Origin: Candidatus Omnitrophota bacterium
GTDB lineage: Bacteria; Omnitrophota; Gorgyraeia; Tantalellales; Tantalellaceae
Length of the DNA stretch: 64,000 nt
Direction: 5' to 3'
NCBI GenBank assembly: GCA_014728075.1
Contig: WJMG01000027.1
Span: 696-64,695 of the forward strand
Notes under the pieces: generated by a model
What the model saw: the letters and a program-made list of their open reading frames with translations, nothing else
What the model was told of the DNA's origin: nothing
Database searches by the model: none
Program-made: the position numbers and the translations under genes
Shown here: positions 1 to 64,000 of the stretch, piece by piece
How positions within the stretch are numbered: position 1 is the stretch's first letter
Layout of the letters: each line of letters begins with the position of its first letter

Positions 1-572
1 TTGGTTATTGCCGCGCATGTAGGGGAAGCTATCGCTCCCAGGCCGTCTATCTCCCCAGGGTGGTTTGTGCCCATCTCAACGACCGCGGCCTCGTATTCAC
101 GCGAAAGCTCGAACAAGGTAAGGCTGAGGCCGATAATATTGTTATAAGAATCCCTGCTCTTAAGGACCTTGAACTCACCGGAAATGCAAGCGGCGGCCAT
201 ATCCTTTACCGTAGTCTTGCCGTTGGTCCCGGTAACGGCAAGAACGGGTATATCGGCCATTGACCTGAATCTCGCCGCAATGTCCGCCATGGCTTTGAGC
301 GTGTCACCTACCCGCAGCACGGGAACGCCGAGCCCGGCGGGGTTGCCGGAGCTTTCGCAGTCAACGATCACGGCAGCACATCCGCGCCCCGCGGCCTCGG
401 AAAGAAAATCATGGCCGTTGAAATTTTTCCCCTTTACGGCTAAAAAGACCTCTCCCTCGCGAAGCGTGCGGGTATCTATCGAAATACCTTTTACCGGCCC
501 GTTTACTTCTCCGGAAAAGATGGAAGCTCCCGTTATCGATACTATGTCTTTAAGTCGGATATTCTTATACAT
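1..572 (-). CDS. murF: UDP-N-acetylmuramoyl-tripeptide--D-alanyl-D-alanine ligase MurF, N-terminal ~190 aa; gene continues past window start
   Basis: My own reverse-complement translation from the ATG at 572 gives MYKNIRLKDIVSITG...AVTGTNGKTT...GTNHPGEI, i.e. the Mur-ligase P-loop and MurF-type motifs. The start overlaps the murE stop, and the position after murE fits the canonical dcw order. Confidence 0.75.
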   Translation of the reverse strand, partial: MYKNIRLKDIVSITGASIFSGEVNGPVKGISIDTRTLREGEVFLAVKGKNFNGHDFLSEAAGRGCAAVIVDCESSGNPAGLGVPVLRVGDTLKAMADIAARFRSMADIPVLAVTGTNGKTTVKDMAAACISGEFKVLKSRDSYNNIIGLSLTLFELSREYEAAVVEMGTNHPGEIDGLGAIASPTCAAIT

Positions 573-2021
573 TCAGAGACAACCAAGTCCTTTGAGGGCC
601 GTCCGGACCTCTTCCCTGTCGTCAAACCGCACCTTAACCTCGCCGCGGATCTGATAATCCTCATGTCCTTTTCCCGCTATCAGTATTACATCACCTTCAC
701 CGGCGGACCGCAAAGCTTGAGAGATGGCCTCTCTCCTGTCCGGCGTGACGGAATATGTATCCGCCGACATACCCTTTTCAATGTCGTTTATGATACGGCC
801 GGGGTCTTCGGTCCTCGGGTTATCATTGGTAATAATGACCATATCGCAGAGGTCGGACGCTACCCTTCCCATTACAGGCCTTTTGCTGCGGTCCCTGTCC
901 CCTCCGCAACCGAAAACACAAATAAGCTTATTTTTCACCAGAGGCTTTAGCGCGCAAAGCGCGTTAGCGAGAGCGTCGGCTGTATGCGCGTAATCCACGA
1001 AAACCCTGAAAGGCAATTCGCTGTTCCCGACGGCTTCAAGCCGTCCGGGAGCCGCTCCGGCCTTTTCAAGACCCGAAGATACCTCATCGAAACCGTACCC
1101 CGTACACATAAGGGCGGCCGCGGCTCCCAAAAGATTATAAACATTATGCCGCCCTATCAAACCGGACCTGACCCTGGACCTGGCCCTTCCTCGCCAGACG
1201 AGATCGAACTCGTTACCGTACGCGGAGGCCCTCAGGTTCTCTGCCCTCATATCCGCGGGCTCTTCCATGGCGAAAGTAACGGTCGCCGGCCCCGTTCTCG
1301 CGATGAGCGTCCGAACCTTCGGGTCGTCGGCGTTGAGCACCGCGGTACCGCCGGGTTTAAGCTGTTCGAAAATAAGGGATTTGTCCCTGAAATAAGAATC
1401 CATATCCCCGTGATAATCCAGATGCTCCGGGGTTATGTTAGTGAAAACGGCGCAATCAAGGCCGATACCCCATACCCGTTTTTGAGAAAGCGCGTGGCTC
1501 GATATCTCTATGACAGCATCGGTCAAACCGTTAGAGACCATCTCGGACAGCAGGGAATACACCTTAAAAGCGTCGGGTGTGGTCATCACCGAGGGTTTCA
1601 GTTTATCCCTGCCCGTTTTGGAATGAACGGTGCTTACAAAACCCGTTTCCCGGTTCAAAAGTTCAAGCACGCTCTCCAGTATAAATACTGTACTGGTCTT
1701 ACCGTTCGTCCCGGTCACACCGTATGTCCTGAGCCGTGAAGAGGGGTCCCCGTGAAAGGCCGAAGCGAGTTCCGCCGCGGTTTCCCGGGTGTCCCGGACG
1801 ACCGTAAGGCTGCTCCGTAAAGCGTCCGGGAATCCGGGAGGGCACTGTTCGCATATTACCGCTCGCGCTCCTTTTCCCAGGGCTTCGGCGATATGGTCAT
1901 GCCCGTCACGCTTTACACCCCTCAGGGCGATGAACACATCACCTTTTGATATCCTGCGGGAATCTGTCTTAAGCGTCTCTATAGAAGGTATTTCCAGCCC
2001 TGCGTATGAAATCATGGTCAA
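573..2021 (-). CDS. murE: UDP-N-acetylmuramoyl-L-alanyl-D-glutamate--2,6-diaminopimelate ligase
   Basis: 482-aa ORF with a Mur ligase P-loop (GVTGTNGKTST) and the MurE C-terminal DNPR motif (NDNPRTEDP). It lies between ftsI and murF. Confidence 0.9.
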   Translation of the reverse strand: MTMISYAGLEIPSIETLKTDSRRISKGDVFIALRGVKRDGHDHIAEALGKGARAVICEQCPPGFPDALRSSLTVVRDTRETAAELASAFHGDPSSRLRTYGVTGTNGKTSTVFILESVLELLNRETGFVSTVHSKTGRDKLKPSVMTTPDAFKVYSLLSEMVSNGLTDAVIEISSHALSQKRVWGIGLDCAVFTNITPEHLDYHGDMDSYFRDKSLIFEQLKPGGTAVLNADDPKVRTLIARTGPATVTFAMEEPADMRAENLRASAYGNEFDLVWRGRARSRVRSGLIGRHNVYNLLGAAAALMCTGYGFDEVSSGLEKAGAAPGRLEAVGNSELPFRVFVDYAHTADALANALCALKPLVKNKLICVFGCGGDRDRSKRPVMGRVASDLCDMVIITNDNPRTEDPGRIINDIEKGMSADTYSVTPDRREAISQALRSAGEGDVILIAGKGHEDYQIRGEVKVRFDDREEVRTALKGLGCL

Positions 2022-2106
2022 TATATCTTCAAGTCATTCTGAAATAAAGGCCGTTAAGAACGGCCTTTGATGTATATTATAGCAGAAATGTTATAATAAT
2101 TATTAT

Positions 2107-3813
2107 TTATCTTCCCGTCAAGCCGATTTCCGCGTCCACATCCGGTTGCCTGTTCGACTCCAGATACTGGACCGACCGTTCCGCGATCTTCCGGAAAGCC
2201 GGCCCCGCCACGCTGCCGCCGAAATATACGGGATGGGGGTCTTTTGCCGAGACTACTATAACGACCTCGGGATCTTCCTTGGGGGCGAACCCGATGAAAG
2301 TGGCGTAATACTTGTCCGGATAGTATCCGCCTTTCGGATCGACCATCTGCGCCGTACCGGTCTTGCCGCAGGTTTCATATAGCCGGGAATCCGCCCTCCT
2401 GCCCGTACCTTCTTTAACTACGGCCCTGAGCATGTCTTTCATTTTACTGCATGTCTCCTCACTAAGCACTTCCCTTACGACCGAGGGCCCGAAACTCCTG
2501 TGGACATTCCCGTCGAGGGTTATTATGCGGTCGACTATATAAGGACGCATGAGCCTCCCTCCGTTGGCGATAACGCTGAGGGCCGAAGCCATCTGAAGCG
2601 GCGTCACCGCTATGCCCTGCCCTATGGGTATCGTCGTTATATCGCTCCGGGACCAGGTACGCGGGTGCCTGTTTATGCCGGCAACCTCACCGGGCAGGTC
2701 TATACCCGTTTCCTCGCCGAAACCGAAAAGATCTATATAATCGTACAACCGTTCTTCCCCGAGCTTCATCGCGGCCTTTACGGTCCCGATATTGCTCGAA
2801 TTTACGATAACTTCCCGAAAGCTCAGGTCGCCGTACGCGTGATAGTCGTGAAGGACACGGCCGGCGACATTCCACTCCCCGTTCTCACAGTCGAACACCT
2901 CATCCATTGTTACCGTGCCTTCGTTAAGAACGGCACCGGCCGTTACGACCTTGAACACGCTTCCGGGCTCGAAAATACTGCTCAGACAGCTGTTCTTCAT
3001 CACTTCCTTAGGGGTAACGGAATAATCGTCAAGATCGTAATCGGGATATGAGGCCATGGCGAGTATGCGCCCCGAATAAGGTTCCATAACCACCGCGCAG
3101 GCGCCGGACGCATTATGCTTTTCGGCCATATTTTTCAGTTCCTGTTCGGTTATGTACTGTATGACGCTGTCTATGGTCAGCACCAGGTTAAGACCGTTCT
3201 TGGGTGGAACCGATTCTTCCCTGTCGTAAAGGACCGTCCTGCGCCTCGCGTCCCGGACAAGGTGACGCCATCCCGGTTCGCCCTTCAGCTCCCTGTCGTA
3301 AAAGAGCTCCAGCCCCTCAAGCCCTTTGTTATCGATATTCACGAATCCCAGGACATGTGAAGCCAGTCCGTCGCTGGAGTAATTCCTTTTGCTTTCGTCG
3401 GTAAAAAAAACCCCCTTGATGGCTTCTTTTTCCAGCGCTTCCGCTTCTTTTCTCGAGATCTTGCGCTTTATCCAGACAAAAGCGTTCTTTCTGTTCAGTT
3501 TTTCGACCAGGTCTTGCCTGTCCAGCGCAAGGATATCAGCCAGTTTACGGGCAGCCTCCTCTTTATCTTTAACGAAACGGGGATCGGAGTATACACTGGG
3601 CACTTCCAGGTTTATGGCCAAAGGTTCCAGGAACCGGTCGAAGATCGTACCCCTTCTTGGTTCGATCTTCAGGACACGGTTATGCTGATTGGCGGCCATA
3701 TCCGAAAATCTCTCGAAAGAGACGACCTGCAGGAAGAAAAGACGGCTGAGCAGACATAAAAAAAGAAAAATAAAGAAAAAAAAGATAAGATACTGGCGGT
3801 TTCTGAACATCAA
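2107..3813 (-). CDS. ftsI: Penicillin-binding protein 3 / FtsI transpeptidase
   Basis: 568 aa with an N-terminal TM helix. It has the SxxK (SVFK), SxN (SSN) and KTG (CGKTGTAQ) transpeptidase motifs and lies in the dcw cluster. Confidence 0.9.
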   Translation of the reverse strand: MMFRNRQYLIFFFFIFLFLCLLSRLFFLQVVSFERFSDMAANQHNRVLKIEPRRGTIFDRFLEPLAINLEVPSVYSDPRFVKDKEEAARKLADILALDRQDLVEKLNRKNAFVWIKRKISRKEAEALEKEAIKGVFFTDESKRNYSSDGLASHVLGFVNIDNKGLEGLELFYDRELKGEPGWRHLVRDARRRTVLYDREESVPPKNGLNLVLTIDSVIQYITEQELKNMAEKHNASGACAVVMEPYSGRILAMASYPDYDLDDYSVTPKEVMKNSCLSSIFEPGSVFKVVTAGAVLNEGTVTMDEVFDCENGEWNVAGRVLHDYHAYGDLSFREVIVNSSNIGTVKAAMKLGEERLYDYIDLFGFGEETGIDLPGEVAGINRHPRTWSRSDITTIPIGQGIAVTPLQMASALSVIANGGRLMRPYIVDRIITLDGNVHRSFGPSVVREVLSEETCSKMKDMLRAVVKEGTGRRADSRLYETCGKTGTAQMVDPKGGYYPDKYYATFIGFAPKEDPEVVIVVSAKDPHPVYFGGSVAGPAFRKIAERSVQYLESNRQPDVDAEIGLTGR

Positions 3814-3831
3814 TGCCTCTTCCGGCAGCTT

Positions 3832-4194
3832 CTAGGTCCTGGGCTTAGCCTCCGCTGTCGCGGTGAACATATCCATTACCTTTTCCACAAGACCTTCCTT
3901 TGCCGCCTTGACCGGTGTCTCTTTATGGGAAAGTATGTATCCTGTCCTGGCGCGTCCGCGCTTGACCGCGAATTTAAGGCCTTCCTTCTCAAGCACGGCC
4001 AGAAGGTAACCCGGGGATTCCAATTTGGAGAGGTCATATGAAAGGTTGGAATTCTGGTCTATCAGACGCGTCAGATGTCTGCGGTTCTCCTGCAATTCGT
4101 ATGAAGTTTTAAGTATCTCAACCCGCTGGTGGACATAAGCTGCGCATATCAGTGAAACGAACAGACTTATCGCCAGAATTCGATATAGTTTCAT
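3832..4194 (-). CDS. Cell division protein FtsL-like (small bitopic membrane protein)
   Basis: 120 aa with an N-terminal TM helix (ILAISLFVSLICAAYV) and a coiled-coil region, in the conserved position between rsmH and ftsI. Confidence 0.55.
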   Translation of the reverse strand: MKLYRILAISLFVSLICAAYVHQRVEILKTSYELQENRRHLTRLIDQNSNLSYDLSKLESPGYLLAVLEKEGLKFAVKRGRARTGYILSHKETPVKAAKEGLVEKVMDMFTATAEAKPRT

Positions 4195-5075
4195 TATAAC
4201 CTCTTCGCTGCCCTTAATTTCGAGCTTCTGGAACGCGGGTTTTCCCGGACCTCTTTCCGTCCGGGGACAACAGGTTTTTTAGTTAAAAGCTCCACTTTCC
4301 CGTCCCTGGCGGCATTCCTGAAAATATTTTTTGCTATTCTGTCCTCAAGAGAATGAAAAGATATAACGCATATTCTGCCCCCGGGCCTCAACCGGTCCGT
4401 TGCTCCCGAAAGCCCTTCTTCAACGGCATCCAGCTCATCGTTCACATAGATCCTCAGGGCCTGGAAAGTGCGTGCCGCGGGATGCAGTTTCTGCCTGGCG
4501 TATTTCCTGCCCAGAGCTTTCTCGATCACCTCACTTAGTTCTGCCGTGGAAGATATTCTTTCTTTCCTCCTGGCTTCCACGATACTTTTGGCCGCCAGTC
4601 CCGCGTGCCGTTCTTCACCGTATTCTCTTATTATCTCTTCAAGCTTCCAGCGTGAAAATGTGTTAACAGCTTCTTCCGCGCTTATGCCTCTCTCCGCGTC
4701 AAAACGCATATCAAGCGGCCCTTCCCGCAGAAAACTGAAACCCCTTGAAGGATCGTCAACCTGGTAGGATGACATACCGAGATCGAACAGCGCGCCGTCC
4801 AGCCTTTGTTCGCCGGCCTCCTCGAGTATACCTTTAATATCACGGAAATTCCTGTTCACGAAAACAACTGAATTTCCGCATGACCCCAGAGAAGACCTCA
4901 CCCTGTCGACCGCTTCGGGATCGGCGTCGACCGCTATGAGCTTCCCTCCCGGCATGATCCTCTTGAATATTTCCCCTGAATGCCCTCCTCCCCCGCATGT
5001 CCCATCCAGGATAACATCTCCCGGGGAAGGGGAAAGAAATTCCATGACTTCGTCTAGCATTACCGGAAGGTGCAA
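4194..5075 (-). CDS. rsmH: 16S rRNA (cytosine1402-N4)-methyltransferase RsmH (MraW)
   Basis: 293 aa with the MHLPVMLDEV...DGTCGGGGHS SAM-binding motif, in the dcw position after mraZ. Confidence 0.9.
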   Translation of the reverse strand: MHLPVMLDEVMEFLSPSPGDVILDGTCGGGGHSGEIFKRIMPGGKLIAVDADPEAVDRVRSSLGSCGNSVVFVNRNFRDIKGILEEAGEQRLDGALFDLGMSSYQVDDPSRGFSFLREGPLDMRFDAERGISAEEAVNTFSRWKLEEIIREYGEERHAGLAAKSIVEARRKERISSTAELSEVIEKALGRKYARQKLHPAARTFQALRIYVNDELDAVEEGLSGATDRLRPGGRICVISFHSLEDRIAKNIFRNAARDGKVELLTKKPVVPGRKEVRENPRSRSSKLRAAKRL

Positions 5076-5079
5076 TTCT

Positions 5080-5334
5080 TTAGGCCTTATTTTTGTCCCC
5101 GCGCATGAGTTTTGAAAGAGCCGATACCTGTTTCTTGTAAAGCGTACTGTAAGCGCTCCTTATATCGTTCTCATCGGGAGCGGACGCTCTCATCTGCCCG
5201 TGGCCGCCGGTGGTCCTCATCGTCCCGTAAATGGATCCGCCCATCTCACAGGCCTGAATGTGTTTTCTTTCCTTATGTTTTTTGGCATCTTCCGGCGGGG
5301 CTCCGAAATTACATCCATGTGAATATTTTTTCAT
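5080..5334 (-). CDS. Hypothetical small basic protein (84 aa) inserted between mraZ and rsmH
   Basis: ATG at 5334 is preceded by a GGAGGT Shine-Dalgarno with 5-nt spacing, and the stop lies 4 nt before the rsmH start. Sequence is MKKYSHGCNFGAPPEDAKKHKERKH...; I recognise no family. Confidence 0.4.
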   Translation of the reverse strand: MKKYSHGCNFGAPPEDAKKHKERKHIQACEMGGSIYGTMRTTGGHGQMRASAPDENDIRSAYSTLYKKQVSALSKLMRGDKNKA

Positions 5335-5384
5335 GTTTACCTCCGTTGCTGCTGCATACGCCAAAACCCCGCAGCCTTTTAAGA

Positions 5385-5576
5385 TCAGGAACAATCCTTG
5401 ATCGTCAAATATGTCTTTTTGCCGAGTCCCGAGGAAGAGACCACATACTGTTTCTCTCCGAGGTGGTCCATTCCTGAATGTAACGCCCTGGCCCTTTTAA
5501 CCCTTTCGACCATATTGACGCAATTAACGAACTCTACCTGCTTCTTGTGAAATTTTACGGCTATCTTTCTATACAT
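5385..5576 (-). CDS. Hypothetical small protein (63 aa) inserted between mraZ and rsmH
   Basis: Internal ATG at 5576 is preceded by GGGGGGTGG. Sequence is MYRKIAVKFHKKQVEF...; no family recognised. The ORF track's longer 74-aa version lacks an RBS. Confidence 0.35.
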   Translation of the reverse strand: MYRKIAVKFHKKQVEFVNCVNMVERVKRARALHSGMDHLGEKQYVVSSSGLGKKTYLTIKDCS

Positions 5577-5605
5577 GACCACCCCCCCTGTTTCGGGAAC
5601 TAATA

Positions 5606-6043
5606 TCAAAATTCTATTATGTTCTCGGCAATATCCTCAAAATTGTCCTTCGAAGCCGCGTAGAATTCGTCCCATTTTTCTTTGGACCATATCTCTATAC
5701 GGTTCGAGACCCCTATTATCACTATCTCTTTTTTCAGACCCGCGTAATCTTTAAGGTAATCGGGAACGAGCACCCGCCACTGTTTATCCGGCTCTACTTT
5801 TACAGCCCCTGAAAAAAAGAGCCTGTTGAACTTCCTGGAATCTTTTTTGGTAAAAGGCATCGACTTGAACTTGTTCTCCTGCTGTTTCCATTCGGCCTCC
5901 GTGAACATGAAAAGGCATTGGTCAAGTCCGCGGGTCACCGTAAAGCGCTCTATACCCAGCTCCCGTATCGTATCCCGGAACTTTGAGGGGATTATTACAC
6001 GGTTCTTTTTATCGATAGAATGTATGTACTCTCCGTAAAACAT
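5606..6043 (-). CDS. mraZ: Transcriptional regulator MraZ
   Basis: 145 aa, starting [23 protein letters not shown] with a duplicated DxxxR-type MraZ/AbrB-like fold signature. It is the first gene of the dcw cluster, and MraZ boxes lie in its leader. Confidence 0.9.
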
Positions 6044-6067
6044 CCTGTGCTTCGCCTTTTATTTTTC

Positions 6068-6093
6068 TCCACTTTCCTCCACTTTGCTCCACA
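6068..6093 (-). promoter_or_regulatory. Putative MraZ operator: three direct GTGGAG repeats at exact 10-bp phasing in the mraZ leader
   Basis: Plus strand has CTCCAC at 6068, 6078 and 6088, which reads GTGGAG-N4-GTGGAG-N4-GTGGAG on the coding strand, between the predicted TSS and the mraZ ATG. This matches the known MraZ box architecture (GTGG[GT] direct repeats with a 10-bp period). Confidence 0.6.
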
Positions 6094-6104
6094 TTACACT
6101 TAAA

Positions 6105-6133
6105 AGTATACACTTATAGTGCGGCATTGTCAA
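6105..6133 (-). promoter_or_regulatory. sigma70-type promoter of the dcw operon (Pmra)
   Basis: On the coding strand, TTGACA is followed by a 17-nt spacer and TATACT, i.e. a consensus -35 with a near-consensus -10. It sits about 60 nt upstream of the mraZ ATG. Confidence 0.6.
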
Positions 6134-6152
6134 CAAATATATAGGAAAATTA

Positions 6153-6216
6153 CAGGTGTCGGGTATCAGGTTTCGCGTAACTTGTCCTTTCCCTGACACC
6201 TGATACCCGAGACCTG
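6153..6216. repeat. 19-bp inverted repeat (caggtgtcgggtatcaggt / acctgatacccgagacctg) with 26-bp spacer
   Basis: Near-perfect inverted repeat with one mismatch, seen directly in the sequence. It lies immediately upstream of the mraZ -35 and downstream of the PilZ-gene terminator. Confidence 0.5.
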
Positions 6217-6223
6217 ATCCATA

Positions 6224-6258
6224 CAAAAAAAACCCGGGACAAAATCCCGGGTTTTTGG
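6224..6258 (-). terminator. Rho-independent terminator (bidirectional hairpin) after the PilZ gene
   Basis: An A-run is followed by CCCGGG, a 7-nt loop, CCCGGG and a T-run. Confidence 0.65.
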
Positions 6259-6281
6259 GTATATACTCTTATATTTAGGTT

Positions 6282-6743
6282 CTACCAGTAGAGCTTTTCG
6301 AAGCGTTCCGAATAACGCTTTATCCATTCTCTAGAAGCGTCCTGGAGAGTCATTTCCCTGCCCAGTTGAAGAGACCGGAGAACGCGGTACTCTTCTATAA
6401 GGTATATTTGTTCGATGAGCTTGACCTTGAAAGCATCGGAATAGGTCACAAAAGCCACTCCGACATTATACAGGCCCGTGGCATCATCTTTCTCAACATG
6501 CATTACCTTAGACCTGATCTTGAAGATCTTATTATACAAAGGCATCTGGAGGTTTATCAGGGAACCGACGGGGACATCCCTGGCAGACCTGAACATAAGC
6601 CCGCCTTCGGAGACATTCACCGTATTTGTCTTCTCGAAATCTGTCTCATCCGCTATCTGGAATTCAAGAGGACTTACCAGAAGATGGCGTAAGAATTTTC
6701 GTTTTTCCTGGCCCTTTCCGTTCATTTCAGCCGGCATGTTCAC
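6282..6743 (-). CDS. PilZ domain protein (c-di-GMP receptor)
   Basis: 153 aa with an RxxxR motif (RKFLRH) and a D/NxSxGG motif (NVSEGG), both typical of PilZ. Confidence 0.7.
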   Translation of the reverse strand: MNMPAEMNGKGQEKRKFLRHLLVSPLEFQIADETDFEKTNTVNVSEGGLMFRSARDVPVGSLINLQMPLYNKIFKIRSKVMHVEKDDATGLYNVGVAFVTYSDAFKVKLIEQIYLIEEYRVLRSLQLGREMTLQDASREWIKRYSERFEKLYW

Positions 6744-6826
6744 CTAACCTTCCTTGTCGTACATAGCGCGCTACCGCCGAAAAGGTTCTTCAGAGGATAA
6801 CTGTTCTCTCGGGTATCGGCGCTTAG

Positions 6827-7060
6827 TTAAAGCATATTGCTCTCTGAAAGCTCTTTTTCAAGCTTCTGAACGGCTTCTTTTAACTTGGAAAAGAGTTTAA
6901 CATTGATATTGATACCCTTTCCCGTGGGAACCTTCTCGTCGCCCTGCGGCGGCTGGGTCCAGATCCGGATATCAATAACATCATTGCCCTGGAATTCAGA
7001 GATACGCACCTTTACATCCTGATATTTGTTTTTCTCGAATACGTATACATCTTTTTCCAT
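6827..7060 (-). CDS. PC4/YdbC-like ssDNA-binding transcriptional coactivator family protein
   Basis: 77 aa; the IDIRIW...GKGI pattern resembles the bacterial PC4-like (PF02229) fold. Assigned from memory only. Confidence 0.45.
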   Translation of the reverse strand: MEKDVYVFEKNKYQDVKVRISEFQGNDVIDIRIWTQPPQGDEKVPTGKGININVKLFSKLKEAVQKLEKELSESNML

Positions 7061-7204
7061 CGGAACCTCCTTTATATGCCTTATGCTCCAGGAGTTTTAT
7101 TATAACTATATTATAATAGTATTATATACTTAATATTATACGAAAATCACGCAAAATGCAAAAAAATAGAATTATTTTTTCCACGCCCGCGGGGATAGAC
7201 CCGT

Positions 7205-7309
7205 CTAGTCGATCTCTTTTTTCGAAAATATCTTCTTGAAACAGAAAACGACAAGAGCCAGTATCAGTGTCCACGAAACCGTAATGAATACCCACCCCAT
7301 TATGCTCAT
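7205..7309 (-). CDS. 34-aa single-TM micro-protein translationally coupled to the NSS transporter (MetS-like accessory subunit)
   Basis: Its ATG overlaps the transporter TGA stop in an ATGA arrangement. The sequence MSIMGWVFITVSWTLILALVVFCFKKIFSKKEID is one hydrophobic helix plus a basic tail. Confidence 0.45.
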   Translation of the reverse strand: MSIMGWVFITVSWTLILALVVFCFKKIFSKKEID

Positions 7310-8868
7310 AACGGCTTTCCTTTCACTTTTCTTTTCTTCCAGGCAATTTTTACCAGCACCGCGAGAACGAGGAAAATTATCCAAAGCCCGGTTCTCGTAG
7401 CTATGATATGGTTCCTGTCGGCCTCGGGAACATTCTCCATGCAGATTATAGGCAGCCATTCCTGAAAGAACCACGCCGCCAGCACCGCCATCAGAAAAAG
7501 CGGTGTAATATATTTAATGATATACTTGTAAATGACCGGTATTTTCATGTCAGCCCCGTGATGTGTCTCTTCCCAGGCCTTGTTAATGCCGAAAACCCAG
7601 CCGAAAAGTATGACCTCGACCGTAGCGAACAACACCAGGCAGAAAGTCCCTCCCCAGAAATCGAGCTCGTCAACCACACCCTTTCCGAGAAAAAAAATAG
7701 CCCCGTGGCAAAGAAAAAAAGTGACCGTGCCGAAAATGGCTACGGCCCTGGACCTGGATATGTCGAACTCGTCCTCCAGAAAAGCGATAGCCGGCTGCGA
7801 AAGGGAGACCGACGAGGTCACTCCGGCCAGAAAAAGAAGAGCGAACCAGAGAAACCCCAGGAACTCGGACCAGGGCATCCGGCTGAAGATAAGGGGCATG
7901 GTCACGAACCCCAGGTTGAAAGCTCCCGAGTCCGCCACCTGCCCGATCATCATAGGACCGAAAAAAACGAAAGCGGCGGGGATCACGAGGCTGCTCCCGA
8001 TCACTACCTCGGCCGTCTCGTTCATACTAACCGCGGTAAGCCCCGAGAGGGTCACATCATCAGCTTTTTTCAAATAACTCGCGTAAGTAAGAATAACGCC
8101 GATACCCACGCTCAAAGTGAAAAATATCTGTCCTGTAGCGGCAAGCCATACCCCGGCGTTCTTCAATTCCGAAAAATCGGGATTCCACAGATACCCCAGG
8201 CCATTGACCACATTCCATTCAGGTCTGGAAGGGTCCGGCGCCCCCAGCGAAAGGACCCTTACGGCCAGAATAATACCGAAAAAAAGAAGCGTGGGAAGAG
8301 CTACTTTACAGAACTTTTCGATCCCCCCTTTTATACCGTTCTTGAGAACGAACATATTCACGGCGAATGTCACGATGAAAAAAAGGTAGGCCGGGCGTAT
8401 ACTGGAAAAGAACTCGTTCCTCTCCAGCCCCTGAAACCCCCGTAGAAAAGACTGCATCACGGCCTGGTCCGTTATGGAAGAATACTTGCCCGTAATCGAA
8501 AAGAAGCTGTAAGCCAGTGTCCACGATTCTATATAGGTATAATAGATCATTATTACCAGCGGCCCGAAAATGCCTATGACCCCGAAATACTTTATAAACC
8601 GGTTCTTCTCCCAGAGACTGTGAAAAACACCCGGAGCGGATGAATGCTCGAACCCCCCTCCGTAACGGCCGATCGACCATTCAACCCACATAAGGGGAAT
8701 GCCCACCAGGAGAAGGGCAACAAAATACGGTATCATGAAAGCTCCCCCGCCGTTCTTGACGGCCTGCACGGGGAACCTGAGAAAATTCCCGAGGCCTACG
8801 GCCGAACCGGCCACCGCCATGATTATTCCAAGCCGTGACCCCCATGACTCTCTCATCTTTTTGCCCAT
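7306..8868 (-). CDS. Sodium:neurotransmitter symporter family (NSS/SNF) transporter
   Basis: It has the GLGNFLRFP and GGGAFMIPY NSS motifs and is polytopic. Start chosen at MGKKMRE (ATG 8868), which has an AGGAAG/GGGA RBS; the track's upstream ATG has none. Confidence 0.85.
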   Translation of the reverse strand: MGKKMRESWGSRLGIIMAVAGSAVGLGNFLRFPVQAVKNGGGAFMIPYFVALLLVGIPLMWVEWSIGRYGGGFEHSSAPGVFHSLWEKNRFIKYFGVIGIFGPLVIMIYYTYIESWTLAYSFFSITGKYSSITDQAVMQSFLRGFQGLERNEFFSSIRPAYLFFIVTFAVNMFVLKNGIKGGIEKFCKVALPTLLFFGIILAVRVLSLGAPDPSRPEWNVVNGLGYLWNPDFSELKNAGVWLAATGQIFFTLSVGIGVILTYASYLKKADDVTLSGLTAVSMNETAEVVIGSSLVIPAAFVFFGPMMIGQVADSGAFNLGFVTMPLIFSRMPWSEFLGFLWFALLFLAGVTSSVSLSQPAIAFLEDEFDISRSRAVAIFGTVTFFLCHGAIFFLGKGVVDELDFWGGTFCLVLFATVEVILFGWVFGINKAWEETHHGADMKIPVIYKYIIKYITPLFLMAVLAAWFFQEWLPIICMENVPEADRNHIIATRTGLWIIFLVLAVLVKIAWKKRKVKGKPL

Positions 8869-8983
8869 TTCCCTATCACCTGCTTCCTGCAAATTTTACA
8901 CGAAGAACGCTCCGTTCCTCCGGGTTGCCCCGCAAACTCCTTTTATTATTTATATTATATAATCAGTGGCCGTTTTTTCAACA

Positions 8984-9020
8984 AAGAAAAGGCCGGAGAG
9001 CGATCGCTCTCCGGCCTTCT
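8984..9020 (-). terminator. Rho-independent terminator downstream of the GH130 gene
   Basis: Hairpin GGCCGGAGAG-cgatcg-CTCTCCGGCC, followed by a T-run on the minus strand. Confidence 0.6.
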
Positions 9021-9052
9021 ATCTTTAACCGTACCCTCCGGAAGTCCGGTAA

Positions 9053-10000
9053 CTACCGGTTAAAGCACGCGTCGACAAGGTCGTCTATAGTCGAGGTCGC
9101 GAGGCATTGCACCGTATCGGCGCCGCCGTAATATATCTTCACTTCACCGTTATCCTCAGCCACCGCTCCACAGGTAAAAACAACATCATAGGTGAGCCCC
9201 CAGATCTCGTAATCGGTCGTGGGAGAGAGAATGGGAGCTTTTGCTCTTGCGACTATTCTGGAAGGATCGTTAAGATCAAGCAGCATTACTCCGAGGTGGT
9301 ACACATACTGGGCCGCGCACTGCACATTTACCGCGTGATAAATGACAAGCCACCCTTTATCTGTTCTTATGGGAACCGCTCCGGGGCCGTTCTTTTTCCA
9401 CCCCCATTCGTCCTGGCTTTGAGCCACGGCTCTGGATTGACCCCAGTGTATAAGGTCGGGGGAATAGGAAAGCCACATATACCCCTGTCCGTCACCCGTA
9501 TTAGGCCTGTCGAGGCGGCAATAAAGGCCGTTTATCTTTTCCGGGAAAAGCACTCCGTTACGGTTATCGGTCTCGGATATGAAATCCCTGAACTTGAACT
9601 CTTTCATGTCCGGGGATTCAAGGAGGCCGAGCCTGCAGGAATGCCCGCTATGGCACGCGAAAACCACATAATATTTGCCTTCCAGGAGAGTTACTCTGGG
9701 ATCGTAGTACATGCCTGTCGTATATTCCTTGAAATAATCGGTATCCGGCATCTTAATGGGCTCTTTTCTCATCTTGAAGTCTATACCGTTATCCGAGTCA
9801 GCGGGCCAGATGAACTGTTTCATCGAAGGTGTCTCCACCCTGCAGAGCATTACATATTTGCCTTCTTTGGTCTTTACGCATCCGGAATTATATACTCCTT
9901 TTGCCGCCGCGGGAACATCATCCTTTGTGAGTATGGGGTTCCCGGAATACCTCTGCACTATGTTCTCTTTTGTCTTTGGATATACTATAGGCTGTGACAT
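9053..10000 (-). CDS. Glycoside hydrolase family 130 (beta-mannoside phosphorylase-like, DUF377)
   Basis: 315 aa with five-bladed propeller-type motifs. I recognise it as GH130/PF04041 from the overall pattern (GxxYYGGAD, WGxSxxD). Confidence 0.8.
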   Translation of the reverse strand: MSQPIVYPKTKENIVQRYSGNPILTKDDVPAAAKGVYNSGCVKTKEGKYVMLCRVETPSMKQFIWPADSDNGIDFKMRKEPIKMPDTDYFKEYTTGMYYDPRVTLLEGKYYVVFACHSGHSCRLGLLESPDMKEFKFRDFISETDNRNGVLFPEKINGLYCRLDRPNTGDGQGYMWLSYSPDLIHWGQSRAVAQSQDEWGWKKNGPGAVPIRTDKGWLVIYHAVNVQCAAQYVYHLGVMLLDLNDPSRIVARAKAPILSPTTDYEIWGLTYDVVFTCGAVAEDNGEVKIYYGGADTVQCLATSTIDDLVDACFNR

Positions 10001-10092
10001 GTTACTCCTCTTTTTGAATTTTTAAAAATACCACCGAGCTTCCCGTGAGATGTATTTAACTATAATTCATACTGAAATTCAAGGATTTTTTA

Positions 10093-10127
10093 TAAAAAGC
10101 CCCGGGCTGTAGGGCCCGGGGCTTTTA
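10093..10127 (-). terminator. Bidirectional rho-independent terminator
   Basis: AAAAA is followed by GCCCCGGGC, loop tgtag(g), GCCCGGGGC and TTTT. Confidence 0.65.
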
Positions 10128-10146
10128 TCGGAAAGGACTTTCAGGT

Positions 10147-11190
10147 TCAGAACTCGATAACGGAATCGACGGTCCCGAAAATATTCTGTTCCCTTTTGGG
10201 GTTCTCCGGGTCGTAGGTCCAGTTATCGTCAACAAGGAATTTGTAACGGTACTTCCCTCTTTTAAGGTTAAAATGAGCGGACCAGGTGCCGTTCTCGAGC
10301 TTATTAAGGCGATTAGCCTCTGTCTTTTCCCATCCGTTAAAATCCCCGAGCACATAAACTTTGCCTGCCTTGGGGGCGTGCAGCATGAACTCTTTCATAA
10401 GTATATCGTGGCGGATCTTTTCGGCGGTAAGAAGCTCGCTGGTCATGTTGTAGAAATCAAGAGCCGAGGAACACTTGGGATCGTATTCGAAAATAGTCTT
10501 TCCGTTCTTAGCGGCTTCCTTTATCCTCACGCTCCCGCGTATCCTGGTCTCGAGAAGGTAGGGGCCGAGCTTATTCTTAGCGTCCGTCTCAAGCTGCCTG
10601 GCGAACCTCGTCCTCTGGTCGTATATGTTCAAAACAAAGAAAACCCCGGGCCGTCTTCCCGTCTCTTCCTCCAGCAGACCCGTAACCCTGTAAAGGCTGT
10701 TTATCCCGTTGAACGAAAAATAGCTCAGGTCCATGGGGACTATTATAGTATCGGCTGAATACATGGCGTTCAGCGTAAGGAAACCGAAACTGGGAGGAGA
10801 ATCTATTATCACATATTCGTACTGGTCGAAAAAAGGATCTTTAAGTGTATTCGACAATATAGCTGCCGCCCCGTTCATGCCCCCCAGGTTGATCTCGGCC
10901 GCGCTGAGCATCATGTTCGCGGGAATAAAGTGTAAAAGTTCTCTGTCGTTTATGACCAGTTCTTCGGTCGGGAACTGTATGTTATCAAAATGGGAACGGA
11001 ATATATCATAGGATGTACGCCGTTCGGAGGATCTCTCTGTATAGCCCATCGCGTAGGTAGCGTGAGCCTGCGGGTCCATATCTATAAGAAGCGTTTTGCT
11101 GCCCAGTCTCGAAAGCGCTGCGGCCATATTGACGGCAACGGTCGTCTTTCCGCAACCGCCTTTTTGGTTCGCGACAGATATTATCCTCAT
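10147..11190 (-). CDS. ParA/MinD-family P-loop ATPase fused to a C-terminal CBM48 / AMPK-beta glycogen-binding domain
   Basis: The N-terminus has the deviant Walker A KGGCGKTT and the ParA Walker B-like IIDSPP (PF01656/CbiA type). The last ~80 aa (GKVYVLGDFNGWEKT...YRYKFLVDDNWTYDPENPK...GTVDSVIEF) align residue-for-residue with the AMPK beta GBD (VYLSGSFNNW...YKFFVDGQWTHDPSEP...GTVNNIIQV). Confidence 0.8.
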   Translation of the reverse strand: MRIISVANQKGGCGKTTVAVNMAAALSRLGSKTLLIDMDPQAHATYAMGYTERSSERRTSYDIFRSHFDNIQFPTEELVINDRELLHFIPANMMLSAAEINLGGMNGAAAILSNTLKDPFFDQYEYVIIDSPPSFGFLTLNAMYSADTIIVPMDLSYFSFNGINSLYRVTGLLEEETGRRPGVFFVLNIYDQRTRFARQLETDAKNKLGPYLLETRIRGSVRIKEAAKNGKTIFEYDPKCSSALDFYNMTSELLTAEKIRHDILMKEFMLHAPKAGKVYVLGDFNGWEKTEANRLNKLENGTWSAHFNLKRGKYRYKFLVDDNWTYDPENPKREQNIFGTVDSVIEF

Positions 11191-11540
11191 TTTCCCTCCC
11201 CATACATTTTGTGGTATATACTCAAGAAAACAGCATATTTAGTGTTATTTTGATAAAAGTATAACACATGAATGTATATATGTAAACAGTAAAATAACTT
11301 AGATCCGGGGTCAGGGACGACGCTGAACGGGGGTTCTCTCTCTCAAAGGCTAAACGGTACTGCTGGCGGGGGCATCCTGCCCTTGAAAGCCGTATCTTAT
11401 TTTCTCTTCTTCCGCAACCGGGCTCTGAAAGGGCGCGCCCTGTTGCGTGCAGCCTTATGAAAATTTTGCCTATACTTTTGAACCGAAATTGTGTATGATA
11501 ATAATCATATTTTTAGCAACCGACCCTTCGTATAGTTGAG

Positions 11541-12401
11541 ATGATCCCTGAGAACATGCTTAATCAGAAAAAAGAGCGCGACGATATCGACGCGGAACTC
11601 TCGCGGACCTATTTCGGGCCGAGGCCTCATGCCCGCCCCCCGAAGAAGCCGGAAGTTTCACGGGCAAAAAAAATTGCACTTTTCTTCTCGGTCCTTATCA
11701 TCCTGGCCGCGGCGGGGACCTTTCTGTTCGTTATCGCCCGGAACAATGTCTCTTTCACTCTCAATGTGAACCTTGGAGAAACCCCGGAAGATACCGCGGG
11801 CGCGTCAATGTCATCCCCTTCCGGCATGGAATCTTCACTGCTTTACGGTTTCGAACAGAACGATAACAACTGGGAGATCCCGGCATGGGCCACCGTTAAA
11901 ACCGACCATGTCGCAAGCGGTCTCAAGAGAACGGACGAAACGGCAAGCCAGGGGCGCGGTTCTCTAGAGGTTTCAGCGGAAATGCCCTTCCGAAGATGGG
12001 CAGGCGCCCTGGTGGAAATACAGCAGTATCTCGACCTCTCCGGCTACGATCGCCTGGCGGCCGACATTTATCTTCCTCCTGAAGCACCTCCGGGGATGAA
12101 AGGCAAAATGATCCTTACTGTGGGAGAAGACTGGCGGTTCGTGGAGATGTCCTGGGGAAAGAAACTCGCACCCGGAAAATGGACCACCATAGAGGCCGAT
12201 ATTTCGGATTCCTCGCGGGACTGGAAACGCACGGTCGTGGACAGCGCTTTCCGCTCAGACATAAGAAAAATATCCCTCCGCGTCGAATCGGACAACAACC
12301 CCGCCTGGTCGGGAAAGATCTATTTCGACAATGTCAGGGTATTGAAGCCGGTTGTTGCCGAGGAAGAAAACCTCTCCGAAACAACTCCAGAAACGGATTA
12401 G
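11541..12401 (+). CDS. Bitopic membrane protein with C-terminal beta-sandwich (CBM-like) domain
   Basis: 286 aa with one TM helix (IALFFSVLIILAAAGTFLFVIA). The C-terminal GKIYFDNVRV is typical of CBM beta-sandwich endings. It is divergent from the ParA-CBM48 gene. Confidence 0.45.
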   Translation: MIPENMLNQKKERDDIDAELSRTYFGPRPHARPPKKPEVSRAKKIALFFSVLIILAAAGTFLFVIARNNVSFTLNVNLGETPEDTAGASMSSPSGMESSLLYGFEQNDNNWEIPAWATVKTDHVASGLKRTDETASQGRGSLEVSAEMPFRRWAGALVEIQQYLDLSGYDRLAADIYLPPEAPPGMKGKMILTVGEDWRFVEMSWGKKLAPGKWTTIEADISDSSRDWKRTVVDSAFRSDIRKISLRVESDNNPAWSGKIYFDNVRVLKPVVAEEENLSETTPETD

Positions 12402-12507
12402 ATCACTGACCACAGACAACAGACCACATATTTCCTATAAATGAGTGGTCCGTGGTCTGTAGACCGTCGGCAAGGCTATCGGCTACGAGCTGTGAGCTAG
12501 AAGCTGT

Positions 12508-12876
12508 CTAGTATATCCCCAGCTCCCTCAATCTATCATCGGATATCCCGAAATGGTGGGCCAGTTCGTGCTGGACGGTATGGGCCACAATACGGACTAT
12601 GTCTTCTTTGGACCGGCAGACCCTTTCTATATTCTCCTTGAAGATAGATACCTTATCCGGCATTACCTGCCCGTAATTATGGCTTCGCCTGGAAAGAGGA
12701 ACTCCCTGGTAAAGCCCCAGGACCATGCGCCTGTGCTTTGACCGGAGGAGTCGTGCCTGCTCCGGGGTAGGCCTGTCCTCTACAACAACATCCACATTGT
12801 CCAGTCTGTCCTTAAATATCCGCGGCAGATCTTCAATAGCTTTCACGACCAGCTGTTTGAATTCTTCTTTATCCAT
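12508..12876 (-). CDS. Zincin-like metallopeptidase, Zincin_1/DUF1025-type (HExxH)
   Basis: 122 aa with HELAHHFG near the C-terminus. Confidence 0.55.
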   Translation of the reverse strand: MDKEEFKQLVVKAIEDLPRIFKDRLDNVDVVVEDRPTPEQARLLRSKHRRMVLGLYQGVPLSRRSHNYGQVMPDKVSIFKENIERVCRSKEDIVRIVAHTVQHELAHHFGISDDRLRELGIY

Positions 12877-12933
12877 TAGGTTTGGGCTGGAGACATGCTG
12901 AACCCAGGCCTGAACCTGAGCCTGACTCTTAGG

Positions 12934-13965
12934 CTAAAACCCGAAAAGATCCTCGTCCGACGCTCCGGGCTCTTTTTCGAGTTCTTCCTCGAATTTCTTC
13001 GCCGCCGGAGGCAATTCCCCTGAACGCTCTTTAATGTAGTATTTCCTGTTCTTTATGGAAACGAAATTACTCCAGACCTTCCCTTCGGCGGACTGGCTTC
13101 TGCCTATCTCCTTTATGGCGTTGGCCTGGGAGGTAAGCTCGTCGGCGTGATAAACTATGGTCGCTTCCAGGGTCTTCGGAAGCACAGGAGACTGCTGTTC
13201 GTATTCACCGTGATGACTCAGGATTATATGTTCAAGCAGCATGCTGAGCTCCTCCGGGAAGCCTTCTATCGAGTTGATCTTTTCCATCAGCATCTTGTGC
13301 CCGATAACTATGTGGCCCACCAGTCCTCCCTCGACCGTGTACTCCGTCTTTTTAACATCCAGTTCATGGACTTTTCCTATATCGTGGATGAAAGCGCCGA
13401 AGAGCATTATATCCCTGTCGGCTTCGGGATACATAATACTCATGGCATCCACTATCCTCATAACTTCACGGGTATGTTCCATCAACCCGCCGATATAGGC
13501 ATTATGCCACATCTTGCCCCCCATGCCGTCCCGGAAAAACCTCATAAGCCCCTCGTCTCCGGTAAAGCGTTCCTTTAATTTCTTTATCCAGGGATCTTCT
13601 ATAGTATACAGAAGGCCCACTACCTCGTTGAAGATATCCTCCCGGTTTTCCGCCACGCGGACCATATCCTCGTACCTGTACATACGGTCATCGGCTTTCT
13701 CAAGAATGTCTATCTTAAATTGCTTTTCTTCACGGTATTTATCCACCGTCCCTTTTACGCGCACGACATCGCCCGCTTCGGCGGCCTGGTTGAATTTTTC
13801 GGCGTCATCCCATAGCCTGGCCTCTATTTTCCCGGTCTTGTCGGCGAGTGTTATATGAAGATAAGGCTTGTCGTATTTAGTGAGCTTGAGCTCCTTCTTG
13901 CTCATGATAAAGCAGGAATCCACCACTTCGTTCACCTGAAAATCCGATATGAATTTTTTAGCCAT
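12934..13965 (-). CDS. YhaM-like 3'-5' exonuclease (OB-fold + HD domain)
   Basis: It has an N-terminal OB-fold and an HD motif (HDIGKV...HH). Length is 343 aa. Confidence 0.65.
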   Translation of the reverse strand: MAKKFISDFQVNEVVDSCFIMSKKELKLTKYDKPYLHITLADKTGKIEARLWDDAEKFNQAAEAGDVVRVKGTVDKYREEKQFKIDILEKADDRMYRYEDMVRVAENREDIFNEVVGLLYTIEDPWIKKLKERFTGDEGLMRFFRDGMGGKMWHNAYIGGLMEHTREVMRIVDAMSIMYPEADRDIMLFGAFIHDIGKVHELDVKKTEYTVEGGLVGHIVIGHKMLMEKINSIEGFPEELSMLLEHIILSHHGEYEQQSPVLPKTLEATIVYHADELTSQANAIKEIGRSQSAEGKVWSNFVSIKNRKYYIKERSGELPPAAKKFEEELEKEPGASDEDLFGF

Positions 13966-14103
13966 GATCTCTCCCGTATATTTTTTCCTGAACGAATATC
14001 GAAGACCGGGGCATCAAACCCGATACGCCCCTGAAATCCCTGTTTTCTCTCTTCACTCGATCCTGCGCGCTATATCCCGGCTGCGATACCCCGGCAGCCG
14101 CGG

Positions 14104-17100
14104 CTACCCCCAGCATATATTATCGTATTCACATCTCGCGCATCTCTCCCGGCCGTCCCTCTCCGGGAGCTTTTCAAAGCGCAGATCCCGTATTTTATCC
14201 CAGCATTCGCTTATTACCTTAAGCAGATCATCGACCATACCGTCGGTCAGTTCCACCGATTCGTCGCGGTACACGCCTTTTTCCAGGCCGTATTTTTTCA
14301 CCGTATCGCTCGCGGGTTCCAGGAACTGCAGAACACCTTTTGCGACCTTTTTCCCCGCGCCCCCCCCGCTCCGCTCATAAAGCATCTTGTAAGCGATAAG
14401 CTGGCGGTAATAATCGTCGCATTTGTAGCTTGAAAGGTCCCTGCAGTTGGCAATAGCCTTGATGTGTTTGTCGGGTTTCCCTGTCTTGTAGTCTACGACC
14501 CTGATACTGTCGGATGTTTCTTTTTCTATCTTATCGAAAGTGCCTCGGAAGATCAGACCGTCCGGGAGAGGGACCTCAAGTTTATTCTCCAGATCGATCG
14601 GCATGACGGGGTCCCGGGCCTGAAGAAGATACCAGTCCTCGACCTGTTCCAGTTTAGTAACACACCACTTGTTCACGGGGTCGCTGCCCCCCTGATACTG
14701 GAGCTCGTCAAGAAAAGAAGCCCTGAAATCGCTGAAAGCCGGGAACGGCCTGCCCTCCATGTAAATGGAATAGACCTCCTCCAGGGCCTTGTGCGCGCAG
14801 TTGCCGAATATCAGGTGCTGGTTCTTCCTTCCGGGAAGTTTAAGCACATTATCGTAAAGGAATTTCCTGCCGCATTCTATGTAGTTATTAAGGCTGGTAG
14901 GATTAAGCGTAAGGTTTGCGACCAGGTCCTTCAGGATACCGTCCGTATCCTGAAAGGGGTCTTCTTTCCTGGTACCCGCAAGAAAAACCCTGAGAAATGA
15001 TTCCTCGTCCTCGGGAGAACCGGGGACCGGATCTAAGGGCATCCCGTCGAAAAACCTGCTCGTTACGGATTTTTCTCCCGGGGTCGAGGTATAGACCAGG
15101 TTGGCCTTAGCCCTTGTGGAGGCAACATAAAAAAGTCTCAGTTCGTCGTAAAGCTCAAGTTCTTTCATCTTTTTCTTTTCTTCGATCTTTTCCTTACTCT
15201 TGTTTATTTCGGAAGGTATCCTTATGACTTCCCCTTTTCTTCGCACCGGCCAGCTCTTTCTTTCAAGGCAAAAAGGAAGGAAGACCGTATAGAATTCAAG
15301 ACCTTTCGAGGAATGAGCGGTATAGACCCTGACCCCGTCCTGGCTGAAAGTCGCCATTTCACCTTTTACCGGCATGGCGTGTGTTTCCCTCAGCTCCATC
15401 TCCTTCATGAATTCCCCGAGCCTGATCCCCGGACGCGCTATATCCGCCTGCTTTATCATATTGACGAAAGATACCAGAGCCCTGAGATCCCTTACTTTAA
15501 GGACTTTGTCATCAGAGTATTTTTCCAGTATGAACCTGTAAAGCCCGGAATCGTTTATATACCTGAGAAGAAGATCATGTACAGGGATCTGTCCGGAACC
15601 GGAAATAAGGCGGTCTATCACCCACGCCGCCCGGCGCATGGAATAAGGGTCTTTAAGACCCATCGACAGGACCTCCGGCGGAAGATCGTTTCCGTCTTCG
15701 CGCGGCATGACGGGGTCCCGGTCACCGTCCCTTTCGAAGCGTCCGAAGTGTTCCATGAACTTCTGATAAAGGTTGATCGACCTGTACTTATCTCCTCCTT
15801 CCCGTCTGGCGGAACTCTTCGCGGAATTAACGAACGAAATGAATTTGAGCAGGTCCGAGTGCTCGACCGAAAGGTAATCCGATATCAGCACCCTGTAAAG
15901 GGCCAGGGATTTCCCCTCCATATCCGGGACCGGATTACCGGCCAGCTCGAGCACATCCAGCATCTGGCGTACGCGTTTTTCGTTCCGTATATCTTCCCGG
16001 CCGTCGGTAGCGTAAGGGATACCCGCCTTCAGGAAAGCGTCTACCACTTTCAGTATATGAGACCTTTTTCTCACGAGGACCGCTATATTGTTCAAAGGCT
16101 TGGACCTTTCCTCTTCCGTAAGGCCCGGGTCTTTCCGTATGTTCTCGGCCTGAGACTTTATCTCCTCCACCAAAAAGGCCAATTCTTCCTCTTCGGTCAT
16201 GAACTCCCTTAGCTCTATCTTGCCGGAAGAGTAATCTTGCCGGGGATCCAGCTCCTTGGCCTCGATCCTCTCTTCCCGCGGTATTTGTGAGATTATCCCT
16301 GATGAAGCCTTGATGATCCCCCCGGTCGACCTGTAATTATCCCTCAGGGTTATGGTCTCGATGGAGGGCAGCCTCTCTTTAAGCACGCGAAAATTGGAAA
16401 GCGTTGCGCCCTGGAACCTGTATATGGCCTGGTCGTCGTCACCCACACAGCAGAGATTGGGCCGGCCCGCGTCCATTATGGAAAAAAGGAGTTCCAGCTG
16501 AGCGCCGTTAGTATCCTGGTATTCATCGACCATTATGTACCTGTACTGCTCTTTAAGCGCTCCCCTGAGGCCGTCCTCCCGGGCCAGAGCGTCAAGGGCT
16601 ACCAGTATCATGTCATCGTAGTCTATCCTGCCTCTTTCATCGAAAACACCGCTTTCCCCGGTCTGTTTGATGTTCTCGTACCCTTCGTAAATAAGCGAGA
16701 GCTCCTTGAGACGGCGGAGATGTTTTTCCTCGAAACTAACGCCGTCCGGTTCAAGCCGGGAAACCGAATCCTTTAGTTCCCCGGGGGTTATACCCTCGTT
16801 CTTCAGTTCACTTATCTTTTTCTCTATTTCAGATCGGTGTATGTACGGCGCCCCGAAAGGCCTCAACCCGTTTATGCCTTCCAGATTATCTATAAGATGC
16901 TCTATGGCCCGCACCTTTTCTATCTCGCTTATTTCGATCTTATCTTTTACATATTCGACGGCCCATTCGGATTCAAGGACGATCGAATTCGCGAAACTGT
17001 GGAAAGTCTCTATTTCGGCATTATAGCCGTCATGGCCTATAAGGCTAACCAGCCTGTCGCGCATGGCCCGCGCTCCGGCGTTCGTAAAGGTGAGTATGAG

Positions 17101-17337
17101 TATATTCGAAGGGGAAATGCCGCGTTTCCGTAAAATGTTCGCGGCGCGTATCGAAAGAAGCTGGGTTTTCCCGGTCCCGGGACCCGCGAGCACGAGAAGC
17201 GGCCCCTCGGTCCTGTCAACGGCCTGTTTCTGGAATTTATTGAGCTTTTTGTAATGGTCTTCGTAAGACGCCATAGGTAATTTCAGCGATCCGGTCTCCC
17301 GGGTTAAATGCGACAAAGGACCGCGGACTCCGGACAC
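14104..17337 (-). CDS. UvrD/PcrA-family SF1 helicase fused to C-terminal PD-(D/E)xK nuclease with Cas4/AddB-like Cys cluster
   Basis: 1077 aa. The N-terminus carries Walker A (AGPGTGKTQ). The C-terminus has DYKTGKP and a terminal RCARCEYDNICW, indicating a RecB-like nuclease with a probable Fe-S cluster. Confidence 0.8.
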   Translation of the reverse strand: MSGVRGPLSHLTRETGSLKLPMASYEDHYKKLNKFQKQAVDRTEGPLLVLAGPGTGKTQLLSIRAANILRKRGISPSNILILTFTNAGARAMRDRLVSLIGHDGYNAEIETFHSFANSIVLESEWAVEYVKDKIEISEIEKVRAIEHLIDNLEGINGLRPFGAPYIHRSEIEKKISELKNEGITPGELKDSVSRLEPDGVSFEEKHLRRLKELSLIYEGYENIKQTGESGVFDERGRIDYDDMILVALDALAREDGLRGALKEQYRYIMVDEYQDTNGAQLELLFSIMDAGRPNLCCVGDDDQAIYRFQGATLSNFRVLKERLPSIETITLRDNYRSTGGIIKASSGIISQIPREERIEAKELDPRQDYSSGKIELREFMTEEEELAFLVEEIKSQAENIRKDPGLTEEERSKPLNNIAVLVRKRSHILKVVDAFLKAGIPYATDGREDIRNEKRVRQMLDVLELAGNPVPDMEGKSLALYRVLISDYLSVEHSDLLKFISFVNSAKSSARREGGDKYRSINLYQKFMEHFGRFERDGDRDPVMPREDGNDLPPEVLSMGLKDPYSMRRAAWVIDRLISGSGQIPVHDLLLRYINDSGLYRFILEKYSDDKVLKVRDLRALVSFVNMIKQADIARPGIRLGEFMKEMELRETHAMPVKGEMATFSQDGVRVYTAHSSKGLEFYTVFLPFCLERKSWPVRRKGEVIRIPSEINKSKEKIEEKKKMKELELYDELRLFYVASTRAKANLVYTSTPGEKSVTSRFFDGMPLDPVPGSPEDEESFLRVFLAGTRKEDPFQDTDGILKDLVANLTLNPTSLNNYIECGRKFLYDNVLKLPGRKNQHLIFGNCAHKALEEVYSIYMEGRPFPAFSDFRASFLDELQYQGGSDPVNKWCVTKLEQVEDWYLLQARDPVMPIDLENKLEVPLPDGLIFRGTFDKIEKETSDSIRVVDYKTGKPDKHIKAIANCRDLSSYKCDDYYRQLIAYKMLYERSGGGAGKKVAKGVLQFLEPASDTVKKYGLEKGVYRDESVELTDGMVDDLLKVISECWDKIRDLRFEKLPERDGRERCARCEYDNICWG

Positions 17338-17361
17338 CGTTCCCCGGGACCCGCGGAAAGA

Positions 17362-17967
17362 TCATCTCCTGGTGATCTGGAAGATAGCGTTCAGCGCCAG
17401 CAGGTTCGGTATGAACCTTACCGGCCCCCTGTCCGAAAGAAATACCTTCTTTTCAACTACGAGACCTCTTTCCGAGCAAAATTTCAGGAAATCCTTTACG
17501 CTCAGAAAATGAAGGTTAGGGGTGTTGTACCAGGCATACGGCAGGGAACGGGTGACGGGGACATGTCCTCCGAAAAAGATCTGAAAACGGGCGTTGATGT
17601 GGCAAAAGTTCGGAAAACCTATTATGACCTTCGCGCCGACACGCAACGCCTCTTTGATAGCTTCCAGGGGATCCTGGACCTGCTGCATCGTCTGGTTAAA
17701 GATAACAAAATCGAAAAGCCCGTCGGGATATTCCTTCAGGCCCGAGTCTATATCCCCCTGGGAAACGCTCAGGCCTTTTTCCACGCAATTATATATGGCC
17801 TCTTCGCTGATCTCCACACCGCTGCCCCTTACTTTCTTATTGGAAACAAGGTACTCGAGAAGGTCTCCGTCACCGCATCCCAGGTCCAGCACCGTAGCGC
17901 CCTCGGACACCATCTCCCCTATCACTTTATGATCTATTCTCAGATCTTCTTTTCTTTTACTTGTCAT
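17362..17967 (-). CDS. metW: Methionine biosynthesis protein MetW
   Basis: 201 aa with an [11 protein letters not shown]-MTase-like motif, immediately after metX. Confidence 0.8.
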
Positions 17968-19120
17968 TGTGGCCCTTCTGCCGCCTGTGCGTGGTATTGA
18001 GAAAATGTTTTATCAGTTTGGTCTCTTCCTCGAACTCAAGAAGGAACGCGTCGTGCCCGTAATCTGAACTTATCTCACAGAAAGTCACATCTATACCGTT
18101 CATCTTGAGAGCTTTCACTATCTCTTTGGACTGAAAAGAGGGATAAAGCCAGTCTGAGGAAAAAGAGATCACCATGAACCGCGAAGCGACCTCCTTGAAA
18201 GCTTTGCTGAGCTTATCATCTTTCTGCAGGTCAAAATAATCCATGGCCTTGGTTATGTAAAGGTACGAATTGGCGTCAAAGCGTTTAACGAAGGAATCGC
18301 CTCTGTACCTCAGATATCCTTCCACTTCGAATTCCGAAGTGAACTCGTAGCCGAGTTTCTCCTTTTTGAGGACTCGCCCGAATTTCTTTTCCATGGACTC
18401 GTTGCTCATGTAAGTTATATGGCCTATCATCCGGGCGACCGCAAGGCCCGCCGAGGGATGCCCCTTTTCGTAATAATCGCCCCCGTTCCAGGCCGGGTCG
18501 GACATTATAGCCTGCCTGCCCACCTCGCTGAAAGCTATCTGCTGGGCTGAATGTTTATAGGTTGTAGCTATGGGTATACAGGAGGCTACAGCATCGGGAT
18601 AAAGTACGGCCCATTGAAGAGCCTGCATACCTCCCATCGAACCTCCGCAAACGGACAAAAGCCTCTTGATGCCGAAAGAGTCGATCAGGACCTTCTGTGC
18701 GTTCACCATATCCTTTATCGTCACCAGCGGAAAACTCAGGCCGTAAGGTTTACCCGTACGGGGATCAAGGGAATTGGGGCCGCTCGAGCCTTTGCATCCT
18801 CCTATTATATTGGAACATACCACGAAATACTTATCCGTATCGAACGCTTTCCCCGGACCTATCATTTCATGCCACCATCCGGGTTTTTTTTCGCCCCTGT
18901 AGTATCCGGCAGCGTGGGCATCACCCGAAAGCGCGTGGCATATGAGCACCGCGTTGCTTTTCCGGGCATTAAGCTTTCCGTATGTTTCGTATGCGATCTT
19001 GAGCTCGGGCAGCTTCAACCCGCTTTCCAGGAGGAACATCTCCCCCTCGGGAAGGTTGAAATACTTCAGCTCCACTAAACCGGGTTCTTTCGTATATTTA
19101 TCTATGTTCTTTGCGTTCAT
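17957..19120 (-). CDS. metX: Homoserine O-acetyltransferase MetX
   Basis: Alpha/beta hydrolase with GGSMGG. Start set at MNAKNI (ATG 19120), which has an AGGAAG RBS. Confidence 0.85.
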
Positions 19121-19128
19121 TATTCTTC

Positions 19129-20061
19129 CTAATCGAGAAGATCGCGAAAAAGCCAGGTGCTTAAATACCTTTCTCCGGTATCGCACAGGACCGTTACAAC
19201 GGTCTTGCCCCTGTTCTCTTTCCGTGAAGCGACCTGCAGGCTGGCGGCGAGGTTGGCGCCGGCCGATATGCCCACGAGAAGGCCTTCTTCCCTTGCGGCT
19301 TTACGCGCGTAATCACCCGCCATATCGTCGGAAACAGTTATTATCTCATCTAAAAGCCCTTTTTTCAAGATTTTAGGCACGAACCCCGCCCCTATGCCCT
19401 GTATCTTATGGGGCCCGGGCTCTCCTCCCGAGAGGACATTCGACGCTTCGGGTTCAACTCCTATGACCCTGACACCGGGGATCTCTTCCTTCAGCGCGGA
19501 CCCCACTCCGGTAACGGTCCCGCCTGTACCGATAGCGGCCACGAAAAAGTCTATCTCTCCTCCGGTATCCTCGAGTATCTCACGGGCCGTCGTCCTGTAA
19601 TGTATTTCGGGATTAGCCGGGTTCTCGAATTGCTGAGGCATAAAGGCATTCTCTTTAGAAGAAACTATATCTTCCGCCTTTTCAACCGCTCCCTTCATGC
19701 CCTTTTCCCCGGGAGTAAGGACTATTTCGGCACCGAGTATCCTGAGAAGCGCTCTGCGCTCAACGCTCATAGTATCAGGCATGGTCAGCACGAGATCATA
19801 ACCTCTCGCCGCGCAGACAAAAGCGAGCGCTATGCCGGTATTCCCGCTGGTAGGCTCGACTATAACTGAACCCTTTTCGATCTTCCCTTCCTTTTCGGCC
19901 GCCTCTATCATGGCAAGCCCTATACGGTCTTTCACGCTTGAAAGAGGATTAAAGAACTCGGCCTTACCCAGCACTTCGGCGCCGGTATCCTTCGCGAGCT
20001 TTTTCAACCTTATAAGGGGAGTATTCCCTACTGTCCTTGTTATATCGTCGTATATTTTCAT
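19129..20061 (-). CDS. cysK: Cysteine synthase A (O-acetylserine sulfhydrylase)
   Basis: 310 aa with SVKDR and TSGNTG PLP motifs. Confidence 0.9.
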
Positions 20062-20170
20062 GATGGTCTCCTTCTTTCAAGGAAAAGGCACAGGTAGTGG
20101 TATAGATGAATGAGATCCCGCAAATTCCTGTTCCTGCACCTGTACCTTTACCTGTTCCCTGTACCTTGAA

Positions 20171-21478
<1,308 letters not shown>

Positions 21479-21913
21479 TTAAATAATATAATTGAACTCA
21501 TTTCTCGATATTTCCTCATTAAGCCTTGACTTAAGGTCCTTTACGCTTATACACAAAAGGCTGCCGCATATCTTCTTATGCACGGACCTCATGACATCCG
21601 ACAGCACTATGTCTATAGGGTTCCCGGAGCCTTCCGTGTCCGCGCTCATCACTTCCAGTTTCTGATTCGTTTTTTCGAGTATGGCGAGGACAGTCTCGTT
21701 CCCGACATCCCCGGACAGCCTGTATCCGCCCCGCGGCCCCCTTTTACTTTTAAGGTAGCCCGCTTTTTTCAGCCCCAGGAGGACCTGCTCCATTACCTTT
21801 TCCGAGATATCAAGCCTCTGGGACACATCTTTAATGGACAAACTTCCGCTTCTGCTGGAAGCGAAAAGTAATATGGTCTTTATATAGTAGTATCCTTTTT
21901 TGCCTATCAACAT
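21479..21913 (-). CDS. Rrf2-family transcriptional regulator (CymR/IscR-like)
   Basis: 144 aa with an N-terminal wHTH (SLSIKDVSQRLDISEKVMEQVLLGLKKAGYLKSKRGPRGGYRL). It is the first gene of the sulfur-amino-acid operon and has only two Cys (CGSLLC). Confidence 0.8.
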   Translation of the reverse strand: MLIGKKGYYYIKTILLFASSRSGSLSIKDVSQRLDISEKVMEQVLLGLKKAGYLKSKRGPRGGYRLSGDVGNETVLAILEKTNQKLEVMSADTEGSGNPIDIVLSDVMRSVHKKICGSLLCISVKDLKSRLNEEISRNEFNYII

Positions 21914-21958
21914 GATAAAAAAGTCCTAAATTATCCTATTTCCCTGTAGACAACTAGT

Positions 21959-21987
21959 AGAATATCATATCTTTGCGCTGATGTCAA
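21959..21987 (-). promoter_or_regulatory. sigma70-type promoter of Rrf2-metY-cysK-metX-metW operon
   Basis: On the coding strand, TTGACA is followed by a 17-nt spacer and TATTCT. An ACTAGT palindrome lies just downstream. Confidence 0.5.
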
Positions 21988-22104
21988 CAGATCATCTGGC
22001 ACATCCTCGCGGCTTAAGCCTCCGTAAACCTTATTTTCACGCCCCGCCCTTTCAGCCCGAAAACGGAACGGCTTACCGGAGCTCCTCACTCTACGGTTCC
22101 AATG

Positions 22105-22135
22105 TATAAAAAAGGCCCGCGAAAAGCGGGCCCGT
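22105..22135 (-). terminator. Rho-independent terminator after metallophosphoesterase gene
   Basis: GGCCCGC, loop gaaaa, GCGGGCC, with a T-run on the minus strand. Confidence 0.6.
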
Positions 22136-22159
22136 GAAAAGTTCGTGCGCGGCAGGATC

Positions 22160-23173
22160 TCACCAGGACCAGTATTCCCTGTCGTTAAGGTCTTTCACCC
22201 GCATGGGCTGCATTTCGGTATTGCGTCCGACAATATAACCTGACCCGTAAAAATTTCGGACCCAGTAGACCACTTCTTTCCAGAAATAATATACAACATA
22301 TTCCCACAACGGCGGAGACACTCTCCTGACCTCATAAGTAACATAGTCGTTGTTCACCATGACCCTGATATAGTGAAGGAACCCTCCGTCCGCTTCCGGG
22401 ATCTCTATAAGCATTCCGCCGCCGCCCGTGGTGATGTAATCGACACCGTCGAAGACCTGGTGGTCGTACATGTGCTTGTGCCCGGCAAAGACCATGTCGA
22501 CCTTGTATTCTCCGCAGAGCTTCCTGAAACGGTAGGACCAGGGACTGTTATCCTCGTTATACCACTCCTGCTGATAAGGATCGTACGGCGGCTTATGCAT
22601 GGCTATAAAAATATGATCGTACTTCTCTCCCGCCTTGAGATGCTCTTCAAGCCAGGCGAACTGGGTGTCGCTGAGGGCTCCGTCCTCGTTGTCCAATACT
22701 ATGAAGTACGAATTCCTGTTCGCGAAAGCGAACTCTTTATTGCCGCAATATTCGTCAAAAAGCTTCCTGTCGTCGTGGTTACCGATAGCGGTTATGACGG
22801 GATATTTTATCAGCCGCTGGACCTTTTTCCACGCCTCAAACTGCGACCGCGACCCGTCCAGCGTAACATCCCCCACTCCCAGGACAAAGTCGATGGGGAC
22901 TTTCCTGAAACGGTCTTCCCTGTTCATGTGCCAGATCTCTTTCATCGCGGCGGCATCGTTAAAGATGAGGCCGGCGTGATTATCCCCGAAGACAATGAAA
23001 GAGAAGTACACACCCTCGTTATCCACCAGTTTCAGCACATTCGCCTGGTTGTTGTCATCGAGCGGGGCGCCTTTCATGAACCAGAAATGGAACATGGGCA
23101 GAAAGGAATAGGCCACAGCCCCGATGAAAACATATATAAGTATTTTCCTGAACCTTCTCGTTCTTCTTCCCAT
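22160..23173 (-). CDS. Membrane-anchored calcineurin-like metallophosphoesterase
   Basis: It has GDNHAG, GNHD and GHKH metallophosphatase motifs and an N-terminal TM helix. Confidence 0.7.
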   Translation of the reverse strand: MGRRTRRFRKILIYVFIGAVAYSFLPMFHFWFMKGAPLDDNNQANVLKLVDNEGVYFSFIVFGDNHAGLIFNDAAAMKEIWHMNREDRFRKVPIDFVLGVGDVTLDGSRSQFEAWKKVQRLIKYPVITAIGNHDDRKLFDEYCGNKEFAFANRNSYFIVLDNEDGALSDTQFAWLEEHLKAGEKYDHIFIAMHKPPYDPYQQEWYNEDNSPWSYRFRKLCGEYKVDMVFAGHKHMYDHQVFDGVDYITTGGGGMLIEIPEADGGFLHYIRVMVNNDYVTYEVRRVSPPLWEYVVYYFWKEVVYWVRNFYGSGYIVGRNTEMQPMRVKDLNDREYWSW

Positions 23174-23193
23174 TTAATGTCCTTTCAGCGTCC

Positions 23194-23679
23194 CTATTCC
23201 GGGGATATATCCCTTACTTCGTATGAGAGCGTCCCGGCAGGCACCTCGATCTCTATCCGGTCCCCGACCTTATGCCCCACGATCGCCCGCCCTACAGGGG
23301 AAGAAACGGATATCTTGTCGGCGTCAAAATCCGATTCCTCCTCGGAAACGAGCATGTAGCTGAACTCTTCGCCGGACTCCAGGTCCTTGAGCTTTACGGT
23401 CATTCCAAGCCTCGCCTCGTCTCCGGAAAGAGTGGAACTGTCTATTATATTGGCCCTCGAGAGAACATCCTCAAGATCGGCGATACGCTTTTCGTTCATG
23501 GCCTGCTCTTCCTTGGCGGCATCGTATTCGGCGTTCTCGCTCAGGTCCCCCTGAGCACGGGCCTCGCTCAGCGCCCTGGCTATCTCCCTGCGCTTGGGGC
23601 CTTTAAGATATTCTAGTTCCTCGAGTTTCTTATTATAACCTTCACGGGTCAAAGCAACTCTTCCGTCCCCCATTCTCAT
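23194..23679 (-). CDS. greA: Transcription elongation factor GreA
   Basis: 161 aa with a coiled-coil N-terminus (GDLSENAEYDAAKEEQ) and an FKBP-like C-terminus. Confidence 0.9.
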   Translation of the reverse strand: MRMGDGRVALTREGYNKKLEELEYLKGPKRREIARALSEARAQGDLSENAEYDAAKEEQAMNEKRIADLEDVLSRANIIDSSTLSGDEARLGMTVKLKDLESGEEFSYMLVSEEESDFDADKISVSSPVGRAIVGHKVGDRIEIEVPAGTLSYEVRDISPE

Positions 23680-23939
23680 ACCTCCCTCCTGCTCCGGTAC
23701 TTTGGACTTACCTGATAGATGTTTTCATTCAAGTTGTAATTATATAGCATGAATAGCCCTATTACAAATGTTAATTCAATACATCCCCGGTGACAAGCCG
23801 GGTCTCCGGAGGAAAAAGCACAAAAGCCCCCCTTTTGTAAAAAATGAAATAGTTAGTTTTGATATCTTGCTTTTTGTATTTTTATCATTAAAATTGAAGT
23901 TGAGTATCGGGAACAGTTCTTTCTTAGAAGAAAAGTCAA

Positions 23940-24028
23940 AACGAAAAGGCAAACTATCCGAAAGGATAGGACAGCAAAGTCGCGAGCCTACTTTCCTTAA
24001 CCGGGATACGGCAGTCGGACTACCGAAT
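23940..24028 (+). promoter_or_regulatory. Candidate c-di-GMP-I (GEMM) riboswitch aptamer
   Basis: GGCAAAC, then a CUAUCC-GAAA-GGAUAG hairpin, then GGACAGCAAAGUC ... GGCAGUCGGACUACCGAA. This matches the conserved GEMM-I core (GGCAAACC, P1b with GAAA loop, GGACGCAAAGCC, 3' GGCAGCCGGGUUACCGA). It lies in the 5' leader of the GH gene at 24122. Confidence 0.6.
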
Positions 24029-24058
24029 TTTGAGGACCCCTTTTTGGGACTCTCATAG

Positions 24059-24099
24059 CCCTATCGGATAGTTACCTTTTCAGTCTGGTAGGGTTTTTT
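24059..24099 (+). terminator. Putative riboswitch expression-platform terminator
   Basis: CCCTAT, a 24-nt loop and GTAGGG (with a G-U wobble), followed by TTTTTT. An AGGAGG RBS lies 6 nt before the ATG. Confidence 0.4.
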
Positions 24100-24121
24100 A
24101 TTTTGAAAGGAGGTTTCAAAA

Positions 24122-25222
24122 ATGGGGATTAAAAGGATTTTCAACAAAATAGCGGCTCTCGCGACCGTATGCTGTTTCGTAATATCGGGAATGACCGGTA
24201 CCGTGACAGCCTTTTCCGAAACCGCTCTTATGCCGCTTCAAAAAGGCATGTGCTATGTGACCTGGGACAGGGACCGTTTCGCAACACAATATTCCGACAA
24301 TTCACTTACAAAGCTCTCAGAGATGGGAGTCGAGTACATTTCACTTTGCGTGACCGAGTATCAGGAAAAATACAACTCGACACGCATAGAGGAAACGGAC
24401 AAAACACCCAGCTCCAGAAGCGTAAAGCATGTTATAAGGAAAGCACACGACCTCGGCATGAAGGTCATGCTCAAACCGCACATCGACCTTATTGACAAGT
24501 TCGACGGCACTTACTGGAGAGCGGACATCGGGTTCGCGACCGAAAAAGACTGGGAAGAATGGTTCGAGGAATACGAAGACTTCATAATCAAATACGCCAA
24601 GATCGCCCAGAGATGTAAAGTGGATATATTCTGCGTGGGGACCGAGCTGTCTTTCACCGCCCAGAAAGAGGATAAATGGCGCGAGATAATAGCAAAGGTC
24701 AAAAAGATCTATGACGGGAAACTGGTCTATGCCGCCAACTGGGATAATTTCAAGAACATAGGTTTCTGGGACGAAATGGACTATGTGGGTATAGACGCCT
24801 ATTTCCCCCTCTCCTATGACCCGGATCCGTCGATGGAAGACCTGAAAAAGGGTTGGGAAAAATGGAAAAAGGACATTGCCTACTGGCAGAGCCAGATAAA
24901 CAAACCGATAATATTCACCGAACTCGGGTACGCCTCGACAGCTCACGCGCCTTACTCTCCCTGGAAAGGGGGCTATAGCGGTAACGCTGACCCTGAAATA
25001 CAGGCCAAATGCTACAAAGCTTTCTTTGACACGGTCTGGAAAGAACCATGGTTCGCGGGTGTGTACTGGTGGAAGTGGGACACTAACACAAGGGCCGGAG
25101 GAGAACATAACAGGCAGTTCACTCCTCAGAACAAGCCCGCACAGCGTATAATAGAGGCTAACTACAAAGGCATGCCCGGAGATTCGGACTACGCAATGAT
25201 AAAAGCCGAAGATCAACGGTAG
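24122..25222 (+). CDS. Secreted clan GH-A (TIM-barrel) glycoside hydrolase, beta-mannanase-like, paralog 1
   Basis: It has a signal peptide and GH-A catalytic pair candidates, CVGTELS (acid/base) and IFTELGY (nucleophile). It is 60-70% identical to the adjacent paralog by eye. Confidence 0.65.
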   Translation: MGIKRIFNKIAALATVCCFVISGMTGTVTAFSETALMPLQKGMCYVTWDRDRFATQYSDNSLTKLSEMGVEYISLCVTEYQEKYNSTRIEETDKTPSSRSVKHVIRKAHDLGMKVMLKPHIDLIDKFDGTYWRADIGFATEKDWEEWFEEYEDFIIKYAKIAQRCKVDIFCVGTELSFTAQKEDKWREIIAKVKKIYDGKLVYAANWDNFKNIGFWDEMDYVGIDAYFPLSYDPDPSMEDLKKGWEKWKKDIAYWQSQINKPIIFTELGYASTAHAPYSPWKGGYSGNADPEIQAKCYKAFFDTVWKEPWFAGVYWWKWDTNTRAGGEHNRQFTPQNKPAQRIIEANYKGMPGDSDYAMIKAEDQR

Positions 25223-25242
25223 AGCGATAATATATGTCACGC

Positions 25243-25277
25243 AAAAAAGCAGCGGCATTAGCCGCTGCTTTTTTTTG
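25243..25277 (+). terminator. Rho-independent terminator
   Basis: AGCAGCGGC, loop atta, GCCGCTGCT, then TTTTTTTT. Confidence 0.7.
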
Positions 25278-25335
25278 CCCTGCCCTCTCCTGATCGGCGG
25301 GCAAAAAATGGATCTCTTGGTTAAGATAATAAAAG

Positions 25336-25364
25336 TTGACTTATACGGGCTTACATTTTATAAT
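25336..25364 (+). promoter_or_regulatory. Consensus sigma70 promoter for GH paralog 2
   Basis: TTGACT, a 17-nt spacer, then TATAAT. Confidence 0.6.
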
Positions 25365-25461
25365 GCCAATGCGTTCACAGTAAAAAAATAAATAGTTTGC
25401 ACACATTTCCCGTCCCCTCGGATCTGGAGGGTGGGAGCAACAAGGGACGGAGTGGAACATT

Positions 25462-26568
25462 ATGGAGGTCTATACATCAGGCTTAGCCGGGAAGCTTAAA
25501 TCTTTTCTTTTATTTTTTGTATCGATACTGAGCCTTTCTTTTTTAACCCCTGATCCGGTCGTTTCGAACAGTTTTGAGATACCGTATCTCCAAAAAGGGC
25601 TCTGTTACGCGACATGGGACAAGGACAGGTTCCTTTCCCCCTATTCCGACATGTCCCTCAAGGAACTTGCCGGCACCGGAGCCGACTTTGTACAGATAAT
25701 AGTCACGCAATACCAGGAAAATCCAGATTCTACGGACATCAGAAGAACGGAACATACCCCGAGCGACAAAAGCCTCGTTCACGCCATCAAAAAAGCACAG
25801 GCCAACGGCCTCAAGGTAATGCTCAAGCCTCACATTGACCTGATAAACAATTCCGGAAATTTATATCACAGGGCCGATATAGGCTTTGCCCGCGAAAAAG
25901 ACTGGCGGGAGTGGTTCGATTCTTACAGTAAGTTCATCCTGCATTACGCCCGCATAGCCGAGGCCACCGGCGTGAACATCTTCTGCGTCGGCACCGAACT
26001 TTCCTTCACCACCCAGAAGAACGACCTCTGGGAAAAAAAGGTTATCTTTCCGGTCAGAGAAATATATAAAGGAAAGCTCATATACGCGGCCAACTGGGAC
26101 AATTATTCCATGGTAGAATTCTGGGACGAACTGGACTATGTGGGGATAGACGCATACTTTCCCTTGACGGCGGAACCGGACCCGTCCGTCAGCGAACTGT
26201 CACGCGGCTGGAAAAGATGGCAACATGAGCTTGCCGGATGGCAATCATACATCGGAAAACCTGTGATCTTCACCGAAATAGGATACCCCAGCGCGGCGCA
26301 CGCGGGGTACGAACCCTGGAAAAGCGGTTATACCGGCAACGCCGACCCGGAACTCCAGGCAAGATGCTATAAAGCTTTTTTCAATACCGTATGGGGGTCC
26401 CCCTGGCTGAAAGGCGTATACTGGTGGAAATGGGATACCAGCGTTTACGCGGGCGGAAAGAACAACAGGCAGTTCACCCCGCAGAACAAACCCGCCGAAA
26501 AGATCCTGAAAGAGAACTACCGCATACCCCAGCGGCATCGAAGATTCATTATAGCCCGGGACGACTAG
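25462..26568 (+). CDS. Secreted clan GH-A glycoside hydrolase, paralog 2 (tandem duplicate)
   Basis: It has a signal peptide and the same FCVGTELS / IFTEIGY motifs. It is collinear with paralog 1 along its full length. Confidence 0.65.
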   Translation: MEVYTSGLAGKLKSFLLFFVSILSLSFLTPDPVVSNSFEIPYLQKGLCYATWDKDRFLSPYSDMSLKELAGTGADFVQIIVTQYQENPDSTDIRRTEHTPSDKSLVHAIKKAQANGLKVMLKPHIDLINNSGNLYHRADIGFAREKDWREWFDSYSKFILHYARIAEATGVNIFCVGTELSFTTQKNDLWEKKVIFPVREIYKGKLIYAANWDNYSMVEFWDELDYVGIDAYFPLTAEPDPSVSELSRGWKRWQHELAGWQSYIGKPVIFTEIGYPSAAHAGYEPWKSGYTGNADPELQARCYKAFFNTVWGSPWLKGVYWWKWDTSVYAGGKNNRQFTPQNKPAEKILKENYRIPQRHRRFIIARDD

Positions 26569-26587
26569 AAGAAATTTTCGGACAAAA

Positions 26588-26614
26588 CAAGGGCCGGGCA
26601 ATGCCCGGCCCCTT
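26588..26614 (-). terminator. Hairpin terminator (GGGCCGGGC aat GCCCGGCCC)
   Basis: A GC hairpin with a T-rich tract on the minus strand. It may also end the plus-strand GH transcript. Confidence 0.5.
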
Positions 26615-26640
26615 ATAAACTCCTCTTATACCACCGGCCG

Positions 26641-27099
26641 CTATTCTTTTTGCTTTTTGTCCGGCGATCCCGGATCGATACCCCATTCTATTAGTTTTCC
26701 TTCAGGCCCGAAGATCAGATAGACCTTCTCGCCGGTGAAAAAATCAGAAGAGGCCGCTTTGTAAACCCATCTCACTTCCCCCGCCTTTTCCCCGGGGATC
26801 TCCACCACCGGTTCACCGAAGTCTTTTTTCACCTCAAAAGCGGCAGCCCCTTTTCTCAGGGCTTCGTGCTCGACCGCCTTTTTGACCTCTTTAAAGCTCC
26901 GGGTCTCTTCCCTGTATTCCCTTTCCATCTTTCCCCTGTCTCCGGAAAGCTCCATAAGAGCGCCGACGCCATGCTTGGATTTTACCCACTTCTTTTTTTT
27001 GCCGCCTCCGAAGAAAGCGTCCGCGCTTTCGGGAAAGACACTCGCCAAAAGGAATGTCAAGGCCGCCACAGCGGAAATTATCCTGGATCCGGTAACCAT
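26641..27099 (-). CDS. Hypothetical secreted protein
   Basis: 152 aa with a signal peptide (AVAALTFLLASVFPESADA). Confidence 0.45.
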   Translation of the reverse strand: MVTGSRIISAVAALTFLLASVFPESADAFFGGGKKKKWVKSKHGVGALMELSGDRGKMEREYREETRSFKEVKKAVEHEALRKGAAAFEVKKDFGEPVVEIPGEKAGEVRWVYKAASSDFFTGEKVYLIFGPEGKLIEWGIDPGSPDKKQKE

Positions 27100-27120
27100 T
27101 ATCTCTCACCGCCCCGGTTT

Positions 27121-27291
27121 CTATTTCTTTTTTTTGTCCTTACCGCGGCTTTCGACCAGGGCCTTTTCCAGAATTGTCCTGAAATGGTTCAGTTCGGACC
27201 TGGAAAGCAGAAAATGGGCCCTGAGTTTTTTTTCTACTATCTGTATCTCGAAAGTATCCGCTTCTTTCTTATATCTGACATTTATCTTCAT
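27121..27291 (-). CDS. Hypothetical small protein (56 aa)
   Basis: Internal start MKINVRYKK has a GGAG RBS. Sequence is Lys-rich, with no family recognised. Confidence 0.3.
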   Translation of the reverse strand: MKINVRYKKEADTFEIQIVEKKLRAHFLLSRSELNHFRTILEKALVESRGKDKKKK

Positions 27292-27409
27292 ATCGCTCCG
27301 GCAGAAACATAAAAGTTGATCAGGCCCCGTCGGGCTCGCTAACGGCACTCGCCGTTACGCCTTAAAAATTATTTCAGATCCCGGCAGAGTTTATCCGCGG
27401 CCGGGCCTG

Positions 27410-28732
27410 CTACAACAGCTCGGCGGCAAGGGACGCCAGAGGGCTCCTCTCGCTTCTTTCAAGTGTTATGTGTCCGTACATCTTCTGCCCCTTCATCTTT
27501 TCAACACAATAAGCGAGACCGTTGCTCGAAGAATCGAGATAGGGACTGTCTATCTGGTACGGATCGCCCGTAAGCACCATTTTAGTGGCGTTGCCGGCCC
27601 GGCTTATAACCGTCTTAACCTCGTGCGGGGTCATGTTCTGGACCTCGTCTATTATTATGAACCTGTTGGGGATGCTTCTTCCCCTCATAAAGGTCATGGC
27701 TTCAAGCTCGATTATCTCTTCCTTGATGTACCTGTCTATCTGTGTTTTTGCCTGTATTTTTATGTTCCTGTCTTTTCTGTCGGAATTTACGATGTATTCG
27801 AGATTATCGAAAATGGGGCCCATCCAGCTTTCGAGTTTTTCTTCTTTTGTCCCGGGAAGATATCCGATATCCTTACCTACAGGCATTACCGGCCGGGATA
27901 TGAGCATGCCCTCGTATTTTTTCTCTTTTGTGACCTTCTGCAGTCCGGCAGCGAGAGCAAGCAGCGTCTTGCCCGTGCCGGCGGGTCCCAGGAGGGTCAC
28001 CAGGGATACCTCGTCGTTAAGAAGAAGTTCCATCGCCATTGCCTGCTCCTTGTTCCTGGGACGAATGGACATTATATTGCTTTTGTTGAAAATAAGGGGA
28101 ATGAGCGATTCGCCCTCTTCCCTGTACCTGCCGATCGCAGTATGCTTCGGGTTCTCGTTATCCACGAGAAGAGCGAACTCGTTAGCGAAGAAATTTCTTC
28201 CGTCCACCTTATGTTCTTTCTTCTTGTACAATTCATCTATAGCTTCTTTCGTAGTTGAAATGGAATGCCACCCCAGATAAAGCTCGTCTATCTCGACCTT
28301 CTCTTTTTCATAATCTACGCTCGTAAGGCCTATGGCGTCGGCTTTTATCCTGGCGTTAATATCTTTGGAAACAAAAATAACATTTTCGCCTTTCTGCTTC
28401 AGCATGTATCCGGTAAGAAGGATACGGTTATCCACTACGCTGTCGGAAAGCCCCAGGTCAACCACATCAGTGAAATCTATCCCGGTCAATATCTTGAGCC
28501 TGCCTCCGCCGCCGAGAGGATACCCCTCGCCCGGCTTGCCTTTTTGCCTGAGGGCGTCAAGTGTCCTTATCGCTTCCCTGGCGTTACGCCCTTTCTCGTC
28601 ATGGCTGCTCTTGAAACGATCAAGCTCCTCGAGCACTTCTATAGGCAAAAGCACGGTATTGTCTTCGAACGATTCCAGTGAATGGGGATTGTGGAGTATG
28701 ACGTTGGTATCAAGCACAAATGTCTTTTTCAA
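27410..28732 (-). CDS. PIN-domain + PhoH-like ATPase (YlaK family)
   Basis: It has an N-terminal PIN fold (LDTNVILHNP) and a PhoH-type P-loop (GPAGTGKT). Confidence 0.8.
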   Translation of the reverse strand: MKKTFVLDTNVILHNPHSLESFEDNTVLLPIEVLEELDRFKSSHDEKGRNAREAIRTLDALRQKGKPGEGYPLGGGGRLKILTGIDFTDVVDLGLSDSVVDNRILLTGYMLKQKGENVIFVSKDINARIKADAIGLTSVDYEKEKVEIDELYLGWHSISTTKEAIDELYKKKEHKVDGRNFFANEFALLVDNENPKHTAIGRYREEGESLIPLIFNKSNIMSIRPRNKEQAMAMELLLNDEVSLVTLLGPAGTGKTLLALAAGLQKVTKEKKYEGMLISRPVMPVGKDIGYLPGTKEEKLESWMGPIFDNLEYIVNSDRKDRNIKIQAKTQIDRYIKEEIIELEAMTFMRGRSIPNRFIIIDEVQNMTPHEVKTVISRAGNATKMVLTGDPYQIDSPYLDSSSNGLAYCVEKMKGQKMYGHITLERSERSPLASLAAELL

Positions 28733-28765
28733 AATATTCTCCGATCCTTATCTGGGGCACGGTTC

Positions 28766-29254
28766 TTACAGTTTGTTGACCAGGCCGGCGAACCTCCTGC
28801 CCATTTCCCGGCACTGAGCGGCGGCTCTTTCATCGGGAGCACCTATGGAGACGGGACCGTAATGGTCTCCTTTCTCATTACCCTGAACTATCATCCCGTG
28901 TATAAGCCACGCGCTGAGGATACTGAGTACGGTGGTTTCGTTCCCGCCGCCTATGTTCGCCGCCGAGGTGAAAGCGCTTCCCGCTTTACCCGCGAGCTTG
29001 CCGTGGTATTTCACGGACTCGTCTATCACCTTTTTAGCCTCATAGGCGAGAGTGCCGTAGTATGTGGGAGATCCCATGATTATACCGTCGTAGTCAAGCA
29101 GGCTCCCGGCGTCAAAACCCTCCACACTTCTTACATCGTGATCGGCCACGCCCGCCTCCGCCACGCCTTCTCCTATGAGCCTGGCCATCCTCTCCGTCGA
29201 TCCGGTCCTCGAGTAATATAATATTAGTATTCTTTTTCTCTTCTCTTCAGCCAT
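28766..29254 (-). CDS. Flavodoxin-like fold FMN protein (WrbA/NADPH-dependent FMN reductase-like)
   Basis: It has the ILILYYSRTGSTE flavodoxin signature. Confidence 0.65.
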   Translation of the reverse strand: MAEEKRKRILILYYSRTGSTERMARLIGEGVAEAGVADHDVRSVEGFDAGSLLDYDGIIMGSPTYYGTLAYEAKKVIDESVKYHGKLAGKAGSAFTSAANIGGGNETTVLSILSAWLIHGMIVQGNEKGDHYGPVSIGAPDERAAAQCREMGRRFAGLVNKL

Positions 29255-29452
29255 AATCCCTCCCCAGGTATGGTAGCGACCGTGATTATAATATCATATT
29301 TCCGGACTTTCGGCTATATTTTGGGCTTCCTTCTTTCGGAAAGCCTCCTTCATGCCCGGCTGTCCGGACATTTACTTACGCGGCCCGTCCGTCCGCTTTA
29401 CACATTAAAAGGCGTCCCCTTCCGGCAATAGCCGCCGCTCCTGAGCGCCGGA

Positions 29453-30271
29453 TCAGATCCTTTCCACAGAACGCAGGGTAGCGGTCACTCTCCCGAAGGG
29501 GATCCAGACACGGCCGTAAAGAGGATATTTCCTTTTTCCCGCCTCGAAATACATCCATCCGTGCCCTTTTTTAACCTCTTTCCCCTTAAGCGCGGCGTAC
29601 GGAACGAGTTTAAAAGCGGGGAATTCGCCCAGCCGCGGGAGTTTAATGACATCGAGGTCTTCAACACGGCCGTAAAGATCGTAGTTCTTCTCGTTGAGCG
29701 TGATCACCATGTGCACATTATCTCCCGGCCCTACAGACATGGTCATAAAACGGCACATGGCGCTTACCGGGTCCTGCACCTCGGGCCCTATAGCGCATTT
29801 TTTTACGGACCCGTCGGTAAGATTGGTATGTATGGCTTGCATGTCCTCAAAATCGTACTCGACGACAAGATGTTTTCTGTAGTTTCCTTCCCTCCGGTCC
29901 GCCTCGAAACGCATGCTGGTCATAGTTTCCGTGTCGATGTACGAAGTATAAACATCCTCAACGCGGTATATCTTCGAAAGGAACCTGTTGGATTCCGTGA
30001 CCACGGAAACCACATACACATCCCTCCCCCTGTACTCTTTTATCCCGTAACTTGTGGCAATTATCTTTCCTATGGGCACCCCGTTCCAGGCCATAAGGTA
30101 GGTAAAGCGTATATCGGTCGGGAAATCGACTCTCCTGGACATGCCGGCCGTTACGGTTTCCCTGGTCACCCCGCCGACCTCGCCCAGCTGCTTGATCTTC
30201 CCCGTAGAGGCACATCCCGACGAAAGAAGGGAAAGCAGCACAAAGATAGTTAAGGGTTTTAATTTTTCCAT
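29453..30271 (-). CDS. Lipoprotein, DUF3108-like
   Basis: Lipobox LLSSGC. Confidence 0.45.
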   Translation of the reverse strand: MEKLKPLTIFVLLSLLSSGCASTGKIKQLGEVGGVTRETVTAGMSRRVDFPTDIRFTYLMAWNGVPIGKIIATSYGIKEYRGRDVYVVSVVTESNRFLSKIYRVEDVYTSYIDTETMTSMRFEADRREGNYRKHLVVEYDFEDMQAIHTNLTDGSVKKCAIGPEVQDPVSAMCRFMTMSVGPGDNVHMVITLNEKNYDLYGRVEDLDVIKLPRLGEFPAFKLVPYAALKGKEVKKGHGWMYFEAGKRKYPLYGRVWIPFGRVTATLRSVERI

Positions 30272-30372
30272 ATTTTATATTATAATCTAAGGAAGTATTA
30301 CCCTACAAGAAATAGCGAAGAGCGTCAAGTCTAAACATATTATCGGTTCCGCCCATCCAGAGAGGAGATACG

Positions 30373-30918
30373 ATGAAAAGCTTCCTTGATCTCGCGAAAC
30401 AGCGAAGAAGCGTAAGGACTTACATCAACCGTAAGATCACGCGTTCCCATCTAGAGAAATGCGTGGAAGCCGCCCGCTTCGCCCCTTCAGCCTGCAATTC
30501 CCAGGAGTGGAGATTTGTAGCGGTGGACTCTCCCGAAAAGAAAAAAGAAATAGACGGGACCTTCAAGGGCCCCTACGCCATGAACAGTTTCGCTTCGGGC
30601 TGCGCCGCCTACATCGTAATAGTACTCGACAGTCTCAAGACCACGGCCTGGGCCGGGGGCAAGGTAATGGGCACGGATTTCCGGAGAATAGATATCGGGA
30701 TAGCGTGCGACCACATAGTTATGCAGGCACAGGACCTGGGTATCGGCAGCTGCATCCTCGGGTGGTTCAACGAAAAGGCCGTCAAAAGGATACTGAATGT
30801 GCCCCGCAACAGAAAGATAGAACTTTTGATATCTCTGGGATACCCGGATCCGGGAAAAGAGAAACTTGAGAAATACATGAAAGACAGAAAAGAAGTGCTG
30901 GGATTCAATACATACTAA
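30373..30918 (+). CDS. Nitroreductase family protein
   Basis: It has RRSVRTY and PSACNSQ motifs. Confidence 0.8.
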   Translation: MKSFLDLAKQRRSVRTYINRKITRSHLEKCVEAARFAPSACNSQEWRFVAVDSPEKKKEIDGTFKGPYAMNSFASGCAAYIVIVLDSLKTTAWAGGKVMGTDFRRIDIGIACDHIVMQAQDLGIGSCILGWFNEKAVKRILNVPRNRKIELLISLGYPDPGKEKLEKYMKDRKEVLGFNTY

Positions 30919-30945
30919 AACGGGTCTCAGGAAGAACGGCATAAA

Positions 30946-30979
30946 ATAAAAAGCCCGGCTTTTCAGCCGGGCTTTTTGC
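30946..30979. terminator. Bidirectional rho-independent terminator
   Basis: AGCCCGGCT, loop tttc, AGCCGGGCT, flanked by A and T runs. Confidence 0.7.
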
Positions 30980-31004
30980 CGAAGAAACTTACATAAAACA
31001 CAAT

Positions 31005-31292
31005 TTATTCGCTTTCCGGATACCAGAAGGTAGCTATCTTCCAGATCCCGCCGACGAACCTCGCTATACCCCTTCCCACATCATCATTGGTCTTATCCGT
31101 GGAGTCGGAATAGGCCGGAGAACCCTTGGTCCCGGTCTCGTCGATATTGTCAGGCACCTCAAGCTGGCCGTACAGTATATCATCCAGCCCCTGACCGAGG
31201 TTCTTTAAAGGCTTGTTCGTTGATGCAAAAGCGCTGACATTGAATAAAAGTGCGGCTACTACTATAAGTATAAAAAGCTTCTTCATCTTCAC
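31005..31292 (-). CDS. Small secreted hypothetical protein
   Basis: 95 aa with a signal peptide. Confidence 0.45.
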   Translation of the reverse strand: MKMKKLFILIVVAALLFNVSAFASTNKPLKNLGQGLDDILYGQLEVPDNIDETGTKGSPAYSDSTDKTNDDVGRGIARFVGGIWKIATFWYPESE

Positions 31293-31379
31293 CCCCTTTA
31301 ACCTTTAGCTTGGAGTATATCCCATATATGGCAAATTGTCAATATTTTGATGTCAAAATATTTTCTAGTATTAATATCA

Positions 31380-31886
31380 TCAAATAATACCGGCGAACTT
31401 CAACGCGCAGATCGTCTTGGAATCCAGGATCTTCCCGGCTGAAAAAAGCGCTCTGACCTCTTTTTTGCCCAATATCCTCACATCTACACATTCATCGGGA
31501 TCACCCTGAGCGTCGGAGGCGCCTGAACATTCAGCTCTGTATATGTGTATCATCTCGTTACAAAAACCCGGGGTGGTATACACGACTCCCAGCTTCTTCA
31601 AAGACGAGACCTTGAAACCCGTTTCCTCGGCAGCTTCTCGTTTAGCGCAGGAATAGGGTGTTTCCCCCTCTTCAAGCGTACCCGCGGGAAGCTCCCATAT
31701 GTATTTCTCTATAACGCCACGGTACTGCCTTATCATAACGACCTTTCCCTTTAAGAATGGCACTATAAGCGCGGCCCCCGGGTGATCTATCTCCTCGAAG
31801 TAGGCCTGCGCCCCGTTAGGCATTTTCTTATGACTCTCATACAGGTTGAGCAATTTACCCTTGTAGACGCTTTTTCTTTTCGTCAT
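31380..31886 (-). CDS. NUDIX hydrolase (ADP-ribose pyrophosphatase-like)
   Basis: It has the Nudix box GTLEEGETPYSCAKREAAEETG. Confidence 0.8.
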   Translation of the reverse strand: MTKRKSVYKGKLLNLYESHKKMPNGAQAYFEEIDHPGAALIVPFLKGKVVMIRQYRGVIEKYIWELPAGTLEEGETPYSCAKREAAEETGFKVSSLKKLGVVYTTPGFCNEMIHIYRAECSGASDAQGDPDECVDVRILGKKEVRALFSAGKILDSKTICALKFAGII

Positions 31887-32058
31887 TATAACCTCTCTCT
31901 CCTCCTTAAAAAAGGAGTATACCGTATCACAAGCGTATCAACAAGAACTAATGTTCCGGAGGCCGCGATACACGGAACACTGCAGGACAAAAAAATAGGG
32001 CACGATGTTATCCATCGTGCCCCTTAAACTATAACCTTAACGCCTGCCGCCAAGCGTA

Positions 32059-32445
32059 TTATTTTTTCAAATAGTCGAGAATAGCCTGGTCCTTCTTCGC
32101 TTCCCATTCCTTTTTGAAATCCGCCTTGTGTTTTGTTTTTAATGCGGGCATTACCGTATAAGTGTTATAGACGCCCTTCCTGAAAGAGCTGGCGACCTTC
32201 TCGTTTCCCCCGAACGGTGTGACCTTTACCATCAGAGTCGACAAAAGAAGAACCGTTGTCATACATACCGCGCTATATTTCAGGGCTTTGTGGGCGGAAA
32301 GCGCTTCGCTTTTACATTTCATAGATACTCCGAAATCAAGATCCCCTTTAAGGTACTCTCCTGCGATGTTCGCGGCTTCCTCTCGATTTGACGCCTCACA
32401 TATAACTTCAATTATGGTCCTGTACTTCATTTCCTTTTCCTCCAA
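32059..32445 (-). CDS. Hypothetical protein with one TM helix
   Basis: 128-aa ORF with no family recognised. Confidence 0.35.
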   Translation of the reverse strand: MEEKEMKYRTIIEVICEASNREEAANIAGEYLKGDLDFGVSMKCKSEALSAHKALKYSAVCMTTVLLLSTLMVKVTPFGGNEKVASSFRKGVYNTYTVMPALKTKHKADFKKEWEAKKDQAILDYLKK

Positions 32446-32669
32446 AATGGTTAAAACAGCTTACTTTTCTTTCATTTACAAGTTTACACCCAATAAAAGC
32501 TTAAGTCAACTAGCTTTTTTAAACCTTAATGAATATGAAAATTATTCGTGAGTTTAGTAACAATGATTAATATCATCAGATTTTCTAACTTGTTAATTCT
32601 TAACAGTTGAGGCAAAAAAAAGGCCCGGAGAAACCCCGGACCCTTGTCGTCTCATCTTCCCGTGCTTAT

Positions 32670-33464
32670 TTAAACATTTGCCCCGCCTAATATACGGACT
32701 GCCTCGTCATGTATTAACCCGTTCGTGGCCAGAACGGAACCGGAACGAATATCGTAACCCTCGCCCGTGATCGAAGTTACCCTGCCCCCGGCTTCCATCA
32801 CCAGGAGAAAACCGGCGGCCGTATCCCAGGGATGAAGGTCCATCTCCCAGAATCCGTCCAGACGGCCGCAGGCCACATAACAAAGGTCAAGGGCCGCAGC
32901 ACCGGGACGCCTGACCGCCTGTGTCTCGGCAAGCATCACCTTAAAATACTCAAGGTTCTTTATTTTGCGGTCAATGTTATAAGCGAACCCCGTCGCGAAA
33001 AGAGAACTTTTCAGTTCTTTTGCCCGGGAAACACTCATCCTTTCACCGTTCAGGAACGCGCCTTCGCCTCCGGCCGCGGAGAACAGTTCGTCCCTGTTGG
33101 GATCGTAGACCGCCGCAACGGCGGGTTTGCCTCCGGCATAGACGCCCACCGAGGTGCAATATACCGGAAAACCGTGGGCAAAATTAGTGGTGCCGTCGAT
33201 AGGGTCTACGATCCATGTATAATTTTCGGTCCTGTCTTCACGGCCGCTCTCCTCGGCAAGAATGGAATGTCCCGGAAAGAACTCTTTTATGTTATCCAGG
33301 ACTATTTTTTCGCACTTCCGGTCCACATCGGTGACCAGGTCGTTGAACCCGCTCTTATGGCTTATCTGCTTATCTCCGCGCATGCGGCTAAGAGCGTATC
33401 TTCCGGCTTCTCTGGCCGCGGCCTCCGCCACTTCTTTTATTTTCTTCAGATCTTCCATGACCAT
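32670..33464 (-). CDS. Inositol monophosphatase family (SuhB-like)
   Basis: It has WIVDPIDGT and AAG motifs. Confidence 0.85.
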   Translation of the reverse strand: MVMEDLKKIKEVAEAAAREAGRYALSRMRGDKQISHKSGFNDLVTDVDRKCEKIVLDNIKEFFPGHSILAEESGREDRTENYTWIVDPIDGTTNFAHGFPVYCTSVGVYAGGKPAVAAVYDPNRDELFSAAGGEGAFLNGERMSVSRAKELKSSLFATGFAYNIDRKIKNLEYFKVMLAETQAVRRPGAAALDLCYVACGRLDGFWEMDLHPWDTAAGFLLVMEAGGRVTSITGEGYDIRSGSVLATNGLIHDEAVRILGGANV

Positions 33465-33498
33465 CCTTTACATTTCCGTAAAACCTGCAGCCTGAACG

Positions 33499-34191
33499 CT
33501 ACACGCCGTACGCTAAACACTGGACATTCCTCTTCATCCTCCCCAGAGGGCACTCTCTGCACAAGGGCGACTTTTTCCTGCAATACCTCTTACCGGTCTC
33601 CACTATGTAAGCGTGGAAAGCGTTAAGCTGTTCCACTGTCCGCGGAAAATTGTCGTGAACGAGGTTCCGGAGCTCGTCATAGGGGGGCTCTTTATCTATC
33701 AGCAAATGTCTCTTGAAGATCCTCTTAGTATACGCGTCAACGACAAATACCGGCCTGCAAAGAGCGTACAGCAAGATACTGTCAGCGGTCTCAGGGCCGA
33801 TTCCGTTGACGCTTAGAAGTTTACCTCTCAAAATATCCGTATCAATACCACTTAAAAGTTTGATCTCCCCGGAACATTCGTTTTCCAGAAAAGAACAGAG
33901 GTTCTTGAGCTTTCGGGCTTTCTGCCTGAAATAACCCGCCGGCCTTATAAGAACGGCCAGCTCGCCGTCCTTCACACGGGAGAGAGCTTCCGGGGAAAGC
34001 AAGCCCCTTGACCTCAGGGCGGATATCGCCTTCTCGACATTGGACCAGGCGGTATTCTGGGTCAGAATGGCACCGACCATTACCTCGAACGGACCGTCCG
34101 CGGGCCACCACCCCAGATCGCCGTACCTCTTCTCAAAAGCGGAATAGATGCTCTTCAGCCTCCTATTCACTCTTAACGCCTGACGCTTCAC
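33499..34191 (-). CDS. Endonuclease III-like HhH-GPD glycosylase with [4Fe-4S] loop
   Basis: It has HhH-GPD (LLSVNGIGPETAD) and C-x6-C-x2-C-x5-C (CRKKSPLCRECPL...C). Confidence 0.75.
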   Translation of the reverse strand: MKRQALRVNRRLKSIYSAFEKRYGDLGWWPADGPFEVMVGAILTQNTAWSNVEKAISALRSRGLLSPEALSRVKDGELAVLIRPAGYFRQKARKLKNLCSFLENECSGEIKLLSGIDTDILRGKLLSVNGIGPETADSILLYALCRPVFVVDAYTKRIFKRHLLIDKEPPYDELRNLVHDNFPRTVEQLNAFHAYIVETGKRYCRKKSPLCRECPLGRMKRNVQCLAYGV

Positions 34192-35306
34192 GCCTTACGA
34201 TTCCCGCTGCTTACCGCCATCTCTATCCTTTCGGCTATCGGCGGATGGTCGTAAAAGAATATTTTCTTTAAAAGAGCGGGGCTCTTTTCGGCGAGATTCA
34301 TTCCGGCAAGCCGCTCCATGGCCCCGACAAAAGCTTTCGCGTTACCGGTAAGCTCAAGCGCGAAACGGTCCGACTGCTTCTCCAGGATCCTCGAAAACAG
34401 ATTCTGAACAGGCAGTACGGCGAAACCGAATACACCCATCAGAAGAACGAGGGCGGGAAACAGAGAAAGGTCGTCAACACCCGGCGCTCCGGTGGCCGCC
34501 GCGATTTGAGCCGCCGCCATGTACAGGAGGTAAAACCCCAGGTAAGCGGTGATCGCCGAGAACGCGAGCAGCTTCCATATATGCCTGTATTTCAAATGCC
34601 CGAATTCGTGCGCGACGACCACACGGACCTCATCCAGGGGAAAAGCTGAAATGAGGGTATCTCCAAGAACAACCCGTCTTGTGCCCCCCAGACCGACCAG
34701 CGCGGCGTTAGCTTTCCTGGTTTTAGAGCTAAGGTCGATCTTTAAAACATCCGTCAGGGGTATACCGGCCTTTCCGGAAAGTTCAAATATAGCCTCCTTT
34801 AGTTCCTCTTCCTCCACCGGCGTGTATTTATAGAACAAAGGAACTATCAGAACGGGAAGCAAACGGGCCAGGACCACGGAAAAAAGCACCCAGAGGGACG
34901 ACACCACTATCCACCATGACCCCGGAAAAGCACGGAGAACAAGATAAAAGACCTCGGCGCAGGTTATATACAGGATAAAAGAAAGCGTTACGGCCTTTGC
35001 CTCGTCTTTTAACCACGACAGGAAAGATCTTTCGGAAAGACCGAACTTTTTCTCGAGAACGAACGAGGAGAAAAAGTGCAGGGGGAAAGATACAAGATAC
35101 ATAAATACCAGAAAGGCCGAAATATATAAAAAACAGGAGACAAAGAAAGAAGAACTCCTTGCTGAAACCCATTGCGAAAGAGCTTCAGAGGCGAATATCC
35201 AGAAAAAGAGAACCGCCCCCAGGCTCAAAAGTATATCCGCGATCAAGATACGGAACTTGACCGCGGAATACTTTTTCGCGTCACTGTCCTTCGGACCATA
35301 GGCCAT
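34188..35306 (-). CDS. M48-family membrane zinc metalloprotease (Ste24/HtpX-like)
   Basis: It has HEFGH and multiple N-terminal TM helices. Confidence 0.8.
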   Translation of the reverse strand: MAYGPKDSDAKKYSAVKFRILIADILLSLGAVLFFWIFASEALSQWVSARSSSFFVSCFLYISAFLVFMYLVSFPLHFFSSFVLEKKFGLSERSFLSWLKDEAKAVTLSFILYITCAEVFYLVLRAFPGSWWIVVSSLWVLFSVVLARLLPVLIVPLFYKYTPVEEEELKEAIFELSGKAGIPLTDVLKIDLSSKTRKANAALVGLGGTRRVVLGDTLISAFPLDEVRVVVAHEFGHLKYRHIWKLLAFSAITAYLGFYLLYMAAAQIAAATGAPGVDDLSLFPALVLLMGVFGFAVLPVQNLFSRILEKQSDRFALELTGNAKAFVGAMERLAGMNLAEKSPALLKKIFFYDHPPIAERIEMAVSSGNRKA

Positions 35307-36319
35307 CAGCGCTTTTCTACCTCCGAGATCGCGAGCTTGGCCCTTTTCCTGACCTTGCTGGATTCGGCTTTCAGCATAGGCTCGAGGATCTCCTTATCGG
35401 AGCTGTCACCCATTTCACCTACTACTTTTATGGAAGAAAGCTTGACCGACATGTGCTCGTCGTCAAGATGCTGCTTTGCCACCTCGAGCGCCTCGGGGCT
35501 TTTCCTCCTGCCGAGAGCGAGTATGGCCCTGCTGGCCACGCGGGGATCAAGGGAATTAGCCGACTCGACGAGGAACTCGTCCACGCCGTTGACCTTCAAG
35601 GTCGCCAGCCTCGATATGGCTACGGTCCGTATATTGGTGTCGGGATCCTTTGTCAGCCACACAAGGGGCTGCAGGCAATCCTGGGTGCCTATAAGGCCCA
35701 GCGCTTTTGCCACGGTCAGCCTTACTCCGGGATCATAGTCCCTGACCATTTCGGTCAGATAAGGCACGGCTTCCTCGGACCTGAGCCTTCCGAGGGCCGC
35801 TACGGCATACATCCTTACCCTGGGGTCGTAATCGCCGAGAGCCGCTATAAAAAGGTCCGTATCGCTTTCCGGGGCGAGTTTAGCGAGAGCCCTTACGGCG
35901 TTGAACCTGACATTGGGGAAACTGTCGGTCAGAAGCCTTTTCAAAGGCTCTACCGACTTCCCGGTGCCTATCGCGCCCAGTGTCTTCGCGGCTTCCTGCC
36001 TTACCTTCTGGCTTCTGTCCCTGAGCATGACTATAACTTCCTCCTCCACGGAGGAATCCGCCGTTTCGGCCAGTATCTTCAGAGCCGCAACTCTGGCGAA
36101 CTCGTCGGTCTGGTCATCGAGCACCGGTAGAACATATTCCACGACTTCGCCATCGTAAGAGGCGAGATCCCTCATGGCATCCATCCTCCTGGGCTTTTCG
36201 TAAAGCTCCTTTACCAGCCTCTTTATCTTGTAGTTAGTTCCCGAACCGCCGTCATCGGCCGACGCGGGCGAACATAAAAAAGCGGCCGCCGCTATTAAAA
36301 TAAAAACCTTTTTGAACAT
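35306..36319 (-). CDS. Secreted HEAT-repeat (PBS-lyase type) protein
   Basis: It has a signal peptide and repeated VRxxAxxALG units. Confidence 0.7.
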   Translation of the reverse strand: MFKKVFILIAAAAFLCSPASADDGGSGTNYKIKRLVKELYEKPRRMDAMRDLASYDGEVVEYVLPVLDDQTDEFARVAALKILAETADSSVEEEVIVMLRDRSQKVRQEAAKTLGAIGTGKSVEPLKRLLTDSFPNVRFNAVRALAKLAPESDTDLFIAALGDYDPRVRMYAVAALGRLRSEEAVPYLTEMVRDYDPGVRLTVAKALGLIGTQDCLQPLVWLTKDPDTNIRTVAISRLATLKVNGVDEFLVESANSLDPRVASRAILALGRRKSPEALEVAKQHLDDEHMSVKLSSIKVVGEMGDSSDKEILEPMLKAESSKVRKRAKLAISEVEKR

Positions 36320-36363
36320 CCCGTTATCCTCCTTTGGCGCGGGAACGCGCCTTTACTTTGCAG

Positions 36364-36762
36364 CTACGATCTTTTTTTCTTCCGGGAAGAGGGCTTTTTA
36401 CCGGCCCCTGCCCCGGATGACATCTTATTGAGCTTCTTTTTTATTTTATCGCCTTCGGTATTTATCTTCTGCAGACGCTTCTTGTATTTATCCAGATCGG
36501 CGACATCAAGGTCCCCTTTCATCAGCTTTTCCGCCACATATTTGCCCATTTCGTGAAAGAGCTTTTCTTTCTGCACATTCTTCATCTGTATCTCCAGATG
36601 CGTCTGGGCAACACGGTACATCTTGGAGATATCTTCTTCCGCCGCCTTCATGGCTTTGGAGAGATGCACCCCCGTCCTCTCCATTACGGGCTGCATCCTC
36701 TTGACCAGTTTATCCATCTCCCCTCTGAAATCTTTCTTTTTGGTCGTTTTCTTCTTTGCCAT
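36364..36762 (-). CDS. Lys-rich coiled-coil protein (phasin-like?)
   Basis: 132 aa with KKK tails at both ends. Confidence 0.4.
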   Translation of the reverse strand: MAKKKTTKKKDFRGEMDKLVKRMQPVMERTGVHLSKAMKAAEEDISKMYRVAQTHLEIQMKNVQKEKLFHEMGKYVAEKLMKGDLDVADLDKYKKRLQKINTEGDKIKKKLNKMSSGAGAGKKPSSRKKKRS

Positions 36763-36782
36763 TTGTCCCTCCTCTGTAATAT

Positions 36783-37580
36783 TTAATTTTCGAAATATGC
36801 TTCCTTTTCGTACCGCACCCTGCAGATACCTCTCTTTGAGTTCTCTATAAAATCAACGAGACACTTTACTTCGTCCGATCTCAACCTGTCGCCGATCTCA
36901 GCTATAGCCTCGGCCTGCAATTTTCCGGACAGATAAAGCAGGCGGTACGCTTCCTTGATCTCCCGGACAGCTTCCCTGCTGAAGCCCGCCCTTTTGAGGC
37001 CTATAAGGTTAACTCCCCTGATGACCGAAGGCCCCCTGACTATCATGTAGGGGGGTACATCCTTGTTGACCCCCGTAAAACCTCCTATCATCGCGTACGC
37101 TCCGACCCGGCAGAATTGATGAAAAACCACATTCCCGGAAATAAAAGCGCCTTTCCCCACCTCCATGTGTCCGGCGAGTATGGCGCTGTTCGCCACTATT
37201 ACATTATCGGCTATCCTGCAGTTGTGCCCTACATGCGCCTGGGCCATAAGCATGACATTATCCCCTATAACGGTACTGCTCTCTTCCTGGGTCCCCCTGT
37301 GGACGGTGACATATTCCCGTATAACGCAGTTCTTTCCTATCCGGGTATAACTATTACCGCCGGAATAAGCCAGGTCCTGCGGCTCGTTACCTATGACCGC
37401 TCCCATATGAACTACGGTACCTTCGCCGATAGATGTGTTGCCGCAAAGATACGCGTTGGCCATGATCCTTACCCCCGGACCCACTTTTACATTTCCGTCA
37501 ATGATCACATTAGGCCCTATCTCGGCCGTTTCGTGTATCTCCGCCTTTTTATCCACCATGGCTGTCCTGTTCAAGGGCAT
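36783..37580 (-). CDS. lpxA: Acyl-ACP--UDP-N-acetylglucosamine O-acyltransferase
   Basis: Left-handed beta-helix hexapeptide repeats plus an LpxA-type C-terminal helical domain; 265 aa. Confidence 0.8.
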   Translation of the reverse strand: MPLNRTAMVDKKAEIHETAEIGPNVIIDGNVKVGPGVRIMANAYLCGNTSIGEGTVVHMGAVIGNEPQDLAYSGGNSYTRIGKNCVIREYVTVHRGTQEESSTVIGDNVMLMAQAHVGHNCRIADNVIVANSAILAGHMEVGKGAFISGNVVFHQFCRVGAYAMIGGFTGVNKDVPPYMIVRGPSVIRGVNLIGLKRAGFSREAVREIKEAYRLLYLSGKLQAEAIAEIGDRLRSDEVKCLVDFIENSKRGICRVRYEKEAYFEN

Positions 37581-37582
37581 AT

Positions 37583-37999
37583 TCAGACTCCTTCCCTGTC
37601 GAGTTTATCCACGAGATCGTTGATCACATCCGCTATAGGCTTAAGGTCGTGGTCCTTGTTCACCTGAAGCCTCACACTGTAATCTCCCTCATCTATGCGC
37701 TTTATGTCCTCCTCAAGCCGCTCCAGCGGAGCTACGAACCTGTAGGAAAGCACAACAGCCCAGCTGAGCATGCCTACGAACACTATCGGCAGCCCTACTG
37801 CCAGTATCAGGTTTATGCGGTAAACTACCGGCAAAAGGTCCCTGGCTATGAAATCGGGAAGCGCTATCTGTTCCGCGAGCACGGTGAATATAAAGTAATA
37901 AAGGCATCCTCCTACGAACACCGTCGGTATTATCATGGACAGGATGATAAGGAACAGGTATCGGGACTGTAATGATCGGTTAAGGTACTTGATGGCCAT
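37583..37999 (-). CDS. Small membrane protein with HAMP domain
   Basis: It has two TM helices and a HAMP-like segment (PLERLEEDIKRIDEGDYSVRL). Its stop is 2 nt before lpxA. Confidence 0.5.
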   Translation of the reverse strand: MAIKYLNRSLQSRYLFLIILSMIIPTVFVGGCLYYFIFTVLAEQIALPDFIARDLLPVVYRINLILAVGLPIVFVGMLSWAVVLSYRFVAPLERLEEDIKRIDEGDYSVRLQVNKDHDLKPIADVINDLVDKLDREGV

Positions 38000-38021
38000 C
38001 CTCCTGTTTTATTCAACCGGG

Positions 38022-38825
38022 CTATCTCTCTCTTTTTCTCAAAAGAGGTATCCTGGGAAGGCTTGGAAGCTCCAGTCTCCTCTGACTCCCCCCGGAGCTC
38101 TCTATAACATGTTCTACGCCCCCGGTATATCCGAGCGTTATATCCTTGTAATACGCCGAGGCGCTGGAATCGGTGCTGTCGGAATCGGTCATAACGGAGA
38201 CCGCCTCAACATCGACAGTAAGCTCCTCGCCGAAAAGTTCCAGATAATCCTTTTTGAGGTCCCGCCTCTCATGTTTCCATATCTCGGAAGGCCCCGACTG
38301 AAGTACCATTATCCTGACATTCTCCGTATAAGGGCTTACGGCGCTCCTTCCGACCGGAATTTCCCTGCACCAGACATATTGTATGGCTTTCATGTTAAGG
38401 AAGAACCTGGCGTGAAACACCACATACACCTGGGCGGCAAAATCGAAGACTTCCTTGTCTTGCAGGTCTTCCTCCGAACCGAGTTCGGGAAATTCCTCCG
38501 CCTTCCAGTCCCAGCTCACGAATGGGTCCCTTTCGTGGGAAAGCGGCTGCTTGTAATAAAGAGCGGAAGCCGAATCCTCGCTGATCGCTTTAAGGCAGTT
38601 CAAGCCTTCGTGTTCCGCCACCAGGTATTCGGTCTTTTTTTGACCCAGGAGCTTTCGATCCCATCCCTCAAGACCGGCCGGTGAAGAGAAAGGGAAATAC
38701 CGGACCACCTCATACTCCGAACCCTCAACTTCCTCTTCCCTGAGAGGAAAACGGTCTTTAAGGAACAGCAGGACAAGAACGGCGGCAAGAAAAAATAAGA
38801 AGATTACAATCCCTAATCGCCTCAC
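38022..38825 (-). CDS. Membrane-anchored DUF3047-like protein
   Basis: It has an N-terminal TM helix. Family assigned from memory only. Confidence 0.4.
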   Translation of the reverse strand: MRRLGIVIFLFFLAAVLVLLFLKDRFPLREEEVEGSEYEVVRYFPFSSPAGLEGWDRKLLGQKKTEYLVAEHEGLNCLKAISEDSASALYYKQPLSHERDPFVSWDWKAEEFPELGSEEDLQDKEVFDFAAQVYVVFHARFFLNMKAIQYVWCREIPVGRSAVSPYTENVRIMVLQSGPSEIWKHERRDLKKDYLELFGEELTVDVEAVSVMTDSDSTDSSASAYYKDITLGYTGGVEHVIESSGGSQRRLELPSLPRIPLLRKRER

Positions 38826-38840
38826 AGAACCGCCCCGGGC

Positions 38841-39230
38841 CTAGATCTTGATCTTTTCGGACCATTCGTTGATAATAGGCATTTTCCATTTATTGCCCAT
38901 CAGCACCTGCACTATACCGACGAGAGAAAGAATAGCGCATACAAGAGTCCCGATGAGTGAAACAAAAGTGCCCAGCAAAGGAATTATCCCTATTATCCCG
39001 AATCCGACTTCAACGATAAAAAGCATCAGACCCTGCCTGGCGTGGAACTTTACGAACGGATCCTCTTTTTTCATCAATATCGGGACAAGGCAAAGGATCC
39101 AAAGATACGCGAGTATCGCGTACACATTCTCGTTAGAAGCGTTATTCTCTTTTTTTACTCCGGCGCTTTCCGGTGTTTTCCTGTCTTCGTCCATGGAACA
39201 TCCTCCTTCACTGATAAAGGTCGAATTCAT
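38841..39230 (-). CDS. DUF4870-like small membrane protein
   Basis: Start reset to MNSTF (ATG 39230) because the promoter TTGACT-16-TAAAAT at 39260-39287 overlaps the track's longer ORF. RBS is GAGGTAAG. Confidence 0.45.
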   Translation of the reverse strand: MNSTFISEGGCSMDEDRKTPESAGVKKENNASNENVYAILAYLWILCLVPILMKKEDPFVKFHARQGLMLFIVEVGFGIIGIIPLLGTFVSLIGTLVCAILSLVGIVQVLMGNKWKMPIINEWSEKIKI

Positions 39231-39259
39231 ACTGTCGTATCTTACCTCAATACTTACAT

Positions 39260-39287
39260 ATTTTAGTATTATTAATAATAAAGTCAA
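39260..39287 (-). promoter_or_regulatory. sigma70-type promoter
   Basis: TTGACT, a 16-nt spacer and TAAAAT on the coding strand, immediately downstream of repeat element copy 1. Confidence 0.5.
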
Positions 39288-39300
39288 TATATTCTTAAAT

Positions 39301-39440
39301 TTAGACTCGAGACCAGGGGCTAGAGGTTTCGTTGAGGTAGAGGCAGAGAAAAAGGATGCGGGATAAAATATATGTATTTGCTGTCGGCCTTCGGGAGGCT
39401 CGAGGCTGGAGGCAAATGGCTAAAGGTGCGTCACGCGCGA
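39301..39440 (+). repeat. Promoter-proximal modular repeat element, copy 1
   Basis: It shares ctcgag..ggaggtttcgttgaggta(gagg)n..gagaaaaaggatg.gggataaaatatatgtatttgctgtcg.ccttc with 56047-56180 (reverse complement) and 59366-59445. It carries an extra gggaggctcgaggctggagg module. Confidence 0.7.
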
Positions 39441-39519
39441 GGCGATGGGGCCGGGTACCGCCTTGTTCCCGTACCCGGTACAAACGCATAAGTCCGCGTT
39501 GCCTCTCCAGCCCGGAGAT

Positions 39520-39558
39520 AAAAAAACCCCGGTTCGGCGGACCGAACCGGGGTTTTTG
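39520..39558. terminator. Bidirectional rho-independent terminator
   Basis: CCCCGGTTCGG, loop cgga, CCGAACCGGGG, flanked by A7 and T5. Confidence 0.7.
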
Positions 39559-39577
39559 TGGTTCACTTTAACGGAAC

Positions 39578-41038
39578 TTAGAAGCTGAGAGCAACGGTAC
39601 CTACGATATCTGTAGCGACATCATCGGTCCCATTGTTGTTCTCAAGAGCGTCACCCGGGAAGAACCATGCGGACAGAAGTCCGAAGGTAACATCCTCGGT
39701 GTAGTCCCATGTAAGAGAAAGATCGACCTCGTCACCGACATTCTTATCGGTGTTCTGGTTCGAATAATCCTCAGCGAGCCAGAAGTGACCATAGAGAGCC
39801 TCGAAAGTAAGGCTGTCGGTCGGCTCAAGGGTCAGCCTGCCGAGCACCTGGTGCTGGTTGGTGTGCGAAGGCGTGCTGGCGGTGGCTGTCCTGTAGAACA
39901 CATTCTGGAATTCCCTTATAGCGGTGTCGAACTTACCCCTGTACATGGAATCCCATCCGTTGTAATCGCCCGTGGTAACGGCGTTCCTGTTTCCGACATC
40001 TTCCTGACCGGAATAGAAGATGTACTCGGCGCTGACAACAGGCCTCCAGGCGAAATCGTCCTGCCAGTAGCGGCATTCCACCATGGCGTCGATCGCCCAG
40101 GCGCTTCTGTCGCGTTCGCTCTGCTGCCCGGCTATACCGAGGAAATCACCGGTCTGGTAAGCACCTTCAAGAGCTATGGTCCAGTCTTCGATCGGGTCGA
40201 AGCTGCCCCTGAGGCCGAAGGTGTGCACATCGTCGTTGTAAACATCGTTAACAGTGGAAGTGTTCATCACGGTGTTGGCAACGGTGGACGGGTTCCTGTC
40301 CTGCTTGAAGAACCAGTAAGCTTCGGCTTCTCCGTTGTAGTTGTCGAACACATAGCCTACATTCAGGCCCCACAGGTTGATGTCGTCGTCGGCCCTTCTC
40401 GCGTTCTCGCTTATCTTGGCGAAAACACCGTCGATGGTCCACGGATCGTAGTCGAGAGTCGCCCTTATGGCGTCAAAGGACTTGACCGCGGTGTACTCCA
40501 TCGGCCAGAAACCGCCGGAAGGATCCTGCATGTTGGCTCCGATGATGAAGCCTTTACCGAACCACAGGTCCTGGCGACCTATCCTGAGTGTGAGCGGAGA
40601 GTAAAGGAACTCTTTCAGCTCAACATAAGCGAGGTCCACGAGAACGCTGTAAGCGTCGGTCTGGCCCGGGGTAGCGCCCCTGGCGACAACGACATCGTTG
40701 ATGTCGTCGATCATGCCGAGCTCGCCCGCTGCCTGGCCGGTCTGGAGCCCGTCGCCCCACACCCTCTGGTTCACGAGACGGACAACACCGGATACATTAT
40801 CGGTGAGATCGGCGTCTATCTGAACCTCGGCGGTGCTGGTGAGGTAGCTCGCCCAGTTGTTGGTCTGGAGACCGGTGTTCGAGTTATCGGCGTCACTGGC
40901 GTCCAGATCGTAGTTGTTCCTGAGAAAACTGCGAAGAGTGATGTCTCCGCTTACCTTAACGCTCTGGGTTTCCGCGTAAGCTATGGCGGAAACGGCAAAT
41001 ACGAGCGCTATAACGCAAAGTACTTTCATTAATTTCAT
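39578..41038 (-). CDS. Outer-membrane beta-barrel protein (porin-like)
   Basis: It has a signal peptide, a C-terminal ...VALSF ending in Phe, and an alternating amphipathic pattern. Confidence 0.6.
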   Translation of the reverse strand: MKLMKVLCVIALVFAVSAIAYAETQSVKVSGDITLRSFLRNNYDLDASDADNSNTGLQTNNWASYLTSTAEVQIDADLTDNVSGVVRLVNQRVWGDGLQTGQAAGELGMIDDINDVVVARGATPGQTDAYSVLVDLAYVELKEFLYSPLTLRIGRQDLWFGKGFIIGANMQDPSGGFWPMEYTAVKSFDAIRATLDYDPWTIDGVFAKISENARRADDDINLWGLNVGYVFDNYNGEAEAYWFFKQDRNPSTVANTVMNTSTVNDVYNDDVHTFGLRGSFDPIEDWTIALEGAYQTGDFLGIAGQQSERDRSAWAIDAMVECRYWQDDFAWRPVVSAEYIFYSGQEDVGNRNAVTTGDYNGWDSMYRGKFDTAIREFQNVFYRTATASTPSHTNQHQVLGRLTLEPTDSLTFEALYGHFWLAEDYSNQNTDKNVGDEVDLSLTWDYTEDVTFGLLSAWFFPGDALENNNGTDDVATDIVGTVALSF

Positions 41039-41408
41039 TGCTTTACCTCCTTAAAAGGTATTAAGCGCCGGCCTTTCCGGCCGGCAATATCTCAAAAGAA
41101 CGGGATACTACCCGTCCTAGTTTTCGCTATATAAGTATCGCCCATTGTAGATTTGACAATCTCTGGCAGATAATAAGTTAACTTTTATTTCATCCCCCCT
41201 TTCTTTGCCGGATTCGAGATCGCCGCAGGCGGTACATGCTGGTTTTTTAAAAGAACTTTAAAGGTATATGTACTTATACAGAAAATCATGTATTTCTACA
41301 TTTGTGAAAGTATAGCACGATACAACGCCCAGTCAAGATTAAAACAACAAATTCTTTTTTGTTAAAATAAAACAAAGTTAGATGTTTTCGCGCCTGTCAC
41401 ACGCCGTT

Positions 41409-42059
41409 CTACTTCCGGACACGAAAAACAATGGTTTCGGAGTTACGAAGGATGGCTTCTTTTATATCGGAGTTTTGTGTGAGGCTTCCCAGTGTTCTAT
41501 CGATAAGCTCGTGGCTCATCAGGTCGGCGGGTGAATGAGAATCGGTATTGAGCACCATCGGCGCTCCCGCCTCACTTGCGATATCAAAGACATGAGCGTT
41601 CCCGCGGCAATGCCCTTCGCGGGTGGTTATTTCCAGATATACCGTTTCTTCAGCGGCCAGAGCCGCCTCTTTCCGCGTTATATCCCCGGGATGGGCCAGT
41701 ATGTCAACGCCTGCCCTTATGGCTGCTTCATTAGTCCCGGGGACCACCGGTTCTACAGGAGACTCTCCGTGGCCTATGACTATCCCCGCCCCCCTGGCGC
41801 GGGCGTGCTTGACCATCTCGGGGTACACCTCGACGGGGACATGAGTGATCTCAACACCGGGAATGACGAATATATCCCAGTATCGGTTAAGGACCTCGGA
41901 AACCCGGGCCAGGGCTTCGATCGTAGCATCGATATTAGAATGGTCTACATGGTCGGTAAGAGCTATGGCCTTATATCCGGCGACTACAGCCCTCCTTACC
42001 AGTTCGGCGGGAAGAAGGCAACCGTCGCTCAATAAGGTATGTGTATGAAGGTCTATCAT
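41409..42059 (-). CDS. PHP-domain metal-dependent phosphoesterase
   Basis: Begins MIDLHTHTLLSDG. Confidence 0.75.
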   Translation of the reverse strand: MIDLHTHTLLSDGCLLPAELVRRAVVAGYKAIALTDHVDHSNIDATIEALARVSEVLNRYWDIFVIPGVEITHVPVEVYPEMVKHARARGAGIVIGHGESPVEPVVPGTNEAAIRAGVDILAHPGDITRKEAALAAEETVYLEITTREGHCRGNAHVFDIASEAGAPMVLNTDSHSPADLMSHELIDRTLGSLTQNSDIKEAILRNSETIVFRVRK

Positions 42060-42293
42060 TGTACTCTCCCTTTGTATTCACCTGGAATAAAGCGGTATCA
42101 GGCTAGAGGCTATGATAAAACAGGCTTTAGACCGGTGCCTGTTGCCTCCGGCCTGAACTGAATTTTACCATGGAGATGCCCGGCGGGCAAGGCCCGCCAC
42201 CAGGTAAAGGCGCGAGAGGGATGACGCGACAACATCTTTTATCTCTGCCTGCACCTTCCGTTCTGTCGCCAGCGTACGGGAACACACCGGAGG

Positions 42294-42920
42294 CTATGCG
42301 CCGTTCGCCGCACCCTTTTTATTTCGGACCTCTTCAAGCCACCTGTTAAGCTCCACCGAGAACCTGGCGAGGTTAAGTTTTTCCGATAAAGAATAATTTC
42401 GTAATTTTTCCAGGAAAAGACGGTCCCTTTCTATAGCGGAATCGTTCACTATCTCTTCAAGGGGTTCGACGGCATTGAGCATATCATCCTTGCCTTCCCA
42501 CCCCGTATTCACCGGAAAACCCTCTTGGGCCAGAGGAGGATCCCATGTCCCGTCTATGAACAACCACTTACCGCCGATCTTCGCTTTAAGAGCAAGGTGG
42601 TAAGAAACAGGTATTTTCCCGGCATATCGCCTGACATCTTCCGGATAAGCCACATCAAGGTCTTTCCACAGGAACGGATAAGTGCAGTATCTGACCGGAA
42701 AGTCCATCCGTTCGAAGAACATACCCATAAGATAATGCTTGGGAACGCAAAATCCCCTGTTCAAAACAAGCATCTCCCGGGGGCCTTTTTCCAGTCTGAA
42801 CAGTTCCGGGATAACAGCGAAGGGTATGTCGCGCACCTTTTCGAATATGTTCACAGCGGCCTTAACGCTTGTCAGCCCTCTCTTCCATTCGTAAAATTTC
42901 TCGATCACAATATCGCTCAT
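42294..42920 (-). CDS. Hypothetical protein, transglutaminase-like cysteine-protease fold?
   Basis: 208 aa with a weak C...H...D pattern. Confidence 0.35.
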   Translation of the reverse strand: MSDIVIEKFYEWKRGLTSVKAAVNIFEKVRDIPFAVIPELFRLEKGPREMLVLNRGFCVPKHYLMGMFFERMDFPVRYCTYPFLWKDLDVAYPEDVRRYAGKIPVSYHLALKAKIGGKWLFIDGTWDPPLAQEGFPVNTGWEGKDDMLNAVEPLEEIVNDSAIERDRLFLEKLRNYSLSEKLNLARFSVELNRWLEEVRNKKGAANGA

Positions 42921-42926
42921 GTTGAC

Positions 42927-44057
42927 TTATAGTTTACCTGACAACTTCAGAATATGCCATTTTAACGCTATTTTGAACGGGACTTCGCCCTCCACCATGA
43001 GGGCTTTGAGGTCTTTTTCGCCCGGAGCCTTTATAAGCGTCTCGACCCTGCCTATCCTGTAAGCAAGTTTTATAAGGTCCCTGGATATGATACCCGCCCG
43101 CATATGCTTCCCGAAAGCCCTTTTCCAGGAAAACTCGTATTTCTTCATGGCATGACCGTCGAACCTTCCTTCCTCCAGGGCCCGGAGCGCGGTCAGGGCC
43201 GCCAGCTGGCCGGCCTTAAGAGCGTAATAAATACCTTCTCCCGTTCCCGCGTATACCTGGCCTGCCGCGCTTCCGCACACCATTATCCCGGGCGCGTAAG
43301 TTCTCGCTATCGGCCCGCCGACCGGCACCGTCCCGGCATAGAAGCTTATTTCGCGGGCTCCGGCCGCGTATCTGTCGGATAGAGCGCGGAACCTTTCGGA
43401 GATGTCGGTTTTTTTCGCGAAAGAACCGTACCCTACATTAGCGAGTGTGGCGCTTTTAGGGAATATCCAGAAATAGCCTTCGTTCCTATCGTCGAAAACA
43501 TACTTGAACCTCGACTCGTCGAGGCCGTCAAATTCGTATATCCCCCCCACGCAAGGCGCGAGCAAAGGGGTATTTTTCACGAGCCCCAATTGTTTCTGTA
43601 ACCGAAAATCACACCCGTTGGCTATGATCGCTATCCTTGAGCGTTCGGTCCCTTTGTTCGTAGTGAGCCGGCAATGGCCCCCGGCGACCTCTATCCCTGC
43701 GCATTCGTTCTGCATCTCAACCTCTCCCGATACTTCTCTACAGAGCCATTTCTCGAACCCGGGCCGGTCAAGCTCTATAAAATCCGTACTCAGGTCCCTT
43801 TGAGTATCGCCGAAAATCACCCTGTGGCCGGATACCCGTTTACTAACGAAAGGAAAGTCAGCGGGCCCGAAAAGTTCAGTGAAACCGGATGCCCGGATGG
43901 CTTCACCGCAACGCAGGGGAAACCCGATCTCTTTTTTTCTGTCCAGAACGAGAAAACGGGCACCGCTTTTCTTTAATGTCCGGGCAGCCATCAACCCGGC
44001 AGGCCCGGCGCCTATGATAATGACATCGTACATAGCAGATTTAGTTTTAGGACCCAT
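42927..44057 (-). CDS. Geranylgeranyl reductase-family FAD-dependent oxidoreductase
   Basis: It has a Rossmann fold (GAGPAG). Confidence 0.7.
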   Translation of the reverse strand: MGPKTKSAMYDVIIIGAGPAGLMAARTLKKSGARFLVLDRKKEIGFPLRCGEAIRASGFTELFGPADFPFVSKRVSGHRVIFGDTQRDLSTDFIELDRPGFEKWLCREVSGEVEMQNECAGIEVAGGHCRLTTNKGTERSRIAIIANGCDFRLQKQLGLVKNTPLLAPCVGGIYEFDGLDESRFKYVFDDRNEGYFWIFPKSATLANVGYGSFAKKTDISERFRALSDRYAAGAREISFYAGTVPVGGPIARTYAPGIMVCGSAAGQVYAGTGEGIYYALKAGQLAALTALRALEEGRFDGHAMKKYEFSWKRAFGKHMRAGIISRDLIKLAYRIGRVETLIKAPGEKDLKALMVEGEVPFKIALKWHILKLSGKL

Positions 44058-44131
44058 GATCCGATGTTCGCGTCAGCGTATCAGCCTGAAATACGGACCG
44101 CGTCCAAAGAGCTTTACGCCGCGCTTCCACT

Positions 44132-44416
44132 TTATCCCACAAGTTCCATCACCATTCTTTCGACGAGCGTGCTCCAGAAATGCATACCGCCGGTAAAGGA
44201 AAAAACCAATATAACGGCGACCAGGATAACTATTATCAGGACCAGCCCTACGCCCCTGATCGCTTTCTTCTCCTCAACGGCCTCTTGCCTGTCATTTCCC
44301 TCTCCGGCACAGGTTCTCTCGCATTCCTCCCTGCGTTCAAGCGGACTCCCGCAAAAAAGGCATACACCCCGGCTGTCATCGAATTCCCTCGCGCATTTAG
44401 CGCATTTTTTCGCCAT
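44132..44416 (-). CDS. Zinc-ribbon + C-terminal TM small protein
   Basis: Start MAKKCAKC (ATG 44416) has a GGAGG RBS. It has CxxC...CxxC and a hydrophobic helix. Confidence 0.45.
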   Translation of the reverse strand: MAKKCAKCAREFDDSRGVCLFCGSPLERREECERTCAGEGNDRQEAVEEKKAIRGVGLVLIIVILVAVILVFSFTGGMHFWSTLVERMVMELVG

Positions 44417-44424
44417 ACCCCTCC

Positions 44425-45291
44425 TCAGATAAGCCCGTTTATGATACCGGCCATTATCAGGTCGTTCTCCGTAACCCCTCTCGAAGCGTGGGTAGTGAGC
44501 TTTATATCCACAAGCCCCCATCCGAGGGTCAGTGTAGGATGATGTCCTTCCTCTTCAGCTATCGCCGACAGGACATCCACGAAAAATTTGGCTTCGGAAA
44601 AATCATCGAAGGTGATCCGCTTCTCTATACTTTTGCCTTCAACGAGCTCCCATCCCGCATATTCCGGAAGCCTTTTCCTGACTTCCTCCTCTTCCAGAGC
44701 CGGTTCCCCGACCTCGCATGGCCTGCATTTGCCCGTATGCCCCTCCCTGTTTCGGGGGGAAGGGGACGAGAGCACCTCTTTTATTTTTTCAACGGCCGCT
44801 TCGTAATCCGGCGGGTCCGTTATCTCTTCCACCACCTGTATATACCGGATATTATTTTTATCGTCCAGTACGATCACAGAACGGGCCAACAGCCCCAGCT
44901 CTTTGATGAAGAGGCCGTAGTTAAAGCCGAAAGAAGATGTCCTGTGATCCGAAAGCACCCGGACACGCTCTATGCCGTTCATATCACAGAACCTTTTCTG
45001 GGCAAAGGGCAGGTCCATGCTCACTCCGGTAACCGTTACATCCGAAGAAAGCCCTGTTGCCCTTTTATTGAATTCTTTTACCTGAAGGTCACAAACGGGA
45101 GTATCGATCGACGGAAAAGAAGTGACCACTCTCACCTTCCCCCGGAGGTCTTTCAGTCCTTTCTCTTCCAGCCCGTCGTCAACGACCTTAAAATCCGGGG
45201 CGATATCACCTTCACTTAATTTTCGCCCCGCAAGGGTAAGCTGTTCTCCTTTAAAAGCGACTTTCCTTTCCATGGTTCCTCCTTTTATCAA
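44425..45291 (-). CDS. Thiol peroxidase (Tpx-type peroxiredoxin) fused to pterin-4a-carbinolamine dehydratase (PCD/DCoH) domain
   Basis: The N-terminus has SIDTPVC. The C-terminal ~95 aa has the EEGHHPTL...W...TH PCD signature. Confidence 0.7.
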   Translation of the reverse strand: MIKGGTMERKVAFKGEQLTLAGRKLSEGDIAPDFKVVDDGLEEKGLKDLRGKVRVVTSFPSIDTPVCDLQVKEFNKRATGLSSDVTVTGVSMDLPFAQKRFCDMNGIERVRVLSDHRTSSFGFNYGLFIKELGLLARSVIVLDDKNNIRYIQVVEEITDPPDYEAAVEKIKEVLSSPSPRNREGHTGKCRPCEVGEPALEEEEVRKRLPEYAGWELVEGKSIEKRITFDDFSEAKFFVDVLSAIAEEEGHHPTLTLGWGLVDIKLTTHASRGVTENDLIMAGIINGLI

Positions 45292-45442
45292 GAGCGCGGT
45301 TGATCGTTCGAAGTTCGCCGGGAATATAAGCGGACCGTGTCTTCCGGAAGCGGTCCCGTGTTATTCGGGCAGAACGGTAATTACGGGGTGGCCGGGTCCA
45401 CGGTTCCCCGTGAACACTGAACGCCGGACCGCAAAACATGAA

Positions 45443-46696
45443 CTACGGACTTTTTTCTTCATTCCAGATAAAGACCTTATCGTTCCTCCTCACCCTGAAA
45501 GGCACCTTGACCCCTACCGCGGTCCCCTGGGCAACCTCCCTCACCGGAGAGTGTTCTATCTCCATATCCTCCAGCGTAAAAAATCCCGCCGGCGTGGACC
45601 GTCCCGTTATCAGGATCTTCTGTCCCGCGTATAAGGGGGCCGCCTTCACGAGAATTTCGGCGACACTTATCTTTTTGTAGTATTTGACGACCTCCCCTAC
45701 ATATATCTTTTCGTACTTCTTACTGATCTCCCCCCCAAGGTCTTCCGGACGCCCTAAGTAGAACCCACTGGAAAATCCCCGGTTGAAAGCGCCCCTTAGT
45801 TTCTCGAAGATACCGTGCTTCAGCTTATCGTCAAGGCCGCCTCTGAAATAAGCGTCTATAGCTTCTTTATAAGCGGAAGTGACCACGGCGCAGTATTCCG
45901 GGGACCTCATCCTTCCCTCGATCTTAAAAGCGTCTACCCCCGCATCTATGAGCCTGTCGATGAACATTACCGTACAGAGGTCCCTCGGGCTCAATATATA
46001 GTCCTCTCCGAGCACATACTCACATTCGGGCCGTCCTTCTTCCGGGATATCCGTTATCCTGTATTTTCGCCTGCAGGGTTGCAGGCAATCTCCCCTGTTA
46101 GCTGACCTGTTAAAGGAAAGCTGAGAAAGAAAACACCTGCCGGAAATACTCACGCACATAGCCCCGTGGACAAAGACCTCTATCTCGCAATCTATGCCGG
46201 CTTTTCGTATTTTGCTCTTTATCGCGGCTATCTCAGAGAGACCGCACTCGCGGGCAAGAACGATCCTTTTAACTCCGGCCGAGGAATAGTATCTGACCGC
46301 TTCGAAATTGGAAACACTGGCCTGTGTCGAAAGGTGGACCTCCATGCCCAGTTCAAGGGCCATGGACATCGCGGCCATGTCCCATGCTATGACCCCGTTA
46401 ACTCCGGCCGAGGAAGCCGCTTCAAGCAGTCTTTTTATCTTACCGGTCTCACGGTCATATATAGTAATGTTCAGGGCAAGATAGCCTTTTTTCTTTCTGG
46501 CCCGGAGAAATTCCATCACTTTCCCCATCTCAAGCGCGTCGAAATTGGACGCAGAATGACGCATGTTCATACCCTTTACACCGAAATAAACGGCATCACA
46601 CCCCGCCTCGACCGAACTGGTCAGCGATGGCCAGTCCCCTGCGGGAGAAAGGAGCTCGGGCTTCTTTTTATAAACTGTATCTTTCTTTTTCCTCAT
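45443..46696 (-). CDS. Peptidase U32 family protein
   Basis: 417 aa with a U32 Cys-rich core (GAMC...SGRC). Confidence 0.75.
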   Translation of the reverse strand: MRKKKDTVYKKKPELLSPAGDWPSLTSSVEAGCDAVYFGVKGMNMRHSASNFDALEMGKVMEFLRARKKKGYLALNITIYDRETGKIKRLLEAASSAGVNGVIAWDMAAMSMALELGMEVHLSTQASVSNFEAVRYYSSAGVKRIVLARECGLSEIAAIKSKIRKAGIDCEIEVFVHGAMCVSISGRCFLSQLSFNRSANRGDCLQPCRRKYRITDIPEEGRPECEYVLGEDYILSPRDLCTVMFIDRLIDAGVDAFKIEGRMRSPEYCAVVTSAYKEAIDAYFRGGLDDKLKHGIFEKLRGAFNRGFSSGFYLGRPEDLGGEISKKYEKIYVGEVVKYYKKISVAEILVKAAPLYAGQKILITGRSTPAGFFTLEDMEIEHSPVREVAQGTAVGVKVPFRVRRNDKVFIWNEEKSP

Positions 46697-48308
46697 CTTC
46701 GCTGGTCCAGTGGAAAAGCACCTTTTTTTCCTTAACCGCTTTGTAAGCGATTATATAGGCGGCAGCGCTGATCCCCATGTTAGGCGTACCGTCAGGCCTT
46801 CCTTCGACGCTCGAAATGTCTATTTCGCGGAAATACCTCAGGCCCTGTCTGTCTTCGGCCAGCACGAGAGCGCAAAGGACCTCCTCGGCATCCGGCCCTA
46901 CAGCAGTTATCCTCAATTTGTCACCCTCCTTTAAGGAAAATTCCCTTACGGCCATCGGGTCGGTCATGAGCGATCTTTTCCATCCTTTCTGTATCTGGAC
47001 ATTGGACATCCGGCCGGAAACAAAATCCGCCGCCATTCTCGAAAAATAAATATCGAGTCCCGAGGGATGGTTCACCACGATATCCACAACGGATTTTTTA
47101 GCGGTCTGGTACTCATAAAAATGATAGCCTTTCCTGCGGTTGGCGTTAGCGGCCCGGATACCCTCGAGAAAATTCTCGGCCTCTTCGTCCTTACCCATTT
47201 TCACAAGCGCGGCAACATAGACTCCCGTGTACCAGGGCCAGCTGCCGCCGTTATGATAATGCCCGATATGTTCCTTGAACCTGTACTGATGGAGTTTTTT
47301 CGAACGGAAAGTATTCTCCTGGAAAAAAGGGTAATGGGCGGGCACCAGAGGGGCTATCTTCCCGGTGATCCGTCCGATAAAATCCACTATCTTCTGCGCC
47401 TGCCTGCGGGAAGCCACCCCGGTCAATAAAGAGAGACTGTTACCGAAAGCGTCGAAAATACCGTGTGACTCCCGGAAGCATTCTTCGGGGTCCTTGGACC
47501 TCACATAGAAAAAATGCATGAGATATCCGGCGGCCTCAAGGTCGATCTTTCTGCGCATGATCTCGTACACCCTGTCCTTCTTGGTATCGGAGTTCTTTAT
47601 CCAGAACTTGTTCCTTACGAGATTCTTGACCTTCCCGGCCTTATCGTAATAGAACTGGCTTTTTTTGTCTCCCACCACCTCAAGCATGTACGCGTATTTC
47701 CTCAGTGCCATGTACCAGAGGACCTCGTCGTAAAGCACGAATCCCTCCTGAAGGTATTCATCAGCCCAGTTGCCGGCGCGCGGGATATAAAGGAGTCCGC
47801 ACTTGGGGTCTTCCCAGACCTCTTCCAGATAACAAACGGCCTTCTCGATAGCGGGATAGAACCCCTCAAAAGCTTTCTGGTCCTTACTGAAAAGAAAATA
47901 CTGCACACATCCTATGATGAAAAGCGTATTAGGGTCTACCCGCGGATTAATGATCCCGTAACTGACCTTGCCGTCGTATGACACATTACTCGGCACGGCC
48001 CCGTCTTTTCTCTGGTTTCGTATAAGGGTCTCAAGACTGGTCCTGAACCCTTTTATAAGATCGTCCTCACCGGAAAGAAGCGCCGCCAGTCCCGCCCAGA
48101 CGGCATCCCTCGTGAACAGTCTTTTGTAGTTGTCTATGTCAACGGAGGAAGCGACAAAACCGAGCGGTGGTTTATCGGCGGGGGCGGAAAGTATCTTCCT
48201 GAGCAGGGAAACGGACTCTTCGTACCCAAGCCTGAATTTCACTTCCCGGCTGTTAAATGTTTCGGTGATCTGCATTAATGGTCTTCTCTCTCCGGAAAAA
48301 GCCCACAT
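46668..48308 (-). CDS. Six-hairpin glycoside hydrolase, GH100 (alkaline/neutral invertase)-like with ~100-aa C-terminal extension
   Basis: It has FTRDAVWAGLAAL and GHYHNGGSWPW (GH100-like). Its 3' end overlaps the U32 gene by 29 nt. Confidence 0.55.
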   Translation of the reverse strand: MWAFSGERRPLMQITETFNSREVKFRLGYEESVSLLRKILSAPADKPPLGFVASSVDIDNYKRLFTRDAVWAGLAALLSGEDDLIKGFRTSLETLIRNQRKDGAVPSNVSYDGKVSYGIINPRVDPNTLFIIGCVQYFLFSKDQKAFEGFYPAIEKAVCYLEEVWEDPKCGLLYIPRAGNWADEYLQEGFVLYDEVLWYMALRKYAYMLEVVGDKKSQFYYDKAGKVKNLVRNKFWIKNSDTKKDRVYEIMRRKIDLEAAGYLMHFFYVRSKDPEECFRESHGIFDAFGNSLSLLTGVASRRQAQKIVDFIGRITGKIAPLVPAHYPFFQENTFRSKKLHQYRFKEHIGHYHNGGSWPWYTGVYVAALVKMGKDEEAENFLEGIRAANANRRKGYHFYEYQTAKKSVVDIVVNHPSGLDIYFSRMAADFVSGRMSNVQIQKGWKRSLMTDPMAVREFSLKEGDKLRITAVGPDAEEVLCALVLAEDRQGLRYFREIDISSVEGRPDGTPNMGISAAAYIIAYKAVKEKKVLFHWTSEDEEKERYSL

Positions 48309-48514
48309 CCGGCGGGCCCCGCCGCTAAAAACAAAAGCGGTCCCGCGGTCTGAATACCTTTATCCGTTCTCAACAAGACAACGGCGCTGCTCACGGCCTT
48401 CCGCATCAAAATCCACGCGCACCCAGGGCAAGTCCCTTCTTCTCTCCTGCCCGGGGCGTTTTTACATTGCCGTAATTATAGTTATATATCAAAAACGGAA
48501 AAAGTCAAAATTTA

Positions 48515-48556
48515 CAGAAAAAGAGCGGCCGTGAGAACACCAACCGCTCTTCTTCA
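48515..48556 (-). terminator. Hairpin terminator inside long non-coding region
   Basis: AGAGCGG, a 14-nt loop and CCGCTCT, with a T-run on the minus strand. Confidence 0.4.
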
Positions 48557-48599
48557 ATTCTAGCAAAAGCCTGTTAATTAAATATCACTCCTGTACGGA

Positions 48600-48782
48600 T
48601 CATTTAACTTCTGCTTTTTCCGACTTTTCGCATTTAAAATTTTTTCTTTCGCCGAACTCTTCGGCCTTGCCTTTGTTCCAGCCCTGCACCGGCCTGAAAA
48701 ATCCGGTTACTCTGGAAAAGACCTCAACACTGCATGAACCTTCCATCTCGACTCCTTCCGCTTCTTGGACCGATAATTCCAT
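48600..48782 (-). CDS. Doubtful 60-aa ORF (or sRNA) in 785-bp intergenic region
   Basis: The ORF has no clear RBS, and a terminator hairpin lies downstream. Confidence 0.15.
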   Translation of the reverse strand: MELSVQEAEGVEMEGSCSVEVFSRVTGFFRPVQGWNKGKAEEFGERKNFKCEKSEKAEVK

Positions 48783-49093
48783 CCCGACTTAACGATACCA
48801 TAAAAGTATCATTAAGTCAAGGCCAAAACGGCATTTTTTGCGGATAAAACACAACATATAGAATAAAACACGAACAAGTATACCTTATGCAGGGCCTGAA
48901 GTCAATGCCTCTCACACAAGACGCTTTATGTAAATATTTGTAATACAACAATTTAAGCACAAAATACGGGCATTGTTTCAATGATACCCATATTTAACAT
49001 ACAAATCGTTTATTTATAAAGACTTACCTACAGCGTCTGCTATACTGTGTAACTAAAGAAAAATTGCCGGACATCTAAGAACGAAGAGTTGAA

Positions 49094-50221
49094 CTATTTC
49101 CTGGAAAGTTTTACATCCATCCACACGGCTATCGCCAGAACAAGGCCGCGGGAGATGAACTTGATCTCGGGTGAAACCGCCAGAAGCGTCATACCGTTCA
49201 ATAAGCTCGCCATGAGAAGAGCCCCGAAAAGGACTCCAAGCACCGTCCCTCTGCCCCCCTTCAGGCTTGTGCCCCCTATAACACAGGCGGCTATGGCGTC
49301 AAGCTCCATAAGGTTCCCCGTAGTCGTGGTGGAAGCTCCGGCGTAGGCCGCCTGCATGAAACCGGTTATAGACACTATCGCCCCCATTATGCAGAAAGAC
49401 CCTATCACCACCTTCTCCACCGGTATACCCGATATGACGGCCGCCTCCTCATTTCCCCCTATAGCGTAAAGGTAGCGCCCGAAGGGGGTATGCTGTGTGA
49501 TAACATAAACAACGAAAGCGGTCATTCCGAGTATGACAGCCGGAAGGGGCACCCCCCGGAACCGGCTGGTGACAATAACGAAAAGGAATATCATCTGAGC
49601 GGAAATGAACAGCTTAAGGAAAACTTTCTCGGCCGGCTCAAGCTGAAACCCATGGGCCTTTCTCTTCTTCCTTGAAGCTATTCTCGAGGCGGCCAGGACC
49701 AGGACCAGAAAAGCCGCCAAAGCGTAACCCGCCGCGGGAGGCAGGTAGTATGTGGTAAGCATGGAATAAAGATTGGTCTCGCCGCCCTTCACCACCGGTA
49801 CCGTTGAATTCTGTATTACCAGCCAGAAAAGCCCCTTAAAGACCAGGAGCCCCCCGAGAGTAATGATAAAGGCCGGGACCTTTTCCCTGGCGACGATACT
49901 TCCCATGAGGAACCATATGATCACCCCCAGCAACAGTCCTGCCAGCATAGCGAGAGGCGAAGGCCATCCCGCTTTAAAGACGAGCACGCTCGCTACCCCC
50001 CCGATAAGCCCCAGACCGCTGCCTACCGAAAGATCTATATTCCCGGGAAGTATTATCAACAGCATCCCGAGGGCGAGAATGGCCGTTATAGAGAACTCTA
50101 TGGTCAGCATAGAAAGGTTCCTGGCCCCGAGGAAATTGGGCGAAACGACCGCGAAAAACACCCAGGAAACGACAAGCGCTATAAGGATAGAAAAATCGCG
50201 TATAGACCTTACACTTTTCAT
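49094..50221 (-). CDS. Sugar ABC transporter permease (XylH/RbsC-like)
   Basis: 375-aa polytopic protein of the BPD_transp_2 type. Confidence 0.8.
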   Translation of the reverse strand: MKSVRSIRDFSILIALVVSWVFFAVVSPNFLGARNLSMLTIEFSITAILALGMLLIILPGNIDLSVGSGLGLIGGVASVLVFKAGWPSPLAMLAGLLLGVIIWFLMGSIVAREKVPAFIITLGGLLVFKGLFWLVIQNSTVPVVKGGETNLYSMLTTYYLPPAAGYALAAFLVLVLAASRIASRKKRKAHGFQLEPAEKVFLKLFISAQMIFLFVIVTSRFRGVPLPAVILGMTAFVVYVITQHTPFGRYLYAIGGNEEAAVISGIPVEKVVIGSFCIMGAIVSITGFMQAAYAGASTTTTGNLMELDAIAACVIGGTSLKGGRGTVLGVLFGALLMASLLNGMTLLAVSPEIKFISRGLVLAIAVWMDVKLSRK

Positions 50222-50386
50222 AAAGATCCTTCCTTAATACCTTCCCCTCAATGGGTTTAAACGGCGGTCATGTAAAAATGATCTTGTCAGGTCCATGTCA
50301 AGGCCCGTGTCCGGCAGGCCTTCGGCCTCTGAAGATCCACTCGACCGGGACGCTGGAACTGTATCAGGATCGTCCCGCGGGCAATT

Positions 50387-51907
50387 TTAATGCCCGATCG
50401 CCGCGGCCAGGAGTTTCTCCTGGGTTATTTCGGCGCCTTCAAAGCGCCCTGCCACCCTGCCTTCCGAAAGCATCACAACGCTGTCGCTCATGCCTATCAA
50501 TTCGGGCATTTCGCTGGAGACCATTACCACCCCGTGCCCGGAAGCCGTTAGGCTGTTCATGAGCCTGTAGACCTCCACCTTTGCCCCTACATCTATTCCC
50601 CTGGTCGGCTCGTCGAGGAAAATGATCCTGGGCCCGGTCATAAGCGACTTGCCTATTACGACTTTCTGCTGGTTGCCCCCCGAAAGGCTTTTTACTTCGG
50701 TTTCCAGGTCCGGTGCTTTTATCCTTAAAAGTCCGGACGCATCCCTGTTCTTCTCGAATTCTTTTTCGCTGTCGATAAACCCGCCCCGGGAAAGCCCGTG
50801 AAGAGAAGAAAGGGAAAGGTTAAATCCGACAGACTGATCCAGGAACAGCCCGTACCTTTTTCTATCCTCGGCAACGAGCACAAGCCCTTTATCTATCATT
50901 TCGCCCGGCGTGACCAGGCCGACCTCTTCCCCGAAAAGCCTTACTTTTCCCGACAGGCGGTAGCCCCATGCGCCGAAAATGTGCATCAGCGCCTCGGTCC
51001 TTCCTGCTCCCATAAGGCCGCCGAGGCCCAGAACCTCTCCCGACCGCAAACGAAAAGATATATCCCTGAGCACGGGTTTTTCGCCGGGGGCAGCGGCCGC
51101 CGTCAATCCTTCCACTTCTAGCAGGATATCACCTTTACGGGTCTCTCCCCTGGGGAAAAGCTCCTTGATCTCCCTGCCCACCATGAATTTGATGACCTGG
51201 TCCCTGTCAGTTTTCTCCAGGGGCAGCGATGCAACAGCTTCACCGTCACGCAGAACGGTTACACGGTCCGCCAGGGAAAAAACCTCGTCGAGCTTATGGG
51301 AAATATATATGCAGGAAACCCCTTTTGCCCTGAGGTCCCTCAGTATATCGAGAAGTATCCCGACCTCTTCTTCCGTCAGCGCGGCCGTAGGCTCGTCAAG
51401 GATAAGTATCCTGGAATCTTTGCCGAGCGCTTTCACTATCTCTACCAGCTGCTGTTGCCCGACACCGATATCTTTTATCCTGTCGGAAGGATCTATATCT
51501 ATATCGAACTTCGCGAGGAGTTCACCCGCTTTCCGGTAAACGATATCCCAGTCGATGAGCCCCCCGGATACCGGCTCCGACCCCAGAAAAATATTCTCCG
51601 CGACGGTCATTTCGCCTACCAGAGCAAGTTCCTGGTAAATTACGGCTATTCCAGCCCTCTCGGCGTCTTTTATAGAGGAGAACGCTGCCTTCCCGCCCTC
51701 CAGAAAGATCTCCCCTGAATAAGTACCCCGCGGATGGACCCCCGACAGGACTTTTATAAGAGTGGATTTCCCTGCCCCGTTCTCTCCGCAAATGGCGTGT
51801 ATTTCTCCCTCGGCCAGTTCGAAACTGACGCCTTTAAGCGCAGCGATACCTCCGAAGTGTTTTGTGATGCCTTCGGCTCTCAAAATGGTATTCATAAATA
51901 AATCCAC
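50387..51907 (-). CDS. Sugar ABC transporter ATP-binding protein, duplicated ABC domains (XylG/RbsA-like)
   Basis: It has two Walker A motifs (GENGAGKST; GLMGAGRTE) and two LSGG signatures. Confidence 0.85.
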   Translation of the reverse strand: MDLFMNTILRAEGITKHFGGIAALKGVSFELAEGEIHAICGENGAGKSTLIKVLSGVHPRGTYSGEIFLEGGKAAFSSIKDAERAGIAVIYQELALVGEMTVAENIFLGSEPVSGGLIDWDIVYRKAGELLAKFDIDIDPSDRIKDIGVGQQQLVEIVKALGKDSRILILDEPTAALTEEEVGILLDILRDLRAKGVSCIYISHKLDEVFSLADRVTVLRDGEAVASLPLEKTDRDQVIKFMVGREIKELFPRGETRKGDILLEVEGLTAAAAPGEKPVLRDISFRLRSGEVLGLGGLMGAGRTEALMHIFGAWGYRLSGKVRLFGEEVGLVTPGEMIDKGLVLVAEDRKRYGLFLDQSVGFNLSLSSLHGLSRGGFIDSEKEFEKNRDASGLLRIKAPDLETEVKSLSGGNQQKVVIGKSLMTGPRIIFLDEPTRGIDVGAKVEVYRLMNSLTASGHGVVMVSSEMPELIGMSDSVVMLSEGRVAGRFEGAEITQEKLLAAAIGH

Positions 51908-52953
51908 TACCGGTAAACCTCTTCCCTCGAGTGGAAACCGTCGGCGATCACCGTTTCGTCAAGGTTCTCGCCGGTCACCACTACCACATCGAGAAGAACG
52001 GAAGGAACTTCGACTTTTCCGTTATCCACACCGTCACCTGCTATAACGGGCCTGCCGCGGGCCATTTTCACGGCTGTCTCCGCGGCCTTGTAAGCCAGGT
52101 CCTTTATGGGCTTGTATATCGTCATCGCCTGGGTGCCGTCAACTATCCTCTGGCAGGCGATAAGTTCGGCGTCCTGTCCGGTAACGGCTACTTTTCCCGT
52201 CAGGCCTTCCTCTTTAAGGGTCTGTATCGCCCCGCCGGCCGTACCGTCGTTGGAAGCAAGTATGGCGTCAAAATCACGCCCGTGATTGGTAATGGCGGCA
52301 TTAACTATTTTTTTGGCGCTCTCGGGCTTCCAGTCTTCCGCCCAGTCCTCGTGTATCACTTCTATACGCCCGCTTTTTATGTAAGGCTCAAGAACATCGT
52401 CCTGGCCTGCCTTGAAAAGAAAAGCGTTATGGTCCATTTTGGAACCGTAAATCCGGACTATGCGTATGTTCTGTTCGTCCCCGAGGACCTCCTCGACTAT
52501 ATACCTGGCCTGCATCTGGCCCACTTTGAATCCGTCAAAAGTTATATACAGATCAAGGTCCGAATCCATTATAAGACGGTCGTACGCTATAACCGGTATC
52601 CCCGCCCTGTGGGCGAGCCTTACGGCTTTGGCCATCGCCTTGCCGTTATGCGGCACGACGACAAGGACATCAACCCCTCTGGATATCAGAGCCTCCACAT
52701 TCTTGACCTGTATGGTATCATCGCTGTTGGCGGCCTGTACCAGCACCTCCGCGCCCAGGCTCCTGACCTTTTCCACAAAGAACTTTTTATCTTTCTGCCA
52801 CCTGGCTTCCTTGAGCGTATCCATGGAAAGCCCTACCAGGACCTCGTCGTCCCCGGCGGGAACGGGCCCGGCCTGTCTGCCCCGGGAAATAAATATACCC
52901 ATCGCGATACTGAGAAAACATGAAATTACGACAAGCGCTATTCTCGATCTCAT
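51907..52953 (-). CDS. Periplasmic sugar-binding protein (XylF-like)
   Basis: Peripla_BP_4-type. Confidence 0.75.
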   Translation of the reverse strand: MRSRIALVVISCFLSIAMGIFISRGRQAGPVPAGDDEVLVGLSMDTLKEARWQKDKKFFVEKVRSLGAEVLVQAANSDDTIQVKNVEALISRGVDVLVVVPHNGKAMAKAVRLAHRAGIPVIAYDRLIMDSDLDLYITFDGFKVGQMQARYIVEEVLGDEQNIRIVRIYGSKMDHNAFLFKAGQDDVLEPYIKSGRIEVIHEDWAEDWKPESAKKIVNAAITNHGRDFDAILASNDGTAGGAIQTLKEEGLTGKVAVTGQDAELIACQRIVDGTQAMTIYKPIKDLAYKAAETAVKMARGRPVIAGDGVDNGKVEVPSVLLDVVVVTGENLDETVIADGFHSREEVYR

Positions 52954-53032
52954 AAGAACCCCTTATTTTAGCGTCAGGCGTCAAGCCAAGACCGCGCCGA
53001 AGCGTTTACGGTCACGGGTGAACGCTTCGTCG

Positions 53033-53440
53033 CTATTCGTTTACCCTGAACGAAGTAACGGTTATGGTATCCCCCCTGTCGATAGTATCTTTCATTTTCG
53101 ATCTAAGCCATTCTCTTGCGGCGTTCCGCGCGGCGGGGGTCAACCCGGCAAAACCTATAAAGTCGGTTATTATTCCCGGGGTGACCAGGAGAATTCCACT
53201 GACAAGTATTACCACACCGTCGAAAAGGGCATCCGCCGGCATGCGGCCCGCGTTAACTTCCCGCTGTATGGCTGAAAGCACACGCACCCCCTGTTGCCGG
53301 GCCATGCTCGCCCCTACTATGCCGGTGACCACTACTATTAAAAGCGTATTGAAAACACCTATGATCTGGCCCACCCTGATCAGGATACTAAGCTCCACGA
53401 AAGGCACCAGTATAAATATCAAAAGCAGATATGCGAACAT
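53033..53440 (-). CDS. fxsA: FxsA cytoplasmic membrane protein
   Basis: It has PGIITDFIG, cf. E. coli PGFFTDFLG (recalled from memory). Confidence 0.65.
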   Translation of the reverse strand: MFAYLLLIFILVPFVELSILIRVGQIIGVFNTLLIVVVTGIVGASMARQQGVRVLSAIQREVNAGRMPADALFDGVVILVSGILLVTPGIITDFIGFAGLTPAARNAAREWLRSKMKDTIDRGDTITVTSFRVNE

Positions 53441-53514
53441 ATGGTCTCCTTACAAGTTCAGCTAGAGGTCCGGGTCCGATAACACTTCGGACCGTAATGT
53501 TTCCAGGCCCGGAC

Positions 53515-53994
53515 CTAGTCCTGTTTCACATAAGCCCTGATGATCTTGCGGTCTTCTACCGGCCTATCCATAGCGCCGGTCTCGGAATTCTCGATGGCCT
53601 CTACCGTTCCATACCCAGAAACGACCTCACCGAAAATGGTATGGTTCATGTTCAGCCAGGGAGCCGGCGCGGTCGTTATGAAAAACTGGCTCCCGTTGGT
53701 CCCGGGGCCGGCATTGGCCATAGCCAGTATACCGGGCCTGTCGAACCCTACCTCACCGGTCACTTCGTCCTCGAAAGGCTCTCCCCAGAGCGATTCTCCG
53801 CCCCTGCCCGTCCCGGTCGGGTCACCTGCCTGTATCATGAAACCCTTTATCACCCTGTGAAAAATAACACCGTTATAATACCCTTTTTCCGCAAGACCGG
53901 CGAAACTCTCACAGGCTTTCGGAGCCACATCTTTCATAAGGCTCAGTTCTATATCACCCTTATCTGTACTCAGCACAACATTCACGCGTTTCAT
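53515..53994 (-). CDS. ppiB: Peptidyl-prolyl cis-trans isomerase, cyclophilin type
   Basis: It has FHRVIKGFMIQAGDP. Confidence 0.9.
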   Translation of the reverse strand: MKRVNVVLSTDKGDIELSLMKDVAPKACESFAGLAEKGYYNGVIFHRVIKGFMIQAGDPTGTGRGGESLWGEPFEDEVTGEVGFDRPGILAMANAGPGTNGSQFFITTAPAPWLNMNHTIFGEVVSGYGTVEAIENSETGAMDRPVEDRKIIRAYVKQD

Positions 53995-54068
53995 GCCCCG
54001 TCCTCCCTTTCCATGTAATTATACCGATATATGCGGTAAATTAAAATCAAAAGTTACCCGGCGGACCT

Positions 54069-55961
54069 TCATCGCGAGTCCGCGATCCTGGAAAGCGCCT
54101 TTTCATGCTCTTTCATCAATTCTTCCAGTTCATCATAAAGACCGTCCGTCCTCCCGGCGAGTTCGGAAAGTTCCCTGGACAGTTCCGATATAGACACGGC
54201 GTCACCTGATTCCGAAGCCTCGACCAGCAAATCGTTCAGCTCATTCCGCCGTTCTTCCGACCTCTCTACAGCTTTTTCGAGAACAGATATCTTTTTCTCG
54301 AGGGGCTTCAACAGTTTTGCCCGGAGCTCCCTGGCTTCGGCCCTGCGGCGCCTCGCCTCTTTAGGGGACTTCTCTCGGGCGTCCTTCTCCCGCTTCAGGC
54401 CCTTGTCCGCTTTCAATGAGCCCCCATCGGCATCGTCCCAGCCTTCCTGCTCCAGAAATTCATCGTAACGGCCCGGAAAGACCACAACCCCCTTTTCCTT
54501 GAAAGCTATTATCTTTGTAGCGACCTGCCGGAGAAAATACTCGTCGTGCGTAACGATAAGAGCGGCCCCGTCGAACCCGGAAACGGCGTCTATCATGGAT
54601 TGACAAGCCTGCATGTCAAGATGGTGTGTCGGTTCATCGAGAAGCAGGAGGTTCGAGGGAGCGAGCAGGAGTTTCCCGAGCATGAGCCTGCATTTTTCCC
54701 CTCCGGAAAGAACACCGACCTTCTTTAGCGCCGTATTACCCGAGAACATCATCGCCCCGCATATGTTCCTGACCTCTGTGCGGGATACGCCACGGGACGC
54801 CGCCGCCAGCTCTTCCTCAACGGACCTGGAATCGTCCAGCGCGGCTGTGTTTGACTGTTCGAAATAAGCCTTGATCACACCGTGATGCTCTTTTATCTGC
54901 CCATTTACCGGGGAAAGCGCTCCCGCGAGCAGGCGCATAAGCGTGGTCTTGCCCTTACCGTTCTTCCCCGCTATGCATATCTTGTCGCTTTTATCCACGG
55001 AAAAGTTCAACCCTTCTATGACATACGGCGAAGCTCCCCCGTAAGAGAATGTCAAACCCGATACCTTCATGAGGGTCTTCGCGCCGAACGGGCTGGCGTT
55101 AAAGGAAAAAGACAGGTCACGGACCTTATCCAGCTTGCTCCTTTTCTGCATCTTCCCAAGGCTTTTTATGTGGGATTGTATCCCTCTGGCGTGACGGGCT
55201 TTTGCCCGAAAGCGGTTTATATGCTCTCTCATCTGTTCCCGTTTTTTTTCCTCGTTAAGGCGATGCTTTTCGTAGACCTCCTCGTCTCTGGCTATCTGCG
55301 CGTAATAATCCCGCGTTTTCCCCCTCATTTTGCGCATCCTCCGGCGGTGTATCCCCAGAATATGATCAACGACCGAATCCATGAAACCACGGTCGTGGCT
55401 GATGACCATGAGTTCTCCTCTCCAGGTTTTCAGGAAAGATTCAAGCCAGCGTATTGATATGATGTCTAGAAAGTTGGTCGGCTCATCGAGAAGCAGAAGG
55501 TCCGGCGCCGACACAAGGACTTTCGCCAGAGCCAGCCTGACCTGGAATCCTCCGGAAAAGCCTTTTATCGGCAGGCGCATATCCTCCTCCGCAAAACCGA
55601 GGCCGGAAAGTATCTTTTCAGCTTTCCAGGTATCGTTTTTTTCGTGTACGGGAAGCCCACGGCAGGCTTCTTCCAGCACCGTAACACACTTAAAACTGAG
55701 CTGCTGGTCGAGATACCCTATCCTGTATCCCTTAGGCACATTGATCGTACCGGTATCGGGGCTTTCCCGACCGGTTAGCATCCTGAACAGAGTGGTCTTG
55801 CCGTGGCCGTTCCTTCCCACAAGCCCGATATGCTCACCGGGGCCGATATTGAGATCGGCGGACTCGAAAAGGACCTGTTCTCCGTAGGTTTTAGAAAGAT
55901 TATGACCTGATATCATTATGGGAGTATTGTAGCTATTATAGGACACATTGTCTAGCGGCAA
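54069..55961 (-). CDS. ABC-F family ATPase (Uup/EttA-like)
   Basis: It has two ABC cassettes and a C-terminal coiled-coil, with no TM domain. Confidence 0.8.
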   Translation of the reverse strand: MPLDNVSYNSYNTPIMISGHNLSKTYGEQVLFESADLNIGPGEHIGLVGRNGHGKTTLFRMLTGRESPDTGTINVPKGYRIGYLDQQLSFKCVTVLEEACRGLPVHEKNDTWKAEKILSGLGFAEEDMRLPIKGFSGGFQVRLALAKVLVSAPDLLLLDEPTNFLDIISIRWLESFLKTWRGELMVISHDRGFMDSVVDHILGIHRRRMRKMRGKTRDYYAQIARDEEVYEKHRLNEEKKREQMREHINRFRAKARHARGIQSHIKSLGKMQKRSKLDKVRDLSFSFNASPFGAKTLMKVSGLTFSYGGASPYVIEGLNFSVDKSDKICIAGKNGKGKTTLMRLLAGALSPVNGQIKEHHGVIKAYFEQSNTAALDDSRSVEEELAAASRGVSRTEVRNICGAMMFSGNTALKKVGVLSGGEKCRLMLGKLLLAPSNLLLLDEPTHHLDMQACQSMIDAVSGFDGAALIVTHDEYFLRQVATKIIAFKEKGVVVFPGRYDEFLEQEGWDDADGGSLKADKGLKREKDAREKSPKEARRRRAEARELRAKLLKPLEKKISVLEKAVERSEERRNELNDLLVEASESGDAVSISELSRELSELAGRTDGLYDELEELMKEHEKALSRIADSR

Positions 55962-56046
55962 GAACGCGCCGCGCCTTTAGCCTTTTGCCGCTATCCTAAA
56001 ATCCTTTCCTACGGCCTGAGAGCTTTGAGCTATGAGCCGATACGCA

Positions 56047-56180
56047 GAAGGTCGACAGCAAATACATATATTTTATCCCTCATCCTTCATCCTTTTTCTC
56101 TACCTCTACCTATTGTACCTGTACCTCTCCCTGCACCTCAACGAAACCTCCAGCCCCGGGCCTCCGGTCTCGAGCCTATA
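56047..56180 (-). repeat. Promoter-proximal modular repeat element, copy 2 (expanded hexamer tract)
   Basis: It is the reverse complement of copy 1, with six TNNACC-type hexamers (tctacc tctacc ..tgtacc tgtacc tctccc tgcacc) versus 3-4 in other copies. Confidence 0.7.
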
Positions 56181-56204
56181 TACCTGTACCCTGAATCGCG
56201 GTTA

Positions 56205-56213
56205 TGCTATAAT
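56205..56213 (+). promoter_or_regulatory. Extended -10 (TGcTATAAT), 7 nt before the gpmA ATG
   Basis: TGnTATAAT places the TSS at or next to the start codon. Confidence 0.4.
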
Positions 56214-56220
56214 AATAACC

Positions 56221-56973
56221 ATGCTGAAACTCGTCCTTCTCCGCCACGGTGAAAGTGAATGGAACCTCGAGAACAGGTTCACCGGCTGGACGGATGTCGA
56301 CCTTTCCCCTAAGGGGCTAAAAGAAGCCCGTGAAGCGGGCAGGCTGCTCAAGAAGAACGGATTCTCTTTCGACATTGCCTTCACCTCCCTGCTTAAAAGG
56401 GCCATACGAACACTCTGGATAGTACTTGATGAAATGGACCTGATGTGGATACCGGTAGAAAGATGCTGGCGCCTTAACGAAAGGCACTACGGGGCCCTCC
56501 AGGGCCTTAACAAACAGCAAACTGCCGCGAAATTCGGAAGCGAACAGGTCCATCTCTGGCGTCGGGGATACGATACCCCTCCGCCGGCCCTTGATAAGAC
56601 AGACAAGAGGTTTCCCGGGAACGACCCCAGATACAAAAATATACCGGAAGACCTGCTTCCCCTTACAGAATGCCTCAAGGATACGGTTGAGCGCTTTATT
56701 CCGTACTGGCAGAACACTATAGAACAGGAACTCTTAAAAAACAGGCACGCTCTCATAGCGGCCCACGGCAACAGTCTGAGAGCGCTCGTCAAATACCTGG
56801 ACAATATATCTGATGACGAAATAGCGGAACTTAATATCCCCACGGGCATACCTCTCGTGTATGAGCTTGACGAAAAACTCTCGCCGTTAAAACATTATTA
56901 TTTAGGCGACGAGGAAAAAATAAAAAAAGCCGCGGAAAAAGTGGCCCGTCAGGATAAGTTGATAAAGGAATGA
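56221..56973 (+). CDS. gpmA: 2,3-bisphosphoglycerate-dependent phosphoglycerate mutase
   Basis: Starts at [15 protein letters not shown] (RHGESxWN). The track ORF's 63-aa N-terminal extension lies in the repeat element and is rejected. Confidence 0.9.
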
Positions 56974-57094
56974 AGCCCATAGCGGTGTTCTGCTCACGGG
57001 CGAGCCGGTCAACCGGACTGAAACATTGATACAATAAACCTTGCTGGTGCCGCCGTGTTCATGTGCGCCAGCACTCTACCGCAAGGAGGATACG

Positions 57095-58147
57095 ATGTCT
57101 ATCGATATACAGAAATTACTCGGAGAAGAAACATCTTATTTGCTGCAGCACGAATGCTCAACCATACCAAAAAGATATCTCCACCTGCCGGGACCTGACC
57201 ACATATCGAATATCTTCGGTATCTCAGACCGTCCGGAAAAGGTCATAAAGAGCCTTAAAAGGGTGTTCTCCCACGGAAGACTGAAAAACACCGGTTATCT
57301 TTCGATACTGCCTGTAGACCAGGGCATTGAGCACTCCGCCGGCGCCTCTTTCGCTCCGGAGCCTATATATTTCGACCCTGAGAACATAATTAAACTGGCT
57401 ATAGAGGGAGGCTGCAACGCCGTTGCTTCTACGCTGGGAGTCCTGGGGATGATATCGGAAAAATACGCTTCAAAGATCCCTTTCATATTGAAGATCAACC
57501 ATAATGAAATGCTCTCGTACCCTAATACCTACGACCAGAGGCTTTTCGCCTCCGTCGAACAGGCTTATAACATGGGCGCCGCCGGCGTCGGCGCCACAAT
57601 TTACTTCGGATCCGCCGAATCCAGGCGCCAGATAGAGGAAATTTCCGAAGCCTTCCTGATGGCCCACGAACTCGGGCTTTTTACCGTACTCTGGTGTTAC
57701 CTGAGGAACGAGGGATTCAAAAAGGACGGTGTTGATTATCACGCTTCCGCGGACTTGACCGGGCAGGCAAACCATCTGGGCGTAACAATAGAAGCCGATA
57801 TAATAAAACAGAAACTGCCCGTGAATAACGGTGGCTATACAGCTGTCGGATTCGGCAAGACCAGCTCGCTCGTATACGAAAAGCTGACCACGGACCATCC
57901 GATAGACCTTACCAGATACCAGGTGGCTAATTGTTACATGGGGCGCATAGGCCTTATCAATTCGGGGGGACCTTCCGGCGAGAACGACCTGCAACAGGCC
58001 GTACGGACCGCGGTCGTAAACAAACGCGCCGGGGGAACGGGGCTTATCTCAGGAAGGAAGGCCTTCCAGAAATCCATGAAGGACGGCATAGAGATACTTA
58101 ACGCCATCCAGGATGTTTTTCTGTCGAAGGAAGTGACTATAGCATAG
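57095..58147 (+). CDS. fbaB: Class I fructose-bisphosphate aldolase
   Basis: From ATG 57095 (RBS AGGAGGA), my recollection of E. coli FbaB aligns closely (LLQHxCxTIP, [10 protein letters not shown]). Confidence 0.85.
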
Positions 58148-58157
58148 GGTTTAGGCA

Positions 58158-58194
58158 AAGAAAGAGCGGAGACCTTTCTCCGCTCTTTCTTTAT
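58158..58194 (+). terminator. Rho-independent terminator after fbaB
   Basis: AGAGCGGAGA, loop cctt, TCTCCGCTCT, then TT.T run. Confidence 0.7.
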
Positions 58195-58217
58195 ACGCTA
58201 CGCGCTATACCCTGTAC

Positions 58218-58556
58218 CTATTCCTTCTCCCTCTCCTCTTTGCACTTAACGCAGTATTTAGCGTAGGGTAACGCCTTCAGCCTTTCGATCTTTATTTCTT
58301 CACCGCAATCGAGACATCGTCCGTAGGAACCGTCCCCTATCCTCTGAAGGGCTTCCTCTACCTCCCGTATCTCGACCTCCTCGATAAGATCCTCCTGCTC
58401 AAGCACATCGGCCTCTTCCCTGGCGCTGAGCGCGTCCTCCGAGTCCTGCGGCATCTCCTGCCTTATTTCCTTACCGAGGATCTGCATTTGCCTCCCCAGA
58501 TCATCGTGTATCTTTTTTAGTTTATTTTCCAGCCGCTTAAGTGTCTTTTCGTCCAT
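58218..58556 (-). CDS. DksA/TraR-family C4 zinc-finger protein
   Basis: It has CLDCGEEI...CVKC. Start at MDEK has a GGAAAGGAG RBS. Confidence 0.65.
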   Translation of the reverse strand: MDEKTLKRLENKLKKIHDDLGRQMQILGKEIRQEMPQDSEDALSAREEADVLEQEDLIEEVEIREVEEALQRIGDGSYGRCLDCGEEIKIERLKALPYAKYCVKCKEEREKE

Positions 58557-58575
58557 ATTACTCCTTTCCCCGGAA

Positions 58576-58935
58576 TTACCAGTCATGGCCTTTATAGGAA
58601 CAGGACGCGTCCTCTTCCATACTCCCCAGGTAATAAGTTCCGCCGGACGGGCAGTAAGGCGCTTTTCTTATATACCCGGTTACCAGGTCGCTCCAGTCGG
58701 GACGGGACCCCCTTCCCTCTCCTTTATCCATAGCCCACATCTTTTTTGCGTCGTCCAGCCTCTTAAGGTTGAAGAGACACACCTTTCTTCTGGCCCTTCT
58801 CCCTGCATCTATGTATTCATGCCCGGCGATGGCCAGGATAAAAGTGATGATCGCCAGGACCACCATCATCTCAAGCAGTGTCAAGCCGGACGACGGCGAA
58901 AAGAACCCTTTGGTCTTATAAAACGGATTTTTCAT
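58576..58935 (-). CDS. Prepilin-type N-terminal cleavage/methylation domain protein
   Basis: GLTLLEMMVVLAII. Confidence 0.65.
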   Translation of the reverse strand: MKNPFYKTKGFFSPSSGLTLLEMMVVLAIITFILAIAGHEYIDAGRRARRKVCLFNLKRLDDAKKMWAMDKGEGRGSRPDWSDLVTGYIRKAPYCPSGGTYYLGSMEEDASCSYKGHDW

Positions 58936-58989
58936 CTATCAAGGATAAATATATCTCACGAAAGGCGCGGAGGCAAGACCTGTCCATCA

Positions 58990-59269
58990 TTAAAGCGCTC
59001 TGAGGACCTCTTCCCTTGCTTCCAGAAAGCTGAAAAGGACCGAACCGTTCATGCGTCTCACGGGAGGAAGTTCCAGTCTTCCCGGAAAATCCTCTTCTTT
59101 ACCGGCAGCGGAAGATCCAAGGAAACCGGGGCTCCGGCCCAGCGCCTCCTGGACCCCCCGCGCCAAAGGAACTTCATATAAAGCTGCCTCGAGGGAAGAT
59201 GCCCCGACAGGCGAAAGAAAAACACACAAAAGCGCCGCGAAAATTATAATTCTCCGGAAAGGATGCATT
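58990..59269 (-). CDS. Hypothetical secreted protein (93 aa)
   Basis: Start MHPFRR has a GAGGAG RBS, plus a signal peptide. The track's longer N-terminus lies in repeat copy 3. Confidence 0.4.
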
Positions 59270-59296
59270 TTTTCTCCTCTTCTGTTTCTCTCCACC

Positions 59297-59445
59297 CTGT
59301 TGTTCATTGTAACTCCATGGGGGGAAATAGACAAGAGAATAGCGTACAGCGTGTAGCGCATATAGCCTCGAGGCCGGAGGCCCGGGACTGGAGGTTTCGT
59401 TGAGGTACAGGTAGAGGTAGAGAAAAATGATGCAGGATAAAATAT
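59297..59445 (+). repeat. Promoter-proximal modular repeat element, copy 3 (with embedded TTGTCT-17-TACAAT promoter)
   Basis: 59297-59380 is nearly identical to 60675-60758, and 59381-59445 matches copies 1 and 2. Confidence 0.7.
59307..59335 (-). promoter_or_regulatory. sigma70-type promoter within repeat copy 3
   Basis: TTGTCT, a 17-nt spacer and TACAAT on the minus strand. Confidence 0.5.
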
Positions 59446-59557
59446 ATGTGGTTCTATTATGCTTTCTATGATAACAGGAACTTCCTCGACCCGACCCTTT
59501 TTCCCTTATCCTTAATTGTTTTACAGGGCTTCCCCCGGCACATTAACTTGCCGCTGA

Positions 59558-60670
59558 TCATCCCCGAGGCAAGCTGAACGAAAAAGTACTTCCTTTGCCG
59601 TATTCGGACTCAACTTCTATCTCCCCGCCGTGTTCTCTCACTATCTTCCTGGAGATGGAAAGTCCCAGTCCCGTCCCTTCGGGCCTCGGCCCTTTTTCGG
59701 AATAGAACCTGGAAAATTTCTCGAAAAGCTTTTTTCTGTCCTCTTTTCTTATCCCCACGCCGGTATCCTGTACCGAAACGGTTATCTTCATCCCGTCAAA
59801 AGAGGTTGAAACCCTTACGCTGCCCTCTAAAGTGAATTTTATCGCATTCGTAAGCAGATTGGTGACGACGAGGGCTATCATGTTGCGGTCAAACCCGGCC
59901 TCGGGGATATTTTCATCAAGCTCTTTCTCCAGGGAGATCCCCTTGTCAACGGACATGGGCTCAAGCCTTGAAGCTACCTCATTCACCACGCGGTTGATAT
60001 CGTTGGGACGGATATCAAAAACCTGTTTACCGGACTCCATCACCTGCAGGCTCAGGACATCGTTGACAAGCATCATCATGTTATCGGCGCTCGAGCGTAT
60101 GCGCTCGAGTATCCTGAGGTCCGCTCCCTTCAGTTCATTCCCGGCGGACGATGCCAGAAGTTTCGAGCCTTCGTTTATTACCATAAGCGGAGTTTTGAGC
60201 TCATGCGAGACCATGGAAACGAAATCCGACTTCATCTTCATCGTATGCCGGAGCGCCTTTTCCGCCTTCTTGCGGGTGGTTATGTCCTGGAAGACCTCAA
60301 GCACCGCTTTCCTGCCCATATACATCATACCTGTATGGCTGACAAGGAAGGTCCTGCCTCCAAGCGCCCCGCTTATCTCAATGGTCCTGGTCTCGCCTGC
60401 ACGGACGCCCTCCTTTAACGGACACAACCTGCACTGTTCCTTATTATCCTTGTAAACCTCCCAGCACTTCTTTCCGACCGCGCTTTCGCCGAAAAGCGCG
60501 ATGAATTTTTCATTCATAAAAAGGATATTACCGTACTCGTCGACTATCTCCATGCCGAAAGGGATGGTCTTCAGGAGCGTCTGGCATAACTCGTTTACAC
60601 GGCTGACCTCCTCCGCGTCGCGTCTGCAGGCGTTAAGTTCCTGCCTTATTTCTCTGTCTTTGTTCTCCAT
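59558..60670 (-). CDS. Cytoplasmic PAS-domain sensor histidine kinase (orphan)
   Basis: It has H-box SHELKTP plus N, G1, F and G2 boxes. Its PAS carries C-x10-C-x2-C. Confidence 0.8.
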   Translation of the reverse strand: MENKDREIRQELNACRRDAEEVSRVNELCQTLLKTIPFGMEIVDEYGNILFMNEKFIALFGESAVGKKCWEVYKDNKEQCRLCPLKEGVRAGETRTIEISGALGGRTFLVSHTGMMYMGRKAVLEVFQDITTRKKAEKALRHTMKMKSDFVSMVSHELKTPLMVINEGSKLLASSAGNELKGADLRILERIRSSADNMMMLVNDVLSLQVMESGKQVFDIRPNDINRVVNEVASRLEPMSVDKGISLEKELDENIPEAGFDRNMIALVVTNLLTNAIKFTLEGSVRVSTSFDGMKITVSVQDTGVGIRKEDRKKLFEKFSRFYSEKGPRPEGTGLGLSISRKIVREHGGEIEVESEYGKGSTFSFSLPRG

Positions 60671-60674
60671 GAGG

Positions 60675-60775
60675 CTATTGTAACTCTAAGGGCGGGAATA
60701 GACAAGATAATAGCGTACAGCGTGTAGCGTATATAGCCTCGAGGCCGGAGGCTCGGGGCTGGAGGCCCGGGCTGG
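60675..60775 (+). repeat. Promoter-proximal repeat element, copy 4 (5' module only)
   Basis: It shares attgtaactc.a.gggg.gg.aatagacaaga.aatagcgtacagcgtgtagcg.atatagcctcgaggccggaggc with copy 3. Confidence 0.7.
60677..60705 (-). promoter_or_regulatory. sigma70-type promoter within repeat copy 4; histidine kinase predicted leaderless
   Basis: TTGTCT, a 17-nt spacer and TACAAT, with only 6 nt between the -10 and the ATG. Confidence 0.45.
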
Positions 60776-61189
60776 CTCTTGAGACAATGGACTATTGACA
60801 ATTGACCATGGACCGGCTTCGGATATCAGCTGGCAGCCTTAGTGTCAGAGTGTCAGAGTAAAACCGGACAACGGACCGCAATTTTTTGCTTTTATTTGAT
60901 TCCCGCTTACCCCATGCGGGAATGACATCTTTTACTTTTATTTTTAAAAATGGAAATTGTCATTCTCGACAAAGTCCCCGAAAGTTCACTGAACTTGAGA
61001 GGAGACGGGTTTGATCGGGGATCATATAAGAATAAACGCTCCATGCTCCCAGCGCCCTGCACCCGGCTCCTGCTCTGACACTGTGCCACTAGCGAGGAGA
61101 AGCCGAGCGATGACACTTTGACGCTTCACTGGAACGCCGGTGATCCAACTTGACGCCTGATCCTACTCCTTCAGGCTGAGAACAGACAC

Positions 61190-61220
61190 AGAAAAGGCGG
61201 GCCGAATGCCCGCCTTTTGC
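61190..61220 (-). terminator. Rho-independent terminator after giant protein gene
   Basis: AAGGCGGGC, loop cgaat, GCCCGCCTT, flanked by A and T runs. Confidence 0.65.
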
Positions 61221-61280
61221 ACTAAACGCTGTACCCTGCGCCCCTGAACCCGGACCTGCTCGCGTTAGCGGGCATTGACC

Positions 61281-64000
61281 TTACGCCGATATCAAGGTTG
61301 CCGAGACCTTGTCGTAATCAGGCACCTCGTAAGCCTCGATCGGTTTATAGGAAAGCACCGTTTTGATTATCCTGGCCACATCGTTGCGCATAAGGGCTTC
61401 CATGTACCCCGAGACAAGCTCATTCCTGTCGGCGCCCAGGCACGCTTTCATAAAGAACTCGAGCATTCTGCAAACCGCCGAATCTTCCGTGGTATCCAGC
61501 CCCGCTTTTCTGGCCAGGAGCATCAGCGCGTAAATATTTCTCCTGTAAGCGTGGCTTCTTTCTTCTTCTTTAAGTCCCCGGGTATCTATGAGCATGAATT
61601 TTATTCCGGGAGCCCAGCTCATAAGCCTCAGAAGCTCTTTCTCGTTTTCCTTTTCGTTGAAGCATTCAGGCAGCTGGACCATTACAGTCTCCGGGTCAAG
61701 ACCTTTAGATGATATAACGCCGAGTATCCTGTCGACTATACTGGCGGGACGGTCGGTCTTTACCCATTCCAGATCGAACCTGCTGCCGTACTCGTAAACA
61801 TCGTTTTCGTACTCTTCGGAGTTCCTGTAGAGATCGTTCATCACGAAAAGCGTGTATTCCTTTTCGAGCACGGGCCTGGCGAGAGAAACACCCGCTTCCT
61901 CAGCCGCCGGGAGTATACCCTCTATTTCGTTTTTTATGAAAACCTCAAGGGATCTTTCGACCTCTTCGCGAATTTCTCTTCCGCCTCCGCTTTCGCCTTC
62001 ACCATATACCCCGGACTCTCCGGAGGCGGTCCCGTGCTTTCCGTAACCCGTCTCTCCTTCAGAAAGAACAGGATTTTCGGACTTCGCTCCGGGCATATCT
62101 TCCTGTTTCATGGCATAGATCTCCAGCGCGGACCTCCAGGCTTCCGCGGCTTCTGACGCGGCGTCCTGCGAATCAGAATATTCTTTCAGCATGCTTTCTA
62201 TTTCACCGGATGCATCGGCATAGATACTATCCAGCATTCCTTCGGAGATTCTTACAAGATGTCCCCCGGTCCTTTCAAGTATTCCAGCCTCGATGATCCT
62301 CTCTCTTTCCCCGGCTATCTTTCCGGCATAAGAGACGACCTCCTCCCTGTAAGCCTCCGGATATCCGGCTGAAAGGATATTTTCGAGCACGATATCTATA
62401 AGATCGCTCTCTCTTCTATAAGCCATCTCGGCCAGCTGTTCCCTGTGAACACCCTTAATGCCTTCTTTACCTGCCGCTTTAAGTTTAAGGAACAGAGCAA
62501 ACTGGTCCAACTCTTCTTTTGCCGCGGTTTTCCAGTTCAGAAGCCTGTCTCCCTCATCATCCGACCGGGGCTCGTCTTCCCGGGGAAGACCTCCGGAGAA
62601 CACATTCCACTCTCCGCCCGGGCCTTTCCGCGCCAGTATGGAATGATCATCCCTGGCCCTGATAAGGCGTCCCTCTTCTCCCGGCACCCATTCGTACTGG
62701 TCCGCGGGGAATTTTGACGGCAGCGCCTTCTCGTTCCGGGGATCCGGTGTTTTTCCTTTTTCCAGGTTTTCCTCGGCTGCCGTCTGCTCAAGAGCGGCAA
62801 GAGTTTTGGCCGTCCCGGCCCCATCATCCTTTTTGAGGTCCTGTCTGCCGAAAAAAAGCCTCTTGACCATCCGCAAAGAAAGACGGCCTCTGTTCGCGTA
62901 AGCCAGGTCAAGCGTCCTTTCCTCTGATGCCGGTTTCCTTACAAGCTCCTGCCTGCCTCCGGACCAAAGACTACCCGTGATCCACTGCTTTATCTTTTTG
63001 GATATTTCCCATCTCTCAGGGCCTTCTCCATCCCTTCCTTTCTCAAGAGGTAACGGCGGCGCTTCTGACAAATGTGAGTGAGTGGGCTTGAGCGTTAAGG
63101 TCATATACATAGAGAAAAGAATCATCATCAAGCTTTTCTTTAATCCGAGCTTTTCCGACTCCTCCTCTCCTTCCGCCTTAAGGTCCTGCCTGCCTCCGGA
63201 CCATCTCCACCGCCCATAAAGTTCTTTAGCGACCACCACGGACAAGAGCATCAAACCTGCAGAGGCGATGTATAGAAAGGTTTTTGGAGCCCCCGCGGCC
63301 ACCAGGGCAAGCGTTGAGGCCGCCGCGATCCCGACAAGCGTGCCGACATAAGCGGAACCCCTTTCTTTCCTTCTATTATTCACATCTTTATCATCTTCAT
63401 GTTTGTCTCTATCTTCTTCAAGCTTTACCTTTGCAGGAAGGGGAAATTTTATCTCCATAGTAGGAGCATAACGCCTTGCTTGCGCCATGGCAATGTCCAC
63501 AGCATTAAACCATAATGTTAAACCTGCCGAAACAAGGATCATTGCATATATCTTCGCAACTTCCCTCTTGCCCATCTTAGCGGCCTTAAGCCCTAAGAAG
63601 GCTATGGGTATCGATCCTGTAAGATACAATGGAATGTTACCCATAAGTATAGCGGTCGTCAATAATAACGCTCCCGCCGTACAAGCAAGAACCGTTACCG
63701 GGACCGAACCCCTTTCGTTCCTTCTCGTTTTTTGCCTTGGTGCGCTTTCCCGCCGGATATCCTCTATATAGTTCCATTCCTCATCTAACAGGTAAGAGGC
63801 TTTGAGAATACCGTCCGCACTGTAAATGTCCTTCTCTATCCTGCCGTCCTCTCTTCTGTTGAATACGGCGTACTCGGTTATCTGTCCCGCCGCATCCACT
63901 TCCGCTTCGGCGATAAGGCTATCGTAGCTGTTGTACGCGTATATTTTTTTATACACCAGACCGGCGTCGTGATAATGCTTAAAGTAGGCTCCGTCCTCTC
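61281..64000 (-). CDS. Giant membrane protein, 5'-truncated; YD/RHS-like N-terminal region, internal WSGGRQ(D/E)L repeats, acidic C-terminus
   Basis: The frame stays open to the window edge, and the track start is a GTG. It has YD-like YAYNSYD, at least four TM helices and three GGRQ(D/E)L repeats. Confidence 0.55.
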   Translation of the reverse strand, partial: EDGAYFKHYHDAGLVYKKIYAYNSYDSLIAEAEVDAAGQITEYAVFNRREDGRIEKDIYSADGILKASYLLDEEWNYIEDIRRESAPRQKTRRNERGSVPVTVLACTAGALLLTTAILMGNIPLYLTGSIPIAFLGLKAAKMGKREVAKIYAMILVSAGLTLWFNAVDIAMAQARRYAPTMEIKFPLPAKVKLEEDRDKHEDDKDVNNRRKERGSAYVGTLVGIAAASTLALVAAGAPKTFLYIASAGLMLLSVVVAKELYGRWRWSGGRQDLKAEGEEESEKLGLKKSLMMILFSMYMTLTLKPTHSHLSEAPPLPLEKGRDGEGPERWEISKKIKQWITGSLWSGGRQELVRKPASEERTLDLAYANRGRLSLRMVKRLFFGRQDLKKDDGAGTAKTLAALEQTAAEENLEKGKTPDPRNEKALPSKFPADQYEWVPGEEGRLIRARDDHSILARKGPGGEWNVFSGGLPREDEPRSDDEGDRLLNWKTAAKEELDQFALFLKLKAAGKEGIKGVHREQLAEMAYRRESDLIDIVLENILSAGYPEAYREEVVSYAGKIAGERERIIEAGILERTGGHLVRISEGMLDSIYADASGEIESMLKEYSDSQDAASEAAEAWRSALEIYAMKQEDMPGAKSENPVLSEGETGYGKHGTASGESGVYGEGESGGGREIREEVERSLEVFIKNEIEGILPAAEEAGVSLARPVLEKEYTLFVMNDLYRNSEEYENDVYEYGSRFDLEWVKTDRPASIVDRILGVISSKGLDPETVMVQLPECFNEKENEKELLRLMSWAPGIKFMLIDTRGLKEEERSHAYRRNIYALMLLARKAGLDTTEDSAVCRMLEFFMKACLGADRNELVSGYMEALMRNDVARIIKTVLSYKPIEAYEVPDYDKVSATLISA

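Follow-up and report, generated by a model that had tools for sequence, protein, structure and literature searches.

In bacteria, ParA/MinD ATPases are the general means of placing large objects, for example chromosomes, plasmids, carboxysomes, chemoreceptor arrays, and division sites. In McdA/McdB, which acts on carboxysomes, and in PpfA-TlpT and ParC-ParP, an orphan ParA is found together with an adjacent partner that is small and fast-evolving. In the classical ParA systems, the activator of the ATPase is on the cargo and not on the ATPase itself. Concerning storage polymers, PhaM and PhaF tether PHB granules to the nucleoid for their inheritance by the daughter cells. Regarding glycogen, which is the commonest carbon store, we know of essentially no account of its placement and inheritance in bacteria.

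The window analysed here is a stretch of 64 kb from a MAG of Candidatus Omnitrophota, a group of ultra-small and possibly predatory cells. A first-pass annotation had proposed that one of its genes encodes a ParA ATPase fused to a CBM48 domain, and this was confirmed by Pfam matches above thresholds, by the match in fold, and by the presence of residues equivalent to those of AMPK beta1; all its coordinates were also correct. The fusion is not a one-off: it belongs to a large unnamed family spread over about ten phylum-level labels, with thousands of environmental members, and it invariably has a dedicated partner gene as its neighbour. A literature search on ParA with CBM48, glycogen, or AMPK1_CBM gave nothing relevant and no paper describing the fusion, and no published example was found of a P-loop positioning ATPase combined with CBM48. 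Together with its conserved partner, this protein is a good, although unproven, candidate system for organising storage-sugar granules in cells. In the following sections, residue conservation was counted over 77 family members and gene neighbourhoods over 78 loci.

The ATPase half of the fusion protein

The fusion gene (positions 10147-11190, minus strand) was taken from the list of open reading frames and encodes 347 amino acids plus the stop codon, with the Pfam models AAA_31, CbiA, AMPK1_CBM, and CBM_48 all above their cutoffs. The identical database entry is named 'AAA family ATPase [Candidatus Omnitrophica bacterium]'. The Soj/ParA-type ATPase domain occupies residues 1-256 (10423-11190, minus strand; AAA_31, E = 1.7e-45; CbiA, E = 1e-17) and has the fold of the ParA/MinD (SIMIBI) family. 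Its nearest matches in both sequence and structure are the chromosomal Soj/ParA proteins (1wcv/2bek, 6iub, 8ray). The two motifs that the first-pass annotation had pointed out were read correctly from the sequence, namely the deviant Walker A KGGCGKTT (residues 10-17; 11140-11163, minus strand), with the signature Lys10 and the P-loop Lys15, and the Walker B YVIIDSPP (residues 126-133; 10792-10815, minus strand). Both lysines are present in 77/77 members, a count to be read knowing that the Walker A motif was itself among the search patterns that gathered the family. The Walker A' catalytic aspartates D37 and D39 and the Walker B D130 are invariant in the family alignment (77/77), D39 being the equivalent of HpSoj D41, and the Walker B prolines are kept in 77/77 (P133) and 74/77 (P132). 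The core thus resembles Soj, with every catalytic ATPase motif intact.

The residues that bind DNA in TtSoj are R182, R194, R208, and R211 (PMC6393308). At these positions the fusion presents R193, which is found in all 77 members, a residue 205 that is K or R in 59/77, and a residue 222 that is K or R in 62/77; the fourth position is the non-basic G219, to which R218 is adjacent. The comparison with the R189/K201/R215/R218 patch of BsSoj gave the same picture, with R193, K205, and R222 basic and largely conserved. Hence, judging from the alignments, most of the Soj DNA-binding patch appears to be kept. The equivalent of the HpParA Phe52 contact gave no support, since Tyr50 of the fusion is mostly Ile or Val in the family.

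A promoter-like site, TTTACA-17-TATACT with an extended TG, was located 5' of the gene by consensus scan (11258-11286, minus strand), a match in sequence that says nothing about function. The 64-kb window holds no other ParA/MinD-like or CBM48 open reading frame. An anti-phage defence system was also considered and ruled out, as no PADLOC model matched the fusion, the window partner, or one Desulfobacterota partner.

The C-terminal CBM48 domain

In the AlphaFold model (pLDDT 81.8), the ParA core is followed by an all-beta domain with pLDDT values of 86-94, and this C-terminal beta-sandwich superposes on solved CBM48 structures. The two domains are joined by a short linker, and its length ranges from 15 to 82 amino acids across the family, which fits what would be expected of a tether. 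The domain, delimited by Pfam, alignment, and the model, covers residues 263-347 (10150-10404, minus strand). AMPK1_CBM (PF16561) matches residues 275-345 with 50.2 bits against a cutoff of 26.8 (E = 3e-13) and CBM_48 (PF02922) scores 31.1 bits against 22.4. The resemblance to AMPK beta noted in the first-pass annotation was reproduced when residues 257-347 were used as the sole query, which matched the AMPK beta1 CBM structures 4yef, 1z0m, and 1z0n (E = 2e-9).

In AMPK beta1, mutation of W100, K126, W133, or G147 abolishes or reduces glycogen binding (PMC6274970). These residues align with W287, K317, W324, and G339 of the fusion. W287, W324, and G339 are conserved in 77/77 members and position 317 is K or R in 71/77. 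By this alignment, the C-terminal domain is a CBM48 in which the glycogen-contact residues are retained. Proteins with a signal peptide and tandem CBM repeats are the nearest relatives of the module and have the W/K/W residues as well; the three residues should therefore be taken as a family-wide signature and not as proof of the ligand.

The partner proteins

The divergent gene next to the fusion (11541-12401, plus strand) encodes a protein of 286 amino acids. Its homologues, adjacency, and structural model describe it as bitopic in the membrane, with a CBM-fold domain outside the cytoplasm; the bitopic nature and a CBM-like beta-sandwich had been anticipated. It has 125 homologues, and those with a name are all 'hypothetical proteins' of Omnitrophota. 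The family adjoins the fusion in 42/78 loci, in three subfamilies with three different gene contexts, and is a genuine conserved partner. Its transmembrane helix is placed by the structural model at residues 41-67 (11661-11741, plus strand) and, since the N-terminal tail is basic, the positive-inside rule suggests that the N-terminus faces the cytoplasm. The CBM-fold beta-sandwich covers residues 96-270 (11826-12350, plus strand), most of which have a pLDDT above 90. The best Foldseek match of the sandwich was the CBM of the mannanase 1wky (E = 1e-9), then CBM27, CBM11, CBM28, and CBM22, with E values from 1e-9 to 1e-7 for the mannanase/CBM27-type folds; Mann_GBD_bact from Pfam reached 25 bits, just below its cutoff of 27. 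The consensus scan also gave a promoter-like site 5' of this gene (11478-11505, plus strand).

The cytoplasmic N-terminus of the partner carries a conserved helix, D-x-I-D-x-E-L-S-R-T-Y-F (residues 14-25; 11580-11615, plus strand), delimited by alignment and model. I16, L20, and F25 are invariant, D14, E19, T23, and Y24 are conserved in at least 90% of the sequences, and the structural model places the helix at residues 15-25. From adjacency and conservation, we infer that it is a candidate peptide for contact with the ParA.

Outside Omnitrophota, the sampled partners are small, soluble, Cys-rich proteins without a Pfam family. In at least 18 loci that are not of the Omnitrophota membrane-partner type, the product of the +1 gene begins with K-LGRGLE[DE]IS-x-[FL]FLS, and the same LGRGL peptide was found at the start of the +1 gene in two more loci fetched later. 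In a Desulfobacterota member the peptide is MEKKSLGRGFEEISNIFLS. LGRG is the ParA-binding element in the N-termini of ParB proteins (PMC11229316). None of the open reading frames of the 64-kb window has an N-terminus of this type.

A single N-terminal motif common to the membrane and LGRGL partners was considered and rejected. A regular expression for such a motif, written post hoc, matched 54/152 adjacent genes and 13/968 others; a cross-validated PSSM trained on the LGRGL class alone did not single out the membrane partners (p = 0.13), and a PSSM for the core 6-7-mer was marginal on them (p about 0.015), with its top matches within transmembrane segments. The helix and the LGRGL peptide are treated here as two separate conserved peptides.

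Gene neighbourhood

On the other side of the fusion lies a GH130 glycoside phosphorylase (9053-10000, minus strand; Pfam, E = 1.4e-50) with its own RBS. Right after the stop codon of the fusion there is an intrinsic terminator (10088-10126, minus strand) with a 13-bp GC-rich stem and a U-run, which the consensus terminator scan missed and which was found from the sequence and the RNA fold. GH130 adjoins the fusion in three of the seven distinct loci of the clade (the window, L001, and L005; L002, whose protein is identical to that of L001, was not counted separately), in L004, L007, and L087 RF-1/Smr genes are found instead, and L006 was assigned to neither class. L087 is Tantalella, whose fusion is 74% identical. 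Because of the terminator between them and the replacement in close relatives, GH130 is probably an incidental neighbour outside the module, and it was discarded as a functional partner. Thus, the first-pass annotation was right in placing GH130 behind a terminator, but the bracketing of the fusion by this gene is not conserved.

Other lineages have alpha-glucan genes (GH57, GH77, and glycogen phosphorylase) on the flanks of the fusion, in three arrangements independent of one another. GH57 is within the fetched flank in 23/78 loci and, in 20 loci of the main Omnitrophota group, it is directly 5' of the partner and the fusion. In L009 the fusion abuts GH77 (E = 2e-177), GH57 with DUF3536, a GT35 phosphorylase (1100 bits), and a GT4 gene, and in L064 DUF4912 and GH57 are found 2.6-4.7 kb downstream of the fusion. 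In the clade of the window no alpha-glucan gene is near the fusion, glgA/B/C/P are absent from the 64-kb window, and the Desulfobacterota contexts are unrelated to glycogen. Most Ace Lake Omnitrophota, Tantalella among them, are predicted to synthesise glycogen, and Ca. Aadella gelida is listed with trehalose synthesis only and no glycogen synthesis (PMC8542988). The MAG of Ca. Aadella gelida, which is 91% complete, carries the fusion. The fusion did not prove to be a generic ParA variant unlinked to polysaccharide metabolism, an outcome that had been named as fatal to the initial proposal and that is excluded only in part.

The main Omnitrophota group also presents an AlgE-type outer-membrane porin (PF13372) and a lipoprotein just upstream. 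In the window, the porin, a PHP gene, and a DUF4870 gene are together at 38.8-42 kb without the trio of GH57, partner, and fusion; therefore their adjacency is probably backbone synteny and the three were set aside as members of the system. Within the clade of the window, synteny extends over more than 20 kb, starting with GH113 and GreA and reaching as far as the dcw cluster, and the order fusion ... PC4 - PilZ - MraZ - RsmH - FtsI - MurE is kept in the window, L001, L004-L007, and L087.

Proposed mechanism

The reading that we favour, with a probability of roughly 45%, is that the fusion is a ParA switched by ATP which attaches directly to glycogen in the cytoplasm and, with its partner, organises it spatially. 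The CBM48 that the ParA/MinD-class switch carries on its flexible linker would bind this cytoplasmic alpha-glucan. ATP would promote a sandwich dimer that binds the nucleoid by its basic patch and displays two CBM48 modules, which could give an avid and ATP-dependent attachment to glycogen particles. The N-terminal peptide of the partner would then trigger ATP hydrolysis and the release of the ATPase. In Omnitrophota this role would correspond to the inner-membrane protein with its outward-facing CBM-fold domain, and in other phyla to the small protein with the ParB-type LGRGL start. As a result, glycogen particles may be tethered, distributed or partitioned, or fixed relative to the membrane partner. 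In classical systems it is on the cargo that the activator is found. A cargo-binding domain fused to the ATPase is suggestive of tethering and not of a canonical Brownian ratchet. This arrangement gives no account of the partner's own 'cargo'.

The positioning or segregation of granules, as the first-pass annotation had it, is what membership in the ParA family would suggest, and its interpretation as a whole is partly supported. A bolder version is doubtful: glycogen would be the third 'surface' of ParA/MinD proteins after DNA and membrane, and this widespread two-gene system, with its cognate partner, would be the first dedicated machine for positioning or partitioning polysaccharide granules in bacteria, and in Omnitrophota would also link the internal store physically with a glycan-binding membrane protein that faces outwards.

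The family offers a concrete and testable handle on the placement of glycogen: the ligand of its domain can be predicted, its partner is small and conserved, and its members number in the thousands. A cargo-binding module on the ATPase would be an unusual design and would inform models of ParA systems, and in Omnitrophota the membrane partner may be a sign that external glycans and internal storage are connected.

Alternative explanations

It is unlikely that the CBM48-like domain is a protein-protein or structural Ig-like module, holding for instance a partner or client, which binds no sugar, and that the orphan ParA has a non-glycan cargo. The CBM of AMPK makes protein contacts too, and the same subtype of domain is found in many secreted tandem-repeat proteins with putative ligand binding. 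There is also a match to the NCBIfam model NF052315, 'type IX secretion system plug protein', although it is below threshold (30.8 vs 100 bits), and many lineages lack glycogen genes nearby. Against this, the two stacking Trp and the K/R are kept in the cytoplasmic fusions over a very wide phylogenetic range, at the frequencies given above, and the alpha-glucan enzymes recur beside the fusion in the three arrangements. Very unlikely indeed is that the fusion is simply the chromosome-partitioning ParA (Soj) of the organism with a decorative extra domain. The best matches, the largely conserved arginines of the putative DNA-binding patch, and the database names 'chromosome partitioning protein' go in this direction; nevertheless, none of the roughly 85 loci checked has a recognisable adjacent parB, the sampled partners have no ParB Pfam domain, and the neighbour of the fusion is either the membrane protein with its CBM fold or a small protein rich in Cys. 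Neither does the window contain a start of the LGRGL type. Moreover, the family is also present on Mb-scale contigs from Desulfobacterota and other phyla, where a canonical parAB is expected as well.

Two further possibilities were weighed. The ATPase could, like BcsQ, localise or gate a membrane complex that exports, imports, or senses polysaccharide, with the membrane partner and its periplasmic CBM as the business end. The outward-facing CBM fold of the partner, the AlgE-type porin and lipoprotein just 5' in the main Omnitrophota group, and the PilZ gene conserved nearby in the clade of the window are consistent with it. We consider it rather improbable, as the porin cluster looks like backbone synteny, no synthase or glycosyltransferase is consistently present, the partners outside Omnitrophota are small and soluble, and a cytoplasmic alpha-glucan module would be left unexplained. 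Alternatively, CBM48 could report the glycogen or oligosaccharide status to a MipZ/MinD-like ATPase that controls another process. In the clade of the window, where the fusion closely precedes mraZ and the dcw cluster, cell division or cell-wall synthesis would be candidates. In AMPK, this module confers glycogen responsiveness on the kinase (PMC6274970), the Pfam MipZ model scores 46 bits on the fusion against a cutoff of 20.7, and the order of the fusion with MraZ, RsmH, FtsI, and MurE is kept throughout the clade. However, such adjacency may be merely inherited within the long syntenic block, it appears in no other lineage among the loci examined, and the fusion gene ends in a terminator, so a sensor of this kind seems quite improbable.

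Comparison with known systems

The fusion shares the signature-lysine Walker A with the chromosomal Soj/ParA of ParABS from T. thermophilus (1wcv/2bek) and H. pylori (6iub) and with 8ray, three of the four positions of the basic patch appear to be kept, and its non-Omnitrophota partners begin with a peptide of the ParB-type LGRG. It differs from them in the C-terminal CBM48 and in having, instead of an adjacent ParB domain protein, a membrane CBM-fold or small Cys-rich partner. The resemblance to McdA/McdB, PpfA-TlpT, and ParC-ParP lies in the orphan ParA and in a non-DNA cytoplasmic cargo presumably spread over the nucleoid. In those systems it is the adaptor that recognises the cargo, whereas in the fusion the ATPase itself bears the presumed module for cargo binding, and there is a separate partner besides.

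MinD is likewise an ATP switch, and its C-terminal membrane-targeting helix, which binds its surface in the dimer only, stands where the fusion has CBM48. By this parallel, ATP-driven dimerisation would give a bivalent and switchable grip on glycogen. On the other hand, a glycan-binding domain replaces the amphipathic helix at the C-terminus of the fusion, MinC/MinE were not seen in its context, and the MinD model TIGR01968 reaches 52 bits against a cutoff of 213. BcsQ also belongs to the ParA/MinD family, but it is tied to the membrane machinery of cellulose secretion and has no CBM; its model TIGR03371 gives 63 bits on the fusion against a cutoff of 158, and no bcs genes occur in any neighbourhood examined.

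As for the module itself, the fusion passes the Pfam thresholds and keeps the equivalents of W100, K126, W133, and G147 like the CBM48 of AMPK beta/SIP2, the glucan phosphatases of the SEX4/LSF1 and laforin types, GlgB, and pullulanases, with the difference that it is placed on a P-loop ATPase and not on a kinase scaffold, a phosphatase, or a glycoside hydrolase. Finally, PhaM/PhaF share the concept, the attachment of storage granules to the nucleoid, although they are unrelated proteins that work without an ATPase cycle and on another polymer.

Domain architecture and fold

The open reading frame at 10147..11190 (minus strand) encodes a 347-aa protein in which a ParA-type ATPase precedes a CBM48, the AMPK-beta-type glycogen-binding module. 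This architecture had been proposed by the first-pass annotation at the same coordinates, and Pfam, the structure matches and the AlphaFold model all bore it out. The deviant Walker A motif KGGCGKTT (residues 10-17), Asp37/Asp39 and the Walker B motif YVIIDSPP (residues 126-133) can be read directly from the protein. Pfam assigned residues 1-233 to AAA_31 (E 1.7e-45) and CbiA, and both CBM models scored above their cutoffs, AMPK1_CBM on residues 275-345 (50.2 bits, cutoff 26.8) and CBM_48 on residues 268-324 (31.1 bits, cutoff 22.4). None of the NCBIfam models exceeded its own cutoff, the best being ParA_partition (110 bits vs 180).

When searched alone, the last 91 residues matched CBM structures of rat and human AMPK beta1 (E 2e-9), with the same alignment to AMPK beta that had been drawn by eye. 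The nearest matches of the ATPase half were ParA 8ray and Thermus thermophilus Soj (E 1e-34 to 2e-35). The AlphaFold model, obtained from a 17-sequence alignment (pLDDT 81.8, pTM 0.72), presents a ParA core, a short linker (15 to 82 aa in the family) and the all-beta C-terminal domain anticipated earlier (pLDDT 86-94); Foldseek related it to Soj/ParA structures with TMt of 0.84-0.87. The catalytic motifs are intact, the fold is Soj-like and the DNA-binding patch, which in TtSoj comprises R182/R194/R208/R211 (PMC6393308), is retained in part: R193 is conserved in 77/77 family proteins, the K205 position is K/R in 59/77, one position is G219, adjoining R218, and the R222 position is K/R in 62/77.

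Regarding sugar contacts, glycogen binding by AMPK beta1 is abolished by W100G or K126Q and reduced by W133L or G147R (PMC6274970). In the alignment to the AMPK beta1 CBM structures, W100, K126, W133 and G147 correspond to W287, K317, W324 and G339 of the fusion. Conservation was assessed in 77 family proteins from species-representative genomes, collected with search patterns that did not include these four residues: W287, W324 and G339 are invariant, and position 317 is K or R in 71 proteins. Searched exhaustively, the CBM part matched 7,097 representative proteins, the best-scoring of which have a signal peptide followed by this domain in 3-18 tandem copies, with the same contact residues. 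Since these secreted relatives keep them, W/K/W marks the CBM domain family and does not prove the ligand of the fusion. The secreted class (P0363-P0510, e.g. P0372, P0375, P0378 and P0454) is very large; an abundant subclass has four copies in about 480 aa, and in one case the protein is fused to a probable outer-membrane barrel.

Distribution of the fusion family

The database record of the identical protein, from a Candidatus Omnitrophica MAG, reads 'AAA family ATPase', and the architecture recurs in about 100 clusters at 58-77% identity, among them Ca. Tantalella remota, Ca. Aadella gelida and Ca. Omnitrophus magneticus. A scan over one genome per GTDB species matched at least 600 stretches, at least 593 of which encode relatives. 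Of the best 80, almost all span query residues from about 1 to 345 and therefore include the CBM; their record titles cover Omnitrophota, Planctomycetota lineages, Krumholzibacteriota, Desulfobacterota/Thermodesulfobacteriota, Margulisiibacteriota, Auribacter, Gemmatimonadales, Eisenbacteria, Bacteriovoracaceae and UASB14. With a Desulfobacteraceae member as query, 7,897 matches were obtained at E <= 1e-30, and the best 120 are all full-length fusions, none named beyond generic terms. No description of a ParA-CBM48 protein was found in the literature.

Partner genes

The first-pass annotation had pointed to a divergent bitopic membrane protein (11541..12401, plus strand) with a CBM-like C-terminal beta-sandwich. 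This was confirmed by the structural model and its matches to CBM folds, and the protein is more important than was supposed: when the neighbours of 78 loci were clustered, a bitopic membrane protein adjoined the fusion in 42. Three subfamilies, whose profiles match each other only, were distinguished: c0 (position -1, same strand, 190 aa, 29 loci), c9 (position -1, 266 aa, 7 loci) and the divergent c10 of the window (6 loci). Bitopic membrane proteins also occupy -1 in five loci of the 40%-identity tier. The window partner has 125 homologues, all named ones being Omnitrophota 'hypothetical protein' entries. Its model (pLDDT 81.8) shows an N-terminal helix (15-25), a transmembrane helix (41-67), a disordered spacer and a beta-sandwich (96-270, pLDDT above 90 over most of the domain), which matches a mannanase-appended CBM (E 1e-9), then CBM27, CBM11, CBM28 and CBM22. 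Apart from the sandwich, the N-terminal helix is the most conserved region, with I16, L20 and F25 invariant, and the positive-inside rule predicts it to be cytoplasmic. Next to partner and fusion, a 746-kb Omnitrophota contig (L001) carries two giant genes (1-2481 and 3561-9809, plus strand; more than 2012 aa and 2082 aa) with no Pfam matches, one of them between the partner and fusion genes.

Outside Omnitrophota, the +1 same-strand gene begins K-LGRGLE[DE]IS-x-[FL]FLS in at least 18 loci, and two Desulfobacterota loci fetched later show the same LGRGL opening (MEKKSLGRGFEEISNIFLS and MPNKSLGRGLDQISEMFLS) in genes that start 10-13 nt past the fusion stop codon. Beyond the N-terminus these partners are diverse (small Cys-rich, degenerate CbiA-like, an AAA_22, a RodZ-like protein) and most lack a Pfam family. 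ParB N-termini bind ParA through their LGRG element; in H. pylori ParB (1-MAKNKVLGRG-10), where Leu7 and Arg9 are conserved, the R9A substitution eliminates binding (PMC11229316). Because the adjoining partners open with this ParB-type element, there is good evidence that the ATPase half acts as a normal partner-regulated ParA. A regular-expression idea that the Omnitrophota N-tail motif equals the LGRGL peptide was dropped, being unsupported by cross-validated tests. In small Desulfobacterota-type partners (L085 11094-11654, L086 11085-11585, and +1 of L049 and L037) a Cys-rich CxxC...C...C segment, possibly a zinc ribbon, follows the peptide; they have no Pfam or PADLOC family.

Genomic context

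A strong intrinsic terminator (about 10126-10088, minus strand; 13-bp GC-rich stem and U-run) lies directly 3' of the fusion gene, so that the GH130 glycoside phosphorylase gene (9053..10000, minus strand) does stand behind a terminator, as had been stated. Given this terminator, the RBS of GH130's own and promoter-like sites 5' of both the fusion and the divergent membrane gene, the fusion gene looks monocistronic. Its clade (the window, L001, L004-L007 and Tantalella L087) shares the order GH113, GreA, Zincin, membrane gene, fusion, SNF, PC4, PilZ, MraZ and dcw cluster. The slot 3' of the fusion varies, holding GH130 in the window, L001 and L005, and RF-1 + Smr in L004, L007 and L087; GH130, earlier taken as part of the fusion's context, is therefore probably incidental.

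The dcw cluster begins with mraZ, 4 kb downstream of the fusion gene; its start covers 573-6043 (minus strand: MraZ, RsmH, a small 120-aa ORF, FtsI-type PBP, Mur ligase). Stand-alone PilZ (6282-6743) and PC4/p15-like ssDNA-binding (6827-7060) genes, both on the minus strand, are kept between the fusion gene and mraZ in all clade members examined (L001, L004-L007, L087). Conserved upstream of the fusion/partner module across the clade is a gene for a 1077-aa UvrD-type helicase fused to a PD-(D/E)XK nuclease (AddA/AddB-like; 14104-17337, minus strand). A c-di-GMP-I riboswitch (RF01051, 23938-24027, plus strand; 70.6 bits vs gathering score 35) directly precedes two tandem GH113 (beta-mannanase family) genes (24122-25222 and 25462-26568, plus strand), and Tantalella has a GH113 gene at the same relative position. 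At 46668-48308 (minus strand), a gene near a sugar ABC transporter (49094-52953) encodes a six-hairpin glycosidase-like protein of 546 aa, in which weak GH100/GDE_C/MGH1 matches are unusually combined with a PTS-HPr domain match near the C-terminus (residues 409-482). An 891-aa ORF without Pfam family is found at 61281-63956 (minus strand).

Concerning alpha-glucan genes, the main Omnitrophota group presents the order AlgE-type porin, GH57 (PF03065, E 8e-63), partner, fusion, small TM protein, Lys-rich protein and DUF134. In L009, a convergent cluster of GH77 4-alpha-glucanotransferase (E 2e-177), GH57+DUF3536, GT35 phosphorylase (1100 bits) and a GT4 gene abuts the fusion, and L064 has DUF4912 and a GH57 resembling branching enzymes 2.6-4.7 kb downstream of it. 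GH57 is inside the fetched flank in 23/78 loci; as most of these share one synteny block, three independent arrangements are counted. In most other Omnitrophota, the porin and the DUF4870 homologue are separated by an inserted GH57/partner/ParA-CBM48 trio. The window keeps the DUF4870 small membrane protein, AlgE-type (Alginate_exp) outer-membrane porin and PHP-like genes contiguous (38841-42059, minus strand) without the trio, which suggests that the trio is a mobile unit and porin, PHP and DUF4870 the backbone. The Lys-rich protein (c1; L012-L055 and others, e.g. L019 11514-11936) is a 140-aa product at +1/+2 in 26 loci; its N-terminal half is histone-H1-like and extremely rich in lysine, and its C-terminal half is a small beta-barrel related to the window's Peptidase_U32 product; a DUF134 HTH gene often follows.

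Possible role of the fusion

The link to glycogen sensed in the first-pass annotation holds up on the conserved contact residues and the three alpha-glucan arrangements. Counted against it are the absence of glg genes from the 64-kb window, the Desulfobacterota loci examined, whose contexts bear no relation to glycogen, and Ca. Aadella, whose 91%-complete MAG has the fusion but was credited with the synthesis of trehalose only and not of glycogen. A role in tethering, distributing or partitioning glycogen by an ATP-switched dimer is given slightly less than an even chance (about 0.45). Most of the remainder is shared by four alternatives: the fusion could be a sensor or regulator, an organiser of envelope glycans or a plain chromosomal ParA, or its CBM48 could be an Ig-like domain that does not bind sugar.

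Under the glycogen reading, the protein would, as an ATP dimer, attach to the nucleoid and display two CBM48 modules, giving an avid, nucleotide-dependent grip on glycogen particles; the N-terminal peptide of the partner would then trigger hydrolysis and release, and glycogen would thereby be tethered, distributed or partitioned. The fusion itself is real and widespread, and it represents an undescribed variant within a known type of system. Its CBM occupies the position of the membrane-targeting helix of MinD and so, by analogy, the same 'bivalent only when dimeric' logic is suggested for it.

Follow-up and report, generated by a model that had tools for sequence, protein, structure and literature searches.

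A conserved c-di-GMP-I riboswitch aptamer, followed by a terminator predicted to nest within an anti-Shine-Dalgarno helix, precedes a GH113-family glycoside hydrolase gene in Candidatus Omnitrophota

The locus lies within a 64-kb stretch of DNA, analysed as a whole and termed the window here, from an uncultured Candidatus Omnitrophota MAG. Members of this phylum are very small, possibly host-dependent bacteria. Between the start of greA (23679) and the ATG of a glycoside hydrolase gene (24122) lies an intergenic stretch measuring 442 bp, in keeping with the 440-bp leader described in an earlier, sequence-only reading of this DNA. The aptamer borne by this leader ends 94 nt before the ATG, with a terminator and an anti-Shine-Dalgarno (anti-SD) helix in between. 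The gene behind the riboswitch is monocistronic and is followed by a paralog on the same strand. The flanking features are as follows.

23867-23894, plus strand: promoter-like block, comprising a -35-like TTGCTT (23867-23872), a 16-nt spacer and a -10-like TAAAAT (23889-23894).
24106-24124, plus strand: Shine-Dalgarno sequence and start codon, as read from the sequence, comprising AAAGGAGG (24106-24113) with GGAGG at 24109-24113, an 8-nt spacer and ATG (24122-24124).
24122-25222, plus strand: the regulated gene, encoding a 366-aa glycoside hydrolase of the GH113 family (clan GH-A), by Pfam match.
25246-25276, no strand assigned: two-way terminator-like hairpin (AAAAAAGCAGCGGCAUUAGCCGCUGCUUUUUUUU) between the regulated gene and the second paralog.
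25462-26568, plus strand: second GH113 paralog, outside the switch, with its own promoter-like site at 25336-25364.

The block at 23867-23894 probably acts as the promoter of the leader. Its sequence, ATCTTGCTTTTTAGTATTTTAyCATTAAAcTT, was kept 5' of the aptamer in nine of 10 related loci; the promoter scan itself made a different choice (TTGATA-18-TATCAT, 23859-23888).

The first gene had been read as encoding a secreted GH-A hydrolase. Its product scored 225.8 bits with Pfam GH113 (PF22612; cut-off 27) and carries a signal-peptide-like N-terminus (MGIKRIFNKIAALATVCCFVISGMTGTVTA/FS), supporting both the family assignment and predicted secretion. The closest solved relatives identified by phmmer were the GH113 endo-beta-1,4-mannanases 4cd6 and 3civ (E 3e-35). 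E175 and E267 aligned with chain residues E151 and E231 of 4cd6, its catalytic glutamates, and are the putative catalytic equivalents; both were invariant in 30 homologs. The same protein has been deposited from a Candidatus Omnitrophica bacterium under the name GF408_02455. The gene family is labelled hypothetical almost everywhere, one source names a homolog a GH17-type glucanase, and the paralog, as well as many homologs by their precomputed annotation, also matches a GTA TIM-barrel-like Pfam domain. The proteins encoded by the two tandem genes (24122-25222 and 25462-26568) share 58% identity, and each matches GH113. The proposal that only the first is preceded by a riboswitch held, in that no RNA family matched ahead of the second even at E<=1; a promoter-like site fitting the consensus promoter ascribed to that second gene was likewise present (TTGACT-17-TATAAT, 11/12, at 25336-25364). 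Tandem second copies devoid of an aptamer also occur in three related loci (L002, L006 and L011).

The c-di-GMP-I riboswitches are a textbook class. Searching with Infernal for the corresponding Rfam family, RF01051, returned a match of 70.6 bits, twice the gathering score of 35, with an E-value of 8e-12 for the whole 64-kb window and coverage of model positions 1-87 of 87. The result was unchanged in a permissive local search, and this aptamer was the sole Rfam match in the 64-kb window. The c-di-GMP-II family (RF01786) gave nothing at E<=1 in 23600-26700 and nothing at its gathering score across the whole window. A custom model, R1, scored the window aptamer at 95.9 bits. The components of the aptamer, all on the plus strand, are these.

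23938-24027, plus strand: c-di-GMP-I (GEMM-I) aptamer, a full-model match to Rfam RF01051.
23938-23941 opposite 24028-24031, plus strand: candidate P1, AAAA facing UUUU.
23949-23950 with 23974-23975, plus strand: G-C pairs of the aptamer.
23954-23959 with 23964-23969, plus strand: P2 helix, capped by GAAA (23960-23963).
23978-24021, plus strand: P3 helix with a receptor-like internal loop.
23948, 23976 and 24023, plus strand: ligand-contact equivalents by Rfam consensus position (G20 = G23948, A47 = A23976, C92 = C24023).

The sequence elements on which the assignment was originally based all lie where they had been placed, namely GGCAAAC (23948-23954), CUAUCC-GAAA-GGAUAG (23954-23969), GGACAGCAAAGUC (23969-23981), GGCAGUCGGACUACCGAA (24010-24027) and, further downstream, the hairpin CCCUAUCGGAU...CUGGUAGGG (24059-24093) followed by U6 (24094-24099). 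The P2 helix with its GAAA tetraloop and P3 were recovered independently by RNAalifold from 22 related aptamers, with compensatory changes in 17 of the 21 consensus-fold pairs. The internal loops of P3, UACU (23989-23992) and UAC (24007-24009), occupy the consensus CUAA/uAu site, where docking of the tetraloop is predicted. Window positions were mapped to Vc2 numbering partly via the Rfam consensus and partly from the Vc2 sequence. G20, A47 and C92 (Vc2 numbering) have been assigned ligand-contact roles (PMC5888326, PMC4744006). Their equivalents were invariant or nearly so among the 22 related aptamers. Additionally, C23972 (C44 equivalent) and G24014 (G83 equivalent), assigned by consensus position only, fall at the conserved GAC and AG sites and are kept in relatives; in Vc2, C44 and G83 form a Watson-Crick pair between P2 and P3. 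Thus, the segment 23938-24027 is, by its sequence and covariation, a genuine class I c-di-GMP riboswitch aptamer, and it would be expected to bind its ligand. It adds a well-conserved member to an established class of RNA switches and does not found a new one.

A different ligand, for example 3',3'-cGAMP in the manner of GEMM-Ib, was weighed against c-di-GMP. The defining specificity change of GEMM-Ib, from Geobacter work, is G20A. An A occupies the G20 column in six of 43 related aptamers lying before the same gene family, which speaks for this possibility. The pocket of the window aptamer, however, is of the c-di-GMP type, with G at 23948 (G20), where GEMM-Ib has its hallmark A, and C at 24023 (C92). 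We therefore regard an alternative ligand as very unlikely for the window RNA.

The position of the aptamer is conserved. In 18 of the 20 closest genome loci and in seven of the next 10 (25/30), the gene is immediately preceded by a same-strand RF01051 match at the gathering score; no such match was found before the more distant paralogs. Metagenome loci contributed 23 further matches, including three duplicate leaders and two aptamers cut at a contig end, bringing the distinct leaders across genomes and metagenomes to 45. In two loci (L023 and L025) the aptamer lies on the opposite strand; no long minus-strand ORF was found 3' of these aptamers, and small ORFs were found there. The notion that the window sequence is a decayed or chance resemblance to an aptamer, devoid of any regulatory role, is disfavoured by these data. 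A full-length match at 8e-12, a position kept before orthologs in dozens of genomes and compensatory changes in both aptamer and platform make it scarcely credible.

Downstream of the aptamer lies a hairpin with a U-tract.

24058-24104, plus strand: intrinsic terminator, with a 12-bp stem (24058-24069 with 24083-24094) and a 13-nt loop (24070-24082).

Its tail consists of U6 (24094-24099), an A and UUUU (24101-24104), with U24094 also forming the G-U pair that closes the stem, and its fold energy is -16.6 to -17.3 kcal/mol. The terminator scan tool overlooked this hairpin because the loop exceeds 8 nt. The motif CCCUAU..AUAGGG+U6 was kept in 11 loci with compensatory inner pairs (UA in six, CG in five). 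This agrees with the terminator platform put forward in the sequence-only reading, termination itself being a prediction. The stem does not overlap the aptamer. Around half of the related leaders possess no U-run terminator and must work differently. We considered whether the conservation of CCCUAU/AUAGGG reflects mimicry of P2 (CUAUUC/GAAUAGG), and rejected this since it is true in only about seven of 10 loci; in L003, L005 and L007, P2 is CUGCUU or CUGUCU, and the inner part of the terminator tracks P2 there. The outer 6 bp of the terminator are invariant in sequence.

A predicted competitor of this terminator is contributed by the 5' half of the aptamer.

23943-23960, plus strand: predicted antiterminator 5' strand, GAAAAGG (23943-23949) and AACUAUCCG (23952-23960).
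24065-24081, plus strand: predicted antiterminator 3' strand, CGGAUAGUU (24065-24073) and CCUUUUC (24075-24081), inside the terminator.

The 5' strand takes in the junction strand, which carries the G20 equivalent, together with G21 and all of the 5' strand of P2. The duplex comprises 16 bp at -23.3 kcal/mol, a value equalled by one of 1000 dinucleotide shuffles; in this as in the other shuffle and swap tests, shared ancestry among loci was left uncorrected. For transcripts ending between 24072 and 24093, the antiterminator was the minimum-free-energy fold (16/16 pairs at full length) and beat the fold in which the aptamer is held by as much as 16 kcal/mol. Once the terminator is complete, the antiterminator and aptamer-held folds are equal in energy (-50.4 vs -50.8 kcal/mol). 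Similar folding behaviour was seen in 10 other terminator-type loci, and a complement to the 5' strand with p<=0.05 was present in 15 of 41 leaders. When aptamers and terminators were swapped between loci, the own aptamer was the best partner of the terminator in seven of 11 loci (permutation p ~1e-4, uncorrected for ancestry). This decisive comparison used the 28-nt 5' half of the aptamer. With a 15-17-nt 5' strand, the gap between cognate and non-cognate duplexes was small (-12.05 vs -11.08 kcal/mol) because that strand is nearly invariant. Co-variation of the antiterminator at single positions was modest. An alternative origin of the antiterminator, from the 3' strand of P1 or from the stretch that immediately follows the aptamer, was discarded: the segment UUUGAUAG pairs with different terminator arms across loci, is not present in the window, and its pairing was judged coincidental.

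The segment between the aptamer and the terminator has a second potential partner at the translation start.

24028-24056, plus strand: pre-terminator segment X, containing the P1 3' strand UUUU (24028-24031), a local hairpin (24031-24055) and the anti-SD/anti-start strand (24037-24054).

Pairing of segment X with 24110-24127 gave -21.2 kcal/mol, with 16 of 1000 shuffles as good, and the terminator is nested within this longer anti-SD helix (24037-24054 with 24110-24127). Of 11 terminator-type loci, 10 had an equivalent helix that reached significance, its sequence different in each, and the helix was present in every full-length minimum-free-energy fold. Alignment of the whole platform with MAFFT followed by RNAalifold recovered the terminator only, since indels throw the SD region out of register; for this reason the anti-SD helix was assessed locus by locus against shuffles. 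A pairing of the ACUUUUU motif conserved in segment X with the aptamer core GCAAAGUC was also tried and dropped, as it extends over no more than 4-6 nt and does not work in the window or in L003 and L008. The extensive, locus-specific partner of this motif is the SD/AUG region.

Our computations thus establish the identity of the aptamer, its conservation before the gene family, the terminator, and both alternative helices with their co-variation. From these elements we consider it probable that a class I c-di-GMP aptamer, acting on a terminator that an anti-SD helix encloses, keeps the gene OFF in the presence of its ligand. In the absence of c-di-GMP, the 5' half of the aptamer (23943-23960) would pair with 24065-24081, in the inner part of the terminator's 5' arm and its loop, once the latter is transcribed, blocking the terminator hairpin. 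The antiterminator and the anti-SD helix would be topologically incompatible, so that formation of the former, by excluding the latter, would permit read-through, leave the ribosome-binding site open and turn the gene ON. In the presence of c-di-GMP, the 5' strand would be locked in the bound fold, allowing the terminator to form; since neither the terminator nor the anti-SD stem involves the aptamer, both could coexist with its ligand-bound form. Any read-through transcripts would then close the anti-SD helix, giving a gene that is OFF. The model thus has the gene most likely switched off at high c-di-GMP, and this direction, like the balance between control of transcription and of translation, is inferred by computation. 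The direction of switching, the antiterminator drawn from the 5' half of the aptamer and the second, anti-SD helix around the terminator all go beyond the sequence-only reading.

Could the logic be reversed? The same aptamer and ligand might prevent termination or open the ribosome-binding site, making an ON switch. In one register of the anti-SD helix (UUUUGA with UCAAAA), the 3' strand of P1, UUUU (24028-24031), makes up the outermost part, so formation of P1 could loosen that helix. However, the anti-SD strand begins 15-30 nt after P1 in most related loci, the terminator stem is clear of the aptamer, and no strand that the ligand would free was found to complement either arm of the terminator. 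Moreover, the only strong competitor that co-varies with the terminator is the 5' half of the aptamer, which is sequestered in the ligand-bound fold. An ON switch is thus unlikely.

Alternatively, control might be essentially translational, the hairpin and U-run being a constitutive attenuator or stabiliser and c-di-GMP setting only the closure of the anti-SD helix. This would fit the conservation and significance of that helix, the preference of full-length RNA for its closed form, and the make-up of about half of the related leaders, which have no U-run terminator yet retain, further 3', a segment complementary to the 5' strand of the aptamer. Against it, the CCCUAU..AUAGGG+U6 terminator is conserved in sequence in 11 loci, and the 3' strand of the antiterminator lies inside the terminator, a placement that would be pointless if termination were unregulated. 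We consider essentially translational control rather improbable. Two aspects of the folding nevertheless speak against the preferred OFF switch. In full-length RNA, the fold with the terminator and anti-SD helix surpasses the antiterminator fold in stability by 2-18 kcal/mol, and read-through transcripts may, with time, become translationally silent regardless of ligand. Additionally, the antiterminator strand is some 120 nt from its partner, so local folding of the terminator could win kinetically even without ligand.

c-di-GMP usually governs the decision between sessile and motile lifestyles, or attachment. In the window, the PilZ receptor noted previously was recovered as the ORF at 6282-6743 on the minus strand (42.6 bits against Pfam PilZ, cut-off 22.5), with RxxxR and NxSxxG motifs. 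A Pfam scan of 39 ORFs of the window found no GGDEF, EAL or HD-GYP genes, and no diguanylate cyclase or phosphodiesterase gene, a point against the model. The literature searched contained nothing relevant on Omnitrophota or Omnitrophica with riboswitches, c-di-GMP or GH113; neither a c-di-GMP regulatory target in this phylum nor a link of this switch class to the gene family there was found in it. The aptamer provides a firm, conserved c-di-GMP read-out in uncultured Omnitrophota, placed at a gene for a GH113-like glycanase predicted to be secreted. It offers a functional lead for a family annotated mostly as hypothetical, linking it to the lifestyle and attachment choices named above, and suggests as its biological role an extracellular glycanase made at low c-di-GMP. 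The platform is a compact test case for combined transcriptional and translational control, while the G20 and A20 aptamers before orthologous genes form a natural series for the switching of ligand specificity.

More broadly, and with a good deal of doubt, one may envisage a phylum-wide c-di-GMP-I regulon of secreted GH113-like glycanases in the Omnitrophota, built on a double-lock platform, with A20 sister aptamers under cGAMP; the same tentative reading would also take in a small secreted 74-aa protein in some genomes. If this were true, a single RNA could exert control twice, first during transcription and later on the completed mRNA. Production of the enzyme would be confined to low c-di-GMP, where it would serve in dispersal, matrix remodelling or degradation of prey or host glycans, and the A20 sisters would place the same gene family under cGAMP in some lineages.

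Comparison with characterised systems places the window riboswitch among known relatives while setting its platform apart. It shares with Vc2 of Vibrio cholerae, the structural reference for RF01051, the GNRA-capped P2, the receptor-like loop of P3, the GGCAAAC/GCAAAG core and the conserved ligand-contact positions G20, A47 and C92. It differs from Vc2 in one extra nucleotide, A23973, directly 3' of the C44 equivalent, in its short A/U P1, in its platform, which comprises a clear terminator and an anti-SD helix, and in host phylum and regulated gene. The mechanisms of Vc1 and Vc2 were unclear, and Vc1 had no apparent terminator or anti-SD sequence (PMC4744006). In a studied pair of transcriptional switches, Cd1 is OFF and pilM ON, Cd1 having an aptamer and terminator that can coexist and pilM overlapping ones (PMC9262584).

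The predicted window switch resembles Cd1, the transcriptional OFF switch of the flagellar operon in Clostridioides difficile, in outline: each has an aptamer compatible with a distinct terminator 3' of it, along with a rival antiterminator that forms only without the ligand lock and whose stability compared with the terminator is only transient (PMC9262584 for Cd1). In Cd1, however, the antiterminator derives from the 3' strand of the aptamer (A+T+H, PMC9262584), whereas that of the window would derive from the 5' half; furthermore, an anti-SD helix encloses the window terminator, and its gene encodes a glycanase with predicted secretion rather than a flagellar operon. With the pilM GEMM-Ib riboswitch of Geobacter metallireducens, a transcriptional ON switch for 3',3'-cGAMP, the window RNA shares a homologous aptamer fold and an intrinsic terminator as read-out. 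The pilM terminator overlaps its aptamer, making the two mutually exclusive, and its ligand is cGAMP, whereas the stems of the window RNA are separate and its pocket is of the G20 type. As for the regulated protein, its match to the GH113 endo-beta-1,4-mannanases of Alicyclobacillus (AaManA, 3civ/4cd6) and Amphibacillus (5ylh) is distant, yet both glutamates align, at E-values of 1e-33 to 3e-35.

The RNA element ahead of the GH113 gene was assessed using the Rfam covariance models. RF01051 (c-di-GMP-I) reached 70.6 bits, with 35 as the gathering score, in an alignment spanning model positions 1-87 of 87 (E 8e-12), and this was the sole Rfam match in the 64-kb window (Rfam 15, gathering thresholds). 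No c-di-GMP-II match was obtained in 23600-26700 at E<=1, a permissive scan adding noise only. The sequence-only reading had proposed this aptamer from a set of short motifs; direct reading located all of them in place, and the motif observation is confirmed as real and well beyond chance. The cmscan alignment assigned the following elements, named after the Vibrio cholerae Vc2 aptamer:

23938-24027 (+), RF01051 match
23948 (+), G20 equivalent, an unpaired G ahead of two G-C pairs
23949-23950 with 23974-23975 (+), the two G-C pairs
23954-23959 with 23964-23969 (+), P2
23960-23963 (+), GAAA tetraloop
23976 (+), A47 equivalent
23978-24021 (+), P3, with internal loops at the consensus receptor position
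24023 (+), C92 equivalent

In Vc2, one ligand guanine pairs with G20, the other pairs with C92, and the ligand 2'-OH is contacted by the A47 backbone (PMC5888326, PMC4744006). Alignment of 22 related aptamers revealed G20, A47, C92 and the other listed positions to be invariant or nearly so. Furthermore, RNAalifold recovered P2 and P3 from these 22 aptamers independently of Rfam, with compensatory changes at 17 of 21 pairs. Recognition of another ligand is disfavoured: the window has G in the G20 column, indicating a pocket of the c-di-GMP type and not of the A-type, which we take to be the cGAMP (GEMM-Ib) signature. Every testable feature places the element in RF01051, c-di-GMP binding is predicted from the sequence, and its identity as a c-di-GMP-I aptamer is close to certain.

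A replaces G in this column in 6/43 related aptamers before GH113-like genes (e.g. GAUAAUAGCAAAC), in these fetched loci:

L029, 2286-2388
L030, 2309-2403
L096, 89-185
L101, 203-342
L103, 107-262
L116, 197-294

In Geobacter GEMM-Ib, the G-to-A change at G20 reportedly accompanies 3',3'-cGAMP sensing, and these six may be variants through which the same regulon responds to cGAMP in Omnitrophota.

The downstream ORF (24122-25222, +) matched Pfam GH113 with 226 bits, its closest solved relatives being GH113 endo-beta-1,4-mannanases (E about 3e-35). The catalytic glutamates E151 and E231 of 4cd6 align with E175 and E267 of the regulated protein, both invariant among 30 homologs. The N-terminus resembles a Sec signal peptide, as judged by eye, and GF408_02455 from a Candidatus Omnitrophica MAG is an identical protein. 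The proposal of a secreted GH-A hydrolase is thus upheld, with activity predicted. A second paralog (25462-26568, +; 58% identical) is preceded by a bidirectional terminator-like hairpin (25246-25276) and by a promoter-like site close to consensus (25336-25364). No RNA family was matched ahead of it (scan of 23600-26700, E<=1), in agreement with the earlier observation that only the first hydrolase carries the riboswitch.

On the opposite strand, greA is the upstream neighbour of the unit, and the rest of the window holds housekeeping genes (mraZ/mraW, a penicillin-binding protein, a Mur ligase, cysK, an lpxA-like gene and others). The previously noted PilZ protein is indeed encoded at 6282-6743 (-); no GGDEF, EAL or HD-GYP domain was found among the window ORFs scanned. 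Some 12-15 kb upstream of the GH113 genes lie a GH130 beta-1,4-mannooligosaccharide phosphorylase (9053-10000, -), a ParA/MinD-type ATPase-CBM48/AMPK glycogen-binding fusion (10147-11190, -) and a third glycan-related protein (11541-12401, +), whose match to a mannanase galactose-binding-like domain is weak and falls below the cut-off. Taken with the GH113 pair, these genes hint at substrates of the mannan type.

Elsewhere, a 546-aa protein (46668-48308, -) combines weak (alpha/alpha)6-type glycosidase matches (GH100/invertase-like, MGH1-like, GDE_C) and a PTS HPr-like domain (residues 409-482) in one chain, an unusual fusion. Pfam gave nothing at E<=1e-4 for an 891-aa ORF (61281-63956, -). 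A 152-aa ORF (26641-27099, -) that converges on the second GH113 gene has a signal-peptide-like N-terminus and no match in Pfam or NCBIfam. ARAGORN called a tRNA-like gene of unassigned identity with a four-base anticodon loop (gttg) at 40829-40898 (+), antisense within an alginate-export-like ORF (39578-41038, -); since Rfam reports no tRNA there at gathering score, the call is probably a false positive.

Conservation of the aptamer-gene pairing was assessed in 80 loci from species-representative genomes, fetched using an alignment of 30 homologs. Of the 20 closest loci, 18 had a match to the c-di-GMP-I clan (Rfam gathering score) immediately 5' of the gene and in the same orientation; among the 10 that come next, 7 had one upstream. 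Single cases excepted, the aptamer was not found before distant (about 45% identical) Omnitrophota paralogs, archaeal or other homologs. Our own covariance model, built from 22 of the related aptamers, detected, in 80 metagenome loci, 23 further aptamers ahead of GH113-like genes (including 3 duplicate leaders and 2 cut at a contig end), giving 45 distinct leaders across genomes and metagenomes. Tandem-copy loci L002, L006 and L011 resemble the window in having the aptamer before the first copy only. From this distribution, the pairing is an ancient, conserved feature of the lineage, which excludes the reading of the aptamer as a relic.

Rfam places four of the aptamers (L007 2290-2380, L020 1535-1678, L026 2317-2401 and L059 1509-1585, the last from an Elusimicrobiota MAG) in RF03167 (c-di-GMP-I-GGC) and not RF01051. 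Two loci carry additional opposite-strand c-di-GMP-I aptamers, divergent from the GH113-like gene:

L025 1937-2020 (-), aptamer with ORF 1930..1706 (-)
L023 1922-2015 (-), aptamer with ORF 1890..1597 (-)
L023 1492-1586 (-), aptamer with ORF 1485..1261 (-)

In each locus, one aptamer stands before the gene of a conserved 74-aa protein whose N-terminus is signal-peptide-like (MKKRTVICSVLILLLILVSAVPSFA.. / MKTRLFICSLLIVILSFVLAIPAFA..); the two in L023 stand in series with a 97-aa ORF in between. Two blocks 5' of the window aptamer are also kept in 9/10 related loci: ATCTTGCTTTTTAGTATTTTAyCATTAAAcTT (23864-23896), probably the promoter, and the shorter TTGTTCTTT (CAGTTCTTT in the window, 23918-23926), ~12 nt from the aptamer.

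Three pairings make up the predicted expression platform:

23943-23949 with 24075-24081 (+), antiterminator, GAAAAGG with CCUUUUC
23952-23960 with 24065-24073 (+), antiterminator, continued, AACUAUCCG with CGGAUAGUU
24058-24069 with 24083-24094 (+), terminator, 12-bp stem, 13-nt loop and U6-A-U4, fold about -17 kcal/mol
24037-24054 with 24110-24127 (+), anti-SD helix enclosing the terminator, -21.2 kcal/mol, reached by 16/1000 shuffles

The suggested terminator-type platform stands on this fold and on the CCCUAU..AUAGGG+U6 hairpin recurring in 10 other loci (L002-L008, L010, L016 and L089) with compensatory inner pairs; termination is predicted. Its outer 6 bp (24059-24064 with 24088-24093) are sequence-invariant in 10/11 loci, the sixth pair in the window being a G-U wobble. 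In a terminator, pairing alone should count, not sequence; P2 mimicry was considered as the reason and rejected, fitting some loci and failing in others. The anti-SD helix forms between the segment ahead of the terminator and the region of the Shine-Dalgarno and start codon. It appeared in the full-length minimum-free-energy fold in 10/10 loci tested and was significant against shuffles in 10/11, its sequence differing locus by locus. Purely translational control is a rival reading, about half of the related leaders being devoid of a U-run terminator.

The antiterminator joins the aptamer 5' half to the terminator interior (16 bp, -23.3 kcal/mol, equalled by 1/1000 dinucleotide shuffles). Because its 5' strand contains the G20 equivalent, G21 and the entire P2 5' strand, it is incompatible with the ligand-bound aptamer; because it uses up the terminator's inner arm and loop, it is likewise incompatible with the terminator. 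In 15/41 leaders the 15-nt 5' strand has a complement further downstream (p<=0.05), with ~2 expected from shuffles (shared ancestry uncorrected). The variable position of GA[U/C]AAAGG tracks the A/G position of CCUUU[A/G]UC, with C facing G in 5/6 cases, and U facing A in 8 and G in 4. The window's GAAAAGG, 1 nt shorter, has its match in CCUUUUC. For the P2 5' strands CUAUCC, CUGCUU and CUGUCU, the respective terminators contain GGAUAG, GCAG/AAGC and GACAG as counterparts. The strongest of the co-variation tests was a swap across 11 loci, pairing every 28-nt aptamer 5' half with every terminator region: the cognate aptamer was the best of 11 partners in 7/11 loci (permutation p about 1e-4, shared ancestry uncorrected), with a mean of -19.1 vs -16.05 kcal/mol. 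We consider the antiterminator very likely to be real.

Minimum-free-energy folds were computed stepwise on the growing transcript. With ends up to 24070, the RNA retained the hairpin of P2 along with some of P3. From 24072 to 24093 the antiterminator was the minimum fold, with all available pairs formed and P2 and P3 lost, up to 16 kcal/mol better than the aptamer-held fold. Once the terminator 3' arm was complete (24096), aptamer-plus-terminator and antiterminator were equal (-50.8 vs -50.4 kcal/mol). Thus, ligand-free RNA should enter the antiterminator before the terminator is able to form, and a ligand-locked aptamer should free the terminator to fold. The other 10 terminator-type loci followed a like pattern, with 8-26 pairs between aptamer 5' half and terminator region and a gain of 8-18 kcal/mol before terminator completion. 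In full-length RNA the terminator and anti-SD fold had a 2-18 kcal/mol advantage in stability over the antiterminator fold, making the latter a transient, kinetic state, as also described for the antiterminator of Cd1, the C. difficile c-di-GMP-I OFF switch (PMC9262584).

With c-di-GMP, the aptamer would be locked and the terminator would form, the anti-SD helix closing on any read-through RNA to give OFF; in ligand-free RNA the antiterminator would form, shutting out the terminator and crossing the anti-SD helix. A predicted OFF switch is the best-supported reading, and we judge this polarity likely; the complete mechanism is somewhat less secure, albeit probable. Reversed logic on the same aptamer, an ON switch, has as its sole support UUUU 24028-24031, common to P1 and one anti-SD helix register. 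The OFF reading agrees with the rule drawn from Cd1 and the Geobacter cGAMP switch pilM, whereby aptamer and terminator coexist in OFF switches and overlap in the ON switch (PMC9262584).

Full-text searches on Omnitrophota or Omnitrophica with riboswitches, c-di-GMP or GH113 gave no account of this association; the texts covered are a partial set, and the negative shows a lack of evidence and no more. For an uncultured phylum the switch provides a concrete output of c-di-GMP, it gives a clue to the function of a family of secreted glycanases labelled 'hypothetical', and its platform is a neat two-layer arrangement. Riboswitch specialists would find nothing surprising in these points.

The c-di-GMP-I class itself is already well known. 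The window aptamer belongs neither to GEMM-Ib, having G at position 20, nor to c-di-GMP-II. It is predicted here to work like Cd1, from which it differs in drawing its antiterminator from the 5' aptamer half instead of the 3' strand, in nesting the terminator within an anti-SD helix, and in its GH113 target gene.

Follow-up and report, generated by a model that had tools for sequence, protein, structure and literature searches.

Four different genes in a 64-kb stretch of DNA from a MAG of Candidatus Omnitrophica (the window, hereinafter) are preceded by similar sequences, which raises the question of what these sequences are and how they came to lie there. The four copies are genuine and are sited where a preliminary description had put them, with a similarity far beyond chance. 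Copies c1 (39303..39435, plus strand), c2 (55965..56207, minus strand), c3 (59306..59449, plus strand) and c4 (60677..60775, plus strand) were each found by sequence comparison, BLASTN and a profile, and as a set they reached nhmmer E values of 1e-14 to 1e-29. Pairwise, c3 and c4 are 91% identical over a common stretch of 89 nt (BLASTN E, 6e-26), c2 and c3 are 85.5% identical over 76 nt (1e-16), and c1 and c2 are 84.6% identical over 65 nt (5e-13). Three copies contain the 16-mer GAGGTTTCGTTGAGGT without a mismatch, and the 15-mer GGATAAAATATATGT is likewise exact in three; in shuffled sequences, the mean number of matches was only 0.59 for the former, at a tolerance of up to 3 mismatches, and 0.14 for the latter, at a tolerance of up to 2. 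The count of four significant copies comes from a profile search of this one 64-kb window of the genome, within which their clustering in 21.5 kb is not significant (p about 0.11, range test).

The modules A and B match their earlier description, and every module is itself an imperfect tandem array of 6- to 7-nt units (TRF rows at 39395, 56075, 59402, 60710 and 60738). Module A consists of (NNAGCGT)x3 and a predicted TTGTCT-17-TACAAT promoter, and module B consists of GGTRSA hexamers and ATGARGG heptamers. A core of YYSGRGG heptamers, CTCGAGG among them, is the only block common to all four copies, and c1 and c2 have two further blocks in common, a tail, ATTTGCTGTCGRCCTTC, and a block D, GGCAAAWGGCTAAAGGYGCG. 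The block orders are mosaic. On the plus strand, c3 reads A-core-B (59306-59363, 59364-59394 and 59391-59449), and c4, which has no module B, reads A-core (60677-60734 and 60735-60775), with extra heptamer/14-mer units in its core. On the minus strand, c2 reads A'-core-B-tail-D: a degenerate remnant of module A (56177-56207), the core (56147-56176), a module B (56064-56150) in which the hexamer tract is expanded and one ATGAAGG heptamer is added, the tail (56047-56063) and, beyond an unrelated spacer, block D (55965-55997). The order in c1, again on the plus strand, is core-B-tail-core-D, with a short core (39303-39325; CTCGAG at 39306), module B (39323-39375), the tail (39376-39392), a second partial core, GGCTCGAGGCTGGAGGC (39397-39413), and block D, GGCAAATGGCTAAAGGTGCG (39411-39435). 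Block boundaries fall within the tandem arrays, and the copies differ mostly by whole-unit indels of 6, 7, 18(+3) and 27 nt, a pattern that points to slippage. The number of hexamers does vary, as had been proposed, but in the GAGGTA register the counts are about 2.5 (c1), 3.5 (c3) and about 7 (c2) and not 3-4, 3-4 and 6. The palindrome of the core is also present, but only c3 and c4 have a perfect 10-bp form, GCCTCGAGGC; the hexamer CTCGAG is found in all copies, twice in c1, and is invariant in its five occurrences. The intergenic DNA of this genome is generally enriched in short-period arrays: making up 17% of the sequence, it holds 14 of the 25 arrays (p = 1e-5), and the enrichment persists when the four copies are left out (9 of 20; p = 0.003).

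Weaker similarities were also seen. At 20087..20166 (no strand assigned; profile E about 0.5, not significant), GGTRNA/CCTGTA hexamer units form an inverted pair between the gene of a Cys/Met-metabolism PLP enzyme and a PALP-family (pyridoxal-phosphate enzyme) gene. Three fragments are on the minus strand: a module A heptamer fragment, TTTAGCGTACGGCGTGTAGCG (33497..33517; E, 5), at the stop codon of an HhH-GPD (base-excision repair family) gene and oriented to the next gene oppositely to c3 and c4; a module-A-like fragment, GGTATAGCGCGTAGCGTATAAAG (58190..58215; E about 1), between the convergent 3' ends of an aldolase gene and a DksA-like gene; and a module-B-like fragment, GGTGCAGGCAGAGATAAAAGATG (42233..42256; E, 2.5), upstream of a PHP-domain gene in an orientation opposite to that of the main copies.

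All promoters in this analysis are predictions. They were found where they had been placed before, i.e., TTGACT-16-TAAAAT, TTGTCT-17-TACAAT twice and TGcTATAAT for gpmA, and the copies do lie upstream of promoters; that each copy abuts the -35 hexamer does not hold for c1, whose edge is 15 nt away. Copy c1 is located between the terminator of a porin-like gene and the predicted sigma70-type promoter TTGACT-16-TAAAAT (39260..39287, minus strand), which is outside the repeat and belongs to the downstream gene of a DUF4870 membrane protein (38841..39194, minus strand; 117 aa; MBD3379322.1). Copy c2 fills the intergenic region between gpmA (56221..56973, plus strand; 250 aa; MBD3379338.1) and a divergent ABC-F gene. 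The predicted extended -10 promoter of gpmA, TGcTATAAT (56205..56213, plus strand), was read from the sequence, since its poor -35 kept it off the promoter scan list, and it is 7 nt from the ATG, a leaderless-type start. On the other side, block D of c2 abuts the predicted ABC-F promoter TAGACA-17-TACAAT (55926..55954, minus strand; promoter scan), with the ATG of the gene at 55916 (frame checked by hand).

In c3 and c4, the predicted promoter TTGTCT-17-TACAAT is indeed part of the repeat, within module A (59306..59334 and 60677..60705, respectively; both minus strand; promoter scan). The one in c3 would drive the gene of a 92-aa protein with a signal-peptide-like N terminus and no Pfam family (58990..59268, minus strand), with a leader of about 38 nt that contains a GAGGAG Shine-Dalgarno sequence; the one in c4 is 6 nt before the ATG of a PAS-HisKA-HATPase histidine kinase gene (59558..60670, minus strand; 370 aa; MBD3379343.1), again a leaderless-type start. 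The kinase gene is thus flanked by two copies in direct orientation, as reported earlier, with c3 at its 3' side and c4 at its 5' side. A dRS3-like hairpin, ATTCCCGC-N9-GCGGGAAT, is located 125 nt from c4. The proposal of a duplicating, promoter-bearing block is borne out in that the 89 nt common to c3 and c4 end, on the gene-proximal side, exactly at the -10 hexamer. Within this stretch, c3 and c4 differ at 0 of 12 positions in the promoter hexamers, 4 of 17 in the spacer and 4 of 60 upstream of the -35; the better conservation of the upstream 60 nt compared to the spacer (6.7% versus 24% mismatches; Fisher p = 0.07) would fit a functional upstream site.

If the copies were regulon-defining sites, as had been suggested, a transcription factor, e.g., the partner of the orphan PAS kinase, would bind the common core (the CTCGAG palindrome plus GGAGGC-type heptamers) and coregulate the DUF4870, gpmA, 92-aa protein and kinase genes. 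The core as sole universal block, the invariant CTCGAG and the conserved upstream stretch of c3 and c4 are what such a site should look like, but the invariance of a 6-mer is not statistically unusual among copies that are 82 to 91% identical. All copies also share their orientation relative to the downstream gene, in four of four cases; since the promoter of c3 and c4 is internal to the repeat, only three of these are independent, which gives a p value of about 0.25 rather than the 1 in 8 first estimated, and c2 sits between divergent genes. The center of CTCGAG is at about -49 (c2), -55.5 (c1) and -70 (c3 and c4) relative to the predicted start, and therefore, core-promoter spacing and phasing are not fixed. 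No regulator gene is adjacent. Relatives that share the gene order (L013, L016/17, L018/19 and L140) lack the repeat sequence, and the motif is missing upstream of the gpmA and kinase orthologues of L013, L017, L019, L140 and L141; the DUF4870 and 92-aa proteins have no clear orthologues in the relatives' clusters. In three relatives, the regions upstream of gpmA are plain and short, while L017 and L013 carry unrelated repeats of their own in a like style, among them a cassette of about 170 nt that precedes three genes, and the repeat of L013 is found upstream of gpmA and near a DksA-like gene cluster, which would suit a regulon. Taken together, a specific operator appears unlikely. The strand composition raises another possibility. 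In each of the four copies, the pyrimidine-rich strand with C>G is sense for the downstream gene (C, 35 to 41%; G, 12 to 23%; GC skew, -0.29 to -0.49 over 70 to 137 nt), which runs against the background skew of the region and is not explained by pure neutrality. A transcribed insulator, whose unstructured, C-rich and G-poor sense strand is a rut-like tract or another platform for an RNA-binding protein and halts read-through before the next promoter, would account for this composition, and c3 and c4 in fact follow codirectional genes without an intrinsic terminator. However, a strong intrinsic terminator already precedes c1, c2 has no codirectional gene upstream, elsewhere in the window the sense strand of intergenic regions is rich in G, which means that the composition is not a general terminator style of the genome, and a compositional role does not require 82 to 91% identity; we consider an insulator quite improbable.

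A MITE-like or other nonautonomous mobile element with an outward promoter, of the Correia, BOX or REPIN style, inserted upstream of the four genes, would explain why the copies are small, noncoding, intergenic and multicopy, why one module bears a promoter, as some Correia elements do, and why they sit where the gene order departs from that of the relatives. It is nevertheless very unlikely: the copies lack both terminal inverted repeats and definable target-site duplications, and their ends are inconsistent, ragged and mosaic; RNA folding of both strands revealed no structure or stem-loop potential (z, -1.04 to +0.81), and an Rfam search gave no match even at E <= 1. No transposase, RAYT or integrase was found among 57 Pfam-scanned ORFs of the window (ORF 5112-5477 was unscanned), the window holds just four significant copies, and no match was found in GTDB genomes, JGI metagenomes, IMG/VR, PLSDB or phage records, where the source MAG has no close relative. 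A contingency locus, in which hexamer slippage alters how far a distal site lies from the promoter and thereby switches expression, could draw on the different hexamer numbers and on whole-unit indels as traces of past slippage. Yet the units are imperfect (GGTGCA GGGAGA GGTACA GGTACA ATA GGTAGA GGTAGA), and imperfect units lower slippage rates in simple sequence repeats; the tract is 50 to 100 nt upstream of the -35, neither between the -35 and the -10 nor in a coding region; the genes include housekeeping gpmA; and differences between paralogous copies are not differences from cell to cell. The earlier idea of phase variation is thus highly improbable. That a small peptide (M-R/Q-D-K-I-Y-V...), or a small RNA with transcription directed away from the gene, is encoded on the purine-rich strand is hardly conceivable: an ATG after GAGAAAAAGG does open similarly starting ORFs in c1 and c2, and MQDKIYVV in c3, but these are 71, 17 and 13 codons long, lose their likeness where the common DNA ends and are broken in frame by 7-nt indels, and the strand has no credible promoter or terminator. 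The observations thus establish the repeat neither as a mobile element nor as a regulatory switch.

Among known repeats, BOX elements of Streptococcus pneumoniae (boxA-(boxB)n-boxC) form stable stem-loops and exceed 100 per genome; the copies are likewise modular and intergenic, near promoters and variable in the number of an internal module, but they have no fold, no sequence relation to BOX and only four representatives in the 64-kb window. REP units of enterobacteria (BIME/REP) are imperfect palindromes, and NIME units of Neisseria are bounded by dRS3 inverted repeats; the copies resemble both as mosaics of short motifs confined to extragenic DNA, and the dRS3-like hairpin near c4 is a further point in common, but the copies are neither palindromic in this way nor dRS3 bounded, and there is no RAYT gene in the window. 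Module A of c3 and c4, a short repeat from which the adjacent gene would receive its promoter, is comparable to Correia elements and other promoter-bearing MITEs; yet Correia elements end in inverted repeats of 26 nt, duplicate a TA target and occur in hundreds of copies, and none of these traits is present or demonstrable here. Long simple sequence repeats with units of 5 to 11 nt include the cyanobacterial STRR heptamers and GGGNATC of Xanthomonas and Nostoc (Rehm et al. 2015, PMC4692102) and the TAACTGA repeats of Beggiatoaceae (MacGregor 2015, PMC4679880, also summarizing Mrazek et al. 2007). Like these, c1 to c4 are intergenic arrays of 6- to 7-nt units in variable number, for which slippage is held responsible, and those repeats are likewise without proven function. 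As described by Rehm et al. (2015, PMC4692102), the GGGNATC repeats are situated between aligned ORFs, and their G-rich strand is preferentially the antisense one directly before an ORF; c1 to c4 have the same orientation to the gene. In contrast, the present arrays are short (2 to 7 units) and imperfect, join several unit types in blocks of 100 to 240 nt that are duplicated at 82 to 91% identity, have no elevated G-quadruplex propensity (G4Hunter) and lie upstream of the promoter rather than next to the start codon, as TAACTGA does. Ordinary segmental duplication would suit c3 and c4, which lie on either side of one gene at a distance of 1.37 kb and have 89 nt in common, the promoter hexamers among them; however, four loci over 21.5 kb share different subsets of blocks, with one copy inverted, and a single such event does not explain this mosaic.

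The reading that we favor, with roughly even confidence, is that of locally duplicated, slippage-built DNA upstream of promoters, i.e., paralogous pieces that are neither a transposable element nor a structured RNA. The arrays would have grown and shrunk via replication slippage, and blocks may have been copied among nearby intergenic regions by ectopic recombination, gene conversion or template switching at short repeats, which would give rise to the mosaic block orders. The sigma70-type promoter of module A, TTGTCT-17-TACAAT, which is predicted to work, would have traveled with the module, so that the PAS histidine kinase gene, with its leaderless start, and the gene of the 92-aa protein would now use the same promoter. 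At gpmA, only a decayed remnant of module A would be left and a different, extended -10 promoter would be in use, and the DUF4870 gene would have a promoter unrelated to that of the repeat. The core and module B would most likely be spacer or modulating upstream DNA rather than a specific operator.

All four copies of the intergenic repeat listed in the preliminary description are present in the window, and they were recovered by an independent repeat search, by BLASTN and by profiles. Their refined limits are 39303-39435 (+) for c1 (upstream of a DUF4870 protein gene), 55965-56207 (-) for c2 (gpmA), 59306-59449 (+) for c3 (the gene of a 92-aa protein) and 60677-60775 (+) for c4 (a PAS histidine kinase gene). 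In the repeat search, c3 and c4 had 89 nt in common with 91% identity (family D3), c1 and c3 had blocks of 40 and 41 nt in common (85% and 93%), and c2 matched the other copies as inverted repeats of 30 to 63 nt (79 to 95%). BLASTN of the copies against the window gave E = 6e-26 for c3/c4, 1e-16 for c2/c3, 7e-14 for c1/c3 and 5e-13 for c1/c2; profile searches of the window reached E values of 1e-14 to 1e-29 at the four copies, and no other place fell below E = 0.03. Of the exact conserved words, two from module B (a 16-mer and a 15-mer) occurred three times each and one from module A (a 21-mer) twice. In shuffled sequence, the mean count was 0.59 for the 16-mer and 0.00 for the 21-mer with up to 3 mismatches allowed, and 0.14 for the 15-mer with up to 2. 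On these E values and word counts, the repeat family is confirmed as real. The copies lie within 21.5 kb, a clustering that is not significant (range test, p about 0.11; our own arithmetic).

Alignment A1 and the pairwise alignments revealed a mosaic structure, and the block pattern is, as in REP/BIME-type repeats, a mosaic of motifs in extragenic DNA. Module A, present in c3 and c4 and as a decayed remnant in c2, consists of the reverse complement of TTGTCT-17-TACAAT followed by the heptamers ATAGCGT ACAGCGT GTAGCGT. The core (GCCTCGAGGCCGGAGGC), which no copy lacks, is made of consecutive YYSGRGG-type heptamers (CTCGAGG CCGGAGG CCCGGGA CTGGAGG). The palindromic CTCGAG is one of these units; the 10-bp palindrome that had been described for the core is perfect in c3 and c4 but imperfect in the other copies. 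Module B, found in c1 to c3, is composed, in this order, of GAGGTTTCGTT, GGTRSA hexamers, GAGAAAAAGG, ATGARGG heptamers and GGATAAAATATATGT. The number of hexamers does vary, as claimed, but the counts are about 2.5 units in c1, 7 in c2 and 3.5 in c3 instead of 3 to 4 and 6. The tail ATTTGCTGTCGRCCTTC is common to c1 and c2 (95% over 41 nt; repeat search, family I3), as is a further block, GGCAAAWGGCTAAAGGYGCG, and in c1 part of the core is repeated beyond the tail. The copies thus differ in layout and in their ends, examples being A-core-B, A-core and core-B-tail-core-D, where D is the further block.

The blocks contain short units repeated head to tail, as do long simple sequence repeats of the STRR-like type, whose units have 5 to 11 nt. 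Tandem Repeats Finder reported period 6 at 59402-59422, period 7 at 39395-39413, 56075-56094 and 60710-60733, and period 14 at 60738-60775; the arrays are short, with 2 to 7 units. Indels between copies measure 6, 7, 18+3 and 27 nt in the pairwise alignments, i.e., near whole units, and block boundaries fall inside arrays, c4 departing from c3, for example, after CTGGAGG. Compared with BOX-type repeats, which have fixed outer modules and an internal module of variable number, the hexamer and heptamer units here do vary in number, but the outer modules are not constant between copies. Short-period arrays are over-represented in the non-coding DNA of the window, again as known for long simple sequence repeats: 14 of 25 lie in intergenic DNA, which makes up 17% of the sequence (p = 1e-5), and the enrichment persists when the four copies are left out (9 of 20; p = 0.003). 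Directly beyond c4, there are a GACAATG array of 4.4 units (60783-60813) and AGTGTCAG repeated 2.4 times (60841-60859). At the junction of an M48 peptidase gene and a gene of the HhH-GPD base-excision repair family, the heptamers TTAACGC CTGACGC TTCACGC CTTACGA (34166-34208) have a unit related to the ACGCT heptamers of module A. TTTCCTCCAC is repeated three times at 6063-6092, and other intergenic inverted arrays were seen at 12400-12470 and 6160-6240 (AGACCAC heptamers facing GTGGTCT; a CAGGTGTCGGGTATCAGGT / ACCTGATACCCGAGACCTG hairpin before a terminator).

The claim that a promoter lies inside the element held, at the level of prediction, for both copies concerned: TTGTCT-17-TACAAT, predicted within module A of c3 and c4, has hexamers, a spacing within 16 to 18 nt and a placement before a gene that are of the sigma70 type. 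In c4, 6 nt separate the end of the predicted promoter from the ATG of the PAS histidine kinase gene; the NCBI annotation uses this start as well, its entry MBD3379343.1 being the exact 370-aa protein. In c3, it is followed by a leader of ~38 nt with GAGGAG and by the ATG of the gene for the 92-aa signal-peptide protein. When c3 is aligned with c4, neither promoter hexamer has a mismatch, while 4 positions differ in the 17-nt spacer and another 4 in the 60 nt upstream; the similarity ends exactly at the gene-proximal edge of the -10 box. This pattern fits the copying of a functional promoter, the promoter itself being a prediction. The copied, predicted promoter is the most concrete feature of the repeat family. 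The other two copies have different predicted promoters. c1 has the intrinsic terminator of a porin-like gene (Pfam Alginate_exp) on one side and, 15 nt from its edge on the other, the predicted TTGACT-16-TAAAAT promoter of the DUF4870 gene. c2 fills the intergenic region from which an ABC-F gene and gpmA diverge; a predicted extended -10 box (TGcTATAAT) lies 7 nt before the gpmA ATG, and on the ABC-F side a predicted TAGACA-17-TACAAT, adjoining the distal block of c2, comes 9 nt before the start codon.

At gpmA (56205-56223), the PAS kinase gene (60670-60682) and the ABC-F gene (55916-55931), the predicted -10 box is only 6 to 9 nt from the start codon and no Shine-Dalgarno sequence is present. 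The -10 positions of these three repeat-adjoining genes suggest that this organism may have leaderless or nearly leaderless mRNAs. Because c2 has no stop codon on its pyrimidine-rich strand, an ORF from 56032 runs in frame into gpmA (56032-56220) and would give it a false N-terminal extension of 63 codons; for annotation, this strand is a trap in calling the gpmA start. Beside c4, at 61281-63956 (-), lies an ORF of 891 codons with charged low-complexity stretches and several hydrophobic segments; it had no Pfam family, and a search of 5.8 billion proteins returned no homologue, not even the protein itself.

The pyrimidine-rich strand, with C in excess of G, is the sense strand of the downstream gene in all four copies, and the GC skew of the copies (-0.29 to -0.49) runs against the background skew of the region. 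The constant orientation to the gene noted before is thus true in 4/4 copies, but its statistical weight is reduced to three independent cases (chance about 1 in 4) because in c3 and c4 the promoter is itself part of the repeat. Moreover, c2 is upstream of two divergent genes, and among co-directional genes any intergenic sequence counts as upstream of a promoter. An operator would be expected to keep a conserved distance or helical phase, but the centre of CTCGAG lies at about -49, -55.5, -70 and -70 from the predicted starts. Weak, short fragments of the same unit types, none of them significant by itself with profiles, are present at 20087-20166, 33497-33517, 42233-42256 and 58190-58215; two of these are in the opposite orientation and one is between convergent 3' ends. 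The site at 20087-20166 is an inverted hexamer pair of the GGTRNA unit family (GGTAGT GGTATA ... CCTGTT CCTGCA CCTGTA CCTTTA CCTGTT) in a 109-nt gap between Cys/Met-metabolism PLP enzyme and PALP-family (pyridoxal-phosphate enzyme) genes, downstream of an Rrf2 regulator gene, and its transcript might fold into a long, imperfect hairpin.

In the genome, metagenome, viral, plasmid and phage collections searched outside the window, nothing related to the repeat was encountered. The source is a Candidatus Omnitrophica MAG (locus tags GF408_*; contig of 77,044 nt; proteins MBD3379322.1 to MBD3379343.1, of which MBD3379338.1 is the gpmA product). The 19-mer common to c1 to c3 (CTRGAGGTTTCGTTGAGGT) had 2 matches in 185,579 GTDB species genomes and 10 in JGI metagenomes, all of them unrelated and lying inside unrelated, mostly coding sequence. 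Module A had no match in IMG/VR. The module B 16-mer had at least 120 there, and BLASTN of the copies against those 120 loci gave matches of only 22 to 34 nt, with flanks that were unrelated where read and, where checked (locus L038), open in one frame. BLASTN against plasmid and phage records returned nothing. The protein collection contained no close relative, the best non-self gpmA and aldolase products being 77% and 84% identical, respectively.

We compared the gpmA/aldolase neighbourhoods of related genomes (loci L013 to L019, L140 and L141). The gene order is gpmA, aldolase, small gene, DksA-like gene and small gene in L013; PHP-domain, 204-aa, U32 peptidase, gpmA, aldolase and kinase genes in L016 and L017; and gpmA, aldolase, DksA-like gene and onward in L018, L019 and L140. 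The repeat of the window was found in none of the nine loci by BLASTN (word size 7) and in none of L013 to L019 by nhmmer, and the gpmA upstream regions of L019, L140 and L141 are plain and 44 to 147 nt long. Absence from syntenic relatives indicates that the repeat is not a conserved regulatory feature of these genes. We also considered whether the four genes are ancestral neighbours. The gpmA, aldolase and DksA-like genes bear this out; the kinase gene does so only in L017 (43% identity), the 92-aa protein is a marginal case, and for the DUF4870 protein the idea fails, since the PF09685 protein of L019 is not similar to it. Among the more distant loci, L015 has a weak Y1_Tnp match directly adjoining gpmA on its upstream side (9382-9828), and L141 has DDE transposases (3322-4779) ~2.4 kb upstream of gpmA, beyond a two-component gene pair. 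The gene next to gpmA on this side is also different in every genome compared, and so this junction seems to be prone to rearrangement.

Two of the related genomes have repeats of their own, of the same style and unrelated in sequence. L013, the closest gpmA relative (77% identity), carries a two-copy repeat, similar in position and style to that of the window, in which TTAAGA/TTAGGT-type hexamer units precede CTCAATCTCAACCT, with a GCTGCCGAAGGCAGC hairpin next in line. Of its two copies (6165-6235 and 9620-9716), one precedes gpmA and one sits where the contig ends, past the cluster with the DksA-like gene. A possible homology of this repeat to module B (CACCTCAA..AACCT; GAG(G/T)TTTCGT) was not significant in BLASTN or nhmmer and was treated as chance. 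L017 has 15 arrays of 5- to 11-nt units in 16 kb, and unit families such as GCACCAG, TAACGAGT and GTTTATCGT are each present at several of its loci. A cassette of ~170 nt in L017, which contains a GGGGAC..GTCCCC hairpin, is present at 1588-1900 (-), 2508-2740 (-) and 5140-5392 (+), upstream of the genes for a 79-aa protein, a 204-aa protein and a class I aldolase, in the same orientation at all three genes; at the 79-aa and aldolase genes, the common sequence reaches into the ribosome-binding site CAAGGAGGTC. The cassette had no Rfam match and no significant global fold. A REP/dRS3-like hairpin (ATTCCCGC-N9-GCGGGAAT), flanked by ..GAC, is found in the window at 60899-60923, 125 nt from c4, and two hairpins related to it (TCATCCCCGC..GCGGGGAT and GATTCCCGC..GCGGGAATGAC) precede gpmA in L016 (4822-4900) and L017 (4096-4175). 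These hairpins may belong to a second, small family of palindromes, one that several genomes share, in contrast to the main repeat. Comparable intergenic arrays of 6- to 9-nt repeats have been described in Xanthomonas, Nostoc, Beggiatoaceae and others; they are ascribed to slippage of the polymerase, and no function has been established for them. One of the studies placed the G-rich strand antisense, just upstream of ORFs (PMC4692102, PMC4679880). Our literature search found nothing on intergenic repeats of Omnitrophota.

The MITE-like, promoter-bearing cassette proposed in the preliminary description is very unlikely. A search of the four copies with their flanks (seed 7, at least 10 nt) found no inverted repeats at the ends, the copy ends are not constant, and the alignments of the copies contain no flanking direct duplication of a target site. 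Pfam scans of 57 ORFs of the window recognised housekeeping genes, among them a mraZ/mraW/PBP/Mur-ligase cluster, greA and the genes of a UvrD-type helicase and a sugar ABC transporter, and none for an integrase or a transposase, the Y1 type included. Phase variation through the number of hexamers is still less probable, since the units are imperfect and the tract is 50 to 100 nt upstream of the -35 box and not in the promoter. A small ORF or a small RNA is hardly credible. The ORFs on the purine strand (71, 17 and 13 codons) owe their common beginning (MRDKIYV...) solely to the shared DNA, and neither their length nor their frame is conserved, the frame being shifted by the 7-nt indels. A structured RNA was rejected because the folds of both strands of all copies were no better than those of shuffled sequences (z from -1.04 to +0.81) and because Rfam 15 gave no match in 55800-61400 even at E <= 1; by the same folds, the copies lack the stem-loop unit of REP/BIME or REPIN elements. 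In the whole window, only a c-di-GMP-I riboswitch unrelated to the copies reached its gathering score; it lies at 23938-24027 (+) (70.6 bits, E 8e-12), just upstream of two GH113-family glycoside hydrolase genes that are tandem paralogues (24122-25222 and 25462-26568 [+]; DNA ~70% identical, repeat families D1 and D2). A role for G-quadruplexes was also dismissed: G4Hunter scores (25-nt window) were not elevated, only c4 reached 1.2 and the copies were not among the top regions, which separates them from the G-quadruplex heptamer repeats of Rehm et al. (2015) with their four or more G-tracts and high G4 propensity.

A binding site for a transcription factor that joins the four genes in a regulon is a candidate that we regard as rather unlikely. 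The good conservation of the 60 nt upstream of the -35 box and the constant orientation would agree with it; the variable spacing of CTCGAG and the lack of any counterpart at the orthologous genes of the nine related loci argue against it, and against the operator array suggested before. If the copies acted as Rho/rut-like or other RNA-level insulators, a C-rich, unstructured sense strand such as theirs would be expected, but c1 already follows a terminator and c2 has no co-directional gene upstream, and we consider this quite improbable. The explanation we prefer, at about even chances, is that the copies are paralogous promoter-upstream DNA, built by slippage and copied between nearby intergenic regions. 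Slippage-prone arrays of 6 to 7 nt would build up the DNA upstream of promoters, ectopic recombination or template switching at these arrays would copy it among nearby intergenic regions, and module A would carry a working promoter along to two genes. Drawn from 64 kb of one MAG, this explanation starts from the observed mosaic, the unit-sized indels, the promoter motifs with their conservation pattern and the absence of hallmarks of mobile elements and RNA; we infer the mechanism of copying, the activity of the promoter and the lack of a specific function of core and module B.

The repeat family is thus real but small and of a known general kind, namely, mosaic intergenic repeats made from short tandem units. 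If promoter-upstream DNA was indeed copied by way of such arrays, the family would be an example, small but clear, of a promoter captured through duplication in an uncultured phylum, with one predicted promoter serving both a leaderless kinase gene and the leadered gene of a 92-aa signal-peptide protein. It also teaches that repeated upstream sequence alone does not make a regulon or a mobile element. As a long shot, some Omnitrophota genomes (this MAG, L017 and L013) might continually build genome-specific upstream cassettes from slippage arrays of 6 to 9 nt and then copy them, with promoters and even ribosome-binding sites, in fixed orientation before unrelated genes, which would be promoter spread driven by recombination or template switching without a transposase; or the cassettes might be arrays of operators that co-evolve and bring these genes together in one lineage-specific regulon. 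A wide, oriented spread of promoter cassettes in the full genome or in relatives would, if true, amount to transposase-free promoter dissemination and would matter more.
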